Source: Chrysemys picta bellii (taxonomy: Eukaryota). Taken from it: 64,000 nt of DNA. Location of the stretch: positions 101,246,001 to 101,310,000 of the forward strand of contig NC_088797.1 in the NCBI RefSeq assembly GCF_011386835.1. Reading direction: 5' to 3'. The position numbers and the translations under genes are program-made. Positions 1 to 64,000 of the stretch are shown one piece after another; within the stretch, counting starts at the first letter, position 1; the number at the start of each line of letters is the position of its first letter. The notes beneath the pieces are model-generated. The model did no database searches and was not told where the DNA came from. It saw only the letters and a program-made list of their open reading frames with translations.

Positions 1-955
1 GGAAAGAAGCGGCGCTTTCCCCTTCAAAGCTGACTGGAGAGAAGTGCCGCTTTGAAGGGGAAAGCGCCGCTTCTCTCCGGCCACTGGCTGTGCGGCTGCT
101 CCTGCTCCTCCTGCGTTCCGAAAGGGGCTTTAGAGCTGCAGGCCAGGGCCCCAGGGTCTCCTTAGCCCAGGGCCCTGCAGCCCCTAAAGCCCCTGCATGC
201 CGGGTGGCCCCGTCCGGGTGGGGACAGCTCCCAGAATCGTGCCCATGGGGGGCAGTGCCGCGCTGTGCAGAGCCACCTGCACACCCTCTGCACCAAACAG
301 GAGCTGCCCCAGGTAAGTGCTCTGCACCTCCTGCCTGCCCCAGCCCTGAGCCTCCTTCCACACCCCCACCCTGAGCGCCCTCCTGCACCCTAACTCCCTC
401 TCAGACCCTCCACCCCCACCCTGAGCGCCCTCCCGCACCCTAACTCCCTCCCAGACCCTCCACCCCCACCCTGAGCGCCCTCCCACACCCTAACTCCCTC
501 CCAGACCCTCCACCCCCACTCTGAGCGCCCTCCCGCACCCTAACTCCCTCCCAGACCCCGCCCTGAGCCCCCTGCCGCAACCCTAACCCTAATCCAGACC
601 TTCGAATCACTGTATCACAAAGTGTTAAACCAAGATTTTCAGAAATAATGAAGCATATTCAATCATGTTGCTCTCACTAAAAAAATATTAATAATTTTTT
701 TTGAGAGAGCAAAAAGTTTTTTTGTACCATTAATGAATAAAATACAATAAAAATTTAAAAAATATTGTTTATTTCATCTTTATCTCATCCTTTTTTAATT
801 TCTATTTTCTGTATGTTTTCTAATGTACATAATATCTTAGTATAGTAGTACATGTATATAATTTATACATAAATAAATATACATATATTGGGGGTGCGTG
901 CTCAAAAATTTTTTACTGATAGGGGTGCGCGATCAAAAAAGTTTGGAGACCACTG
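1..955. mobile_element. Non-autonomous hAT (Charlie/Buster-type) element, right part only; left end is outside the window
   Basis: Ends in GTTTGGAGACCACTG (reverse complement CAGTGGTCTCCAAAC, a hAT-type TIR). Followed by CATTACAC with central TA as in Buster-type TSDs. GC-rich interior with a tandem array. Confidence 0.7.
361..558 (+). repeat. 50-bp minisatellite, about 4 units, inside the hAT element
   Basis: Unit CACCCCCACCCTGAGCGCCCTCC(T/C)GCACCCTAACTCCCTC(T/C)CAGACCCTC starts at 361, 411, 461 and 511. Confidence 0.92.
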
Positions 956-1101
956 CATTACACCATATTTTAAAAGGACAGACGTTCTTGGCAATTAACA
1001 AGTTAACATGATCCCCACAAATGAGTCTAGACAGGAGTTATGAGAGTTAAGTCAAAAACAACTTCTGAGTTTGGGAATTAAATGATGTTCAGATTTGACA
1101 T

Positions 1102-1532
1102 TAGGGTTGCCAACTTTGTAAATATTTAAAAACTGGATACTCCAGCAGGAGTGCTGGAGCCTCCCATGCCCTGCCCCTTCGCCCCGAGACCCTGCCCCTG
1201 TGGCCTCACCTTTTCCCCCCCAAGGCCCAAAGCCCTGTTTGCTCCTCTTTCCCCCACTGCCCAGTTGCTTGCTGCTTTTCACTCTTCCCCCATCCCAGCC
1301 TGAGTCAGGATGGACTCACCTGTAGAGCTGGGGCTGGGAGCTCCAGCTCCCCAATGTAGGTAGGAGGTGGCCCCAGCTGAGTAGGGGCTGGTACGGGTGA
1401 TGACCCAACACCTCCCCGCTACTCCTGCCTGCAATAACTGGACTTTGGGTGTCTGGTCAGTAGTGCTGACTGGATACAGTCAGGTTCCCTTTTTGACCAG
1501 CCTGGTAAAAAACCAGACACCTGGCAACTCTA
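1102..1532. mobile_element. hAT MITE
   Basis: TIRs TAGGGTTGCCA / TGGCAACTCTA. 8-bp TSD TTTGACAT / TTTGATAT (7/8). Confidence 0.85.
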
Positions 1533-1569
1533 TTTGATATGGGGGTAGATGTGAGCAAACAGTGGAAAG

Positions 1570-1782
1570 TGTAACCCACACACCTCCTGGGTGTGGTGTT
1601 CTGTCCCATCTAGTGGCACTGAAACAACTTAGAGAGAGAGTTAAATGAGTCTGTTCTACAACCTTAGCTAAGAGCCAGTTTGCTTTTAGCTCATGTGGTA
1701 GAGGCTCATTCACTAAGCCCCAGAGATCCCCAGTTCAATCCCGCCCACCAACAAACAATAACCGGGGTCTGTCAGAGTTACA
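1570..1782 (+). mobile_element. Small TG...CA-bounded (solo-LTR-like) element containing a tRNA-like Pol III cassette
   Basis: Termini TGTAAC / GTTACA, flanks AAAG / CAAG. A-box-like TAGCTCATGTGG (1687-1698) and B-box-like AGTTCAATCCC (1732-1742). Confidence 0.55.
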
Positions 1783-2277
1783 CAAGCACTTGTGTAACAA
1801 ATCCACCAGTCATTCAGGGTAAGTGCAGTAGTGAGAGTAAACAGTTTCTCCTTTTTACACTGTGAACTAAGCAATACAAGGACTCAGTGCTGGAACAGAT
1901 ATTTAGAGGATTTCAGAACCTTTTCATGAATGCCCCAAGTCCTTTTGAAAAACTCATACTTATTTTAATCGTTATTGCTATGTATCAGCAAGAAATTTTC
2001 AACAAATGAATTACTAGCAATTTCTCCACTGTGGCCTATTACTCTAAAAGGTAATAAGAATGCACAACCCTTATGGAAAAGCCATAGAGAATTTAATAGA
2101 GAATGACAACCTTTCTAAAGAAGTTTTAAAATCACCTAGAGCAGAGCTATAACTCTCTATTAAATCCCATAGGATGCTTGAAACATTTTATGGAAAAAAT
2201 ATCACTCTCTTAAATTGTATATGTTTTCAGATTGATTTCTATATAATATCACTTAATTTCTACAAACCCCTATTATA

Positions 2278-2372
2278 GGAGTAGGTGGGCAAGGTTCTGT
2301 GGACTGCAATATGCAGGAGGTCAGACTAGATGATCATGATGTTCCCTTCTGGCCTTAAAAAGTCTATAAATT
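2278..2372 (+). mobile_element. CR1 LINE 3' UTR fragment
   Basis: GGTCAGACTAGATGATC...CCCTTCTGGCCTTAAA resembles reptile CR1 3' ends as recalled from established families. Confidence 0.6.
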
Positions 2373-2937
2373 AAATTCCGTGGGACTTTCCCATAAATCT
2401 TCACAATAATAAAAAATGATGCTTGTCCAAAACCTTAACTACAGCAGGAAGTAACTGCATCACCATATCATGACTTATGAAAGAAAGCTGTAATATTGAG
2501 AAGTCACTAAAGAAATATGACAGTTGGGGAAAAAAACCACAAAGCAGCTTGAATGAGACAAGCACGAGATAGATCTAAAGACCTAAAGGCTTGTGTTAAT
2601 ACTCTGTTCACAAAACAAAGACAAATAGCAATGGCTCCAATTAAAGCCACATTGTAGTGCACGCAGATTAGAAAAACTTCTATATACTGGGTGAAAGAAG
2701 TCTTTACTCCCAATCATTGGTTCTAACTTCAGGCCATGGTCCGGCAGCTGATAAGACGACCCATTTTTTCACGTACAGATTTATATCTGAACATATTACC
2801 CAGCAGCCATTGTTTTGGAGTTTATTCCTTGGAAGAAGAAAAATCTCTGGTCATTTTAAAGCTTTAAAAAAAAAAGTTATTTTCACTTGCCAAGAACATA
2901 CCTGTATTAACAGGAGCGTTGTATACAAGACAACATA

Positions 2938-3498
2938 CTTTACTCAGCACTGGTGAAGCCCCAGCTGGAGTACTATGTCCAGTTCTGGGCACAACAATTT
3001 AGGTAGGATGTGGACAAATTGAAAGAGTCCACTGGAGAGCAACAAAAATGATAAAAGGTTTAGAAAACCTGACCTATGAGGAAAGGTTGTTAAAACAACA
3101 AAACAACAACAAAAACTGGGCATGTTTAGTCTTGAGAAAAGAAGACTGAGGAGTGACCTGATAACAGTCTTCAAATATATTAAGGGCTGTTATAAAGAGG
3201 ATGGTGATCAATTCTTCTCCTTGTGCACTGAAGGTAGACAAGAAGTAATGCGCTTAATCTGCAGCAATGGAGATGCAGGTTAGATATTAGGAAGAATTTA
3301 ACTGTAAGGGCAGTTAAGATCCGGAAGAGGCTTCCAATGGAGGTCATAGTCTGCCCATCATCAGAAGCTTTTAAAAACATGTTGGACAAACACCTGTCAG
3401 GAATAGTCTAGGTTTACTTGGTCCTGCCACAGTTCATGGGGCTGGACCTTATGACTGCCTGAGGTCCCTTCCAACCCTACATTTCTATGATTCTCTAT
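2938..3498 (+). mobile_element. 5'-truncated CR1 LINE (ORF2 C-terminus plus 3' UTR), degenerate
   Basis: Translates, with disruptions, to CR1 ORF2-like SALVKPQLEYYVQFWAQ...KLGMFSLEKRRLRSDLITVFKYIKG. Ends in an ATTTCTATGATTCT tail. Confidence 0.9.
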
Positions 3499-6400
3499 CT
3501 GAAAATAGCCAATGGCAAAGAGAACTGTGAACTTTATTCCAGTAGAATCTCTGTCTTCTAGAACTTAGCGTATTCAAAGATAGAATCAAGTCTGGAATAC
3601 ACTAGCTAACCATGATTTCAGCAAGAAGTTTGTGAAGAACTTTATGAGAAGTTGGGCCTTTTGGGGTAGGGGGAAATGAACTGCACTGCTGATCAATTTA
3701 GCGTAAGATTTTTTTGGCAACATACGCAGAGGGATATTGATATTCTGACATACAGCAGCATTCCTCATACCTTCAAAGCAGAGCACCCTGCAGGCAAACT
3801 TGACTACTCTGTACAAAAACAGAATTACTGAAAATGCTGTGTGGCATTTTAGCTGCACAAGATTCTGAGAGGGATTTGCACAACTAGAGCAGAAAAAGAA
3901 AGCTAGCCCCTAAAGGATCTGGGTCCTGGTTACCTAGAGATCATCTCTCTGCTTAATGTGTGCCGAGATCATTTGAGATTAGAGCAGTGTTATCTTAAAT
4001 TAGTTTAATCCAAAGGGGTCTGCACTTTGTAGACATGAGATGAAATCCTGGTCCCACTAAAGTCAATCTGTGGACTTTCAGGTCAGTCTCTTCCTAAGGA
4101 GCACAGGCAAATCAAACCTCAGCCTGCTGCATAACAGAACAGAGCACTATCAGGCCATTCCCCTAATGTAGGTTTTAATCTTCCATCCACTTTCTACTCT
4201 TTGAGACCAGCTGAACACACAAACTGAAACAGTGTAAGGTTCCTGGGTAGAAGGACTAAGAGCATTTCATTGTCTGAAGCCAGCAGTACTTTTAATTTAG
4301 AAAATTTCATAATATTCAGCATAATCTACAGCAATTATATTGCTATGTAATGTGCTTTTAAAATGTCATTTAGTTCTAAGAAATCAACTATATGGGTGAC
4401 AGTATAATTTTAGTTGTGTTTATTTTAGTTCGACAGTTTAGGGCAGGGCTGAGTTGGACTCTAGCCATACTGAAAGTTTACTGAATTTCTCAAGCCTACT
4501 TTTTATTTACAAAAATCTCTAAGTGAAATAAGAGTCAGTCCCTCCCTGCTTGCCTGTGATAAAAAGCAGGAAGCATGAATAAAGTGTTATGCAGGCATTT
4601 GGAGTTTTTATATATTAAGATGGATAAGTAGATTCTACAGGAAAAAAATAATTGAGGAAGTTATACCTCAATTTTTACAGTCTGTAAAATGAGAGTGCCT
4701 TTAAAACAAAGCAAGCAACTATTGGTTGTAACCATTAAAGGGGACCTGCAAATTCTGTTTAAATAAGTGAGTTTGTGCTTTTTGTTTTGTTTTGTTTCTT
4801 TTTGAAGTACATGGAAAGCAAGAATGCTTTTTTATTTAAAAAAAAAAGGGGGGGGGGGAATCTTGCCCTACATATTTTTACTTTAGGAATATCAAGAATG
4901 TCAAGTCTGATCATCCTTGTTTTTTCTCAAGTAGGATTTCTTGGAAGCTTCAGACCAGTTTATTGTGAGCTTTCACACACTTTAATTGAATAGGTGAAAT
5001 ACTGAAACATTAACAAAGACATCCTTTTAATCTAGTGTTCATTAGACTTGGGAGTTAAATAGGTGTTATCATAAAACACACACAAAACCAACTTTGGGAG
5101 GTTTGTGTGTTTGTAACAACAACTAAGAATTTCTGGCTCTGGACAGCTTTCAGTCTCATCTCTCATAGTATCAATCTCAACGGTAATACAGTCACTTGTG
5201 GCAGTTTTACACTGGCATTTTTCTTTACATCTCCCACTGTTGCACTGGCATTGGTGCATTCCCACTTGAGGTAGCAATAGTGGGACTGTTAGTGTAGACC
5301 AGCTGCTGGTATTTTTCACCATCATCTAGTTTAGCCCAGTTCTGCCCTTTAGCTCCAGAGGGACTGAGTGTAGAATATCTGCCACAAGTGGATTAAAGCA
5401 GAAATTTGAAGATAACAAAATTCACAGCCTTTCTGAATGGAAAGTGACACTGGGAGGATGTTTGGAGGGGAGGAGAGAGGGTCAGAGGAAATAGTGTGAG
5501 TAATTGGCAAAAATGAGAAACAACTGGATGAATCCAAGAGATGTATGGAAGCCATTAACTCCCATCTTGTCTTTCGCCGGCAATTTTGCTCGTTTTCCCT
5601 GAGCTGTTATAACCATTTAGCTGTTAGAAATTAGCTGTGAGAAGACCCGCTATTTACACTTTTTGAAAAGTTTGAATGAGACAAGGCTCTGATCTGTAGT
5701 TCCTGCAGACTCTCAAAGCGATATTCTGCAAGGCTATTAACTCACCCACAGTTTGTGGGTGACAAAAACCTCCTCCCAAGTACTTTAAAATGCTTTGAAG
5801 GATGAGTGGGAATTTTTAGCTGGCCTGAAGCCACTTGTGTGAACAAGGATAGGAACTGGGGATAGCTAACCTAGATGACCCCCGGATTCCTGCAAAACCC
5901 TCAACGAGCATCTCTCCCAATTTTCTGCCAGCTGGTCCCAGTACTATTGTCTCCTTCACATGGCATCAGTCCTGTCCACAAGAGAATAGGAAACAATGTA
6001 TTGAACCAACACATAGCACTTCCCTTCCCACTGATAACACTGTGTACACATTGTTCTCCACAATTTCCCTTCCTACTGCTGTGACTGGCAAGAGCAGAAA
6101 TTGATCTGAGGGGTTAGGTCAGCAGAAGAAGGGAGAAATGGAGGGGCAATCTCCCCGCCCAAACCTTCACCGTTGGGAAACCGTATTTCACCCTCCCCTT
6201 CCTTCTGAAGATATGCACATGGACTTCAGTTGGGTTCCTTAGAGACTGGGATATACAGGGCCACATTTTGCCTCAGATCAAAGGGGTAATCAAATCAAGT
6301 ATACCAGGTACATGGCAGTTTTATGACTGATATGGCATGTCATCAATTTCTGTGCCATAGAAACCTTCTCTCAACAATTGTTTGAGGCCACAGTCTCACA

Positions 6401-7500
6401 GCACTGTATTATGAATTGAATTAGAAGAGTGATTTGAAGGGGCTGTGGGGAAGGAATGGATTTCTGTCTTATAGCTGCATCCAAACTATAGTCATTAATG
6501 TCATCCTTAGCTGGAATGTGTGTGTGTCTGAAGTGTAAATGAGCCATACGAGAATGAATTGACTCTGCAGAAAGAGGAATTTCCTATGGAAATATAAAGC
6601 AGGCTTCTTTAATAATCTCATGGCAACAGCTGTTTTACACTGTGACATGAAACCTCTATTCTAGTACTAGAAAGGACAGAGCCAAGAACTCCCTTTATCT
6701 ATTTTAATTACTTCACATCAAAACAGAGGTGGATTAGCACTGACAGTGCTTATTAAAATTTACAGGCTGCACTGCCCGTTGGCGCCTCCACGTCTCAACT
6801 TTAATTCCTCCCATCCAACAAACCAAATAAAGTTGTGGTTTTCCAGACTCTTCAGGGTTAACAGTTTTCCTAGCCAGCAATCAGAAAGAGGCAGGGTAGG
6901 TGATTTCTCAGTTGACTTCTTCTGCCTGTTTCACACTGATCCATCCTCCTCCTTGACTTATAACTTTTGCTGCCTGCCTTTTTCAAGTACCCTGCCCCCC
7001 CACACCCCGTGCTAGCCCCATCTATGTTTCTCAGCTCCTCTGTTATGCCTCAGATCGTCTAATAATTTTGTTCAGCTCCTGTCACTCATCTACCTACACC
7101 CTGACCTACCTGCTACATCAGCCATAATATCACAACTCCTCAGGACAGACCCAGGCTTGTGTTCTTTATTCCCCCGTGTCTGTCTCAGAAGCTGAAGCCA
7201 GAGTCTCTCAGCTACTGTGCTATTTACCTTAGGCCTTCTGTTTGTCAGACCCAGAAGCCTCCCACCAATGTGTTTCTCAGCATCTTCATGACCCTGGGCC
7301 TGTATTTCTCAGTTCTCCTGTTGTGTCTCAGGACTTCCTCAGCATCTTCTTTCTGACTCCTCCAACCACAATTTTCAGAGTCTTTAATCCTCCATTCTGG
7401 AGATTTTAATAGTCATCATCATCACCTAGACCCTTAATACACAGTCCCTTGATGATTTTCTTACAAGAAACTAATGCATGTATTACAGCTGAGGTTTTAG

Positions 7501-7881
7501 ACATAGTTGCCAACTTTCATGTGGTAAACAAGCATCCCAACTTTCACAATAAGCCAAAAATCAAGCTAATCCCATTTCAAAACAAGGCCAAAACAAGCCA
7601 ATCCCTAAGAACCCAACACTCTATGTGACTAGCCCTCTGGTGTGCAGTCTGCGACTGTGGTGGGCCTGCTGTGCACCCCCAACTCTCTCCCCACCTTGCC
7701 CCTCCTTGTCCCCCCTTATCCCTGCTTGCCCCCCCTTTGCCCCGATCAAAAAAAGAAGATACAAGCCAAACAAGAAACAAGCTACAAGCCAAAAACTAGC
7801 CAACAAGCCACTCACAAGCCAATTAAGCCAAAAACAATCCCAATTTCTGCATTTTTTCGTTTGTGGGTTTGGCATGTCTGG
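7501..7881. mobile_element. Probable hAT MITE; partial second copy of the same family at about 20175-20255
   Basis: Left end CATAGTTGCCAAC, right end TTTGGCATGTCTG. The first ~80 bp (CAACTTTCATGTGGTAAA...AAGCTAATCCCATTTCAAAAC) recur at 20175-20255. Confidence 0.6.
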
Positions 7882-8455
7882 TCTTAGAAGTGTTCACTAT
7901 GCTAATCAGGATTAGGGTATAAGAAAGAGGGATCTTTATTAGGTAGGCTACCCATTCTCTTTAAACACTGAAAATAAAGTCAGCAAGGATAATGCAGGCA
8001 TGAGGAGTTCTTCAGGTAAAGGGAAATATTTAACTAAGACTGGTTGTATATGGTCTTATCAGAGTTCACATGTGGGCCTTCATCTTGCATATTCTTGCCT
8101 AGTACGTGGCAGGGAGCATAGAGTTGTACCCACTAGGCATGGTAGAGCACAAGGAGTGCAGTACTCCACCCTGGGTGGAAGTATACCAACTTCCTTACTC
8201 TCAAGAGGGCAGGGTGAAAAAGGGTGGAGAATGGACACACTATGGGTGTGTTTGAAGCAACATAGGTATGAGCAGGATTTTCCACATGTAAATAAGGGAA
8301 ACAGGTACACACTGCCTTATTTGGCTCAAGTAGCTTGGTGGCCACACAGCAGGGTCTTTTATTGCTGGATCAGATTCCCGTTTTGACTCATCACTTTTCA
8401 CACTGTGCCAATTGTCATCAGTCCACCTGCTCGTGCAGGACCAAGCCTGTACTGT

Positions 8456-8600
8456 AGGGACCTGATTCTCCATTGCCTCACACTTTCTGCCATTATTTGC
8501 ACCCCTGCACAGTGAATGCAAAGAAGAATGATAGCATTTTACACCCACTGTGTACATACGTGCAAACATCCACTTCAGACAGTGGAGAATCAGGCTCTAT
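8456..8600. mobile_element. Short MITE-like element with terminal inverted repeats
   Basis: GGGACCTGATTCTCCA ... TGGAGAATCAGGCTCT. Confidence 0.55.
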
Positions 8601-9639
8601 AACAATGTGAATAAAAATAATGGCCTAATCTTTCAATCCTGATGTAAGGGTCACAGAGTAGGGTATATTCACTATATGTATGAACATACATACAAAATAC
8701 CTGGTGGTCAGAGACTGCAGCAATGAGGGACACAAGATTTTATGCACATAATTTTACAGGTGCATTCATTTATCTGTCTCCCTATATAGGTCCTTATCTG
8801 TTTAGACATGGTCACAATATAAAATGCTTTTCAGTAAGACTGTTGCAACATACTCCTATATATTATTCCTATAGCCTCCAGACACCTCACAGGAGATTGA
8901 AAGTTCTCGGCCACATATCCCATCCTCTCCACTGTTCCCTTGGTTCTTACAGCCTACTTTGCTCTTCCCCAAGTCTGAATTGTATCTGCTGCTTGCTCGG
9001 CCTTTGCAGCTCTCTTCACTATTTCTCTGTGTGCCAAACACTATTTATTATCTGAATGGAGTGTTGTGGGCATCATCAGTCCCCAATACTGACTTCCTTC
9101 TCCTTGTGCCCCACATAGCCTATTGTAGTGGCGTCAAGCCTATGCACTGGCTTTCCTGGTATTATGAGGTCATGCAGGGTTAGGCATAAAAGGCTTTAAT
9201 TTGTTATGTACCATTCAAAAGCTTTTACAACTGAACAGGGAACAGATTGGGTTATAGAAAAAAAAAAAGAGAGCAGACAGCAATTTTTTCTTCTTCTGTA
9301 ACAAATAAGTTACCTCATTGAAAGAGGAATATTCAGAAGTTTCTTTGTGCAGAAAGTATAATTTCCAGTTCAGCTACTTTCAAAGTAAAATATAAGGGAA
9401 ATACACAGCACAAGAGCAGAACAGAATATGGAGGGAAATTATATTTTTCCCCAGGTGGGCAGGCATAAGACTTGTTGCAGATTGAATTGAGCGTAATGAC
9501 TCCTCGGCAGTAAATACCTCAGAGGTGAGCACATTAGAAATAAACATTTTCTCATCTGAATACAGCACCTCAAGAAACACAAAATCCTTTGAATTTTGCC
9601 ATTCAACATGGAAACCAGAGCCTAGGCATCACAGATATT

Positions 9640-10600
9640 CCACTTATCTACAGATCCCTAGAGGTCAAAGATTTCCTAGAGGAGCTGACTGAGCCACTGG
9701 TAGGTAGGAGCCCCTGACTCATTATCCTGGAAGACTTCAAGATCCCCATTAACAAGACCTCAGAGGCAAAAGTCCTGGAATTAACGTCTTCTCTCCATGC
9801 TAGGATGCTCTGACGTTATTTCAAGTCCAAACCAAACTGTCAGCTACACCTTAGACCTGGTCCTTTGGTGAGATGGTGACACAGAGAATATTACAGTCCA
9901 GCTCATGTCTTGGGCTGACCATTGCAAATGGGCTCTCCCTGCCTCTAGACATCATGAGGACCATGAAAAGCTGGTCAGCACCAAAGGATCATGGACACTA
10001 TTGAACTCAAGATTGTAGCTACCAGCAAGGACAAGGAACTGATACATCATTTTGACAATGCACAGAAGCCAACACCATTGACACACTGGCTCCAAAATGG
10101 TCCCTTTCTCTCCTCCCGCACCTCCCGCCCCACCCCACCACCACTGCTGACAAAAAACATCATAGTTCTCAAAATGCTCTGCATCTGACAAAAAGAGATG
10201 GATGGAAACTTGAGCACTAGTTTCAGAAAACTCAGGATGAAGCAGATTGAAACACAAAGAATTTCTACAGGTATCACCTGAGGCTGTATTACAGACCAAG
10301 AGATCCTTCTTCATCATCTCAATAGCAGCCACCAAAACACACCCAAATAATAAACTGCTTCCTTAGCCTTGAGTGTTGAAAGCCTACAGCAGATTCCACC
10401 ATTTGCTGCTTTCATCATTCTGAAATGTGAATATCACCTACATACAGGAAGGCTTCTTGTAGTACAGAGAACTTGATATTAAGCCCAAGCCCATCTTACA
10501 CTTCCTTCCCCATTCAGCCCATTCATTCTACAGGAAGGTACTGGACAGACTGTACTGCAAGAACTTAAAACAACAAACCTCACCAATTCTGGTCCACGTG
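9640..10600 (+). mobile_element. Decayed L2/CR1-superfamily LINE ORF2 (endonuclease region)
   Basis: Frame reads LIYRSLEVKDFLEELTE...*LIILEDFKIPIN (decayed IYRPP and GDFN motifs) and SYTLDLVL (GHTLDLV motif) of LINE AP-endonucleases, with stops. The right boundary is approximate. Confidence 0.7.
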
Positions 10601-10748
10601 TAAAACTTACTTCTTCAACAGTGCTCCTCTGCTAAGCAGCACTTATCATGTTGTGTCCCAGATCCCTTATTCAAACCTTTAGAAGAGTTCAGGGTTGATT
10701 CAAGACTCAGGTTTAGATCAGTTTTTCAGTATACAGAGAATGTTTCCT

Positions 10749-11827
10749 TGTAGCGAGGCGGTATGGTTCCCCGCCGCCCTGGGGAGGGATGAGCCTCTCC
10801 AGACACCAAAGTGGGCAGAGCCAGTGAACCCTGCGCCCGCCCCACAGAGGTCAAGGCACAGGCCAGGAAGTATAAAAGCCCAACCCCAGAGCTCATTAGA
10901 GACGTGGCTGCTGGAGACGCCTGATGCCTGTGACCGAGCTCCCAGTTGGGAGACCCCGGCAATCAGCGGCTGACCCAAGGACTGGCCAGACCAGCCGATG
11001 CCTGAGGCCGACCAGAGCTCGGAGAAGCCGTCAAGCCTGCCCCTCACAAGTTACCCAGAGGAGGTGTCTCGCCTACAGCTCCCCAGTTACCCTGAGGAAC
11101 CCATGGTGCTTGACCCCTTGGAGGACACCGCCCTAACCCAGGTACCTTACGAGGGGGAGTCAGGAAGTAGCCCGAGGGCAGCCGATCCTAGTCTGGCTGC
11201 AGCACTGCCAGAGCCTATGTCAGTGCGTTGCGGCCAGGATCCCCACTGACTCAGCAGTGGGTCTTCTGCCGCTGCTAGGGCCCCGGACTGGGACGCAGTG
11301 GAGTGGGTGGGCCTGCATCCCCCCTGCCATCCAACAAGTGGGTGGCAGTCTCCCCCTCTCCCAGGCCCTTAGGAGCCAGGGTCTGGGCCTGTTGCTTAAC
11401 TGTTTGCTCAGCCCCTGCCTGAGGGCCTGAGCCACTGACTCTTTGCCACCCACTCTGACCCAGGGCCTGGGTCTGTTATTTCACTGTTTGCTCAGCCCCT
11501 GCATGAGGGCCTGAGCGCAGGACTCTCTACTGCCCGCCAACCAGGTGTGAGTAACCATTTGTTGTGCCTCTATCGCTGTTGTGGCATGGGACCCGGCAGC
11601 CAGACTAGTTCCCCAACCCAACTGAACGAACGTAGCGAGGCGGTGTGGTTTCCCGCTACTATGGTGACCAGACAGCAATGTGAAAAATCGGGACAGGGGG
11701 TCGGGGGTAATAGGAGCCCATATAAGAAAAAGCCCCAAAAATCAGGACTGTCCCTATAAAATCGGGACATCTGGTCACCCTACCCGCTACCCCGGGGAGG
11801 AATGAGTCCCAGCCGAACCCTTCTACA
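10749..11827 (+). mobile_element. Solo LTR (Gypsy/ERV-like) with nested MITE
   Basis: Termini TGTAG / CTACA. Flanks TTCCT / TTCCC (4/5 TSD). TATAAAA near 10871. Confidence 0.75.
11660..11782. mobile_element. 123-bp hAT MITE nested in the solo LTR
   Basis: TIRs TA(T)GGTGACCAGA / CTGGTCACCCTA. Perfect 8-bp TSD CCCGCTAC at 11652-11659 and 11783-11790. Same family as 30665-30788. Confidence 0.92.
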
Positions 11828-11855
11828 TTCCCCAAACCTTATCTGCTTCATCAGT

Positions 11856-12177
11856 CATAAGAATGGCCCTACTGGGTCAGACCAAAGGTCCATCCAGCCC
11901 AGCATCCTGTCTACCAACAGTGGCCAATGTCTGGTGCCCCAGAGGGAGTGAACCTAACAGGTAATGATCAAGTGATCTCTCTCCTGCAGTCTATCACCAC
12001 CCTCTGACAAAAAGAGGCTAGGGACACCATTCTTTACCCATCCTGGCTAATAGCCATTAATGGACTTAACCTCCATGAATTTATCTAATTCTCTTTTAAA
12101 CCCTGTTACAGTCGTAGCCTTCACAACCTCCTCAAGCAAGGAGTTCCACAAGTTGACTGTGCGCTGTGTGAAGAAGA
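11856..12177 (-). mobile_element. CR1 LINE 3' fragment
   Basis: CATAAGAATGGCCCTACTGGGTCAGACCAAAGGTCCATC is the reverse complement of a TTCTTATG-tailed CR1 3' end. Homologous to copies at 33905, 38750 and 59885. Confidence 0.85.
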
Positions 12178-13987
12178 AGTCGTCCTTAGCAGATTGTTCG
12201 GATAAGATTCAGAACCATCACGCCTTGGCAAGTAGAATTTACCCTTTGACTGGCAACTCCCCTTCTGCTATAGCATACACATTTTGCTTTCTTGAGACAA
12301 ATGTACCTATAGATAAAGGGACAGTAGATTTTAAAAGCAGCATGAACTAAGTCAATATTTTGCTTTTCTTATATTGGTTTTAAAAATAATAATAATCAGA
12401 AATTAGTTATTCATTATCTAGGTTGGTAACATCTAGAAATAACTTAAAGTTGCCATCAAGACACTCTATGGAATGCCAACATTACTGTGTTTGAAATCCT
12501 CACCAACCTGTAATATTGCAAACTTTTTAGAACTTTTATCATCATCTCTTTGTCAACCTTATGTGGAAATCAGTTTGCTACAGCCAGCATTTTCTTCCCT
12601 TCTTTCCTTTTTCTATGTATCCTCATGAATGTAAAATAAATTGAAAACAAGTACTGATGCACTAGAAACTGAAGTCTTCTGTTTTCTTGGATGTATATCA
12701 AATACATTGAGAGCTTTCTTTTAACTGCTTAGACTTGCCAATGATTTCATTTCCGAGCCAAAGGACTCTACCTTCTTTGGCAGTGAGAAATAATCCAGAT
12801 TTTGAGTCTAGCCTAAACTAGGAAGCTTTTCCTAATACTTTTCCTAATACTTTCTGCCAATGCAACCAGCATTGCAGCTCCACAAGCAGTGGCAATAATG
12901 GAAGTGCTAGCGTAGAGATGCTATCAGTGGCTACCAGCATTTTAAGGCATGTTGTATACACCTGCCCTGAGCAATGTTAGACAACACACTCTGCTGCCTA
13001 GAGCAGTCTACACTAATAGCCCCAACCATTGCTATTGCTGGTGGAATTCAAAGCAGCAGGTAATTTTAGGAGGGTGGGGTGGAGAATGAGTGTAGAGAAA
13101 ACCCAAGTTTGCAGAGTTTCCTTTTGTGTCAGATCACCTAAACTATACGTGGATGTCTGACAGAGCTTAGTTTAATTTCAGTTTTGTGGGGGGTCTCCAA
13201 GAGGAAAAGCCAGGTCCCAGCTCACAGGATTCTGCTTTCTGAAAATCTGCCTTTCCATGCAAATAGAACTGCATAGTTGGGAAATATACAAACATCCATT
13301 TGGAAAAATTGAGTTATAGGTAATTTTTCTTCTAATTTTTAAAATCAAGCTAAAATACACTTAATTTTTAAACATGGCTCCATGGCTTCACATATTCCCT
13401 GGACACTTGGGATAATATGCTGCCACATTAAATATTCCCCAAGAGAATGCACTGGGTTAATGCATGAAGGCTTTATACTTTAGTAGGATTGAGAGTGGAG
13501 GGATTCACTAATCTATCCAAGTTACCTAGATGACATGCCTATCACCAATGCATCTAGAAACCACTGGGAACCATAACTGTGGTGAGAGTTTCAGCATTCA
13601 GAAATACAGGCCATGACAGCCATCATTGGTGAGGGAAGTGGGTTAGCTCAGAGAAAGTTGTAATAGGCATAATTGTGGTGCCAATGAACCAGGATGATAC
13701 TGATTCTAGTTTTCCTCTTGCTGGATTACCATTTTTAATCACTAAGAGTGGCTCCCTTGGGCCCAATCCAATGCCCATCTAAATCAATGGAAAGACTCCC
13801 ACCGACTTCAATGAGTGTTGGATCAGGCCATTGGTGAAGTGCCAATATTTGTTGGTCACTATCCAATGTAGTGGTTTTAGTTCCATTCTTCCTGGCAGAT
13901 ACCAAACCAGCTCAAAATTGCAATGAAGTCTAGCATCAGGCTGTACTACTTGGGGTGGAACGGAATTGCAGTACAGAGGATTATTAT

Positions 13988-14397
13988 TAGAGCTAGACCA
14001 GAACCAGAATTTCTGTACTGTGGGAAATTCCAGCATTTTGGAAAGAAAATTCTTTCTGACTCAGAAGAAAAAGCTGAAATTTACCATGAAAAATGGGGGG
14101 AGAGGAGAGAATTGATTCGGAATCACATTATTTTGATAAGGTAAAACTGGTTCATTTTGACTTTATTGTTTTGATTAATTCCATACTGACATAATGTATG
14201 TGTAATATTTAAATAAAATATTTGCTATTTTATCAAATTAAAATTGTTTTAATTAGAATATAGAAGTCAGAATGAAATCAAAATAGAGTCAAAAGGTTCA
14301 TTGTCAAAATGAAACAAGAAAGTTGAAACAATTCATTTAGACTTTTTATTGTAGACATTTTTGTTGAACTGACACATTCCTGCAAAAACTTACTCTA
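13988..14397. mobile_element. Degraded hAT MITE (TAGAGCT-type end)
   Basis: Starts TAGAGCT, ends ACTCTA. Flanks ATTATTAT / TTTATTAT (7/8), but this sequence is low-complexity. Confidence 0.45.
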
Positions 14398-15794
14398 TTT
14401 ATTATCATACTTAAAAAACAACCTCCGTACCAAGACCTCAAAATCTATTAGAACATATTAACAAGCTTTTAATTTTATTACACAAGGGTTAAATGGAAGT
14501 GTTTATTTCATTGCCTTAAAACCAGGAGTCACTTTAATACGTGAGCTCACATGGCTGACTGAAACTGTAAAAACTCCTGTCAGAGATGGTGCTTAAAAAG
14601 AACAAGATACATCTCAAATATTACCCTGCATAAGTATGTTTGTTTTGGATTGTTTAAATATTCAACTAACTGCTCTATTATAGTAGTCTAACAATGTGAA
14701 AAAAAAACAAGAGTTAAGTCCTCCATTTAATTAAGTCAGAGTTACCCTTCTCTGACAGACATTTAGTCATAGGCACTGGAAGGACAATCTAAATTATACT
14801 TTTTTTCCAGGAATATATTTTGATAAACAGTTTTTAGTAGGATTATGCCAGGCTGTGACACAAGACGATTTTCCATTACACAGCATTGAAACATCCCACC
14901 AATCACAGAAGGGACATCTAGCACGTTGAACAATTTCTTCCTCAAAAAAACAAGAGTGAAACCAGCTCACTTGGGAGTCTTCCACAAGGAAAAACAGCTA
15001 CTACCCTGTTCTGTAACTGTGGTTCTTCAAGGTGTACTGCACACGTTCATTCCACTTCAGGTTTGCGAGCACTTAGCATTGGAGATTTTTCCCTTAGAGG
15101 CACCCGTTGGGGTGGTGCATGCACCCTCTGTTTCCTCATGCTGCTGCACAATGGTGTAAAGGGGGCAGAGTCACCCCTACTCCCTCAGTTCTGTCTTACT
15201 AGACAGACTCCAATATAGAGGCAAAGAAGGGTGGGGTATGCAATGGACATGTGCAACACCTCTCAAAGAACAACAGTTAAAGAACAGGTTAGTAACTTTT
15301 TTCTTTATCAAGAGATTGCACATTTCCATTCCACTTCTGGTGACTCACAAGCAGTTTGATCTAGAGGTGGGATCAGTGAAAACCTGAATAATGATTGATG
15401 GACCACACACCCAAATCTGGCATTATCTGAAACTGTTGAGAGATGGCATAATAAGAAGCAAACTGAAGCTAGAAAGGCTGCATAGGCTGCATGTGAACTT
15501 GTTGAATGTGCTAGCATCCTGTTTGGTGCAGTTATGTGGGTCATGTTGTAGCACAAAGGTATACAGAAGGAAATCCATTACAAGATTTTTTGGGATGAGA
15601 CAGGAAGGCCTTCATCCTGTCCACAACTGCCACAAACAGTTGTTAGGATGACCCAAATGGTTTAGTCCAATCCAAATAAAATATTAATGCTCTGCCAACA
15701 TCCAATGGTTGGAGTTTCTCCTCATCCTTACTAGCTTAAGGCTTGGGGAAGAGAGTTGCTAAGTATTTTGCCTGATTGATGTGGAAGCGAGAAA

Positions 15795-16106
15795 CTATCT
15801 TGGTGAGAAATTTTGGATGAGGTTATAGGTATACCTTGTCCTTATAGAAAAATGTATACAGTAGGTCAGGTACCATGGCTCTAAATCTTCTACTCTCCTT
15901 TGAAGAGAGCTAATTGCCACCAAAAAGGCTATTTTAATTGAAAAATGAAGCAATAGACAGGTAGGCATTGGTTCAAAGCACAGATCCATTAGCTTTGCCA
16001 ACACCAAGTCTAAGTCCCAAGGGAGAATAGGATCCTCTATTTGGAAATATAACTGGCCCAGACCCCTTAAAACCCGAGTGACATGGGATTGGAGAAAAGA
16101 GAGCAA
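15795..16106 (-). pseudogene. DIRS tyrosine recombinase fragment
   Basis: ORF track: PILPWDLDLVLAKLMDLCFEPM...KIAFLVAISSLQRRVEDL matches the DIRS YR motif PPWDL..VL / AFLVAITSARRVSEL. Frameshifted downstream. Confidence 0.85.
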
Positions 16107-16358
16107 ATATCAATTGGAGAGTGGAAAGTAGAAAGCAGCTAGGTGCACCCTGATGGAACTATTAGCAAGACCTTGCTGTTTCAGGTATAACAAATAGTCC
16201 AGCTCATCTTCTATTGGAGCACTGAGTGGAGAAACTCTTTTTTGCTGAGACCAGAAGGAGACTCTTTTCCACTTCAGGAGGTAAGCATACCTAGTAGATA
16301 TTTCTGCTATTCAAGAGGACATTTTGCACATTCCTTGAGCATATCTCCACCTGAGGTG

Positions 16359-17585
16359 TTAACCATGGAGCATCCAGGCTGTAAGATGAAGGCCATCTGG
16401 GTAAGGATGCAGGAGGCGACTGTGGTCTTGTGAGATCAGGTCTGGGTCTGGCAACAGTGTCAATGGAGCCCTGGTTGACAGGAACAGCAGAATGGAAAAT
16501 GAATGAGGCCATGCCAGTGCTATGAGTATCATGCAAGCATGGTCTGGTTTGATTTTTAACAGCACCCTGTATAGGAGTGGAACTGAAGGGTATACATACA
16601 TGAGATTCCCATTTCCCTGGAAAGACAAAGCATCTGTCAGAGACTCTGGACTGTGACTTGCCTGAGAACAAAATTAATGACACTTCCTGTTGTGTTGAGT
16701 CACAAACAGGTCTATTTGGGGAATGCCCCAAACTTGGAAAATGTATCTGATTATAGCTGGGTGGAGATACCACTCGGGGTGACTAGTGAAAGATCTGCTC
16801 AATCAGTCTTCCAGTCTGTTCTGGACACCCAGAAGGTGGGAGGCTTTGAGGTGGATTGAGTTGGTGATGCAAAATTCCCAAAGCAGTATTGCCTCTTGGC
16901 ATAGAAGTGTTGATCAGGCCCCTCCTTGTCTATTACACTGCCACTGTGTTGTCTGAGAGAACTAGCAAATTCTTTCCCTTGATGGAGGAGAAAGGGGGGA
17001 AAGCTTGACAAGCTCGATGAATGTCTCTCGACTCTTACATTTATATGGAGAGCTAACTCCTGCCGAGACCAGAGATCTTCAACCCAGGGCAGAAGCGTCT
17101 TAACTAGAATCAAAGTAGATTATGCGGGAACAAAAGGAACTCCCACACGTTGGTTGAGTCCATCCATCAGTCCTCAGAGACTAAGACGTCTGTGGGCACT
17201 CAAACTAACATGTCCAGTGGATGACAAATTGGGGAGTACACTGAGCTCAGCCAGCTCTGCAGCCTGGCATGCCAAACCAGGTAAGCACGAGGCCATGTGC
17301 CACAGAAGGCTGAGGCAATTCCATGCTGTTGTGGTAGGATGGGCCTTCAGGTCTAATGAAATAGCCAGCATTGTCTGGAATCTGGTTTGCGGGAGGAATG
17401 CTTTGGCTTCCCTAGAATGCAAGGCCACTCCTAAACTCTGTTTTCCAAACTGGTGAGAGAAATTGATTTCTCCACATTGGTCAGCAACCCCTGTGGGCCA
17501 AAGGTGAACTGGATCTTGGCCACCCTTGATAGCATCTGGCTCTTCGATTGTCCTTTCACCAGGCAGTCGTCCAGGTAGGGAAACA
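16359..17585 (-). pseudogene. DIRS RT / RNase H / methyltransferase-like ORF remnants (multiple frameshifts)
   Basis: Pieces in different frames: YLDD at 17566-17577, ORF 17174-17428 (AKAFLPQTRFQ...CLSLLWHMASC), ORF 16799-17113 (ELALHINVR), ORF 16359-16628 (MT-like). Confidence 0.8.
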
Positions 17586-17948
17586 CTCGAACTCCTGATT
17601 TCCTCAGGAACGCAGTGAGAACAAATTGGATGCTCCCTTAGAGATTGATCTCAATGGCACTGGGACTAGTATTGGAGTCGATGACCCCACCTCAGGGGAG
17701 TGCCTTGGCACTGAGCACACTCTGCCCTCCTTCCCAGGTTGTTTGCTGGACATCGGTACTGGCAACCTTGATCTCCTGGATGGCAGGTCTCTCAATGCAA
17801 TCTTCCGTACCGGAGAAGGAGATCAGCATTGAGACTATGCCATGTCAGGAGGAGTGTCTCCATGTCATAGAGGCGCTTGATGCCCACCCTGAACAGGAAG
17901 GCTCCAAGAATGGATGCAGGGCTGCCTCCATAAGAAGGTGCTTTAGTC

Positions 17949-18344
17949 CAGTGGTTCTCAACCTTTCCAGACTACTGTACCCCTTTCAGGAGTCTGATTT
18001 GTCTTGCATATCTCAAGTTTCATCTCACTTAAAAACTACTTGCTTACAAAATCAGATATAAAAATACAAAAGTGTCACAGCACATTATTACTGAAAAATA
18101 TTGCTCACTTTCACCATATAAGTTATAAATCAATTGGAATACAAATATTGTACTTACATTTCAGTGTAGTATATAGTATACACAAGTCATTGTCTGTATG
18201 AAATTTTAATTTGTACTGACTTCAATAGCGCTGTTTATGTAGCCTGTTGCAAAACCTTAGGGTAATATCTAGATGAGTTGAGGTACCCCCTGAAGACCTC
18301 TGAGTACCCCCAGGGGTACACATACCCCTCGTTGAGAACCACCA
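17949..18344. mobile_element. hAT (Charlie/Buster-type) MITE inserted into the DIRS gag region
   Basis: CAGTGGTTCTCAAC ... GTTGAGAACCACCA. Perfect 8-bp TSD CTTTAGTC (17941-17948 and 18345-18352) with central TA. Confidence 0.92.
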
Positions 18345-21300
18345 CTTTAGTCTGACCTCCCTGTCCTTTTTGTTCTTGGTTTAAAGTCCCTATAGATTTG
18401 GCACCAGTTTTTGATGTTAGTTTCTCCAAGGCACTTCAGGCATCTGGAGTGTGGGTTGCTGACTGGCATCAGCTTCTTGCATCCATCAGAAGGTTTGAAG
18501 TCCGGGGACTAAGGCATGCCCCAGCACAAGGCATTGGTACCCAGAACAGGCAGGAACCAAAGTGTACACTAAGTACACTAGTGAACAAGGAAACCTATTA
18601 GTAAAACCTATACTAAGACTATTAACTAGTAATGTGTACCAATTATATACACAATAGAAAAGACTAAGAAAAAGGGAAACACTTGCAGTAGCAAATTAGT
18701 ATGCTCCAACCACCATCATGGGTGGGAAGAAAGAATGGAAGAAGGGTGAAGATAGCTCTGCCCTTTATAGAATTACGCAGCAGCATGAGGCAGCAGAGGG
18801 CGCGTGTGCTGCCCTGACAGGTACCGCTAAGGGAAGTCTCTGTCACTAATGCACTGGGCACACACACATCTGAAGTGGATTGAATGTGGGTAACACATCT
18901 AGAAGAATTACTAATTCCAAAAGCTACCTGTAGGAAAACCCTTGGACAGAATAGCTTTAGCCACACCCATACGTTGGAAAGTCTGAATGACTGATTTGAT
19001 TATCCTTTAGTCTATTTGTTGCTGTGGATAAGGGGAATCCACACCCAAGTCTTTGTACAGCATATATGCTGCTAAGCGTTAATGACAACAAACCAACCTT
19101 AATGCAAGTTTCCTCCTGAGCCAGCTGTTTCTAGGGCTTTTCCCTGCAAGACTTTCTGTCTCACCTCTTGCCTCTCAGACTATCCATCTTCTCTGAATTG
19201 GGGCTAATGAGACGCACCTGCTAGGATGAGTCACCAAACAGGCCTCCATTACCATGCAGGTCTTAGAGCCTTGTAACCTGTCACAGATGCTCAGAGGCAT
19301 ATTCACTGTAGATACTTGGACTTTTCTAAATTAACTTTAAAAGAAAGAGTGAAGTTTTCAGAAGCAGCCAAGTCGCTTAGAAACCTCCGTCCCATTGACT
19401 TGCAATGAGATTTAGGCTCCAAAGGCCTAGATCCTCAAAGGTACTTAGGTGACTACCTCCCACAATGGGAGTTAGGCCCCTAACTACTTTTAAGAAGCTG
19501 GGAGTAAGTCACAAATAAAAATGAAATTAAATCTCCTATGTCATATAGGTGCTTTTGAAAGTTTTACCCAAAACATGTACAAATGTTCCTGGAAATTCTT
19601 CACTCAAACACGAAGTTACTAATTCCTAAAATTTTTGCACTGTTGAACAACAGAGGAGTGGCCATCAAAGATCAAACCAGCGGTCTGTCATCTAGCTCAG
19701 TGACTTGCTTCTCTGATACTTCAGAGAAAGGCATAAACCCTGTCCTCTCATAATGTCTCTAGCTAATTGTGAAGTGTTGTCTATCCCAAAGTATGGTATT
19801 TGATTACCCATATATAACTGGCTGAAGCTTGCATAACGACAGATGTTATTAATGGACATAAAATGATCCAGCCAAAGTTTTTCTTTTAATTCTAGCCAAA
19901 GTATTTGTATCAATCTTCTGCATAAATAAATCCCAGAGAGTGACAATATGCTGTGAAAATAATATTTCTTTTTATTGGTTCTAAATACACTGCCCTTTAA
20001 TTTCTACTTTGCCTGCTGAGAAGTCCAGTGTTATTAATTATTATTGGATTGAGGAAAAACTTGAATTTTAACCATTAAAATGAACTGAGAAAGTAAAGAA
20101 AACCAAGAACATGGATAATTTTATTTAACTCTTTAAAACCCACATTTTAAAAACTGTTTGAAACACATTATGACCATAGTTACCAACTTTCATGTGGTAA
20201 ATAAATACCCCAGCTTTCACTATAAGCCAAAAATCAAGCTAATCCCATTTCAAAACACTTGAATGTAATGTGTAACTGAAACCAGCAACAAAGGAGACTG
20301 GTTGCAGCATAAGATAAAACTAATAGTTTTGTCTATTTGCAAATTTTAAAAAACCCACACACCGCTTTCTCTTCTCCAATTCCCATGTTTCACCTGGCAA
20401 TTTTAAAGCCAAGTAATATTTTTCTGAGTAACTGCAGTGTTCTAAGAGAAAAATATATCCATGTTGCATATTTAGAAGAGATATGGGTAGATAATGTCAA
20501 ATCCACCAGCCTTCTCTGTCTTTCATATACAACACCAGTCCCAGTTTTTAATACTACCATGGAAGAAGAGTTTTTTCCTTTACATTTTCTGTTCAGGCAA
20601 AGCCAACATGCTGAAAGTGTTTAGAGGATGTGTGTTAGTAATGCGATTTTCAGCATGTTTCTCAACATTTAAGGGATATGATGTTGCAGCTGACTCAAAA
20701 CACTCAAACTTTTTGCAGAGGGACTGGATGGGCTCTATGTCTGTGCAAATTAAATCAAGTGGAGATCAAATATATGAGGACTGTTTCAGGCTCCTGTTAC
20801 ATCACATGGCACCATACTGTCTGACATTGCAGTATGTAGGGAGTGCTGGACAAATGGAAGGCTGGTTGCTCCTGACCCATGCACATGAGGGAGGCATAAG
20901 AAGCCTTTTCCCGCATAGCCCATTGCTCATCCACATGCTCAACATGGATGCATGGACTGCTTCCTTGATGTGCCCTCAGGAGCAGAGCACTATGACCCTA
21001 AAGAGGGGCAGAAGGGAAAGAAGGAGGAAGGCCATGTATGGTGCGGGCTGCATATTGCTCTCACTTAGGCACAATCCCTTCCAGTACTGCCACTGGAGTG
21101 GCATGATTCTGAACCACTCCCTACCTTGAGCTTTTCCTAAAATGACTACTATATCCATGCTTCCATATCAAACTGACCATCTTTGATGCCTTCCCTTAGG
21201 TAATAATTGTCATGTTCATGGCATACAAACGGATAGTGTTATGGTGCAACCTTCTAAAAAGATTATAAAAAACATAAAAACACTATTTTCATTCTTAGAA

Positions 21301-21574
21301 TTCAAAGTGATAACAGTCACCAAAAACAGAGAGAGATAAAGCAGGCTGCTCCCAAATAAAGAGAGACACTATCCACCCCACCTTGTTCTAGGCTGGCTTT
21401 TTCCAGACTGATTGCTGCTCTCCAGATTGCACACTTTAGTACAGAGCCCCACAGCCTGCAAGCAGGACCAGGAAATCGCCCCCACACTCACATATTCTTC
21501 AAGTGATAGGTGAAATTCCAATACATTCCTCAATATACAATAATGATACTTTGTATTTCTATTGCGCCTTCCAC

Positions 21575-21885
21575 TGGAGTATCTCAAAGCACTTTACACA
21601 TATGAGATTGCCAGTGCTTTAGGACAGGTACCACATCTTTGTTCTATGTTTGTATACTGCCTTAGTATCATTGTGTCTTGGTCGATGATGGGCTCCTATT
21701 GCTACCACAACAATGAAATGAATCAAGCCCCACAACAATCCTACAAAGTAAGTATTATTTTGCTGGTGGGGAAATGGAGGCAGGGAGGGCTTAAGTGACT
21801 TGCCTAAGCTCACACAAAGCGTATTGCAGAGCCAAGAATAAAACCCACTTCCCTTACTCTGAACCCAGAGCCTTAACCACGTATT
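21575..21885 (-). mobile_element. CORE-SINE (MIR-like). Further copies at about 24790-25035 (-), 26240-26450 (+), 30400-30560 (-), 56760-56910 (-) and 57670-57890 (+)
   Basis: Reverse complement of the CORE motif (GGGGAAATGGAGGCA...TTAAGTGACTTGCCTAAG). Boundaries are approximate. Confidence 0.7.
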
Positions 21886-23642
21886 CTGCACATAGATTAA
21901 GGACAATAGTACCATTTAATTTTCTAAAATGTTAAATTTTACTGTTTCTGGACCACTCTGTCACAATGGTTCAAGATAGGTGTGGTAGAAAGGAAAGCCA
22001 ATGGACAAGCATCTCGCAACCTGAGACGTTATTAAACACAGGTTATATTTGTTTAAGTTCAAACCACTGGGGCAGCGAAGAAAAAGTTTCCCCACTTCCC
22101 TGTTGCCAACATCCAGCTCCTCTTTGCTTATTAGGAGAGTCTCTATGACTCCCTTTGCAGGTGGGAATGGAGTCTCTAGGAAGGCTCCTAAAGGACACCA
22201 AGCCCCATACATTTCAGAATGCTGTCCTGAGGGAATTATTAGGGCTCTATGACAGGGGTACATGGCTTGTTCTCTCCAATCAGAGCGCCTGGATTGTTCC
22301 TCACCCAACAGACAGAACATCTTCCTGAGTTTAGCAGTTAAAAGTATTTGCCACCTTCATCACAGCACTATCACTAGCAGCCAAAGATTTGACTGATATA
22401 GCCAACTGGTGTTAGATAATATGATTTCAAGACCTTGGATGTAACAGCCTCCTTATTCAGCATTAGGGAGATAGAGGGATATTTCCACTGAAGTTAGTGG
22501 GAGCTTTACCATTGGCTTCAACAGCAGCAGGATAGCAAGATCTGGACCTTAAACATGAGCTCTAGACTGAGTAAATAACTAAAGTGAATGTTGAAAAGCA
22601 AGACATTTAACAAAATAAATGCTGTTAAATTCTGGATCCAGATTGGAGAGATTGTTCTGCCTTCATAATGAAAGTCCCCCAATCTATGCACCAGTAAAAT
22701 GATTGTCTTGTATTACTGTGGAAACTCACACTTCATGTTTCAGTAATAAATGGAATATTCCTCCTATTGCAAACTGTACACTTGGATGGTTTTGATGCTA
22801 GAGCTATTCCCAATTTTGGAAATGTTTGCCAGACTTGACCTTTATATTTGTGGTTATGCTTATACAGACATCACTCCTGGTTTGGAGAGATAATCTTACT
22901 GGTGACCTATGGAACAGTCATAAATGGTTTCAGAATAAACACTTTTAACTGCCTTTTCCTCCCACACTCACTGTGTGAATCAGTAACATTGAATATATTC
23001 TTAATTTTAGGTCCTGCTTATCTTTACAATAGCTTCATTTGCGTGCATATCCAACTTCCTGCTGCAGTGAGAAAACCCTCAGAGGTTCAGCTGTTGCTGT
23101 AAATCTCACTCATCAATGACACATTTTCTGTTATGTTGGAGTCTATTTTAAGCTCACCTGTTTCAGCTGCTATCCATAGCAGGCTCACAGTTAACACTTT
23201 TTAGTATCTTCTCTAAAGTAAAAATGGCAACAAGCTCCCAGAGTAGTGTCTGCTTATGCTGCACAGCTCCTAATACTATTCAGCACTTGTAATACTGAAA
23301 TGTTTGCCATGTTTCCTTTGCCATGTCTGACGGCTGAAAGGCATCAGGGAATTGTCCGAAAGAGAGACACTGTGAGCCTGAGTGTGACAACCTTACACAC
23401 TTTAACGAGCCGAGCTGATTCACACAAGGAGTCCCTTGAGAAATGGCTCATCAGCACAAGTCAGATTCCACACACAGGTCCTTCTGACCAACATTTGTTG
23501 GCTGAAATATGGAATTATCACCCCCTGCAAGGAGATGTTGAGGGTAGCTCAGTCCATGGAGGTTGCTATTTGGCCTCTCTTGGTTCCTTTCAATGAAGCT
23601 ATCCCCTAGTAGCATCCCATTTTATTTCCTACTGCAGCCCAG

Positions 23643-24301
23643 TGTGATGTCCCAGGTCTTAAACCCAGGCCTAGGAGTTTGCAAACAGCCACCACATCCT
23701 CGCCTCTGCCCAATGTCTGCTGAAACCTAATGGGCCAAGCAACTAATAGGACTAGAGCCTCAGCCAAAGCACCATCCACTGGAGCCCTGATTGGAGGATC
23801 GCCTAGGCTCTATTGTTTGGTCCAACCACACTGTTTAAGCCAGAAGGAGGCACAGAAAGTTGTCTGAGCAACCAAGTGATTTCCTGTCATGGCTGCATTG
23901 GACCTTGCTTGTGCTGCTTCCTGCACCCAACCCTGTTCTTTATTCTGCTCTGCTTCTGGCTCCCACCTCACCTCTGCCTTTGCTCCTGTTCCATGCTTGA
24001 TCCCTGCTTCTCCTCCAGTTCCTGCCCTTACCTCGCTTCCACCATCAGTTACCAGTCCTGGCTCTGACCCTGGCCTCCGACTTGGACTCTGGCTTGACCT
24101 TTGGTTCTGGCATTTGATATCGGACCCTCAGTTTTGATTCCTTACTCTGCCTCTGGTCTGCCCCTGGGCTCCAGTAATTGGCAGTTGACTCTGGTGCGGA
24201 CCCTTGGCTTTATTCCCTAACCCAGGATGGCTGCTCTGCCCACTAGACATGACTCCTGCTCTGACTACTAGGCCAGACTGCCTACATCCTGGTCCATAAT
24301 A
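23643..24301 (+). mobile_element. Solo LTR (Gypsy-like), degenerate
   Basis: Starts TGTGA, ends ATAATA (decayed ...CA). Flanks CCCAG / CTCAG (4/5). Pyrimidine-rich U5-like tail with short repeats. Confidence 0.55.
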
Positions 24302-24337
24302 CTCAGGCACAGAAGGCAGACATGGTAATTAGAGAGT

Positions 24338-25118
24338 CTTATGAAATGTAAATACTACATCAAGCTGGCAAAATTCCCAACATGCAACTTGAAATCCTCA
24401 CAGTGAACAACAACAGTAAGGAAGGGATTGTTTGCCAGTGGTTAGAAATCAGGACAGGGAGCTGCTGCCTCGATACTCCAGTGATGGGAGTTTGATTTGA
24501 TCCTTGCCCTATTCATTGTGCAGTGTAGCTGTATGCTGTTCAACAGCTACTGCGTTCCACCTTCAAGATGGCACCATTTCAGTGACAGAAGTGTCTTTAA
24601 CCCAATCTCACCAGTTGGTCTGTGTAGGTGCAAGGATCTGCCCATTCAGAACAGTTTGCAGGATCTGAATCAAAGTTTATTCATCATTTTTTTTCCAGGT
24701 CTGGTAACTTTTTGCTAAAATGTAAGTTCTCAGAGTAAGGCTCAATTAATCATTTATTATTATAAATTAGGTTTATACCAAAGTACTTTACAAAGATTAC
24801 TTAAGACTCACAAAACATCAGTGAGGTAGGTAAGTGATATTATTCCCATTTTGCAGATGGGGAAGTTGAGGCACAAAGAAATTAAATGATTGTGTAAGGC
24901 CATATAGGCCGTCAGTATCACAACTAGCAATATAACCTGATATCTCTTTGTGACATTTAGAGGGTTTCCCATCACTGGAGTATCGAGGCAGCAACTCCCT
25001 GTCCTGATCTCTAACCACTGGCAAACAATCCCTCCCTTACGGTTATTGTTCACGGTGAGAATTTCAAGTTGCATTTTGGGAATTTTGCCAGCTTGATGTA
25101 GTATTTACATTTCATAAG
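24338..25118. repeat. 152-bp inverted repeat pair (24338-24489 and 24967-25118) around a 477-bp spacer
   Basis: Manual alignment of the left arm to the reverse complement of the right arm: 8 substitutions, no indels (~95%). No TSD found. Confidence 0.93.
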
Positions 25119-27267
25119 TACATTTAAAAAGCCCCAGAAAAAAAAAAAACAGCTTCCAACTGTCAAGTGTTTGGCTCAGGCATTTTAGTTGGGATATTTA
25201 AATGGATATAAAGTTCCTATGCAACTTTAAGTTAAGCTTTGATGTTTTCCCCAATTTTCTCAACAGCCATCACTTTTAATGGATTCCTGAAAAATAACCT
25301 CAAAAATGAATTTAAAGGAATTATAAAGAAACCAAGGTGGCTCTGTTCTCCTAGACCTACCCTCTTTAGAGCCAGCTCTCCACTTCTCTCTAACACAGCT
25401 GGGTCAGAGCCTCAGCTGGTCTAAAAATCTGTATAGCTCTATTGACCGCACTGACTTATATGAGCTGATGGTCTGGACCTTTATTTGGCAGGTCTCACTC
25501 CAATCCAGAATCCTGATCTAAATCAGTTTGATTTCCTTTCTCCCACTCCATTTTGTTTTGCCAGAGTTTGGATTTGGCTGAGAGTTTTGGGGGGGGGGTA
25601 GTTGGAAGTAGGGAGTGAAGCGGGGAACAACAAGTGAACAGAAATAACTTCACTCTGTAGGTATTCTCAGCTGTTTTATTCCTCAAACAAACAAAACAAA
25701 CCTACAGATGCCTTCAAAGCCCAGATTCTTTCAAACCCTTTTGCCTCCCTCTCTCCTCTCAGCTTGAACAAGAACTAAATTGTTCATGTAAAAATCACAG
25801 CCCTGATTAACCACATGGGGCCCTTCCTCTGGATTCCCACTCCATGTTATACTTCTCCAGAAACAACACGATGTAAAATGCACATGGAACTGTAGGTACA
25901 AAACCTGGCAAGGAAGAACAGAATAATGGAGAAGATAGCTCATCAGCCTAAGGAAAGCACAGATAAAACTTCATAGCCACATAGTCACAGAGAAGCCAAT
26001 ATCCCCTCAATATGGCAGGTAATTATTAAAGAAGGAGGCTATTTGCAGTGGTGCCATTTACCATTACCAGTTCAACCATGCAAGGAAACTGAAGGGCACA
26101 ATCCTGACCCATACCCTCACATAGCAATACAACCTTCCATAATAAAAATAACTGATGTCTGAGAAAGGAAGAAACAATACTCACCCACACAGCTTCATGG
26201 AGATCTGCAATCAGGGTCCTCCCTGTGGTCTAAGCACAGATGTGGCAGCCAGGAACTTCTTAGTTATGATCCCTGGTACCATCTCCATCCACAGACTTGG
26301 GTAAGTCATTTAACTGTTCTGTCTCCATTTTCACACCTGTCAAATGCAGACAGTGATAGCTACTGCACCTACTCTTCAAGGGTGTAGCAAGGCTTAATGA
26401 GCATAAAGCACTGCAGATGAAAAGCACTCTAAATGGTAAGTATTATTATTTAACTAGCTAAGGCAACTGGTTTTTAATAGGAAGATGTAGAGCACTTCCC
26501 TGAAATCACTCTTCACTTCTCCAAGACACTTTTTTTGAGAGGCAAAACCACAATTTCCCCTACCTAGTAGGGACTCAATCACATCCTGCAACAGAGAAGA
26601 GACAGTAAACACGCTAGTGGCAAAGCATCACCAAAAATGTCAGACAATGTATTTGGTGAGACACAGCACCCAGGAAAGCTGTAAGCTGGTTGCCCTCCCT
26701 CGGGTCTCATTATCACATGATGATTTGGGAAACAGAAGTGGAGGAAAGGTCTGTGAACAGACAGACAGATAAATTGCTAATGAAGATATGGCAAGCAGAG
26801 GAAATTAAAATAAAATAACCCTGCCCTGCAATAGCTATTATCAATTTTGGGGAATACAAAGTGTTCACTGACACCCTCTCTCTCCAGGCGGGAAGGGCAT
26901 AAAATAGATAGGAATATAAAGGAGAGGGGAAGAGTCAGAAAATTTGTGTAAATACAGCAGTGCTTGGGAGCCCATGTGTCCTGGGGGCCTTGCAGGAGCT
27001 ACTGTTAGTGTAGGAGTGAGGCAAAAAAACAACTCTTTTTGGCCCTGATTCAGCAAAGCACTTCGGTACATGCTTAAGTCTTATTAACTTCAGTGGGACT
27101 TACGCATGTGCTTAAAATTAAACAAAGGCCTTGCCCATCTCCCTGCTGGCTGATGTTGGAAGCAGTGCATACAGAAGGGCAGCCACCCTCCCAAGGCAAT
27201 AAATGGTTGGCAGGAGGATACTGCTATCAGTTAAAGTGAGCAGTGCCACCAGAGATGATAGTAAGGA

Positions 27268-28381
27268 TGTCACCATGCCTCCGTAGGTCACAACTGAGAA
27301 TAACAAATTCAGGACAAGCTGCTGAGAAAAAGGGCAGACAAACCCCAAAAACTGGTGGTTATTCTTCTATGAGATATACCAAACTAGCAACAAAATTAAA
27401 CTTCTGTCTCAACACACTGGCTAACGAAGTCAGAAATGCAGCCTTCTTAAGTATTCCAGTCCTGGATTCAGCACCCAGACACTAGACATAATGATGAGTG
27501 GTCATTTAAAACCAATTTCATCAAACAAAAGGTTCTTCTGATCCCAAAGGATCAGCCACATACACAGGTCAATATATAACTCAGATCTTACCCAATAATC
27601 ACGCTGTTGCCAATCCTTTAGTATCGAAAATCTAAAGGTTTATTTATTAAAAGAAGAAAAAAGGTGAGAGTTAAAATTGGTTAAGGAATCAAATATATAC
27701 AACAATTGCAAAGTTCTTGGATCAGGCTTGTAGCAGTGACAGAATAAAGTCAAGTCTCTGGTTACTTCCAAATCATTAGAAGTCCTCAGTCCTTTGGTTA
27801 GATGCTCCCATTAGTATAAATCCATAGTCCAGAGGTTTGAGCAGGAAAGAGGCAAAATAGAGCTGTTCCCAGGGCCTTTATAGGCTCTGCCAAGTGAAGG
27901 GAAACTCATTGTTCTCACTGTGGAAAGTTACAGGGAACAAGATGGTGTTTGGAGTCACATGGGCAAGTCACATGTCCATGCATGCTTTGCTTAGTCATGG
28001 TAGAAGCCATCACCCATATTCTAGTTAGAAGGTTCACAGGCAAGTCCGTCAGGTGTGGATGGGTGTCTTCCATGATCCATTGTGAGTTAAGTGTTCCTTG
28101 ATGAGCCATTAACCTTGAATAGTCCCTCAAGATGTGCAGGCTAAATACCTTGTGGGTATTCCCACATGAGCAAACATTTGAAATACAGGTACATAATTAG
28201 TATTCATAACTTCAGATACAAAAATGATACATGTATGCAAATAGCATAATTATATTCAGCAACTCATAGCGTTTATATTGACACCTTACTTGACATACTT
28301 TGTATGAGATTTGTTGCAATTATGCAATAGTGGGGAGCAACAATGATCTACATGTTCATATTTTAATCAGATTATGTCACA
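27268..28381. mobile_element. Solo LTR, 1,114 bp
   Basis: TGTCAC ... TGTCACA termini. Perfect 5-bp TSD AAGGA on both sides. Confidence 0.85.
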
Positions 28382-29141
28382 AAGGAGAGGAGAAGAGAGG
28401 GTCATCAAGGATTTAGGGGCTGGAGGAGGTGGAGAGGGTAGAGAGACATTGAGGACAAGCATGGAGGATAAGGTGAGGATGGTGTGGGTTGAGAAGGACA
28501 TTCTGAGCATGTGACAAAAGGGGCAAGAGGACACAGAGAAGGGGAGGCTCGAATGAATTTGTTCTTTGAGGCACATCTGAACACAATTACACTCCTTGTA
28601 AGAAAGCTGAGCATGGAGCAATACTGCATGAGAGAGAGAGAAAGTTGTAATGGCACCATCTCGCTTACTCACATTAGTTTCTTTTCTTGTTAGAGGAGCC
28701 CTTTAAACTGATGGTTGGGGGGGGGGGGAGCTCATTAATACAACATAACTGACATATATGGTCCAGAAATGGCTTGGAAATGAAGAGGGATTACATCGAA
28801 AAGGGCATTCAGTGCAACTGCTAATGCATTACCATTGCTGAAGTCCTGAACCAAGTCATACTATAGCTACCCAGATATACTTGTATCATCGGCCTATCAT
28901 CAGATAACTCTTTCAGCTTTGTCAGAAAGGGACAATGGGGAAGCCTTTAATCTCTAAATGCACATGGCCCTTGTTTTCAAAAGTAATGCAGATCTCCAGC
29001 ATAATTTTGCAGATCACTCTACACCATATTTTTCCCCATTTAATCATTTGTAGAATGTTATTCAGCTTTCTTTGGGTACGTTAGAGGATGGAGATGTCCC
29101 ATTGTATTTAACGTAATGGTTGGAGGAAACATAATAATTAC

Positions 29142-29631
29142 TAGAACTGGTAGGAAAGTGGGCTTTTCCCTCTAAATTTAAAAAAAAGAAAGTTTAAGTT
29201 TTCTACAGAAAAGTTTGATTATTTGGCAAAAATTTGAATGCTGAAATATTTTAGCCAAAACCCAAAATATTCTGATTCAAAAGTGTTACCCTGTGCCTCA
29301 TGGAAGCTGTAGTTTGGGTGCCTTGTGCTTCCATTCTCTTGCATAGGCTGGGATCCCTGGTTGGACTACATCTCCCAAATGGCACTTGGTCTCACCTCTT
29401 GGAGAGGGGAGTTAGTTCATTATTAAATTAGGCCAGAGGAGGAACCTGGCCCATAGAAGAAAATGGGTCTATGAGACAACTGAACTACAACTCCCATGAG
29501 GCACTCCTGAAGCATATCCAATAAAAATATTTTTATATTGGGGCACTTTTTTTTTTTTTTAAAAAGTGCATTTCTTTGAAAATCCAGAAAATTTAAAAAT
29601 TTAAAAACAGAAAATTTTTCAGCCAGCCCTA
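29142..29631. mobile_element. hAT MITE
   Basis: TAGAACTGG / CCAGCCCTA TIRs. 8-bp TSD ATAATTAC / ATAATGAC (7/8). Confidence 0.8.
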
Positions 29632-29733
29632 ATAATGACTTATATAGGCCTCAACCCTGCGAAGACCCATGCACATGCTTAACTTTATGCATGTGAAAAG
29701 ACCCAATTCAATGGGATTACTCATAGTCATAGT

Positions 29734-30351
29734 TAAGGCTACATTTTAGTCACAGGTATTTTTAGTGAAAGTCATGGACAGGTCACAGGCAGTAAACAAA
29801 AAAATCACAGACCCGTGACCTGTCCATGACTTCTACTATATACCCCTGACTAAAACTGGGGCTGGGGGGCCACAGGTGCTGAGTGGGTGGCCCGGAATCC
29901 TTGCTGGTGCTGGGAGGGGGGGTTGGCAGGCTCTCTACCTGGCTCTGACCGTCATGTCCCTGCAGTTCCTACAGGGAGGGAAGGCCAGGGGAGCTCTCTG
30001 CGCTGCTCCTGCCAAAAGCACGAGCTCTAAAGCTCCCATTGGACAGGAACCACAGCCAATGGGAGCTGCGGGGGCACTGCCTGCAAGCAGGGACAGCGCA
30101 CAGAGTCGCCTGGCCCCTCCGCCTAGGAGCCACAGGGACATGCCAGACGCTTCTGGGGAGGCCTCCCCAGGTAAGCGCTGCTCTTTACCTCAACCCCCTG
30201 ACCCAGCCCAGAGCCCCCTCCCACACACCCAAATTGCTGCTGCTGCTGGCCCAGGGGCTGCCCAAGTTTTCAGGCAGCCCCTGAGCCAGCCACACTGGCT
30301 GCTGCAAAAGTCATGGAAAGGGACAGAATCCGTGACAGACATGTAGCCTTA
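29734..30351. mobile_element. GC-rich non-autonomous DNA transposon (probable hAT)
   Basis: TIRs TAAGGCTACAT / ATGTAGCCTTA. Repeated GTCATGGA / GTGAC subterminal motifs. TSD only 5/8. Confidence 0.7.
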
Positions 30352-30664
30352 CTCTCAGTGCATAAAATTAAACATGTGCACAAGTCCTGGAGGACCTCAG
30401 AACACTTTAGAAAGAGGTTAGGCATCATTGTTCTCATTTTACAGATGAAGAAAATAGGCCCCAGGGTGCTCAAGTGATATGTTCAAGTTAGTGGGGAAAA
30501 AACAGGAAGAGACCCAGCTCTTCTGACATTCAGCCCAGTGCCTTATTCACAGGACCACACTATCTCTACAGTGGGTATTAAATGCATTTGTAATGTCACA
30601 CAAAGCTGGTTTCATTCAATAAAAAGGGGTAGCTGTTTTTGGAAAAAGGGTTATTTCTAACAGA

Positions 30665-30788
30665 TAGGGTGACCAGATGTCCTGAATTTATAGGGACAGT
30701 CCAGATATTTGGGGCTTTCTCTTATATAGGCTCTTATTAGCCCCCACCCCCCGTCCCGATTTTTCACACTTGCTGTCTGGTCACCCTA
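30665..30788. mobile_element. 124-bp hAT MITE (same family as 11660-11782, opposite orientation)
   Basis: TAGGGTGACCAGA / TCTGGTCACCCTA TIRs. TSD CTAACAGA / CTAACAAA (7/8). Confidence 0.9.
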
Positions 30789-31451
30789 CTAACAAATAAA
30801 TGGCCTTCCTTGTCCTAGTTTCTCTTTTCTAATTATATGAAACTGTTCTAGTGATAATTACAACATCTTCTTTATAAAAAGAAAGGAAAATAAATTCACA
30901 TCATCCATAATGAACACTGCTATTGTCTACACAGATCTTCTATAAATGCAATCATTATCATCAGAACAATACATTAACACTGAAAAGTAAGCGAGTGTCT
31001 CCAAAACCCTTGTGCAGGTCCCTTGTGCATTGCTCATTTTCTTTCAGCTTTTCTGTGCCACTCTGATCATTTGAAAACTTCCTCCTATCCTCTGCTTCTC
31101 AGTTCTGAGATTTGCCCTATTTTTACTGATGATGGGAAAACCTCTAAAGGTTTATCTTGCTACAGATAAGCACCCCCAGGGTCGGAGGGAAGACCGAGAT
31201 GGAAATCTCTTAAGACCCAGCTGTCTCATTAGATTTCTGGAATCTTTGACTTCCAGTCAAGATGGAAGTATAACAAGAACCAACTTGTGATAAGCTGGAA
31301 ACAGGAAGTGTGTAAAATGGTCCGCCCAACATCGCCAAACCACAGTGGCAGATTCATTCAAGTTCAGTTCAGATTTAAGATTAAGGTTTTGCTACCAGAA
31401 GAACTTATCTAAACTATTCTCCACCCTTCAACTTTCACCAAGCATGCTCCT

Positions 31452-31716
31452 GGGCCTTGTCTTTACTAGGGATGTGTTTAAAAAGTTATCCACTATTGTT
31501 AACAAACCAGTTCTTCAGCTGAACCAGCCCTATAACATTGGAGCATAGTATAGCTGGCCCTTATCAACACCATGTCAGTTAGTTTGTTGAAAGCAGGTTT
31601 AATCAACACAATACTGTCTATAATAGAGTTCCAACTTTGCTAACACTGGTTCAGCTAAACTGGTGTTAACAATGGTGGGAAAGATTTCAAAAACTCCCCT
31701 TGTGTAGACAAGACCT
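31452..31716. mobile_element. PIF/Harbinger-like MITE; similar element at about 34348-34636
   Basis: GGCCTTGTCTTTAC ... GTGTAGACAAGACC inverted ends. Confidence 0.6.
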
Positions 31717-33904
31717 TAAGCTTGATCCTGAGAGTTGTTGAGAACCCACATCTCCCACTGAAGTTGAGGGAAAGTACACATGTTCAGCAGGATTGCATTC
31801 TTAGATGTATCAAGGAGGGCTGCAAGCCAATAATATCTGATCTTGACTTCCTTGTGCACCTAGACTCCCACTGTAAATAATGGGAGCTGAGAGTGTATGG
31901 AACGCAAGATCAGGCCCAGCCTGCAAAGTATAAAAAGTACCTGCCCTTGTAAAAGCAATCCGGAGACTCTGGCAGGGAGAGGGAACCCTGCTGCTGTGCA
32001 TTTTTCTTCATTTTCATCAGGATTTGACACCGAGGATAAAATTATTTTTGGATTGGCCACCTCACTGTTCTGGGCACGGAGTGCACAGAAATGTGGTCCC
32101 TGACTCATGCATAATATTACTATACATCATACCCTTATTTTAGATTGTGTTGACCCAGGCATATACACTGATGCCTTATACTGACAGATTGTTGAGGCTG
32201 AACTAAAAGTAGCTGTAGAATACTGCCTGAAAATATTTTTTTCATTAAACTAATACCACCAAGATATGTGCCAAGAAAATGTATCTGCAGAGCCTCGTGT
32301 CTCTGCTCCACAATCAATACGGCACAATGAGCATAGTCAGCATTTGCTCTGGTTATGGACAGTTTTTCCATCCAGGAAAGGAATATAGAGTCTATAATAG
32401 ATAATATTGTGTATTCTAAAGTATCAAACACCTTATTGGTGCTTACTAAATAATAATACTGTGCTAGGTGATATTAACAAGATAATTTCAGCTGCAAGTG
32501 GAAGGGTCAACTCAAAGTAAAGTGAATCTGTGAAAATGGTGGCACGAGGTCCCATGTTTGTCTCCCAAAGAGCTCCTGCTCACTCAGCTTACAAGTAAAT
32601 CTTCTTCCAATTGCCAGTCCTGCAAACTCAGCCTGTGAACTGAAAGTCAAACTGGGTTGTTTTCTTCTCACACATTGTGCAGGCCACATTTGGCCTCTGT
32701 TAAACCTGGCTTAGGGTGAGTAGACTTTCTGGTACCACAATAAGTTTGAGTGAAACCAGGTGTTTTCATGAATATGCTTGGATGTGTGGTCATCTCCTCC
32801 CTCTCAGCCAAGGGGCAAGCAGGGAGCAGTGCAGCCCAGGAGTGGAGGGGAAAGAGATTTTAACAAATTAGATTTGTGCCCTCTGATGATATATAAAGAC
32901 GTTAAAAGAATTATTACTAAAAAGCTTTTTTCCGCTTGAATTTTATTACAGAAACATCATGAATTTTCTCTGGTCACCCCTGGTTAACCTAAAGAGCCTG
33001 CAGGAAGTCGCAGCTATAGACTGGCAGCTATTTTACCCCTTAGCTGCAGGGGTAGGACTATTGCATCTTTAACAAAGGCTTCCTTTCTCCCAAGTGTTTT
33101 AAAGTATTGGAGCTTAATAGGTGTTAACAAAAACCAAAATGTTTTAAACAGTCCAACTAAAAAATCTCATCTGTTCTCAATTGCTCAGATTTCATCTTGT
33201 CATGTTATAATTTCTACACAGAATTACTGGGCAGACAAAACCCTATCACCTAATGGGAAAAAAAGCAGAATTTTTTTTTTATAAAGAGAAATCAGCCTTT
33301 GAGCTCTCTTCGTGCATCATGAAGCAGCAAAACTGAGCATACACCCATTTAATTCCTCTGCAGGTCACCTATAGCAGTCAGTTTAGTTCTAAAAGCCCAA
33401 AGAGTACTCTTCTCCCTCCCAGTTAGAGGATGGGTTTCTATATTCCTAGTTGTCAACATATCCCATCCTCCTTTTCAGTGCAACAAAAAATCAAGCCATA
33501 GACACATGTAACTTTATGTGAGGGCCCCTTGGTAAAACTAAAAAGAAAAATAAATAAGAGCAGATCTTGGTTGCCAAATCAAAAGTCCACTTTATTTTAA
33601 AAATAATAAACCTGGAAAAACCGGAAACCTCGCCTAGAAGGAAGTGTTATTTGGTTAATGGAGGGTAGATGGCGGCAGGGAGTCAGGAAGCCTACGAGGC
33701 ACACATCCAAGATCACCAATCAAACTAATATAGAAATCATGGGCTTCATTTTGGCTATTTAGGGGGAGGCTAAAACTGTGGAAACTGTGGCTTTGCTGAA
33801 GAAGAAAAAAATACTGTTTGCTGAAAAGGGAAGTAAGTCTACTCACTGGAGTTCCTCAGCAAATCTTTGGGTTGTCAGTTCACTGAGATTTCCTGAGTTT
33901 ATTC

Positions 33905-34080
33905 TTAAGAACGCCCATACTGGGTCAGACCAATGTTCCATCTAGCCCAGTATCCTGTCTTCCGACAGTAGCCAATGATAATGCTTCAGAGGGAATGAAC
34001 AGAACAGGTAATCGTCAAGTGATCCATCCAGTCACCCATTCCCACCTTCTGGCAAACGGAGACTAGGGACACCATCCCTT
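33905..34080 (-). mobile_element. CR1 LINE 3' fragment
   Basis: Homologous to 11856-12040 (CATACTGGGTCAGACCAA...CTAGGGACACCAT). Confidence 0.85.
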
Positions 34081-36111
34081 AGACTTGTGAAATGTGCTCA
34101 TCACCTGCTATGTGTGCAGGTATGGTGAATAAGGTAGACATAGTTAGACTACACATAAATTAGCCTTACTTTCTGGCAGACAGCTCCTTAGAAATCCTCC
34201 ATCATCTTCATCTCAGGCAGAGACCAGTCCTTATAATAGATTCTGAAGGTCAACAAATTCAGGTTCCGTTGAACCAATGGGGAAGTGAGTGCCAGCATGG
34301 AAGGCCCTGCATTGGGAACATACAGGCTCAGATGTATTAGACTCCACAGCCACGTCTAAACTAGCAAAACAGGTCAAGTTAGCTAACACATTTTAAAGCA
34401 GGACTTTGCACCCCATATAGATGCATCATCGATGGAGTTTACACAGGGCAAAAGTGGTTTTTGAAACAATGTGTTAGCTGATTGGTGGTGGAGAGCCTAG
34501 AGTTAACCATGACCAGTTAACATTTTTTTAAGCACAGGTGTCTAGGTGCAAAGTCCTATTTAGCATTTTGTTTGTTAAATTGTGTTAGCTAACTTGTTTT
34601 AATATACAACCTATTTGCTGAGTCCGGACATGGCCTAAATCGGGGAGTGCCCTAGGCAGTCTCAGATTCTGGTAATCACATTCACAGTGTTCATTATTAT
34701 TGCTTGGTTTGCAGAAACTGGGGCGTATTTCAATTCATATTTGGCTCGTTGGCAAGCATCAGGCTCCCACATTTACACAAGGATCGCCTATTCATCAAGT
34801 GTCAACCCAGGATGACTCACTGTGATAAAAGATTTATGACACAATAGCTACTACTGATATCTGGCCATAAACATTTAGGCTGGGATTTTCAAAGGAGCCT
34901 GAGGCCCCAATCCTATGAACAGTTATGCCTCTTCTTAACTTTACTATCATGAATGATCCCATTGATTTCAGTGGGGACTACTCACAGTAGCAAAGTTAAA
35001 CACTTGCATAACTGTTTGCTGGATCAGGGCATGAGAGAGTCAGGTGCCCAATTCCCAGGGAATTTCAATGAGATATGAGCACCAATTTCTTTAGGCGCCT
35101 TTGAAAATCCCAGATTTAATATATTACAGATATAAATAAAATAACTGTCCATTACAAGAAAGCTGTGGAAAGGTTTGGGTGGCTCAAGCAGCAGCCACTG
35201 ACACAGCATAGCACAGATTAATAGTATCAAAGTAGTTCTTAGGCATTGGCACAATAGTTTGCTGTTAATTGCAACAAAGTGCATTAACCACCAGAGAAAA
35301 GCCCATTGAAATCAAATTGATGTATTGGTTCAGAGATGAATTAGCACTCAGATTTAGAATTAAAAAATAGTCCCATATATTAATGTGGAAGATATTTCTC
35401 TTTTTTCTCCTCACCTCAAATAGCTATATAATAAGCTCTTATGAGCTTAATAAGAAACCCCTGGTTGATTGTTCTGAATCTCCTGTATATAATCTTAAGG
35501 AAAATGGGTTGCTTTAATCCTAGATATATCAACTCAACCAGTAAACTTGGATTTGCCAGAGCTCCAGGAGAAGACTGTCTTTTTCCTTAGCAACCATTTT
35601 AATCCAGGTCCCCTGCTTGTCTTAATTTTGGCTGTAGTGTGGAAATGTACTGCTTTCAAATATTTTTCAGTCCCTTCCTGCTCTTAGAAGAGTTTAATAT
35701 CCTCTCAATACATGGGTTTAACTCCAGTTATCAGAAAACCAGAGTGTGCAATTGAAGGGCAAATGCACCTCTTAAGAGAAGGGAGCATCTACAGCAGGGG
35801 TGTCAAACTCAATTGCACAGGGGGCCAAAACTCAAAACTCGCGGGCCGAACAGTATAACCATTTATTTAACAGACTAAATATTTATGTTTTTTAACCATT
35901 AATATGAACCAAAATACAGGATATCATTCCAAAATAAATACATTTCAACTTAAAATATTTTGCTCTTCATAAAAAAATATCCTGTCAATACAATACATTC
36001 AAAATCTGTACATGCTGGAATATTAAAAAATCTGAAAATATAAATAAAAAATTGAATTTAAAGCAAAAGTATAATCATAACAAATCATAACATTCCATTT
36101 TCTTGTCCTAT

Positions 36112-37920
36112 TTAGTCAGAGCCTGATACTTGGAGTCTTTTCTTTGCAACAAGTTCGTTTATGTTTGGGGTTAGGTTCTGTGTTGTGAAGATTCTCAGGA
36201 TCGATTGCAGGTGTTCATCAGTGAGGCGACTCCTGTGTGACGTTTTGTTAATTTTCATCACAGAGAACAGCTGCTCGCACAGATATGTGCTGCCAAACAT
36301 GGACAGGATTCGAGCCGCATGTTGGCGGAGCTGCGGCATCGCTTCAGGAATGAAGCGAGTGAACTGTGCTGGCCCCGCAGTGTCGTACTTTGCCTTCAGT
36401 GTCCCGTTACATTGCAGTTCTATCAGCTCCATCTGCATTTCTACAGGTGCGGTTTCCACATCGACTGCAAATGGGTTGCGAAGCAGCTCGAAGTTACTTT
36501 TCTGTGCCTCAAAGTCACTGAAGCGCCGTGCGAACTCAGTGCGCAGCGCGCTGAGTTTTTCAGCAAAGGTGGCATTTGGGAAAACTGTGGCACTTTCTTG
36601 GTTCCGTATTACTTGGCAACAGGGAAAGTGAGACAAGTTGCATTGGTGCATTTGTGTCTCCCATAAGCGCAGCTTCACTTGAAATGCCTTCACTGCATCA
36701 TGCATATCGGTTATTATGTGCTCCCGTCCCTGGAGTTGAAGGTTTAAAGCGCTAAGATGCGACGTTATGTCAGCCAGGAACGCCAACTCACATTTCCACT
36801 TTTCATCCCGCAGAACTGTGCAGTCTTTCCCCTTACTGTCCATGAACTGGCAGATTTCCTCTCGCAGCTCAAAGTGTCTTTTGAGAACTTTTCCCCGACT
36901 TAGCCACCGGACCTCCGTATGATATGGCATATCGCCAAACTCGCTATCTATTTCCCGCAGAAAAGACTGGAATTGGCGGTGATTTAAACCGTGGGCTCTG
37001 ATAAAGTTGACGGTTTGTGTTACAGTGTTCATCACATGATCCATTTTTAGGACTTTAGCACTCAGCGATTCCTGGTGTATGATGCAGTGATACACTGTCA
37101 ACTCACCGGCACAGTTCTCCTCCCGCATCTTTGAGCGCATCCTTCCCACCAGTCCATTTTTTTCACCACACATAGCAGGTGCGCCATCTGTTGTAAGTCC
37201 AACGAGTTTTTCCCACGGCAGTTTCATGTCGGTTACACTTTGAAATACATTTCCAAAGATGTCTTCTCCTTTCGTTGTCCCGTGCATCGATTTAATGTCC
37301 AGTATTTCCTCTGTTACGCACAAATTGGAATCCACACCACGGATAAATATCGCCAGCTGTGCAGTGTCAGTCGCGTCAGTAGTTTCATCCACGGCAAGGG
37401 AGTATGCAACAAAATCTTTTGCTCTTTCAATCAACTGTGTTTTCCAATCAGTCGCCATCTCACAAACCCGATTAGCAACAGTGTTTCTGCTGAGGCTTAC
37501 ATTTGCAAACGCTCGCGTTTTATCTGGACAAAGGACGTCGCACACTTTCATCATACAATTCTTTACGAATTCCCCCTCGGTAAACGGCCGTCCTGATTTG
37601 GCGATCTCTTCGGCCACAATGAAACTTGCTTTCACAGCAGCTTCACTTTGTGATTTTGCTTTGGTGAAAAACGTCTGCTGGGATGTCAAATTCTTCTTCA
37701 ACTCCTCTACCTTTTGTAGCTTCTGTCCTGCGCTCAGGTTTTTGAATTTGTTCTCATGTTTCGTCTCGTAGTGCCGTCTTAGGTTATACTCCTTCATTAC
37801 AGCGATATTACTCCCGCAAAGGAGACACACTGGTTTACCTGCAATTTCAGTAAACATATACTCATTCTCCCACCGGCTTTGAAAGCCTCGGTTTTCAGAA
37901 TCAATTTTTCTCTTGGCCAT
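36112..37920 (-). CDS. hAT transposase, 602 aa, uninterrupted (automated pipelines tend to label such proteins GTF2IRD2-like)
   Basis: BED-like finger CLLC...YNLRRHYETKH. Catalytic VD178ETTD, TTD245GAPAM and YLCE549QLFS, plus CIIH (CxxH) and VRWLS motifs. C-terminal hAT dimerisation region RSRLTDEHL. Confidence 0.97.
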   Translation of the reverse strand: MAKRKIDSENRGFQSRWENEYMFTEIAGKPVCLLCGSNIAVMKEYNLRRHYETKHENKFKNLSAGQKLQKVEELKKNLTSQQTFFTKAKSQSEAAVKASFIVAEEIAKSGRPFTEGEFVKNCMMKVCDVLCPDKTRAFANVSLSRNTVANRVCEMATDWKTQLIERAKDFVAYSLAVDETTDATDTAQLAIFIRGVDSNLCVTEEILDIKSMHGTTKGEDIFGNVFQSVTDMKLPWEKLVGLTTDGAPAMCGEKNGLVGRMRSKMREENCAGELTVYHCIIHQESLSAKVLKMDHVMNTVTQTVNFIRAHGLNHRQFQSFLREIDSEFGDMPYHTEVRWLSRGKVLKRHFELREEICQFMDSKGKDCTVLRDEKWKCELAFLADITSHLSALNLQLQGREHIITDMHDAVKAFQVKLRLWETQMHQCNLSHFPCCQVIRNQESATVFPNATFAEKLSALRTEFARRFSDFEAQKSNFELLRNPFAVDVETAPVEMQMELIELQCNGTLKAKYDTAGPAQFTRFIPEAMPQLRQHAARILSMFGSTYLCEQLFSVMKINKTSHRSRLTDEHLQSILRIFTTQNLTPNINELVAKKRLQVSGSD

Positions 37921-38011
37921 TGTTGGGGTCTAGCTTTGATTTGATATTAGCGTTGTATACATCAACAGACCGCGAACTTGAACCGCGGCTTGCCGTTGGC
38001 GGCAATTGCAC

Positions 38012-38031
38012 TGCATCATGGGATTTGTAGT
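38012..38031 (-). promoter_or_regulatory. ZNF143/THAP11-like motif upstream of the transposase (also 56511-56530 in copy 2)
   Basis: Minus strand ACTACAAATCCCATGATGCA, ending ~90 bp upstream of the ATG, matches the recalled ACTACAnnTCCCAnnATGC consensus. Confidence 0.55.
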
Positions 38032-38749
38032 GTGTGTTATTGGGGCGTCATATCACAGGGCCATTAAAAACAGATATATAAAACGATTTCGCGGGCCGGA
38101 TATAATTGTATGGCGGGCCGGATGTGGCCCGCGGGCCTTGAGTTTGACACATGTGATCTACAGTATATCTCAGGCTGGAAGCAGAGTTGTTAAGGAAAGT
38201 ACAGTCCTGCTGGCAGGCTCCAAACTAGGTATTATGCATTGATATATGGCAGAAATGAGCAGCCCAAAGCCATGTATCATGCTAAAGATTGTGCAGTGAG
38301 GGTTTCCATTTTGTCCTTCCTCCAGTAACAAATATGAACATTAAACAAAAGAATAAAATAAATCTAACAGGAAAAAATGATTTGCATTTTTAAAGTTTCA
38401 TGCTTAGTAGATTTGTTCTTCTAAAAGTTCAAACAAATCTCTTGAAGGTAGGTCCTTGCTAACACAAAGGCAGTTCTTTGCCCTTCTACAAAGCTGTGTA
38501 ACGTTTTACTTTCTGTGCTAGACGTGCTAAGCAATCCATAACTGGTTAACACTAAAGGGAAACATTCAAGGGTAGCTGGGCTAAAATTAGAGCTAGCTTT
38601 GTTCTAAGAGCAGGGGTACGTAGTCACATGTATGTCAGTATCCTTTCACTCTATCTCAGTGAAATTCACCCCTGTGCAGATGGCCAGCACACAGTTGATG
38701 AACAAGTCACACATAAGCCCTATTTAGCCCTCCTAAATTCATGGAGTAT

Positions 38750-38962
38750 AGGTCCATCAATGTCTATTAGCCAGGATGGGCAGAGATGGTCTCCCTAGCC
38801 TCTGTTTGCCAGAAGCTGGGAATGGGCGACAGGGGACAGATCACTTGATGATTACCTGTTCTTTTCATTCCCTCAGGCGCACCTGGCATTGGCCACTGTC
38901 AGAAGACAGTATACTGGGCTAGATGGACCTTTGGTCTGACACAGCATGGCTGTTCTTATGTT
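38750..38962 (+). mobile_element. CR1 LINE 3' fragment
   Basis: Ends GGGCTAGATGGACCTTTGGTCTGAC...TTCTTATGTT. Same family as 11856, 33905 and 59885. Confidence 0.85.
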
Positions 38963-39339
38963 GAGAGTTTAACTGGGACTTAAGTGGTGCCTAGGCCTCA
39001 TGCACAATATCATCCTCTGCAGTCCTAATGCACCTGTCATTGTATTATCACACCTCCATTCTTGTGAGCAGGCAGGGTACTCAGGAATGGGCACCCTATG
39101 ACAAACTGAGAATGCAGGATTCTTGCACATTCCGTGTGAAAGGCCCCATACAAGTGTATTTAAAATGTAAACAAAATAATCATTAAAAATTCAGAGATTT
39201 TAGGAGAACCATGCAAGAGTGAAATAGGCCAGGTTTGGATAATTGGGGAGGCAGGAGGCAAATAGTCTATAGGGGCAATAACAGCACAATGGGATAATAC
39301 CACAGGGATTAAACGCAGCCTTGGCTCTCAAGAAATAGG

Positions 39340-39900
39340 ATTTTAAAGTCATTTCCCATCATGACTACTGCACCCTCCTTCTCTTTGGCCTTCCTTACAC
39401 CCATCTTGCGCCCCTTCAGTCCATACAGTTGTTGCTGGCAAGATCATCATCTTTGCCTATCAATCTGGCAACATCACTCCACTCTTTGAAACCTTCTCCA
39501 CTGCATCAAATTCCAGCATCTTTTCCTCCAGGCCCTGCTTATCTGACTTACTCTTATTTCACTATTGCCTCTCAGATCTCTATTCCACTAGTAATGCCAG
39601 CCTTGCCAGCACTTTGTCTGCTTCTCTCAAAAACATCTCTGTGCCTTTTCCATCATCCTCTGTGAACTGATTCAGCTAGTCACCACCCACATCCAAATTC
39701 CCACTTCTATCAGGATGCTCACAAAATGTGAATCAACAAACACAATTCCAGGAGCTCTCTTTTATTTGTCATTTTCAAATATCCAACTGTGCTGCACACA
39801 GGCCTTTACTGAATAACTGCATCATCTCACTGCTGTGCCCCTTCCTTCATTACATTGTTTAGACTGTAAGCTCTCTGGGGCAGGCACTGTACTTGTTTGT
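39340..39900 (+). mobile_element. L2 LINE 3' remnant
   Basis: Decayed ORF2 C-terminus (LQSIQ...AR, then TPLFETF, similar to L2 HVTPLL), followed by the L2 tail TAGACTGTAAGCTCTCTGGGGCAGG. Confidence 0.65.
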
Positions 39901-42900
39901 ATGTCTATATGGTGCCTGAAATGCTTTAGGGCCTCAGGGTGAATTCCACTCTTGTGCAGACTTAAGTGCTGTCCAAAGCCTTGTGCAGTAAGTCCCATAA
40001 GCTGGCGTGGTGCAGAAGTCAGGCGAAGTCTCTCTTCACAGGGCTGAATTTTACCTTCAATTCATAAGAAACATTTAGAGACAAGGAGATGTGTTGTTTT
40101 ATTTTGAGAACCAGCTTTGCCGTATACAGGTTAAATTTGACTCCACAGATATTTCAGTGAGGTATTTTAAACCATTTGCTTTATATCCTGTTTACTCAAA
40201 ACAATACTTATGTTTTGAAAAATATCCCTTGGCCAAACCAAAATATCACACCCACCCGCCCAACACTCTGCTCCATCTACTTCCAAGCAGAGTTCATTTT
40301 TTACATATACTTATCTCACAGGAGACATCATGCACATGTAAAATCGAATTGCAAAGGTGAATGCTTATAAAATATTGATCCACAACCTCACCCAACACAA
40401 GCCAAGGAGGGTGACTGGCTGAGAGTGTTGCACTTTATCCTTCACTTGTAGTGATATGCCTTATATTTTCCCACAAGAATGTGAGATAAGGCTAGAGTGT
40501 AAGCTTCATCATTCACTCTGTTGGTTTTGCTTGGTTTGAAATCAAACATTTTATCATATATTAAACCACCAGGCGTGGTACAACATCCCACACTTCTACC
40601 ATCTTACAACTGATAAACTGAGCTCAGGACTGAACATGGATTACCTGCATGGCGATGCATTGTCATTGGCTATCTAGAAGACAGCATTTTGTGCCCATAT
40701 TTTAGCCAGATGTTGTCTGTGCGATTTGGGAGTTTAACCTAAATATCTACACCCTTCAACCTGCAAAACTTGGGCAAAGAAAAATCTTACTATAAATTCA
40801 CCTGATTCAGTGCAAACAACTGTTATGGATCCTTGTCCCTTCTCTATGCTGATTCTTGAGATGTCCTAGGGTTGGCCTGGCTAGCATTAAAACAAACCCT
40901 ACAAAACATAAAACCCACTCTGGGCTTCTCTATCTCAATTACAGGGCTGCTACTGGTTATAATCTTTAGCAGCTGCAATCACCATAAAAAACATAAATAG
41001 TTCAAAACACACCTCAGGAGTTCTCTTCCTAATTTTCTACACTAGAAGCCTTTCTTGGGAGCTACCTGGCTGGTCTCTGAGTTTCCTTTCCAGCCACACC
41101 CACAAAAACCCTAACTGACAAATTAACAAAGCCCAGCTGGATGCTCCACTGTAGTGAAAGCCAAAATACTGAATTTTCTTCCCCGGGATTAGCTCAGAGG
41201 AGGGTTCCCTTAAGATCAAAGGGCCAGGACATATCTATTACAGTTTCTCACATATTTGCAGCCCCGTGGTACTTACTGCAATTTGCTGACATCTCCACAG
41301 CTTTGTAATCGCTGGATTTCTGTATGTAATCAGAGCAACCCAGTGATAGCAGATTGCCAAGAATTTTCAATAGGCAGGTATACCCATGTTAGGAGTTACA
41401 GATATCTTATAGAACTTGTTTAGGGTGTTGAGCCTTTGGTCAATACAGCAGCTGGTATGTTTCAATCTTAGCCAATCACCAGTCACAAGGCTGCTTTTAA
41501 CTGTGCCCTGTATTGTGATCAGAAAGAAGTTAGCAGACATGTGCTGTGCAAAGTATGCATCAAACTATTGAGACTTTTTCAGAGTAATTTAAAATACAAA
41601 TGTTTTAACTATTTGTACTAATTCTTATTGTACAACTCAGCAAATTTTTAGATTTTAACAATGTGCTTTGTTTCATTTGCAATGAGTGAAGCTGAATGCA
41701 GGTTAAGTTGAACCAGTGAAACTTTATTAAATATGTGGACTGCTCTCTCTACATAGACTGAGAGCAACTCAGCCAAACTCCTCCAAGTTCTCTGTTCCAC
41801 TGGTGTCTTGTCAATAACAGTCTCTCCAGGAACACTGGCTCTCTGACTCAAGTCCAACAGATCATGATCCACTTCTTATTTTACAGTAGGTGAAAGGATT
41901 TGTATTTAAAAACTTATTTTTGTCCTAACTAGATTAAGTTGGCAAGATCTTAGTGGGTCTTTCCCCAGTGGAATTGTATAGCTGGCTTAGAAGTTAAAGT
42001 GCTTAAAATATGCAAGATAAGACTTCCTGTGTGTCCAAGGCGTATTTGATTTGCTCTAGGGGTAGTTTGGATATGATAGTTGATCCCAGCTGTCAGCCAT
42101 TACTCAGAACTGTACTTTAGCCACACCTTCCTGTGACTCAGCGCCAGCTTTCATCCCCTACACTCTGTGAAACATTCCACTGCTGCTAAGTCATCAAATG
42201 TAACAACGTTGAAAACTTTGGTATTCATTTGTTCCTTTTATATATAGTGTGTATATATACACACTTAATACAATGATGTGCCCAACCAACAATTGCTTCA
42301 GGGTTTTATAAAGGCTGTAAGTAGCCTGCAAATGGGTCCAAAGCGTCGAAGAACAGGTCTGTCATGCAAACAAACAATGACTGGTCAACACTTTAACTGA
42401 TTGAAAAAATCTTATTAAAATCATTTCCTTAGCATTTAGGCTTCAAACCAAAGCAAGTATCAAGAAGTTAATTGTCAAGATGCTTAGTGTGAACTATTCC
42501 AACATACGTTCTTTCAAACACTGCCTCCTTGGCCTTCTATCTATCCAGCCAGCCAAGTCAGTAGTTACATGGCCTTATTCCCCGTAATGTCTCTGAGTCC
42601 TTCCCGGGGATGATCCTGTCCCATGCTATCTGAAAAACAGTGTCTTCACAGCTCTTACCTTACACAATAGAGTTAGACTAAAATGTAGGGGGAAATCAAC
42701 ACCTTGCTCCAAACTCTGAGTGGAAATTGGAATTTGCATCTTCTCTAGTAATGAAAAATATCCCCAGCCTAGGTGCATTCTCCCAGTCCTAGGAAATGTT
42801 GTAAGACACTGTTGTAGTGGCTGCCATCTTGGCTGAGACAGTAACTGGAGCCTTCCACAGGTGAAAGTATAAGTCTTCACAGCTTGAGCCAAAGAGGCAG

Positions 42901-43299
42901 GTTCTCAGGCTGAGAGCTGTAACAGATTTACATCCTCTGTGGATGGGGCAAAAGGGGCACACATAAGACACACTGACCAGTGGATTACACTGTAACACTA
43001 TAAAAGCCACTTTAGGGTCACATTTTAAGTTATTTCCACATCTCACAGTCTAGTGGGACCTTATTTGATACCTCCTTCTCCACTTTGGCGCACAGAAAGG
43101 AGAAAGGAACTGAGAGTGAAGAATGAAGCAATTTCTTCATCGTTTCCCTCTTACTTGTCTAATTGGACATTTGTGCACATAATTACCTGAACTACGAGCA
43201 GTTTAAAAATAGTAGGCCTCAGAGATAGAGCTAAAATGTCACAGTTTCAAGTGGAATGCAGTTATATGAATACTGGGTGACCCAGGGACCTCTTGATGC

Positions 43300-44370
43300 C
43301 AATAGATTGGATGAATGCAGTTTTACAGGCATTCCCTGGGGAAGAAATATGCATAATAATTCACCAAATGGTGGCATGTAAGGCCTCTCCCAAAAGCCAG
43401 TGGCTTACTGGTCATCATCGTCATTGTGAAATGTATGCACGGGTAATATTTAAGAAATTATGTATCTATACTGGAAATGATGTTCTTAAAGCCTTAAAGT
43501 TAAAACACCTCACCAGGGGGTAACAGGCCTTGGACAGCTTCTCTTCCAAGCAGGGGTAGGAGATTCTTATCTCTCTCTGTCTGGTCAAGGATCTATTGTG
43601 CATTGTATGTATCACAATCGAATCCTATTTGCATTACTAAGACTGATGCTAATCAAAGGAGTGAGAAACTACAGAATAGGGAAAGCTGCAGGAAAAAACA
43701 AACCACCTAGGGTGGGGCACCTGTTTATGAGTAAAGACAATAGATTTCTGGGGTATAATTGGGAGCACTCAGGCACATCCTGGATCCTTCATGGAGGAGA
43801 TGAACTGCCAGTGTGTTCTTTCTTACGAAAGGATCACAGCCAACCTGGCTGGAAAACACTGCAAAACGTTTGGGTGAGCTAAACTTCATTAGACAGGAAA
43901 GTATCTTGTTGATTAAGTCAAGGCTCTAGAATGTGTTATAATTTTGTTTTTTTGTGTTATTTGTTTTTCAGTACATGTACTTGCTACTTCTCAAATCTCT
44001 ATACTTTGTTTTACATGTTTTTCATTATAAACATCTCTAAGTGCCGTGCGTTAAGAGAAGCAGAGATCTAAAGTGTAGGTGGTAAGCAGGGTGGATACTG
44101 TTCCTTTGGGAGCAGTGGATCTGTGAATTCTGTGAGTGCCCAGTACGACGGGGGGGAGGGGATGCTTGGAGGGTTTGGGGTTGGAGCATGCCTATCACTA
44201 AACTGCAGAGGGACATCAGACCTGGGGAACCAGGGAGCTGACACCCAGCAGGCAGACAAGGCTTCTGCTCAGGGCAGGTGAAAGCGAGGTGCCTTGCAAC
44301 CCTGGGCACACTGAGAAAGCATCACACTCTGCACCACAACAAAGGGATGGTTGATGTGAAAGGTGACACG
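43300..44370 (+). mobile_element. Possible degenerate solo LTR; boundaries uncertain
   Basis: LTR-like composition (TATA-like GGGTATAATT, ends AGGTGACA). No convincing TSD. Confidence 0.35.
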
Positions 44371-46977
44371 GCCAGTCTGATGCGCTGTAATACGTTGAAC
44401 CCAATGGTTTATGTAATTAGGAGACCCCCCCCCCAAGCATACAGCGTTAGTAGGGATAGGGAGATTGCCACCTTAGCTGTCTTGATTTTCAAGGGGTATA
44501 TAATAAATAGCATAAAGTAATGCTCAGTCAAGGTTATACAAAAGCTCCCTCTAAGGGTGACAGTGCTACTTTACTTGTGTAACAAGTACTATGTAACAAA
44601 GAAGGGACCTGCATGGCTGCCTCCTGAATATAGTCACCTGTGTATGGGGCACTGGTTCAATGCTGACTCTGGGGGAAAGTTCCAGTGCCTGAATTACCAA
44701 CACCATTTCCTCCAGTTCCTAGATATGATTTGTTCTATTATTTTCCATTTTATGCACCTATCATAGCCCATGAGTAAGAACTAAAACCTACACAATCCTT
44801 AAAATGCTCGAAGAACAAAACCAAATAAATTGCCCAACAACACCCCATTGAGATGATCATATTCACCATGAATAAACCCCCCACAGCAATCAAATTACCC
44901 CTTTCCAAAAGTCTGGGTTTTGCAGGGCATCCTGAAGGCTAACAAATCCAGGTTATACCAGAGCAAGGAAGGTAGCATATTCTAATCCAGGGGCCTTAAT
45001 GAAAGATTCCCTGCCAGCAGCCCCCTTAGGCCTAACCTGAGAGAGCTCCTGGCTGGATGCCTGACCTAGCTGAAACTATGGTAGTATAACATGGGGAGAG
45101 AGGCAGTCTCCCTGGTAAACATCCCATACTGACTTTTCTTAGGGATTACAGAGCAAGATGGGGTGATGGCAGAGGACATTTGATAATTTGTCCATACAGT
45201 TTTGCATTAGCCCTAAAATCCTATGATTCCCGGTTCCATCAGCTATACGGGCTGAGTATTTTCCAAGCATCCCAGATCAACGGTTTATCATATAAACAAC
45301 CACATTCTCCCATTTCTGGTATTGGTGACAAAAAATATTGTACCCTTCAGGACTGCAGGGTACAGTATTTTCACTCTGCGACATTTCAGATTTTCATATC
45401 ATTTAATTCAGTTTTTTAAAAATGCATCTAGCTGAAGCATACACAGACTATTTGCAAAATCAAATAGGATTGATTTAGATTGGCCAGCCTTTTCAGCCTA
45501 ATACAATCCCTTGAATAATCTTCTCTATGTTAAACACATAATTGATCTGACAGATGTCCCATCCTGGGACTGCCCCACAAGGCAAGTTCTCAAATTCTTG
45601 TCCAGAAAGATATAGAGAATAGTAGAGCAAGCAGAGCTTTCTCTCTCCCTCATGCACACACACAGAATTAGAATATCAGCTTCCCCTTTTTTTATTCTGC
45701 CCTAGGCAGTGTTTTGGGAAGTTCTAGCCTTTAATATTTCCTGGGCGGACAAGAAAGCATGTATAGAAGGAAGAGTGAGAAGTGACGGAGCTTGACAGAA
45801 AAAAAAAAAGGGAGTGAGGGTAAGTAGGAAAGGTGGAAAAACATTTAGACGAATGGAGTTACGTGATTTTCAGTCACCTGGCCCTCCAAAATGAGTGTTC
45901 CCTTTGATAGCCTCCTACAGGACTCCTATACTCTAGAGCTTGAATTGTTCATTCCTGAAACTATATGTTCATATTCTTGCTGCCTATTTTCTGTGTTGCC
46001 GGAAACTTGCATTGAAACCACAAATCACCCTGCCATGCCTCCCCAGGCAGAAACTGTTCTCCACAGAGGCACCAATGAATCACTGTAGATAACCATGTCT
46101 AAACCCGACATTTGGGACTGCTTGGCAGTTACCCTGTGATTTAAAAATGAAAGCTGCGAATTCATTTCTTCACTCCATTGATTAAATACAATTACTCAAC
46201 TACTCTTTTCAGCAACTGTGACATACAAACTGCAATGTATATAAACATCATGGGTGCTTTCTGCTCTAGTTAGACACACAGAGGAGTTCAAATGGCATTC
46301 TCGTGCTGCCATGCGTGGCTGACATCACTCAGTCCCATGCTGGAGCACACATTCTCCTTAAAGCAACAAGGGTCAATTTATTCCTGAGGTACTCTGACTT
46401 CAATGGAGTTACACTAGGGGTGAATTTGGTCCAAGGAGTGCACATGGAGACATTGAATATGCTGTTACATACAGTATTACCCAAGCAACACCATCTAAAT
46501 TTAGTTCTCCATTTAATAAGCTCTTCAGGGGAAGTGTCAGTGTTCCACATAACCATAAACTGTTAGGGAGTTTTACTGCACAACAGCAGTTCGCTCAGTG
46601 ACTAATCATAATTCTAATAGCCCTATTCATCATCCCTTGCTGCTCTGAAGCCTTTTCTGATCAGGAAGGCTGCAAGGAGATTGTCCTTTGGAACCTGGCT
46701 TCTAGCAAGTTTGTTGTTCTGGTCATTTCCAATGGTAAATATCCCTCTGGCACAGAATTAAAGAGTAAAAAAGAGGGCCTACCTCCAATCCTGGAGAAGC
46801 AGCATTCCCTAAGAGCAAATAGCACTTTTTCTTCAGCAAAATGCCAGTAAGAATTTCTGTAATGCAGTTGAGTGTATTTATATACTGCACATAGAGTGTT
46901 AATGGGCTGGGCTCCCCTGCTGTCCTGCCTAGCTCCATAAAGTACCATGACAACGTGATCAAGACTAAAAAAAATAT

Positions 46978-47237
46978 CAGTGTTGCCAGTTTATCACAAA
47001 TCTCACAATAGTTAATATTCTTCTTAAAGCTCCAGCACCTGGAGTCAAATGATTAGGTGAAAAATCTCAGCTTATTTAAAAAGAAAGTAAGTTTCTAGAC
47101 CTCGTGGCTGCAGAGTTGAAAACATTACCTGCGTACACTCAAAAACCAAAAGGCAAATAGAAACCAAACATCAATTCTTTTTTAAGATTTTGGGGGCCTG
47201 ACTCATAATTTTTGAACAGTTGAGGTTGGCAATACTG
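46978..47237. mobile_element. Old hAT-type MITE; second degraded copy at about 48580-48845
   Basis: TIRs CAGTGTTGCCA / TGGCAATACTG. Internal TTCTTAAAGC...CCTGGAGTCA.ATGATTAG shared with ~48620. TSD not conserved. Confidence 0.6.
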
Positions 47238-49394
47238 AAACAACGGTGTCTCAGCTACGAAGAATGTTTCGCATCTCTGCAAATCGCATCTCTGCAAATG
47301 CAAAGAGGTCAAGCTAGTGACACAGACATCTTGCTGTGCTTCAAGAATCTATTTAATTAAAGATGGGACTCAGCAGCCACAGCCTTCTGTTGGAAACAGA
47401 GACAACTAGCCTCGTGGCTAATGGCACAGATTGGCCATTACAGTCGTAGCTGGCTGTGTTAATTTTTCAATCAATTTGAACTTCCTGCGTTAATGGGACC
47501 GGTGGTTGCATAAATAACTAATTAAAACTCAAATATCTCCAGACACCTCTTTCCTCTAGGAAAATATTTGGACCACAGCCAGTTTGCTAATCATTTCATT
47601 GTCACCACTCTAAAGGTGGGGTGTGAAGTTCTGAAGTTTTAGGCTCCAGTATGAATCACTGAACAAACTCTTCGGGATGCTAAATCGAGGTGTATGTACA
47701 CCACGAGGAGAAAATGTCCCTTTCTCCACCTGCATAAGAGAATACACAGTCACTTAGAGCCAGGTTCTGAATAAGGACAGGAATATATTCGATGATGCTG
47801 TAATTGTGATCATTTCCATGAGAGGATTATTTACTGCCCTATTTTCATATTTGTTTCAAATTGTATTTGTCACATGGACCACATTGCGCCTTCCCACACA
47901 TTTTCCCATGGGGAAGAAACTCTCTGAATTCTCCTACAATGATGGTGTTTGCCCTCCGCATAGAAGCAAATTCTCATTCCCCAAACCTCTTGGATCCTTT
48001 AAGAGCAACACAGCTTCAAGCAGATCCCCTGAAAGCATGTTGGGGCTAAGCTGCCAGTGACTCACCAACCTGTAGCTACCCTGAGGAGGGGACACAGGGT
48101 CAATGGAGCACCATTCGTGTCCATTACATGAACGTCTTGCCTGGGAGTTTGTGCAGCCATGAGTTGTACTAACTCCTGAGCAGATTCCTCACTGGGTTGG
48201 TGGAGATTGGGGGACAATGTGTGCTCCCCAGAGCACCCTCTTCAAATGAGGATCCTGAATACCACAGTGAACCCTCAGTGTCCAAGGAAAATAGTGTGAC
48301 ACTCTCCCCAAACACTATATATACAAACTGCTATATAAGCAGATGACCTTGGGGCAACCTGGGCCCAAGACATTACAGAGCTTATAATAATCAATAATAA
48401 ACTCTGCCACAGATGGTACTTCCCCATCCCTGCTTCCTCGTGCAAATGAGATCTGCACATGGTGGGAGCAATGCATGTGGGTCAGCAGGTGCAATCTGGG
48501 CACATTTCTTTCCTTCCGCCACCGACGCTTCAGAGACTGAAAACAGAGAGAACTTTTAACGTCTTATGTAACATACAGGGCCTTGCCAACTCTCAAGATG
48601 TTCTCGCAATATTTGATGTTTTTCTTAAAGCCTCCTGGAGTCAGATGATTAGATGAGAATCTCTGCTTTCAGGGTTTTAAAAATAAAAGTTCCTAGCCCT
48701 CACGACTCTAGAGAAGAAGCTTGACAATATAAACCTTAAATACTTCATACCCACAAGACAATAGAAAGAACCCAAAACTTATTTGAAAAAAGTCATCATT
48801 TTGGAGGTCTGATTTGAGATTTTAAATGTTTGGCATTGACAATATTATTCTCACAATTTAATCTGAATTTATCTCTCTCTAACTCTCTCTCTAATTTTGG
48901 GGGGGGGGGGGAGTGAGGGGGTGGCATTTTACACCTCCTGGACATTAAAATTAATTTAGTACTTTTCACTTTCAGACTTTCACTGGCACAGGGAAGTGAT
49001 TATTTGCTCAAAAACAACTGTTTTTCTTGAAATTTAAAAGATTCATAAAACAGTTTAGTTTGGTTTTAGGCTTTAATCAGCTTGTTTGGTTTTATTAAAC
49101 CATATCTAAATTTTGGGCCATATTCGAGTTGTGTCCTACGAACAGTGTACAACTTACAATAGTTTGTGTTCATGCAGGCCTGCAAAATCCTGAGCAACAA
49201 TACCAATGACATTAGCTGTTTTCTCAAGAGCAAAGATAAATGTCACCACTAAAACATTCTCTTTTGTCTGTATAATTTAACTAATAAAAAAGTTGGTCCA
49301 AAAAAAGATATTACCTCGCCTACCCTGTCTTTCTAGTTTAACTGCAGCAAAGTTACTGAATCAGGTAAAGTAATATAAGAATGTCAGTGTTTCT

Positions 49395-49992
49395 CTAGAA
49401 CAAAGAGGAGTACTTGTGGCACCTTAGAGACTAACAAATTTATTCAGGCATAAGATTTTGTGGGCTAAACCCCACTTCATCAGATGCATGGAGTGGAAAA
49501 TACAGTAGAAAGATATATATATATACACAGTACATTAAAAGACGGCAATTGCCTTACCAAGTGGGGGGTCAGTTCTGATGAGACAATTCAATTAAAGTGG
49601 GCTATTATCAACAGGAGGAAGAATCACTTTTGTAGTGGTAATCAGGGTGACCCATTTCAAACAGTTGAGAAGGAGGTGTGAGTAACAGTAGGGGGAAATT
49701 AGCATGGGGAAATTAGTTTTTAGTTTTTGTAGTGACCCATCCACTCCATGTCTTTATTCAGGCCTAATTTGATGGTGTCCAGTTTGCAAATTAATTCCAG
49801 TTCTGCAGTTTCTCGTTGGAGTCTGTTTTTGAAGGTTTTTTTGTCGAAGAATTGCCACTTTTAGGTCTGTTAATGAGTGTCCAGGGAGGCTGAAGTGTTC
49901 TCCGACTGGTTTTTGAATGTTATAATTCTTGACATTTGATTTGTGTCCATTTATTCTTTTGCATAGAGGTTGTCCAGTTTGGCCAATGTACA
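49395..49992 (-). mobile_element. Penelope-like retroelement 3' fragment (GIY-YIG endonuclease plus terminal repeat)
   Basis: ORF 49754-50014 contains MYIGQTGQPLCKRINGHKS...KPVGEHFSLPGHSLTDLKVAIL (Penelope GIY-YIG domain, frameshifted afterwards). Terminal segment ...AGTCTCTAAGGTGCCACAAGTACTCCTC on the minus strand. Confidence 0.92.
49448..49487 (-). ncRNA. Degenerate minimal hammerhead ribozyme motif of the Penelope element
   Basis: Minus strand GCAU-CUGAUGA-A-GUGGG-GUUUAG-CCCAC-AAAA-UC-UUAUGC: core CUGAUGA, stem II GUGGG/CCCAC, stem I GCAU/AUGC. GAAA is mutated to AAAA. Confidence 0.65.
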
Positions 49993-50796
49993 TGTGTTTC
50001 TCTAGAGCAGCCACTCTCTCATTGGTGCAGTGTCACATAAATGTAATGAGTTTTGTAAAGGATTTCGGAATAAACCAATTACACTCACAATACTCATCAA
50101 TTCTCACTACTAGGAGTGTGTATTTAGTTTCCAAATTTACCTCCAAGTATCTGGGACAAGTATCTTCTCCTTTGTATGAGAAAGGCAAGTATAAGAGCCA
50201 GGTACTTCCTCAGACCCATGATATTTCCTGGTTGCTTTCTCAAAAGCCCATCTCATTATTATTAACTAATTATTTATTAACTAATCACAATATGAGGCAC
50301 AGCAAATCTTTAAACATAAAAAGTTATTTGTAATGATTTTTTCTGAAATTGACAACATTTAGAGGTTGCATAAAAAGTGCTGAAAAGGCCATTTCTGCCT
50401 GGAGCAAATAGCTGACTAAACAATAAATGCTCTGGCCTTCCTTTTCTAAACACCAGCTGTGGCAGGATGAGTGGGTCCATTCACTGGGAAGCAAATGGAC
50501 ATTAATAAGACCTCATCTTATTGGTCAGGCTGTGGGGTTTCTCATGGGATGCAGTGATCCTGGAGAGCAGGCAGTTTGTGAAGAGAATATTTGTGTAATC
50601 TTACCTAGATGGAGCTGTGCTCTGGCCTTTCGAGGGGAAAGGAGCACATTGCAACTGATTTTTAGATCATTTCTCTATATTTCAAGAAGACTAAGTACCT
50701 TTATCATTTCTGATCAACGTAGTTAAACTAGTGGCATCTGGTATTTATAAACACAGCAATCTTTTCCCAGGGATTAAAGTCCTCAGAGAGGCACTC

Positions 50797-51497
50797 CAGC
50801 CTAGATCCACAAAAAGGACATGAGTGGAATGTCACTTTGTGGTGCCTAGAGCATCACAGGAACAACACTGCAAACCATAAAGCTGAGTTAGGCACTTAGA
50901 CTCCCCGTACAATGAATGGGGAGAGAGAAGCACCTTAGAATGTGATTCCCAAAGCCAGCATGCTGGGCAGGGAGTCACCTAAGATAGCCAATGGGAGAAG
51001 CTGGCACAAGAGCTGTATGTTAAGTCCCACCCTTCTCTCGGAATTAGGGCACCTAAATCTGGGCTGCAAGGAGTCATGAACCCAGGGAAGATAGGCATTC
51101 AGATGGCTAAGTCATGTACAGCTGGGGTAGTGGGGGGAGGGAGAGGAGAACCTCCCTTATAACCTTTAGCTCAGTGGTTAGGATACTTATCTGGGATATG
51201 GGAGATCCCTGGTTCAAGTTAGGCAGCCAAACATCTACCTTTCTCTTGGTTCATATATTGCTCTGGGGCTTAGGTAGGCGATAGGGGTTTGGGAGCCTAG
51301 AGGCAGCAGTGCATATGCTCAGAGGCAGAAAGGTAGGTGCCTATGGAACTTTTACTGCAAAACTTAGATGCCGAGCAACTTTAGGCATCTACATGGTTAG
51401 GTAGCAGCTGAGTGGGAGTTTTGTGGAACACACTGGTGCTTAGAAGGGACTTAGTCCTAAAAATGGGACTTAAGTATCTTAGTACATTTGTGGGGCC
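50797..51497. mobile_element. Degenerate MITE-like element with internal tRNA-like segment
   Basis: Ends CCTAGATCCACAAA / TTTGTGGGGCCC. Repeated AGGCAC(C/T)TA motifs. TAGCTCAGTGG (51167-51177) and GGTTCAAGT (51211-51219). Confidence 0.5.
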
Positions 51498-52999
51498 CCT
51501 GTTGTAAGCTTATTTGAACCTGCTCTATGACAAAAAAGCGTCAAGAAAATAATTTCATGGAGTTATTTCATCCATGTGCAATCCAAAATTATGGACCAAT
51601 CTTAGAAAAATATGGGAGATTAAATTCTATTTTACTATGTATAACCTTTATCCTAGTTTTTTTCCCCATAGCCCTTCTTGTATTGTTCTTTCTGCCTTCT
51701 CCTTTTTGCTTTTCCTTCACAGCCATTCTTTCCATCATGGAGTCTGTTCCCTTCAGTATTGTTGTTCTCCCCTCATTCTTCACCTCTGTATCTGTGTTTG
51801 CTTAGGTTCTTGTTCTATCTTTTCCTTTTTAACCTTTAGTAAATTAGGCCTCTTTCTTCTCCCTACTCTTCCAATTCCTTGATCCATAGTCCTCAATATA
51901 GTTCTTCACCCACATATTGGTTCATTTGGTAAGAAAAGCTAGTGTAGTTCTTTGCTCTCACAATTCAATGTTCATTGTTTCAATAGAGACATTGCACTGG
52001 TTGCATTTTATAACTAGACCATTCCATTTTACTTTTTCCATAATTGTATGTGTTCTCTCTCTCTCTCTCTCTCCCCCTCACCCCCTCCCCCGCCCCCCCG
52101 GGGCCAGACTATTAAAGCCCAGCCTCCCTTTTTGTCACCTATGTGATACATTTCCCGTAATGCTTTATCATTCTTTGAGGGAGCCATCTGAATTTGGTCA
52201 GGTCCACTCCCCTTCTCAGATGAAAGTGAGTGGAAATGCCTTGTTTTGCCTTGACTGTAACATCCTCTGTGGCCTCTTGGATCCTCCCCATTGCAGCCTA
52301 TTCAAAATACCCACAAGCTGGGCCATTCTCTCTGCTGGGATACTGACTTCCTCCCCCATTTCACACCAAACATCACCTTTCTGTCTCCACCCAGCTCTCT
52401 GCCATTGTTTCCTTCTACCGCTGTGCTGTCAAACTGTATATAGATCAGAAGCTAGAGTAGCATCTGGTTGATTTAAACCTATTTCTTTCTTATTCTTGAC
52501 CATGTTTATTTTCTCTATGCTTGAAAATTCAATAAATGTTCAATTATAGACAAAACACTAAAATATTTTGAATTAAATGTGGTACATTTCATTGTTCTAT
52601 TTTTGTGGGCAATTAATCACCATGTATAACAATTACCAGAACACTTGCATTTGTGAAATATTGTATCAGTCATTTGTGTTACAATCCAACCTACCTGAGA
52701 GACCTGTTACTCAAATATAAAGCTTCTGTATTGCCTCTGCCTCACAGTTACAGTTTTTCATCCTGGTTTGTGCACTGTTTTTGTTATAATCTGTCAGTTG
52801 CAGTACAGATATTCCTGATGAAATGTTCAGCATATTGCAGTAATCCTGTACTTTGTCCCTTATGTGCCCAGTAAGTGCTTCACTGTAATCTCACGATGAT
52901 ACACAGAGTCTTATTGCAGTTAGAAAATTAATTAAAATAAGACTGAATATTGTGTCAGGCTATTAGACAAGAATCCAGCTAGTGTAATATAACATTAAA

Positions 53000-54170
53000 A
53001 TAGAGTAAAATACTAAAACACTCCAAAAGGGAAGTAAGAGCATGAGTATCAACCTCCGGGCAGAGCATTAAAAACCAGAGCACAATCCCTTAACTGGCTG
53101 CAAATTCTAAACTTAGATTTAACCAATCAACTGCACCAAGTGCAAATTCCTCAGGAACTTTAACAGCCTTTACACAGAGTCACAGACAGTCCCCTTGAGT
53201 ACTTCGTTCAATCTTGCTACCCAGGTGAGTATATATCTCTGTGATAAACAGCCCCTTACACCAAGAACAACAGCAATATTCAGGTTACTCCTGATCCCAA
53301 GGGACCAGTCACTTGCCCTAAAATTGCGTTTTAGGTCTCACACCAAAGACAATGTTTGTAGTCATTCCTATAGTAAACTATATGAAGATTTATTAAATAG
53401 GAAAAGGAAATTGGAGAGTTATTTACAAGGTTAAAGCAAGCAAATAGACACAAGAGAAGTTACAATCTTAGGTTTCAAAGTTAATATGGGCTTCTATAAT
53501 CACCAAGCTATATTTGATCTTTAGGTCTAATCCAAGCTAAGCAGCTAGGGATCTCTTGTTTGTGCCTAGAAGCACCTCTCAAGGTCCAAGCAGCGTAGAG
53601 ATACCTACTTCCTTTCATTTGGGGTTTTTATCGCCCTCCTGCCATGGCTTTGAGCTTCAAATTCAGCTGATGGGAGGAGTCCACTTGCATGACTCATCGT
53701 CACCAGGAGGAGAGCAGAACAATAAGAGTCTTTAGTCTCTTGTTGATGGTTTCTCAATCCAGATATGGGGAGTTTCTGGTTGTAAGATCCATCCATATCC
53801 TTTCTGGTATTGATGGGTCTCCTCTTTTGGGAGGGAGTGTAACAATTTCTGTAGAAGAGCAGCTCTTCACACTAATTGATGTCCCTTTCCTGTATGGCGA
53901 GTCAGACAGTCACAGAGGTTTACAATACAACCGCTCAGATATGACATTACAGTAAGGAACACTGATATTACAAGTAAGATTAATGCAAGCAGCAACTCAC
54001 AAGCATTCAATAGAGTCTAAATACTAAACGCTTTCTTATAATTCTAATACCTATTTTATCACTATTTAACTCACAAGTGAGCCAGACACATTCCAGCTAT
54101 TTATTTGTTAGTGTCCACTTGAGACATGGGGTCCATGGCATGAGCTGGCACCTGGCCTGCCAGCATCACA
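53000..54170. mobile_element. Solo-LTR-like element related to 27268-28381; left boundary uncertain
   Basis: Shared internal blocks (CTGATCCCAA.GGA.CAG.CAC, TTTATTA) with 27540-27650. Ends GCCAGCATCACA. No matching TSD found. Confidence 0.55.
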
Positions 54171-54293
54171 TATACAAATAAAATATAGTTGGGCAAATGT
54201 TGAAATAGCCAGTGTATAACCCTGACTCATTCTGTGAGAAATCATGTTGTGTGTGAAGCTGCAAGAATTTAAGTACATTATGAACATCTATAT

Positions 54294-56654
54294 CAGGGGT
54301 GTCAAACTCAATTGCACAGGGGGCCAAAACTCAAAACTCGCGGGCCGAACAGTATAACCATTTATTTAACAGACTAAATATTTATGTTTTTTAACCATTA
54401 ATATGAACCAAAATACAGGATATCATTCCAAAATAAATACATTTCAACTTAAAATATTTTGCTCTTCATAAAAAAATATCCTGTCAATACAATACATTCA
54501 AAATCTGTACATGCTGGAATATTAAAAAATCTGAAAATATAAATAAAAAATTGAATTTAAAGCAAAAGTATAATCATAACAAATCATAACATTCCATTTT
54601 CTTGTCCTATTTAGTCAGAGCCTGATACTTGGAGTCTTTTCTTTGCAACAAGTTCGTTTATGTTTGGGGTTAGGTTCTGTGTTGTGAAGATTCTCAGGAT
54701 CGATTGCAGGTGTTCATCAGTGAGGCGACTCCTGTGTGACGTTTTGTTAATTTTCATCACAGAGAACAGCTGCTCGCACAGATATGTGCTGCCAAACATG
54801 GACAGGATTCGAGCCGCATGTTGGCGGAGCTGCGGCATCGCTTCAGGAATGAAGCGAGTGAACTGTGCTGGCCCCGCAGTGTCGTACTTTGCCTTCAGTG
54901 TCCCGTTACATTGCAGTTCTATCAGCTCCATCTGCATTTCTACAGGTGCGGTTTCCACATCGACTGCAAATGGGTTGCGAAGCAGCTCGAAGTTACTTTT
55001 CTGTGCCTCAAAGTCACTGAAGCGCCGTGCGAACTCAGTGCGCAGCGCGCTGAGTTTTTCAGCAAAGGTGGCATTTGGGAAAACTGTGGCACTTTCTTGG
55101 TTCCGTATTACTTGGCAACAGGGAAAGTGAGACAAGTTGCATTGGTGCATTTGTGTCTCCCATAAGCGCAGCTTCACTTGAAATGCCTTCACTGCATCAT
55201 GCATATCGGTTATTATGTGCTCCCGTCCCTGGAGTTGAAGGTTTAAAGCGCTAAGATGCGACGTTATGTCAGCCAGGAACGCCAACTCACATTTCCACTT
55301 TTCATCCCGCAGAACTGTGCAGTCTTTCCCCTTACTGTCCATGAACTGGCAGATTTCCTCTCGCAGCTCAAAGTGTCTTTTGAGAACTTTTCCCCGACTT
55401 AGCCACCGGACCTCCGTATGATATGGCATATCGCCAAACTCGCTATCTATTTCCCGCAGAAAAGACTGGAATTGGCGGTGATTTAAACCGTGGGCTCTGA
55501 TAAAGTTGACGGTTTGTGTTACAGTGTTCATCACATGATCCATTTTTAGGACTTTAGCACTCAGCGATTCCTGGTGTATGATGCAGTGATACACTGTCAA
55601 CTCACCGGCACAGTTCTCCTCCCGCATCTTTGAGCGCATCCTTCCCACCAGTCCATTTTTTTCACCACACATAGCAGGTGCGCCATCTGTTGTAAGTCCA
55701 ACGAGTTTTTCCCACGGCAGTTTCATGTCGGTTACACTTTGAAATACATTTCCAAAGATGTCTTCTCCTTTCGTTGTCCCGTGCATCGATTTAATGTCCA
55801 GTATTTCCTCTGTTACGCACAAATTGGAATCCACACCACGGATAAATATCGCCAGCTGTGCAGTGTCAGTCGCGTCAGTAGTTTCATCCACGGCAAGGGA
55901 GTATGCAACAAAATCTTTTGCTCTTTCAATCAACTGTGTTTTCCAATCAGTCGCCATCTCACAAACCCGATTAGCAACAGTGTTTCTGCTGAGGCTTACA
56001 TTTGCAAACGCTCGCGTTTTATCTGGACAAAGGACGTCGCACACTTTCATCATACAATTCTTTACGAATTCCCCCTCGGTAAACGGCCGTCCTGATTTGG
56101 CGATCTCTTCGGCCACAATGAAACTTGCTTTCACAGCAGCTTCACTTTGTGATTTTGCTTTGGTGAAAAACGTCTGCTGGGATGTCAAATTCTTCTTCAA
56201 CTCCTCTACCTTTTGTAGCTTCTGTCCTGCGCTCAGGTTTTTGAATTTGTTCTCATGTTTCGTCTCGTAGTGCCGTCTTAGGTTATACTCCTTCATTACA
56301 GCGATATTACTCCCGCAAAGGAGACACACTGGTTTACCTGCAATTTCAGTAAACATATACTCATTCTCCCACCGGCTTTGAAAGCCTCGGTTTTCAGAAT
56401 CAATTTTTCTCTTGGCCATTGTTGGGGTCTAGCTTTGATTTGATATTAGCGTTGTATACATCAACAGACCGCGAACTTGAACCGCGGCTTGCCGTTGGCG
56501 GCAATTGCACTGCATCATGGGATTTGTAGTGTGTGTTATTGGGGCGTCATATCACAGGGCCATTAAAAACAGATATATAAAACGATTTCGCGGGCCGGAT
56601 ATAATTGTATGGCGGGCCGGATGTGGCCCGCGGGCCTTGAGTTTGACACATGTG
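54294..56654 (-). mobile_element. Full-length autonomous hAT DNA transposon, copy 2, 2,361 bp
   Basis: Same TIRs and length as copy 1. Its own perfect 8-bp TSD ATCTATAT (54286-54293, 56655-56662). No differences from copy 1 seen in the stretches compared by eye. Confidence 0.98.
54611..56419 (-). CDS. hAT transposase, 602 aa, identical translation to 36112-37920
   Basis: ORF track gives the same 602-aa protein. All four overlapping antisense ORFs are also identical between the copies. Confidence 0.97.
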   Translation of the reverse strand: MAKRKIDSENRGFQSRWENEYMFTEIAGKPVCLLCGSNIAVMKEYNLRRHYETKHENKFKNLSAGQKLQKVEELKKNLTSQQTFFTKAKSQSEAAVKASFIVAEEIAKSGRPFTEGEFVKNCMMKVCDVLCPDKTRAFANVSLSRNTVANRVCEMATDWKTQLIERAKDFVAYSLAVDETTDATDTAQLAIFIRGVDSNLCVTEEILDIKSMHGTTKGEDIFGNVFQSVTDMKLPWEKLVGLTTDGAPAMCGEKNGLVGRMRSKMREENCAGELTVYHCIIHQESLSAKVLKMDHVMNTVTQTVNFIRAHGLNHRQFQSFLREIDSEFGDMPYHTEVRWLSRGKVLKRHFELREEICQFMDSKGKDCTVLRDEKWKCELAFLADITSHLSALNLQLQGREHIITDMHDAVKAFQVKLRLWETQMHQCNLSHFPCCQVIRNQESATVFPNATFAEKLSALRTEFARRFSDFEAQKSNFELLRNPFAVDVETAPVEMQMELIELQCNGTLKAKYDTAGPAQFTRFIPEAMPQLRQHAARILSMFGSTYLCEQLFSVMKINKTSHRSRLTDEHLQSILRIFTTQNLTPNINELVAKKRLQVSGSD

Positions 56655-58749
56655 ATCTATATCCTTTGAGATATTGATTCAATCCTGGCATTTATTGAAT
56701 GTCATCTTTGTAATAATCATAGTATTTTGTCCTTGCATGATGATTTTCATTCGTAGATCTCACAGCACTATACAACAGAGAGTAAACTTTATTATCCTCA
56801 TTTTACAGATGAAGAAACTGAGGTATAGAAGGTTAAAGTGATGTTTCCAATATCACCTAGGAGACTATGGTTCTATTCCAAAGTCCCAATGGAGTGACCT
56901 ATTCACTGGGGTAAGTATCTATGTCTTACCTAATTTGAGAGCTGTTACCTAAAACATTTTGTACTTCAAAGCCTATTTAAAAAGTGGGATGGGCCAATGT
57001 GATACAGTAGAGGTTCTTTGCCTTTCCCATCATGCTCAGCCCACACTATCTATACTGCCTCACTTAGAGGTGGCACTCACCAAGCAGGGTGGCTAAACTT
57101 GCATCTCCCATGGGAAGAAGCAACATGCTACCACCAGAAGCATAATTCAAAAAAGGTCAACAGTGACCATTAGTTTCTACAAGCTGATGGCTCTTTGATG
57201 GTGTTGGTGCTTAGAGTTGGATGTTCTTGGTCCAGATTCCAAGCATGCAGGAATTCATACCACAAGGCCTGAATAGGCATGAAGACTCAGCTAACTTTCT
57301 CACTAAGATGTCCCTCCAGGTCAGGGCTGAGACAGTGCTAGGGCAGTGGGGAGAAGAATGCTTGTTCTGTAGATAAATAGGAATCAGTCTCCAAGGCTGT
57401 CAGTCTGGTACTTTTCCCAATTGCTAATGTCACATTAAAATAGTAGCCGAGGTTTTTATGCCCTTCTGCACTTCCTGCAGTATTTCTGATTCTGATCTCA
57501 ACCCAAACCAGGAAACAACAACTCTCCTCACTGGCAAAGAAATGTAGTACTGGAGCACTCATTACATTTCCAGCCCAAAGGAATTGGGAAGTCTACGCCA
57601 AACTTTTTAAGCATGACCCTGCGCTAACGTTATTTATGTCCTGTTAAAATGGTTTAAAAAAACAGAATGGGAGTCAAGAGATCTGGGTTGGGTTCCCAGA
57701 ATTCACACCACAGGCTTACTGTGTGTCCTTGGGCAAATGACTTAAACCCTCCGGGTGAAATGTTGGCCCTCTTGAAGTCAGTGGCAAAACTCCCCTTGAC
57801 TTCAATAGAACCAGGATTTAACTGTCATGTTGACATTTCCCCATCTTTGAAACAGGAATATATTACCTCCCTCGTAGGAGTATTGTGAAGTTTCAGACAT
57901 TATAAAATACTGAAATCTTTGGATGAAAAGTTTTATGGGGGAGATTTTCAAAGGAACAAATAGCAGCTAGGTACCTAACTCCCACTGAAAGTCAGTGTAA
58001 GATAGTCATCTGATTTTGTGACTTTGAAAAATCTCCACTCTAGTTATTATTTTTCACTTTGGAAAGGCCAGAGATACATACAACATTGTAGTGTTAGTAA
58101 AATATGCTAAGTAAAAGTCCCTGTGCAAAGAGCATACAGTCCATAGGCACAAACTGATACAAATTAGAACAGAACAAAGGGAAACTTGGAGTGGAGAGTG
58201 GCTTTATAGACATGCTCAGTTTATTAGTAGATAACCATCACCGTCTCCACTAAAATATTTTGACTTTAAACTATGTACAAGGTTATGCTAACATTTTTAA
58301 TTAGCAGTTTGTTAATGAGGGATTTATGACCTCTATTAATAATTAGTTTATTACTTTACAGGAAATTATGCCTGATTTCTTTTCCTTTAAAAAAAAAAAA
58401 ATCCTGCTGAGCAATCATAGACAGTAATTCTTGCCAAGTCACCGTCTGATGGACTAAGAAGTGAATGATTTCCTTTGCAGAGTTAATTTAAGCTTATTAT
58501 TAAAAAATCAAGTGAAAAAGCAAGTCCTAGGCCAGCACACTGTAAGCCTGAGCTCTCACAATACAAGCTAAGCCTGTGTCTTGTTAGTGCTATGATTTTT
58601 GTTTGAATACATCTTTTAGGGGCCGATCAAAGCCCATTGATGCCAATGGCATTCTTTCCATAGACATCAATGTGTTTTGGATCAGCCCTTTAAATAAATT
58701 AAAGGGTTAGGGGCTGGCAAGCGATGGCTTATAGTGTGTTTTCATGAGT

Positions 58750-59160
58750 TTTGATGGAGGACAGAATGGTGTGATGCTTTCTTGGGGCACTCAGGACTCA
58801 GAATCACCTTGTTGACGCACTGCTGGAGCGAGAGAGAGAGAAAGACTTGCTGGTGTTTAACTGGTTGTCAGCTCCCTGACAGCACCACCAGCCTGTCAGC
58901 CTCCCAAACACTCTCCTCAGGGCAATGCTAGCCCTCACTTCGAAAATTCACAATAGGTGCACCCCATTCCCTGAGCCTCTTTCAAACGTTCCCCTGTGAT
59001 ATCCAGCCCATCATAGGCTACTCACAGAAATACCAGGTTTGCTAAGTGGACTGCTTGACTGATTCAACCCAGGATCAGTTCTTGTACAACACCACAGCAC
59101 TGAGTTATATTTATAGTGAAATCAGCCATACATTTATTAGCAAAGATTAAGATTATAATA
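58750..59160. mobile_element. Truncated LTR-like fragment
   Basis: Begins TGTGATGC. Similar in style to the other solo LTRs. No 3' terminus or TSD found. Confidence 0.35.
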
Positions 59161-59267
59161 ATGTTGCTTTTATACAGTGCCTTTTATCTGAGGAGCTAAT
59201 CTACTTTACAAAAGTCAATCTATTCAGCCTCCTGGTAACTGTGAGATAAGTCGTTAATATTATTATA

Positions 59268-59455
59268 CACCGCTACCTTGATATAGTGCAACCCGATATA
59301 ACATGAATTCGGATATAATGCGGTAAAGCAGTGCTCCGGGGGGGCGGGGCTGCGCACTCCAGTGGATCAAAACAAGTTCAATATAACGCGGTTTCACCTA
59401 TATCACGGTAAGATTTTTTGGCTCCCGAGGACAGCATTATATCGAGGTAGAGGTA
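59268..59455. mobile_element. Tc1/mariner (Tigger/pogo-like) MITE, 188 bp
   Basis: TIRs CACCGCTACCTTGATATA / TATATCGAGGTAGAGGTA, flanked by TA on both sides. Repeated GATATAA motifs. Confidence 0.8.
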
Positions 59456-59884
59456 TACTTATTTTGTTGATGAGAAGTGATGGCTTGAAGAGAGACATGA
59501 CTTCCCCAGTGTTATATATCAAGTCAGTATTCCTGACTCCCCATCTGCTGTTCTAAGCACTAGCCACCGCTACCTCCATCCTTTTAGAGACAAACTACTC
59601 AGAGCAGATAAAAAACCTGATAGGATGTATGGGACTGCAGATGTCATCCCAGCATTGCACATGCCACAATAGCATTAGTGCAAAAATTGCTGATGGAAAA
59701 CTGTCTTTTCCTACAGGAAATTAAGCTAAAAAAGATTAACTGGGCAAAGGCACAAAAAGTGCTATTTCTGTAAACAACCAATGTCATTGTTGTCTGAGCT
59801 GAAGTGTCGAAAGACACAATAATGTACCAACAGCAATAGTAAAACCCAGGAATGGGCTGGCTTCTAAGTGCCTGGCTTCTAAGT

Positions 59885-59975
59885 ACCTTGCACTGGCCAC
59901 TGTCAGAAGACAGAACACTGGGCTAGATGGACCTTTGGTCTGACCCAGTAGGGCCATTCTTATGTTCTTATGTTG
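59885..59975 (+). mobile_element. Short CR1 3' fragment
   Basis: GGGCTAGATGGACCTTTGGTCTGACCCAGTAGGGCCATTCTTATGTTCTTATGTT (TTCTTATG tail x2). Confidence 0.85.
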
Positions 59976-60030
59976 ATTAACATTGTGTTGTTTTGTTTAT
60001 CATGATATGTCCATAATGGAAATGTTGTGT

Positions 60031-60850
60031 TGTCATAACTATAAAGGGAAGGGTAACAGCCCTCCTGTGTACAATACTATAAAATCCCTCCTGGCCAGAG
60101 ACTCCAAAATCCTTTTACCTGTAAAGGGTTAAGAAGCTCAGGTAACCTGGCTGACACCTGACCCAAAGGACCAATAAGGGGACAAGATACTTTCAAATCT
60201 TGGTGGAGGGAAGGCTTTTGTTTGTGCTCTTTGTTTTGGGGGGAGTTCGCTGTTGGGACTAAGAGGGACCAGACATCAATCCAGGCTCTCCAAATCTTTC
60301 TGAACAAGTCTCTCATATTTCAAACTTGTAAGTACATCCAGGCAAGGCGTGTTAGTTTTATCTTTGTTTTCTCAACTTGTAAATGTACCTTTTGCTAGGG
60401 TGTTTACCTCCGTTTGCTGTAACTTTGAACCTAAGGCTAGAGGGGGGTCCTCTGGGCTCTTTAAGTTTGATTACCCTGTAAAGTTATTTTTATCCTGATT
60501 TTACAGAGATGATTTTTACCTTTTTCTTTAATTAAAAGCCTTTTTTTTAAGAACCTGACTTATTTTTCCTTGTTTTTAGATACAAGGGGGTTGGATCTTG
60601 ATCCACCAGGAGTTGGTGGGAGAAAGGAGGGGGGATGGTTAATTTCTCCTTGTTTTAAGATCCAAGGGGTTTGGACCTGTATTCACCAGGGAATTGGTGA
60701 AGAATCTCTCAAGGCTACCCACGGAAGGGAATTAGCACATTGGGAGTGGTGGCAGCGGACCAGATCTAAGCTGGTGGTTAAGCTTAGAAGTTTTCATGCA
60801 GGCCCCCACATCTGTACCCTAAAGTTCAGAGTGGGGAAGGAGCCTTGACA
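60031..60850. mobile_element. Solo LTR, 820 bp
   Basis: TGTCA ... TGACA termini. Perfect 5-bp TSD TGTGT. TATAAAA near 60077. Confidence 0.9.
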
Positions 60851-61887
60851 TGTGTGATGGAGATCTTTTGAGTGCAGAGCCCAGATTCATAGATCCAGCC
60901 ATAATCTGCTACTAATACAGCCTAAATGGGAGGCTTGTTCACGTTTGAAGTCAGACAGTGTCTTCCTTACTTGGGTCAGAAGCCTCATTGTCTATAAATG
61001 GATCGCTTGCTATTGAGATAGATATTGATCCAGTATTGGGTACCAGTTGGGTAAATCTGTTGCTGGACAGAGCAATACAACAAAAAGATTATGTAAAAAA
61101 AATTGCAAAGACATATCTGGGGGACAACAAGGAAGAAGGGAACATTACACACCACATTAGGGGCCTAATGTGCACAGTGTCCATAAGAATCTGGGTTGTG
61201 AAAGAAAGAGTAACACTGAAAAAGTGAGACAAGGGAGAAGCCAATGATGTACTCATTTATCTTTGCACAGTGTGCAGTACAATGCAGTGCATTATTATTT
61301 ACAGCATTTCCACAGCTTTTAATTTCTCTGGATGTTCCGCTACCTGTTAAAAAATAGTTTAAGGTACTAAAACCCCTTTCATTCAAAACGCTCTCTTCTT
61401 TAAATTTTTTTATTTTTGTTGGAGTGAATCATTAACTCAGTAACTTCCCCAATTTCAATCACAATTATAGACTGATTTTTTCAGGAAGCAAGCTGAGCAA
61501 AAAAGTATCCCAATAGCTAAACTGCATACATTAATCAACTCTAAGATTTAGATCACATGTGTAGTTAACTCTTCTATCTCAGATAAAGAAACAGAGAATA
61601 CAGACTGATCGTTAGCTCCACTTTCCAAAATGCAAAAAGATAGGATCAACATTGCTCTTCCAGCTGAGACAAGTTATGAGGTCAAAATTTCAAAAGCACC
61701 TAAGTTACTTAAGAGCCTAAGACCTATTTTCAAAAGTGATTTAAACACCTGGTACTTTTGAAAATATTATTCAGCAGGCTTAATGTTCTCTGAAATATAT
61801 AAATGTAGACATTATATACATACATACACACACAGAAACTCACACAACTCTTTGCACAGTGAGAATATTCAAGCTTAGCTAATAACA

Positions 61888-61911
61888 CGTGTGTGTGTGT
61901 GTGTGTGTGTG
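61888..61911. repeat. (GT)n microsatellite
   Basis: About 12 GT units. Confidence 0.9.
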
Positions 61912-62013
61912 TTTTGAAGGGTTAATTGTCTGAGTTCTTGGCCTTGGCCTTCAGTTTCCTTTTGCCAGAAATAATTAGGATGCGGCTGCCTGTTTCTTCC
62001 TTCCCCTTACAAC

Positions 62014-64000
62014 TAGGGTGACCATATTTCCCTATGCTGAATATGGGACACTGGTAAAATTACTCATATTCAAGTGAGTTCAACGGCAATCAATCAGAAC
62101 TATGCAATACAAACATTCAAATTAGCATCAAGTTGACTGACCCTTTTAAAAAGAAATCCTGTGTAGTTGGATTCCTTTTATTTACCTTCTTATCTTTAGG
62201 GCTTTAAGGTTCACGTGGAGAGGGGTGACACACACACCCTACCCCCCACATACACACACAGGGAGAGGTAACACACATACACACACACTCCCATGCACCT
62301 CTCTCACATATGAGGGGTGACCGACGAACCAACCCTCCCCTCCATGCCTGGCTGGGCCCCCAGGATAGACCCGCCTCTCCTGGTACTTGGCGCTGTGTCT
62401 TCCCGAGGCACCACATGGGGGGGCCATGCAGGGTCTCATGCCCCTGCTCTCCAGATTTCTGCCAGGGTTCACACCAGAATGTGGCCAGCAGCAGCCTTTT
62501 GGCACTGTGCAGGAGGGAAGGGATATGAGCTGCTTCTAGCCACAGGGACAGTGGGGAGTGGGGAGGGAGAAAGGGATGACCTGGCCTGTGTCTTTGCAGA
62601 GCTCATCTCTTCTCCCCCGCCCCATGTGGCTTGAAGCAGCTTGTCCCTTCCTGCCCGCACAGTGTCAAAAGGCATCTAACACCTCCAGGCTGCTGCTAGC
62701 CACTAACATAACCCAGCCACCTCCTGTCCCCCAGCTACAGCATGGGCAGGAAGTGGTTAAGCCCTAAAGATTCATTGTGCACCAGGGCCCAGGGAACCTT
62801 ACTGCAGGGGCTTCAGCGAACCCAGCCAGAGAGTTGGCTCAGCAGAGGAGGGTGCCTAGGGGACGGAGCAGCCCTGTGCTCCCTGAGGCAGGACCCGGGG
62901 GGGAGGAATGAAGAGAGTACTAAGCGCCTGCCCTGGGGGCTGCTGTGGAGCCTGAAGACTCAGGCATAGGTGGGTGTGCCAGGTGTGCCCAGGCACACCC
63001 TAATGCAGGGGTGGGAAAATGGCCCCACTCTCCCGGCGCGGCAAGCCGCAGGGTCCGCGCTCCCGGGCTGGAGCGCCCGGCTGAGCACAGCAAGTTGCCA
63101 GCCCCTCCCCCGCCTTCGCCCCTCCCCTGGAGCCATGCTGCTGCGTGTGCAGCACTCTGGGGGCCGGGACTGCGCGCTCCCACGGGGCAGTGTTTGGCTC
63201 CATGGGGAGGCAGATACACTCCCCACTCATCTGGAGCCATGCCGCCGCACGCACAGCATTCTGAGGGGCGGGGCTGCCCACTCCCGGGGGCAGCGTGTCT
63301 GGCTCTGTGTGGAGCCAAACCTGCTGCTAGGAGCCTCATGGTAAGGGGTCCGGGGCTGGGGGGGTTGGATAAGGGGTGGGGGCAGTCAGGGGACAGGGAA
63401 CGGGGTGGTTGGGGTGGGGGGTCTCTGGAGGGGGCAGTCAGGGATCAGGAGGGGTTGGATGGGGCATGGGAGTTCCGGGGTCTGTCAGGGGGTGGGGGGT
63501 GGATAGGGGTCAGGGCAGTCAGGGGACAGGGAGCAAGGAGGGTCCTGGGGAGGGGCAGTTAGGGTGGGGGATCTCTGGAGGGAGTGGTCAGGGGACAAGG
63601 AGCTGGGGGGGGTGTTGGATGAGTCGGGAGTTCTGGGGGGGGCCTGTCAGGAAGCAGAGGTGTGGAGAGGGATTGGGGCAGGCAGGGAGCAGGCGGGGTT
63701 GTATGGGTCAGGAGTTCTGGGGGTTCTGTCAGGGGGCGGGGAGTGGTTGGGCGTGGGAGTCCCGGGGGTCTGTCTGGGTGCAGGGGTGTGGATAAGGGTC
63801 GGGGAAGTCAGGGGACAGGTAGGGGGTAGGGTCTTAGGGGGCAGTCAGGAAACTAGGAGCAGGGAGGCTTAGATAGGGGGTGGGGTCCTGGGGGGCAGTT
63901 AGGGGCAGGGGTCCCAGAGGGGATGGTCAGGGGACAAGGAGCAGGGGGGGCTGGGGGTTCTGAGGGGGGCAGTCAGGGGGTGGGAAGTAGGAGGGAGTGG
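62014..64000. mobile_element. Long GC-rich non-autonomous hAT-like element; right end is beyond the window
   Basis: Starts TAGGGTGACCA (same TIR class as the 123-bp MITEs), then GGGACA motifs. The interior is GC-rich. Confidence 0.6.
63340..64000 (+). repeat. Degenerate G-rich minisatellite
   Basis: Recurrent GGGGGCAGTCAGGGGACAGGGAGCAGGGGGG-type units with a strong G skew. Confidence 0.8.

What the first reader, a model, noticed from the sequence alone, without database searches (positions are those of the whole stretch)
35795..56654. Two apparently identical, intact autonomous hAT transposons: candidate active DNA transposon in a reptile
Both copies are 2,361 bp with an intact 602-aa transposase (BED finger, D178/D245/E549, CxxH, RW). 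I saw no nucleotide differences in the stretches compared. Their different perfect 8-bp TSDs show two independent cut-and-paste insertions, not a segmental duplication. Every other element in the window is decayed. Currently active DNA transposons are rare in amniotes, and this group includes genome-engineering tools such as TcBuster and resurrected SPIN. Two copies within 18.5 kb fit local hopping or a very high recent copy number.
Basis: partly seen in the sequence, partly recalled or inferred. Interest (0 to 1): 0.9.

Follow-up and report, generated by a model that had tools for sequence, protein, structure and literature searches.

The report
Twin young hAT-6_XT transposons in turtle
The two identical 2.4-kb elements are real sister copies of hAT-6_XT, a jumping gene reported in 2024 as horizontally transferred into turtles; this painted-turtle genome holds about 400 near-identical copies, and at least one window copy is missing from other animals, so the family moved very recently, but it is not a new kind of element.

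Summary
Window 35795-38155 and 54294-56654 are 2,361 bp with 0 mismatches. Their perfect 8-bp TSDs differ (ATCTACAG, ATCTATAT), their flanks are unrelated, and each has an intact 602-aa transposase ORF.

The genome is Chrysemys picta bellii (HiFi assembly SLU_Cpb5.0). [quoted passage not shown] That study found no full-length copy in the old C. picta assembly.

This assembly holds about 405 copies:
- In an unbiased sample of 40, 38 are full-length and 33 of those keep the ORF.
- Private divergence averages 0.08%.
- 61 of 62 TSDs fit nnnTAnnn.

The window pair shares L159W, found in only 3 copies genome-wide, so the two are sisters made by a local hop. Four other nearby pairs also share private variants.

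Contigs from four other sequencing runs cross a precise empty site for copy A, so that insertion is not fixed.

Activity today is plausible (about 0.6) but unproven. Turtle DNA evolves slowly, the RNA evidence is inconclusive, and no excision was seen.

The scan noted this family before on other DNA. A follow-up (s1-318379) reached the same reading for another copy.

The parts
35795..38155 (-). hAT-6_XT copy A, full-length autonomous element (2,361 bp; transposase gene reads on the minus strand)
   Evidence: Identical to copy B. It differs by 1 nt from the commonest natural copy in the genome. It is absent, with a precise empty site, in contigs of 4 other runs.
35787..35794 (.). TSD of copy A, left (ATCTACAG)
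   Evidence: It fits nnnTAnnn.
38156..38163 (.). TSD of copy A, right (ATCTACAG)
   Evidence: The empty allele skips 2,369 = 2,361 + 8 bases with 8 ambiguous letters.
36112..37920 (-). Transposase ORF of copy A, 602 aa
   Evidence: Pfam gives PF18658, DUF4371 and Dimer_Tnp_hAT. The AF2 model has pLDDT 84.4, and its top 12 PDB matches are all Hermes transposase.
38138..38155 (-). 5' TIR (sense CACATGTGTCAAACTCAA)
   Evidence: Read. 15 of 18 bases match the other TIR; the mismatches are at positions 3-5.
35795..35812 (+). 3' TIR (CAGGGGTGTCAAACTCAA read inward on the + strand)
   Evidence: The terminal 36-mer occurs 405 times in the genome; the control gives 0.
38091..38137 (-). 5' subterminal region with three GGCCCGC motifs (sense positions 19, 37, 59), a candidate transposase-binding repeat
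   Evidence: Motif positions. Function is inferred by analogy with the subterminal repeats of other hAT elements.
35841..35847 (-). 3' subterminal GGCCCGC motif (sense position 2309)
   Evidence: Function is inferred.
37445..37445 (.). Private variant C (A in nearly all other copies), giving L159W in the transposase
   Evidence: All four laid runs read A at the element's bulk depth. The exact 36-mer with this variant occurs only 3 times in the genome.
54294..56654 (-). hAT-6_XT copy B, full-length autonomous element, identical to copy A
54286..54293 (.). TSD of copy B, left (ATCTATAT)
56655..56662 (.). TSD of copy B, right (ATCTATAT)
54611..56419 (-). Transposase ORF of copy B, 602 aa
55944..55944 (.). 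The same private variant (L159W) in copy B

Best explanation
The two elements are sister copies of hAT-6_XT, an autonomous Buster-type hAT DNA transposon that entered emydid turtles by horizontal transfer. [quoted passage not shown] The 602-aa transposase has an N-terminal C2H2 finger and an RNase-H-like DDE core with an inserted helical domain carrying CxxH and RW. By inference from Hermes and TcBuster, it binds the 18-bp TIRs and probably the subterminal GGCCCGC motifs, excises the element, and reinserts it at nnnTAnnn targets with an 8-bp duplication. One copy carrying the L159W change gave rise to the other 18.5 kb away in the same orientation (local hopping), and the same lineage also has a copy on another chromosome. 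Both donor and new copy were kept. For a cut-and-paste element this implies transposition from replicated to unreplicated DNA, or repair of the excision gap from the sister chromatid (inferred). The pair belongs to a burst of about 400 near-identical, mostly coding-competent copies. The burst is younger than the allelic variation of the species, and the family is probably still mobile. Shown here: identity, TSDs, copy number, lineage sharing, the empty site and the fold. Inferred: the chemistry, the replicative route and present-day activity.
For: Identity, TSDs and unrelated flanks.
Family: the start of the published representative hAT-6_XT_MTT in Table S2 of PMC11008031 matches this element's end. 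The commonest natural protein is identical in Trachemys and Chrysemys, and a Trachemys copy is 99.7% identical in DNA.
Copy number: 405 hits for a terminal 36-mer and 405 for an ORF 36-mer, with 0 in controls.
Unbiased sample of 40 chr1 hits:
- 38 are full-length, 33 of those keep an intact ORF, and 35 have perfect TSDs.
- Private substitutions average 1.92 per copy (0.081%), and 7 copies have none.
- Nonsynonymous plus stop versus synonymous is 43:17, close to the neutral expectation.
Target: T at position 4 in 62 of 62 TSDs and A at position 5 in 61 of 62. This is the Buster-type consensus (PMC3499496).
Local hop: L159W occurs in only 3 copies genome-wide, two of them here. Other neighbouring pairs share private variants: L023/L024 6.4 kb apart, L046/L047 7.4 kb, L042/L043 40.8 kb, L053/L055 134 kb. 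Clustering on chr1 gives P of about 0.03.
Not fixed: a joint 35786 to 38156 that skips 2,369 bases, with 8 ambiguous letters, appears in all four runs of three organism labels.
Fold: AF2 pLDDT 84.4; the top 12 PDB matches are Hermes transposase, E 2e-9 to 6e-8. The catalytic residues are conserved.
Recent arrival: CpG observed/expected is 0.88 in the element against 0.18 in the rest of the window. A copy in the fish Hoplias malabaricus is 98.4% identical in DNA.
The assembly is built from PacBio HiFi reads (PMC13077969).
Against: No direct sign of movement today was found: no excision footprint, no somatic or de novo insertion, and no run on record as RNA that holds the ORF.
Turtle DNA evolves slowly. 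C. picta and T. scripta assemblies are 98.2% identical (PMC13077969). Zero differences over 2 x 2,361 bp therefore only bound the hop to roughly under 1-2 My, and the mean private divergence suggests a burst averaging about 1-3 My (inference).
Long generations and deep coalescence mean an unfixed insertion can be old.
30 of 73 private substitutions are CpG transitions, as expected if the host methylates the copies.
Logan contigs show that the empty allele is present, not that the filled allele is absent. Only copy A was tested.
Whether L159W affects the enzyme is unknown.
Confidence: 0.85

Rival explanations
1. The family is recently extinct. The burst ended some hundred thousand to a few million years ago. 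The copies look pristine only because turtle DNA mutates slowly, and unfixed insertions are old standing variation kept by long generations.
For: Private divergence averages 0.081% rather than 0, and only 7 of 38 sampled copies have no private change. CpG decay is under way, with 30 of 73 private substitutions at CpG. No run on record as RNA holds the ORF. The genome evolves slowly (PMC4054807; 98.2% identity to T. scripta in PMC13077969).
Against: 87% of full-length copies keep the ORF, so hundreds of potential transposase sources remain. Several lineages have zero differences: the window pair, and 8 copies identical to one another (L003-L010, one of them, L006, with imperfect TSDs). There is a nested self-insertion. 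Copy A and another copy (earlier follow-up s1-318379) are both unfixed. Nothing in the sequence marks a shut-off.
Confidence: 0.3
2. The two copies are unrelated long-range insertions that lie 18.5 kb apart by chance because the family is so abundant.
For: About 405 copies exist, so some close pairs are expected by chance: about 1.4 pairs within 20 kb genome-wide (own arithmetic).
Against: The chance that a given copy has a neighbour within 18.5 kb is about 0.6%. Both copies also carry a variant present in only 3 of about 405 copies. At least 7 pairs within 20 kb were seen in partial listings, and four other nearby pairs (6.4-134 kb apart) share private variants.
Confidence: 0.03
3. The identity is an artefact: a segmental duplication, gene conversion, or assembly collapse or polishing that copied one sequence onto two places.
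For: Perfect identity over 2.4 kb is what such artefacts produce.
Against: The TSDs differ, both are perfect and both fit the family's target consensus. The flanks share no similarity. The assembly is from PacBio HiFi reads, which are longer than the element (PMC13077969). Independent short-read runs rebuild the same element sequence at several-hundred-fold depth.
Confidence: 0.01
4. The ORFs are domesticated host genes, as suggested by their RefSeq name 'GTF2IRD2A-like', rather than transposon genes.
For: RefSeq names them after GTF2IRD2, a real domesticated Charlie-type gene. One gene model fuses the ORF to N4BP2L2.
Against: There are about 400 dispersed copies, each with TIRs and its own TSD. 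Substitutions among copies look neutral. The insertion is present in some animals and absent in others.
Confidence: 0.01

Closest known systems
hAT-6_XT, turtle lineage (hAT-6_XT_MTT / _TSE; Hassan, Galbraith & Adelson 2024, Mob DNA 15:7, PMC11008031; first curated in Xenopus tropicalis in Repbase)
   Same: It is the same element. The terminal sequence matches the published representative. A Trachemys copy is 99.7% identical in DNA, and the commonest transposase is identical in Trachemys and Chrysemys. The paper also reports under 1% divergence, a DDE triad, TIRs and TSDs, and horizontal transfer.
   Different: The paper found 0 full-length copies in the older C. picta assembly (BioNano-3.0.4, its Fig. 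S28) and left 'degradation or incomplete assembly' open. The HiFi assembly holds about 405 copies, nearly all full-length. New here: insertion polymorphism, lineages made by local hops, the TSD consensus, the fraction of intact ORFs, and a Hoplias malabaricus copy at 98.4% identity (Hoplias is not among the paper's hosts).
TcBuster and the Buster family of hAT (including SPIN and Charlie elements)
   Same: 8-bp TSD with consensus nnnTAnnn (PMC3499496). Charlie/GTF2IRD2-type transposase architecture: C2H2 finger, DUF4371, hAT C-terminal region.
   Different: No sequence comparison with TcBuster or SPIN was possible here. Activity of TcBuster and of reconstructed SPIN is shown experimentally; activity of this element is not.
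Hermes transposase (Musca domestica; PDB 2BW3, 4D1Q, 8SJD)
   Same: The predicted fold matches over about 520-600 aligned columns (E about 2e-9). The DDE, CxxH and RW motifs are shared.
   Different: Only 12-15% sequence identity; phmmer against PDB sequences finds nothing. Hermes belongs to the Ac family, with TSD nTnnnnAn.
Ac/Ds of maize and other hAT elements known for local hopping
   Same: New copies sit kilobases from a related copy on the same chromosome, with donor and new copy both retained.
   Different: Here local hopping is inferred from shared private variants in a natural genome, not from tracked transposition events.
Recently active DNA transposons of vespertilionid bats (hAT, piggyBat) and Anolis (own knowledge)
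   Same: An amniote genome with a very young burst of an autonomous DNA transposon that arrived by horizontal transfer.
   Different: Different families and hosts. The slow turtle clock makes dating coarser.

Membership tests
hAT superfamily | 8-bp target site duplication | tested here: met
   Both window copies have a perfect 8-bp TSD. So do 62 of 67 other full-length copies examined (27 of 29, 35 of 38).
hAT superfamily | Short terminal inverted repeats | tested here: met
   18-bp TIRs, 15 of 18 bases matching, with positions 7-18 perfect.
hAT superfamily | DDE catalytic triad with CxxH and RW motifs in the insertion domain | tested here: met
   D178, D245, E549, C279-H282 and R338-W339 are invariant or at least 90% conserved in 38 homologues.
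hAT superfamily | Hermes-like transposase fold | tested here: met
   AF2 model pLDDT 84.4. The top 12 Foldseek PDB matches are all Hermes, probability 1.00.
hAT superfamily | C-terminal hAT dimerisation domain (PF05699) | tested here: inconclusive
   Pfam hit at residues 528-575 scores 19.7 bits, below the 21.4 cut-off. The region contains the conserved CEQLFS motif.
Buster family of hAT | TSD consensus nnnTAnnn (Ac family: nTnnnnAn) | tested here: met
   T at position 4 in 62 of 62 and A at position 5 in 61 of 62. The consensus is taken from PMC3499496.
Buster family of hAT | Transposase groups phylogenetically with Buster, SPIN and Charlie | not tested
   Only indirect support: all named homologues are 'GTF2IRD2-like', a Charlie-derived gene. 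No tree with reference Buster or Ac transposases was built.
hAT-6_XT (PMC11008031) | High nucleotide identity to the published representative, including the termini | tested here: met
   The start of hAT-6_XT_MTT in Table S2 (an OCR'd PDF) matches this element's 3' end, read by eye over about 130 nt. A Trachemys genomic copy is 99.7% identical over 2,361 bp. No full-length alignment to the printed representative was made.
Currently active transposon | Insertions polymorphic within the species | tested here: met
A precise empty site for copy A appears in 4 of 4 other runs.
Currently active transposon | Transposase transcribed in the germ line | tested here: inconclusive
   Many small runs hold 98% of the ORF words, but none is on record as RNA. 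Low-coverage DNA would also assemble a 400-copy element.
Currently active transposon | Excision and integration demonstrated | not testable with these tools
   This needs a cell or embryo assay, or detection of de novo insertions.

The most novel reading that the evidence does not exclude
hAT-6_XT is transposing today in painted-turtle germ lines. That would make C. picta an amniote with a naturally active, autonomous Buster-type hAT: roughly 350 intact transposase genes, pervasive local hopping, and an insertion load that differs between individuals. No reconstruction would be needed to test it as a vertebrate-adapted gene-transfer tool, and its near-identical copy in a South American fish would link it to a live horizontal-transfer network.
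Probability: 0.6. Interest if true: 0.7.

Novelty: already known. Interest (0 to 1): 0.4.

Why it matters
Naturally active cut-and-paste transposons are very rare in amniotes, and Buster-type hATs (TcBuster, SPIN) are used for genome engineering. The 2024 paper had already named this family and suggested it could be active.

This window and its genome add numbers:
- About 400 copies in a species where none was seen at full length before.
- About 87% of full-length copies have an intact gene.
- Clear local-hop lineages.
- An unfixed insertion.

This makes the painted turtle a practical system for several questions:
- Does an amniote tolerate an ongoing DNA-transposon invasion?
- How does the invasion spread locally?
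- How fast does methylation-driven CpG decay disarm it?

It also shows that young repeats were lost from the older turtle assemblies, and that RefSeq names these transposase genes as host 'GTF2IRD2A-like' genes.

Tried and rejected
- phmmer of the transposase against PDB sequences found nothing. Only the fold comparison reached Hermes.
- The look-up of encoding contigs could not return the C. picta record of P0001. The species was settled with the genome search instead.
The unbiased sample is therefore 40 copies from chr1 only, and the third L159W copy (C10:2260385) could not be read.
- MAFFT on 39 copies timed out. Pairwise BLAST alignments were used instead.
- RNA evidence is inconclusive. 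No holder is on record as RNA, and the small 'RNA?' runs that hold the ORF could be low-coverage DNA.
- The cluster that seemed to place the transposase in Chelydra and in N4BP2L2 proteins is chimeric. Chelydra P0138, Terrapene P0125 and Malaclemys P0130 contain no transposase; only C. picta P0135 does. No old shared insertion is implied.
- The 30 'hAT' hits in the new-assembly paper are the word 'hatchling'. That paper does not discuss this element.
- The element-to-flank depth ratios from contigs are only a rough guide, because the tool warns that depth is not copy number. They are about 270-385 in X1, X2 and X6, and about 60-100 in X8.
- Segmental duplication, chance proximity and domestication were considered and rejected (see the rival explanations).
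Full report
**1. The observation**

An offset of 18,499 bases aligns window 35795-38155 with 54294-56654. There are no mismatches over 2,361 bp, and identity collapses on both sides.

Copy A is flanked by ATCTACAG on both sides, and copy B by ATCTATAT. One kilobase of flank on either side of the two copies gives no BLAST hit. These are therefore two insertions, not a duplicated segment.

Each copy has a 602-aa ATG ORF on the minus strand. The ends are 18-bp inverted repeats: CACATGTGTCAAACTCAA at the 5' end and CAGGGGTGTCAAACTCAA at the 3' end, matching at 15 of 18 positions. GGCCCGC motifs lie just inside both ends.

**2. The protein**

Pfam finds three regions:
- a SPIN-DOC-type C2H2 finger (residues 14-73);
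- DUF4371;
- the hAT C-terminal region. This and DUF4371 score below their curated cut-offs.

In an alignment of 38 homologues, D178, D245, E549, C279/H282 and R338/W339 are invariant or at least 90% conserved.

An AlphaFold model built on that alignment has mean pLDDT 84.4. Its best 12 matches in the PDB are all Hermes transposase, with E 2e-9 to 6e-8. A sequence-only search of the PDB finds nothing. 'BED finger' is approximately right.

**3. Whose genome, and which element**

The best database hit is a Chrysemys picta bellii RefSeq protein. That protein, with its four private substitutions, is encoded exactly at C3:87.50 Mb of the window's genome. The contig lengths also agree. The assembly is therefore SLU_Cpb5.0 (GCF_011386835.1), built from PacBio HiFi, Hi-C and Bionano data of one male from Minnesota (PMC13077969).

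A literature search turned up Hassan, Galbraith & Adelson 2024 (Mob DNA 15:7, PMC11008031). They describe hAT-6_XT as horizontally transferred into six turtles, including C. p. bellii, Trachemys and Malaclemys, five fishes and Xenopus tropicalis. [quoted passage not shown]

The start of their representative hAT-6_XT_MTT (Table S2) matches this element's end. A Trachemys genomic copy is 99.7% identical over the full 2,361 bp and has its own TSD. The commonest natural transposase sequence is identical in Trachemys and Chrysemys.

So the family, its horizontal transfer and its possible activity are already published. That paper found 0 full-length copies in the older C. picta assembly, and left degradation or incomplete assembly as explanations.

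**4. The family in this genome**

A full-length DNA search scored 40 of 423 candidates. All were full-length and about 100% identical.

Exact-pattern counts give 405 hits for the terminal 36-mer and 405 for a 36-mer in the middle of the ORF, at up to 2 mismatches, with 0 in reversed controls. There are therefore about 400 copies, nearly all of autonomous type, and few deletion derivatives.

To avoid bias toward the best matches, I fetched the first 40 chr1 hits in positional order. Searches show:
- 38 are full-length.
- 33 of the 38 keep the 602-aa ORF, and one more has an in-frame 12-bp deletion.
- 35 of the 38 have perfect TSDs.
- They differ from the commonest natural copy by 0-7 substitutions (mean 3.05).
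- Private substitutions average 1.92 per copy (0.081% per site), and 7 copies have none.

Of the 73 private substitutions, 30 are CpG transitions. Within the ORF the split is 41 nonsynonymous, 2 stop and 17 synonymous, close to the 78% nonsynonymous expected by chance. That is neutral decay after insertion.

Across 62 TSDs, position 4 is T in 62 and position 5 is A in 61. This nnnTAnnn consensus defines the Buster family of hAT (PMC3499496).

The element's CpG observed/expected ratio is 0.88, against 0.18 for the rest of the window. This is expected for DNA that has spent little time in a methylated vertebrate germ line.

**5. The window pair is a local hop**

All 28 other aligned best-matching copies have A where the two window copies have C (element position 1651, window 37445 and 55944). 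The change is Leu159 to Trp. Chrysemys, Trachemys and Hoplias proteins all have Leu there.

The exact 36-mer with this variant occurs three times in the genome: the two window copies and one on contig C10. With about 405 copies in 2.37 Gb, a given copy has a neighbour within 18.5 kb about 0.6% of the time. Sharing a 3-in-405 variant as well makes chance untenable. One L159W copy therefore seeded at least two more, one nearby in the same orientation and one on another chromosome.

The pattern recurs. These pairs each share private variants:

| Pair | Distance apart |
|---|---|
| L023/L024 | 6.4 kb |
| L046/L047 | 7.4 kb |
| L042/L043 | 40.8 kb |
| L053/L055 | 134 kb |

On chr1, close pairs exceed a uniform model (P of about 0.03 for under 20 kb and under 50 kb). 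Further pairs 3-4 kb apart appear on C5 and C22. One copy is inserted inside another at a GTATAACC target with an 8-bp duplication.

**6. The insertion is not fixed**

I laid contigs of four public runs on copy A with 1.5-kb flanks. The runs carry three organism labels, and two carry the label whose 2012 run matches the flanks almost perfectly.

All four gave a joint from 35786 to 38156. It skips 2,369 bases (2,361 plus one TSD), with 8 letters that fit either side, in contigs that run hundreds of bases into both flanks. That is the exact pre-insertion site, with no footprint. No listed contig bridges a filled junction.

All four runs read A at 37445 at the element's bulk depth. Element-to-flank depth ratios are about 270-385 in three runs and about 60-100 in the fourth. 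The tool warns that depth is not copy number, so these figures are rough.

Contigs prove that the empty allele exists, not that the filled allele is absent. An earlier follow-up in this scan (s1-318379) reported the same for a different copy.

**7. Age and activity**

C. picta and T. scripta assemblies are 98.2% identical (PMC13077969), and turtles evolve at about a third of the human rate (PMC4054807). If the two genera split some 20-35 My ago (own knowledge), the rate is about 0.3-0.45e-9 per site per year. The mean private divergence then corresponds to roughly 1-3 My. Zero differences between the two window copies only bound their split to under about 1.5-2.5 My. These figures are inference.

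Sequence identity alone therefore cannot show present-day activity, and unfixed insertions can persist for a long time in a long-lived species.

In favour of continued activity:
- There are hundreds of intact genes.
- Several lineages show zero differences.
- A copy has inserted into another copy.
- Two of two tested insertions are unfixed.

Against it:
- No RNA run on record holds the ORF.
- CpG decay is visible.
- There is no direct event.

I put present-day activity at about 0.6.

**8. Horizontal transfer**

Homologues at 70-83% identity are scattered over teleosts, snakes, a ray, frogs, a bryozoan and metagenome-derived contigs of element size.

A copy in a chromosome of the characiform fish Hoplias malabaricus lies next to a fish NLR gene. 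It is 98.4% identical in DNA over 1,958 bp, up to the exact 3' TIR. It is 5'-truncated and carries two frameshifting deletions, and most of its differences are C-to-T or G-to-A changes. Hoplias is not among the hosts listed in the 2024 paper.

**9. Verdict**

The element is a known, published family. The new content is quantitative and specific to C. picta: about 400 mostly intact copies, lineages made by local hops, and an unfixed insertion. The decisive tests are listed under next steps: population and pedigree genotyping, germ-line transcripts, and a cell assay with natural copies.

Noticed in passing
L031:5267-7216 (Hoplias malabaricus chromosome CM080106.1): A 5'-truncated hAT-6_XT copy in a South American characiform fish. 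It is 98.4% identical in DNA to the turtle element up to the exact 3' TIR, carries 3-bp and 5-bp deletions, and lies beside a fish NLR gene. Hoplias is not in the host list of PMC11008031, and this copy is closer to the turtle copies than any other non-turtle hit seen here.
   Followed up: partly
L017 (G000:C7:67782104-67786833): One full-length copy is inserted inside another at element position 59-66 (target GTATAACC, duplicated). This is a self-insertion of the family.
   Followed up: yes
L023, L043, L046 (each a member of a close pair: C3:196.04 Mb, C1:78.58 Mb, C1:89.78 Mb): In three local pairs, one member has completely unmatched 8-bp flanks while its partner has a perfect TSD. This could come from recombination or deletion between neighbouring copies, or from aberrant (alternative) transposition after local hops. 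It was not resolved.
   Followed up: no
G000:C10:2260385-2260420: The third and only other copy carrying the L159W variant lies on a different chromosome from the window pair.
   Followed up: no
P0135 (XP_065450571.1, C. picta N4BP2L2 isoform X4); acceptor near window 37846: A RefSeq model joins N4BP2L2 exons to transposase residues 26-602. The junction lies just after an 'ttgcag' at codons 24-25, which looks like a cryptic splice acceptor. This is a possible host-transposase fusion transcript. Other models (P0121, P0129) also replace the first residues.
   Followed up: partly
PMC4054807 (2013 painted turtle genome paper): [quoted passage not shown] The number is close to the ~405 hAT-6_XT copies counted here. 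Whether it is the same family under another name was not tested.
   Followed up: no
window 38591-39127: A stretch beside copy A reaches summed contig depths of about 50,000 to 1.8 million in all four runs, with many loose ends. This is a very abundant interspersed repeat; its type was not determined.
   Followed up: no
L053, L055, L057 (C1:139.93, 140.06, 149.32 Mb): Three copies share a 2-bp deletion (element positions 90-91), and two of them share two further substitutions. This sub-lineage spread over 134 kb and then 9 Mb on one chromosome.
   Followed up: partly
window 37945, run X8 (organism C): In the run with the third organism label, the element reads G instead of T at its full depth, and the element-to-flank depth ratio is several-fold lower. 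A related turtle seems to carry a slightly different, less abundant population of the same element.
   Followed up: no
L054 (C1:140054746) and L051 (C1:120760648): These are rare defective derivatives. L054 keeps only 686 bp of one end and lies 7.2 kb from a full copy. L051 has a 33-bp internal deletion.
   Followed up: partly

What the first reader, a model, noticed from the sequence alone, without database searches (positions are those of the whole stretch)
36112..37920. Transposase DNA looks foreign: possible recent horizontal transfer
The element is visibly rich in CpG (e.g. GCGCAGCGCG, TCGCGTC, CGCCGTGCG), while the flanks are CpG-depleted. It has therefore escaped methylation decay. From memory, the termini CAGGGGTGTCAAACTC / GGCCCGCGGGCCTTGAGTTTGACACATGTG resemble hAT ends common in teleost fish. 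This hAT group (SPIN, OC1) is known for repeated horizontal transfer among vertebrates. The donor is not established.
Basis: inference. Interest (0 to 1): 0.7.

Follow-up and report, generated by a model that had tools for sequence, protein, structure and literature searches.

The report
Young hAT-6_XT transposon, transfer already published

Summary
The stated coordinates are an intact 602-aa transposase ORF inside a 2361-bp hAT transposon (35795-38155) with imperfect 18-bp terminal inverted repeats (TIRs) and a perfect 8-bp target-site duplication (TSD). CpG observed/expected is 0.88 in the element and 0.14-0.16 in the flanks. A second copy (54294-56654) is 100% identical, at another site with another TSD.

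The horizontal-transfer reading is supported:
- A chromosome-level assembly of the fish Hoplias malabaricus holds a decayed copy that is 98.4% identical in DNA, untranslated region and end included (pS 0.017).
- Chrysemys picta and Trachemys scripta hold 99.7-99.8% identical copies at other sites.
- The protein tree puts the turtle copies inside a fish clade, apart from the snake copies.

This is the Repbase family hAT-6_XT. [quoted passage not shown] Other follow-ups of this scan reached the same family on other pieces of this genome.

The link to SPIN/OC1 holds only at the level of the Buster branch of hAT.

Small additions here: the Hoplias copy, a full-length intact copy in the newer Chrysemys assembly, and a probable local hop within this window. 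The donor remains unknown.

The parts
35795..38155 (-). Copy 1 of the autonomous hAT-6_XT transposon (2361 bp)
   Evidence: Bounded by TIRs and an 8-bp TSD. 99.79% identical to a Chrysemys copy and 99.70% to a Trachemys copy.
35787..35794 (.). Target-site duplication ATCTACAG, left copy
   Evidence: Read directly from the sequence. Repeated at 38156-38163.
38156..38163 (.). Target-site duplication ATCTACAG, right copy
   Evidence: Read directly from the sequence. TA at positions 4-5, as in the four other insertion sites examined.
35795..35812 (+). Terminal inverted repeat at the 3' end of the transposase gene (CAGGGGTGTCAAACTCAA)
   Evidence: 15 of 18 bases match the other end; 13 bases are perfect (pair I10).
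38138..38155 (-). Terminal inverted repeat at the 5' end of the transposase gene (CACATGTGTCAAACTCAA on the minus strand)
36112..37920 (-). Intact transposase ORF, 602 aa, no intron. It has an N-terminal C2H2 zinc finger (C32, C35, H50, H55) and an RNase-H-like catalytic core with an inserted helical domain. Proposed DDE residues are D178, D245 and E549.
   Evidence: ORF. (Pfam zf-C2H2_12 at 36.2 bits; DUF4371 and Dimer_Tnp_hAT below cutoff). (these residues invariant or at least 90% conserved). (model pLDDT 83.9; the twelve best PDB matches are all Hermes transposase, best E 2.4e-10). The DDE assignment is inferred from motifs.
38091..38137 (.). Subterminal GGCCCGC/GCGGGCC motifs, four at this end and one at 35841-35847; likely transposase-binding sites
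   Evidence: 10 matches in the window, all inside the two copies, against 1.2 expected. The binding role is inferred.
54294..56654 (-). Copy 2, 100% identical to copy 1 over all 2361 bp, same orientation, 16.1 kb of host DNA between the two copies
   Evidence: The flanks are unrelated, so this is a separate insertion.
54286..54293 (.). Target-site duplication ATCTATAT of copy 2, repeated at 56655-56662
54611..56419 (-). Intact 602-aa transposase ORF of copy 2

Best explanation
The stretch is the transposase gene of a complete autonomous DNA transposon: hAT superfamily, Buster branch, Repbase family hAT-6_XT. The element moves by cut and paste. Its transposase binds the 18-bp terminal inverted repeats and probably the subterminal GGCCCGC motifs. 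It cuts the element out with an RNase-H-like DDE active site and reinserts it, making an 8-bp target duplication with TA in the middle. The family entered this turtle lineage recently from outside, by horizontal transfer from or through aquatic animals, so its CpG sites have not yet decayed in the methylated host genome. The two identical copies 18.5 kb apart (start to start) share a private substitution (W159). They most likely arose by a very recent short-range hop, so the element was active within roughly the last million years and may still be. Shown here: the anatomy, the identity of the copies, the near-identity to a fish copy, the fold, and the tree. Inferred: which residues are catalytic, that the GGCCCGC motifs bind transposase, the age, present activity, and the route of transfer.
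For: Anatomy: TIRs, a perfect 8-bp TSD and an intact 602-aa ORF. The predicted structure matches only Hermes transposase at high confidence. The zinc-finger and D178/D245/E549 positions are conserved across 37 relatives.

Youth: CpG o/e is 0.88 against about 0.15 in the flanks. The second copy has 0 differences in 2361 bp and its own TSD.

Transfer: the Hoplias malabaricus chromosome CM080106.1 carries a copy that is 98.37% identical over 1958 bp, including the 3' untranslated part and the TIR. It lies about 4.3 kb from a fish NLR gene. Within the ORF pS is 0.017. All 11 CpG-to-TpG/CpA changes are on the fish side. Chrysemys and Trachemys copies are 99.8% and 99.7% identical at different loci with their own TSDs. 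In the tree, window + Chrysemys + Trachemys + Hoplias form a fully supported clade inside a fish/metagenome clade. Snake proteins, at 67-74% identity, sit elsewhere.

Published match: PMC11008031 describes hAT-6_XT in Malaclemys, Trachemys, Chrysemys, Dermatemys, Sternotherus, Mesoclemmys, five fishes and Xenopus. It reports the family absent from the other turtles, the crocodilians and the birds that it screened. Its supplementary turtle sequences and its transposase read as the same element, and its Mesoclemmys copy is 2361 bp with G+C 0.4422, as here.

Buster branch: TA at positions 4-5 of all five target sites fits the nnnTAnnn consensus cited in PMC3517528 and PMC3499496.
Against: Exact identity of two copies could in principle be produced by assembly polishing. 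The comparison with the published sequences was made by reading machine-read PDF text, not by a computed alignment. Only one, truncated, Hoplias copy was seen, so neither the direction of transfer nor the donor can be inferred. The patchy distribution among turtles rests on the paper's screen and on annotated proteins, not on a DNA search of my own.
Confidence: 0.9

Rival explanations
1. The element is an old resident of turtles, inherited vertically. A continuously active lineage under purifying selection keeps the copies looking young.
For: Turtle genomes evolve slowly, and the paper itself notes that low divergence could partly reflect this. The transposase is intact.
Against: A fish copy is 98.4% identical, and 99% in the 317-bp untranslated end that protein selection cannot preserve. 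Turtles and teleosts diverged more than 400 million years ago (general knowledge), so their neutral sites are saturated. CpG o/e of 0.88 is hard to keep over long residence in a genome whose background is 0.2. No other turtle or archosaur protein appears among the best hits. The paper found the family absent from most turtles screened, including Emys and Terrapene.
Confidence: 0.03
2. Contamination or a chimeric assembly: the CpG-rich block is foreign DNA stitched into a turtle contig.
For: There is an abrupt composition change at the borders.
Against: The borders are exact transposon ends, each with a perfect 8-bp duplication of host sequence, and this occurs twice in the window at different sites. 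The same element sits at other sites in chromosome-scale assemblies of two other turtle species, each with its own TSD.
Confidence: 0.02
3. It is a host gene, the GTF2IRD2A-like protein that NCBI's annotation names, and not a mobile element.
For: The closest database proteins carry that name. GTF2IRD2 is a domesticated hAT-derived gene.
Against: It has TIRs, TSDs and no introns. There are two identical copies within 18.5 kb, different loci in different species, and non-coding ends conserved together with the ORF. These are properties of a transposon, so the database name is an automatic label by similarity.
Confidence: 0.02
4. On direction: a Neotropical characiform fish lineage such as Hoplias, or a parasite shared with it, gave the element to turtles, instead of the North American darter suggested in the paper.
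For: Hoplias is the only non-turtle above 90% protein identity in two searches. Its copy is older than the turtle copies: it is 5'-truncated, has two deletions, and carries 11 CpG decays on the fish side and none on the turtle side. One turtle host in the paper, Mesoclemmys tuberculata, is South American (general knowledge). Read by eye, the paper's Etheostoma sequence differs from the window element more than the Hoplias copy does (machine-read text, not computed).
Against: Only one decayed fish copy was seen. Emydid hosts such as Chrysemys and Malaclemys are North American. The protein collection covers only annotated or assembled samples. An unknown third party could have given the element to both, as the paper proposes.
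Confidence: 0.2

Closest known systems
hAT-6_XT as described by Hassan, Galbraith and Adelson, Mob DNA 2024 (PMC11008031)
   Same: Same element. The ends are the same (CAGGGGTGTCAAAC...). Its Mesoclemmys copy has the same length (2361 bp) and G+C (0.4422). The transposase text is nearly the same as the Malaclemys protein. The paper's Chrysemys and Trachemys hosts match the 99.7-99.8% copies found here. The conclusion of recent horizontal transfer with an unknown donor is also the same.
   Different: The paper found no full-length copy in the older Chrysemys assembly; the newer one (CM062320.1) has an intact 2361-bp copy with a TSD. Hoplias malabaricus is not among its hosts. The window's two copies carry W159 and E204 where the Malaclemys protein reads L and Q (machine-read text); at position 159 the Chrysemys, Trachemys and Hoplias copies also encode L.
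SPIN and OC1 (horizontally transferred hAT elements of tetrapods)
   Same: Both are hAT elements with 8-bp TSDs, known for repeated horizontal transfer. SPIN belongs to the Buster branch, to which the target-site pattern and the GTF2IRD2-like similarity also assign this element.
   Different: They are different families. The paper treats SPIN separately and notes that turtles lacked evidence of transfer in the SPIN study. No SPIN or OC1 sequence was available for comparison here.
[quoted passage not shown]
   Same: Same overall fold: an RNase-H-like core interrupted by a helical insertion domain. Foldseek E is 2.4e-10, probability 1.0, target-normalised TM up to 0.61.
   Different: Only 12-15% sequence identity. 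Neither a sequence nor a profile search reached it. Hermes is in the Ac branch, with a different target-site consensus.
Naturally active vertebrate hAT elements such as Tol2 of medaka
   Same: Intact autonomous copies, nearly identical to one another, and a suspected recent arrival in the host.
   Different: Tol2 is in the Ac branch, and its activity has been shown by experiment (general knowledge). No activity test exists for this element, to my knowledge.

Membership tests
hAT superfamily | 8-bp target-site duplication | tested here: met
   ATCTACAG and ATCTATAT in the window, AGTTAGAG in Chrysemys, GCATACAG in Trachemys.
hAT superfamily | Short terminal inverted repeats | tested here: met
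   18-bp ends, 15 of 18 matching, 13 perfect.
hAT superfamily | Transposase with the Hermes-like fold and a DDE triad | tested here: met
   The top 12 PDB matches are all Hermes. D178, D245 and E549 are conserved, but their equivalence to the Hermes residues is inferred from motifs, not from a residue-level superposition. Pfam Dimer_Tnp_hAT scores 19.7 bits, just under its cutoff of 21.4.
Buster branch of hAT | Target-site consensus nnnTAnnn | tested here: met
   TA at positions 4-5 in 5 of 5 sites. The consensus is taken from PMC3517528 and PMC3499496. Five sites are few.
Buster branch of hAT | Transposase related to Buster/TFII-I (GTF2IRD2)-like proteins | tested here: met
   The relatives carry the precomputed Pfam families FAM200-GTF2IRD2-like and FAM200-ZBED5 RNase-like.
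hAT-6_XT (as used in PMC11008031) | At least 75% identity over at least 90% of hAT-6_XT_MTT, with TIRs and TSDs | tested here: met
   The supplementary turtle sequences and the Malaclemys transposase read as the same element, with the same length and G+C as the Mesoclemmys copy. Copies in two of the paper's host species are 99.7-99.8% identical. The comparison with the supplement was by reading machine-read text, not by a computed alignment.
SPIN / OC1 | Sequence identity to the SPIN or OC1 consensus and their specific ends | not tested
No reference sequence was available in the tools.
Horizontal transposon transfer (standard three criteria) | Similarity between distant hosts far above that of neutral host DNA | tested here: met
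   98.4% DNA identity, pS 0.017, turtle against teleost. Host dS was not computed and is taken as saturated from general knowledge.
Horizontal transposon transfer (standard three criteria) | Gene tree incongruent with host tree | tested here: met
   The turtle copies group with a characiform fish inside a fish clade; snake copies lie elsewhere.
Horizontal transposon transfer (standard three criteria) | Patchy distribution among close relatives of the host | tested here: inconclusive
   No other turtle or archosaur appears among the best 120 hits of two protein searches, but unannotated copies would be missed. The paper's DNA screen found the family in 7 of about 20 turtle assemblies and in none of the birds listed in the part of its table read here.

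The most novel reading that the evidence does not exclude
The element is transposing now in this turtle: two identical sister copies 18.5 kb apart would be a fresh local hop. That would make it one of the very few naturally active autonomous DNA transposons in an amniote. Its nearest non-turtle relative lies in the Neotropical fish Hoplias malabaricus, a host not reported so far, which hints at a South American freshwater route for at least one of the turtle invasions.
Probability: 0.35. Interest if true: 0.45.

Novelty: already known. Interest (0 to 1): 0.25.

Why it matters
Horizontal transfer of DNA transposons into amniotes is uncommon. An intact, possibly still mobile hAT element in a slowly evolving turtle genome is useful as a marker of recent insertions and as a candidate gene-transfer tool. 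The main point, however, has been in print since 2024. What this window adds is small. It supplies a closer fish relative, which narrows the donor question. It shows that Chrysemys picta does hold a full-length copy. It gives a tidy example of a probable short-range hop.

Tried and rejected
- Single-sequence and profile searches of PDB sequences did not reach Hermes. Only the fold search did.
- The bacterial-type promoter and terminator scan has no bearing on a vertebrate element and was ignored.
- Rfam found nothing in the window.
- Ten other ORFs of 128 aa or more in the window had no Pfam match, so no host gene was available to name the species or to compute a host dS.
- A search with the C-terminal half of the protein found no further fragment above 90% identity.
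- The organism behind the Logan contig from run SRR33529794 could not be identified.
- The published pairwise identities are in a figure that is not held, so Hoplias could not be ranked numerically against the paper's fishes.
- A composite transposon made of the two copies was considered and rejected, because the outer flanks do not share a duplication.

Full report
**What is there**

The coordinates given (36112-37920) are exactly one uninterrupted ORF of 602 codons on the minus strand. CAGGGGTGTCAAACTC begins at 35795, and the other quoted string ends at 38155. The element therefore spans 35795-38155, which is 2361 bp. Its ends are 18-bp inverted repeats that match at 15 positions, 13 of them in a perfect run. 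The host octamer ATCTACAG is duplicated on both sides.

**CpG content**

CpG observed/expected is 0.88 in the element and 0.84 in the ORF. It is 0.16 and 0.14 in the two 5-kb flanks and 0.21 in the rest of the window. In 1-kb bins, the only stretches of the 64 kb that reach 0.6 are this element and one other place.

**A second copy**

That other place is a second copy at 54294-56654. It has the same length, the same orientation and 0 differences in 2361 bp. It has unrelated flanks and its own duplication, ATCTATAT. No other fragment of the element is present in the window. The two copies share a substitution (G at element position 711, giving W159) that the Chrysemys, Trachemys and Hoplias copies lack. 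They are therefore sister copies.

Two identical sister copies 18.5 kb apart fit the short-range reinsertion that hAT elements are known for (general knowledge). With no difference in 2361 bp, and assuming a neutral rate of 0.5-1 x 10^-9 per site per year, the two copies separated less than about 0.6-1.3 million years ago. The bound is tighter if the fast decay of the 101 CpG sites is counted. This age is an inference, not a measurement.

**The protein**

Pfam finds the SPIN-DOC type C2H2 zinc finger above its cutoff. It finds DUF4371 and the hAT C-terminal dimerisation domain just below their cutoffs. Sequence and profile searches of PDB chains did not reach any transposase. A structure predicted from an alignment of 37 relatives (mean pLDDT 83.9) matches Hermes transposase in its twelve best PDB hits. 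The best E-value is 2.4e-10, with probability 1.0. The next hits are at E of 4e-3 or worse.

C32, C35, H50 and H55 (zinc finger), D178 and D245 (ends of core strands), E549 (in the CEQLFS motif), the HCxxH motif at 278-282 and W339 are invariant or at least 90% conserved. I take D178/D245/E549 as the catalytic triad by analogy with the Hermes motifs. That assignment is inferred.

The motif GGCCCGC occurs five times per copy, always near the ends, and nowhere else in the window. It is a plausible transposase-binding repeat, but this is untested.

**Relatives**

The best protein hit (99% identity) is a Chrysemys picta bellii protein. Its cluster also holds two Trachemys scripta proteins. Next comes a Hoplias malabaricus protein at 93%, then fishes and metagenome contigs at 75-83%. 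Snakes are at 67-74%, a bryozoan at 69% and an octopus at 63%. No other turtle, crocodilian or bird is among the 120 best hits. A second search with the C-terminal half found no further fragment above 90%.

At the DNA level:
- The Chrysemys copy (CM062320.1) is 99.79% identical over all 2361 bp. It is intact and has its own duplication, AGTTAGAG.
- The Trachemys copy (CM023065.1) is 99.70% identical, with duplication GCATACAG. Its longest ORF is 581 aa and begins at M22, so the start of the ORF appears to be disrupted.
- The Hoplias copy (CM080106.1) is 98.37% identical over 1958 bp.

**The fish copy**

The Hoplias copy lies on an 86-Mb chromosome, about 4.3 kb from a typical fish NLR gene with FISNA, NACHT and PRY/SPRY domains. 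It lacks the first 403 bp and has a 3-bp and a 5-bp deletion. It differs from the window copy by 24 substitutions. Eleven of these are CpG to TpG/CpA changes on the fish side, and none are on the turtle side. It is therefore an older, decaying resident of the fish genome and not turtle contamination.

Within the ORF there are 6 synonymous and 15 non-synonymous differences, giving pS 0.017 and pN/pS about 0.7. This is the pattern of neutral decay after insertion. The 317-bp untranslated end differs at only 3 positions, so selection on the protein cannot explain the similarity. Turtles and teleosts separated more than 400 million years ago (general knowledge), and their neutral sites are saturated.

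**The tree**

A maximum-likelihood tree of 50 proteins puts window, Chrysemys, Trachemys and Hoplias in one fully supported clade. That clade sits inside a fully supported clade with turbot, Leuresthes and metagenome sequences. Snake proteins form a separate clade with a loach and a catfish. High similarity across distant hosts and an incongruent tree are therefore both shown here. The patchy distribution is supported only indirectly.

**Already published**

A literature search found Hassan, Galbraith and Adelson, Mob DNA 2024 (PMC11008031). They describe the Repbase family hAT-6_XT in Malaclemys terrapin, Trachemys scripta, Chrysemys picta, Dermatemys mawii, Sternotherus odoratus and Mesoclemmys tuberculata. 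They also find it in five fishes and in Xenopus tropicalis. They report it absent from the other turtles, the crocodilians and the birds that they screened. They infer independent recent transfers from an unknown, perhaps parasitic, donor.

Their supplementary turtle sequences and the Malaclemys transposase read as the same element as the window's, allowing for machine-reading errors. Their Mesoclemmys copy is 2361 bp with G+C 0.4422, the same as here. No other paper in the library names this family. Two earlier follow-ups of this scan on other pieces of the same genome reached the same identification. I confirmed the identification independently.

**Classification**

All five insertion sites examined have TA at positions 4-5 of the duplication. 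This is the nnnTAnnn consensus of the Buster branch of hAT, the branch that also holds SPIN (PMC3517528 and PMC3499496). No SPIN or OC1 sequence was compared.

**What is new here, modestly**

- Hoplias malabaricus is not among the published hosts, and no paper in the library links it to this transfer. It is the only non-turtle above 90% protein identity in the collection searched.
- The paper found no full-length copy in the older Chrysemys assembly. The newer assembly has an intact one.
- The window shows a probable local hop.

**Limits**

Expression, insertion polymorphism and distribution by raw reads were therefore not tested.
- The species of the window was not determined.
- Direction and donor of the transfer remain open.

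Noticed in passing
L004:1-1203 (Logan contig of run SRR33529794): An internally deleted derivative of the same element. Element positions 303-332 are joined to 1179-2349, with 96.8% identity over 1181 bp and 15 mismatches to the window copy. It shares the A at position 2102 with the Hoplias copy. The organism is unknown, so this may be a further host lineage.
   Followed up: partly
L003:7025-9385 (Trachemys scripta CM023065.1): In this copy the longest ORF has 581 aa and begins at M22, so the start of the ORF appears to be disrupted. NCBI's 613-aa model of the gene spans 4001-9069 of the locus, far more than one copy of the element, presumably to bridge the break. Such transposase genes are labelled GTF2IRD2A-like by automatic annotation.
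   Followed up: partly
window:37445 (codon 159 of the ORF) and window:55944 in copy 2: Both window copies encode W159, where the Chrysemys, Trachemys, Hoplias and published Malaclemys copies encode L, which is also the majority residue among 37 relatives. Whether this affects activity is unknown.
   Followed up: partly
tree, related family at about 56% identity: A bat (Phyllostomus) protein groups with a frog (Eleutherodactylus) protein inside a frog and fish clade. A bryozoan and octopuses carry proteins 63-69% identical to the window's. This wider Buster-type group may hold further cross-phylum transfers.
   Followed up: no
window:338-600: A C-rich tandem array, 50-bp unit, about 4 copies with 96% matches, at the start of the window.
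   Followed up: no
window:62000-64000: G+C rises to 0.55-0.68 while CpG o/e is only 0.17-0.33. Overlapping ORFs of 124-205 aa on both strands have no Pfam match. Nature unknown.
   Followed up: partly
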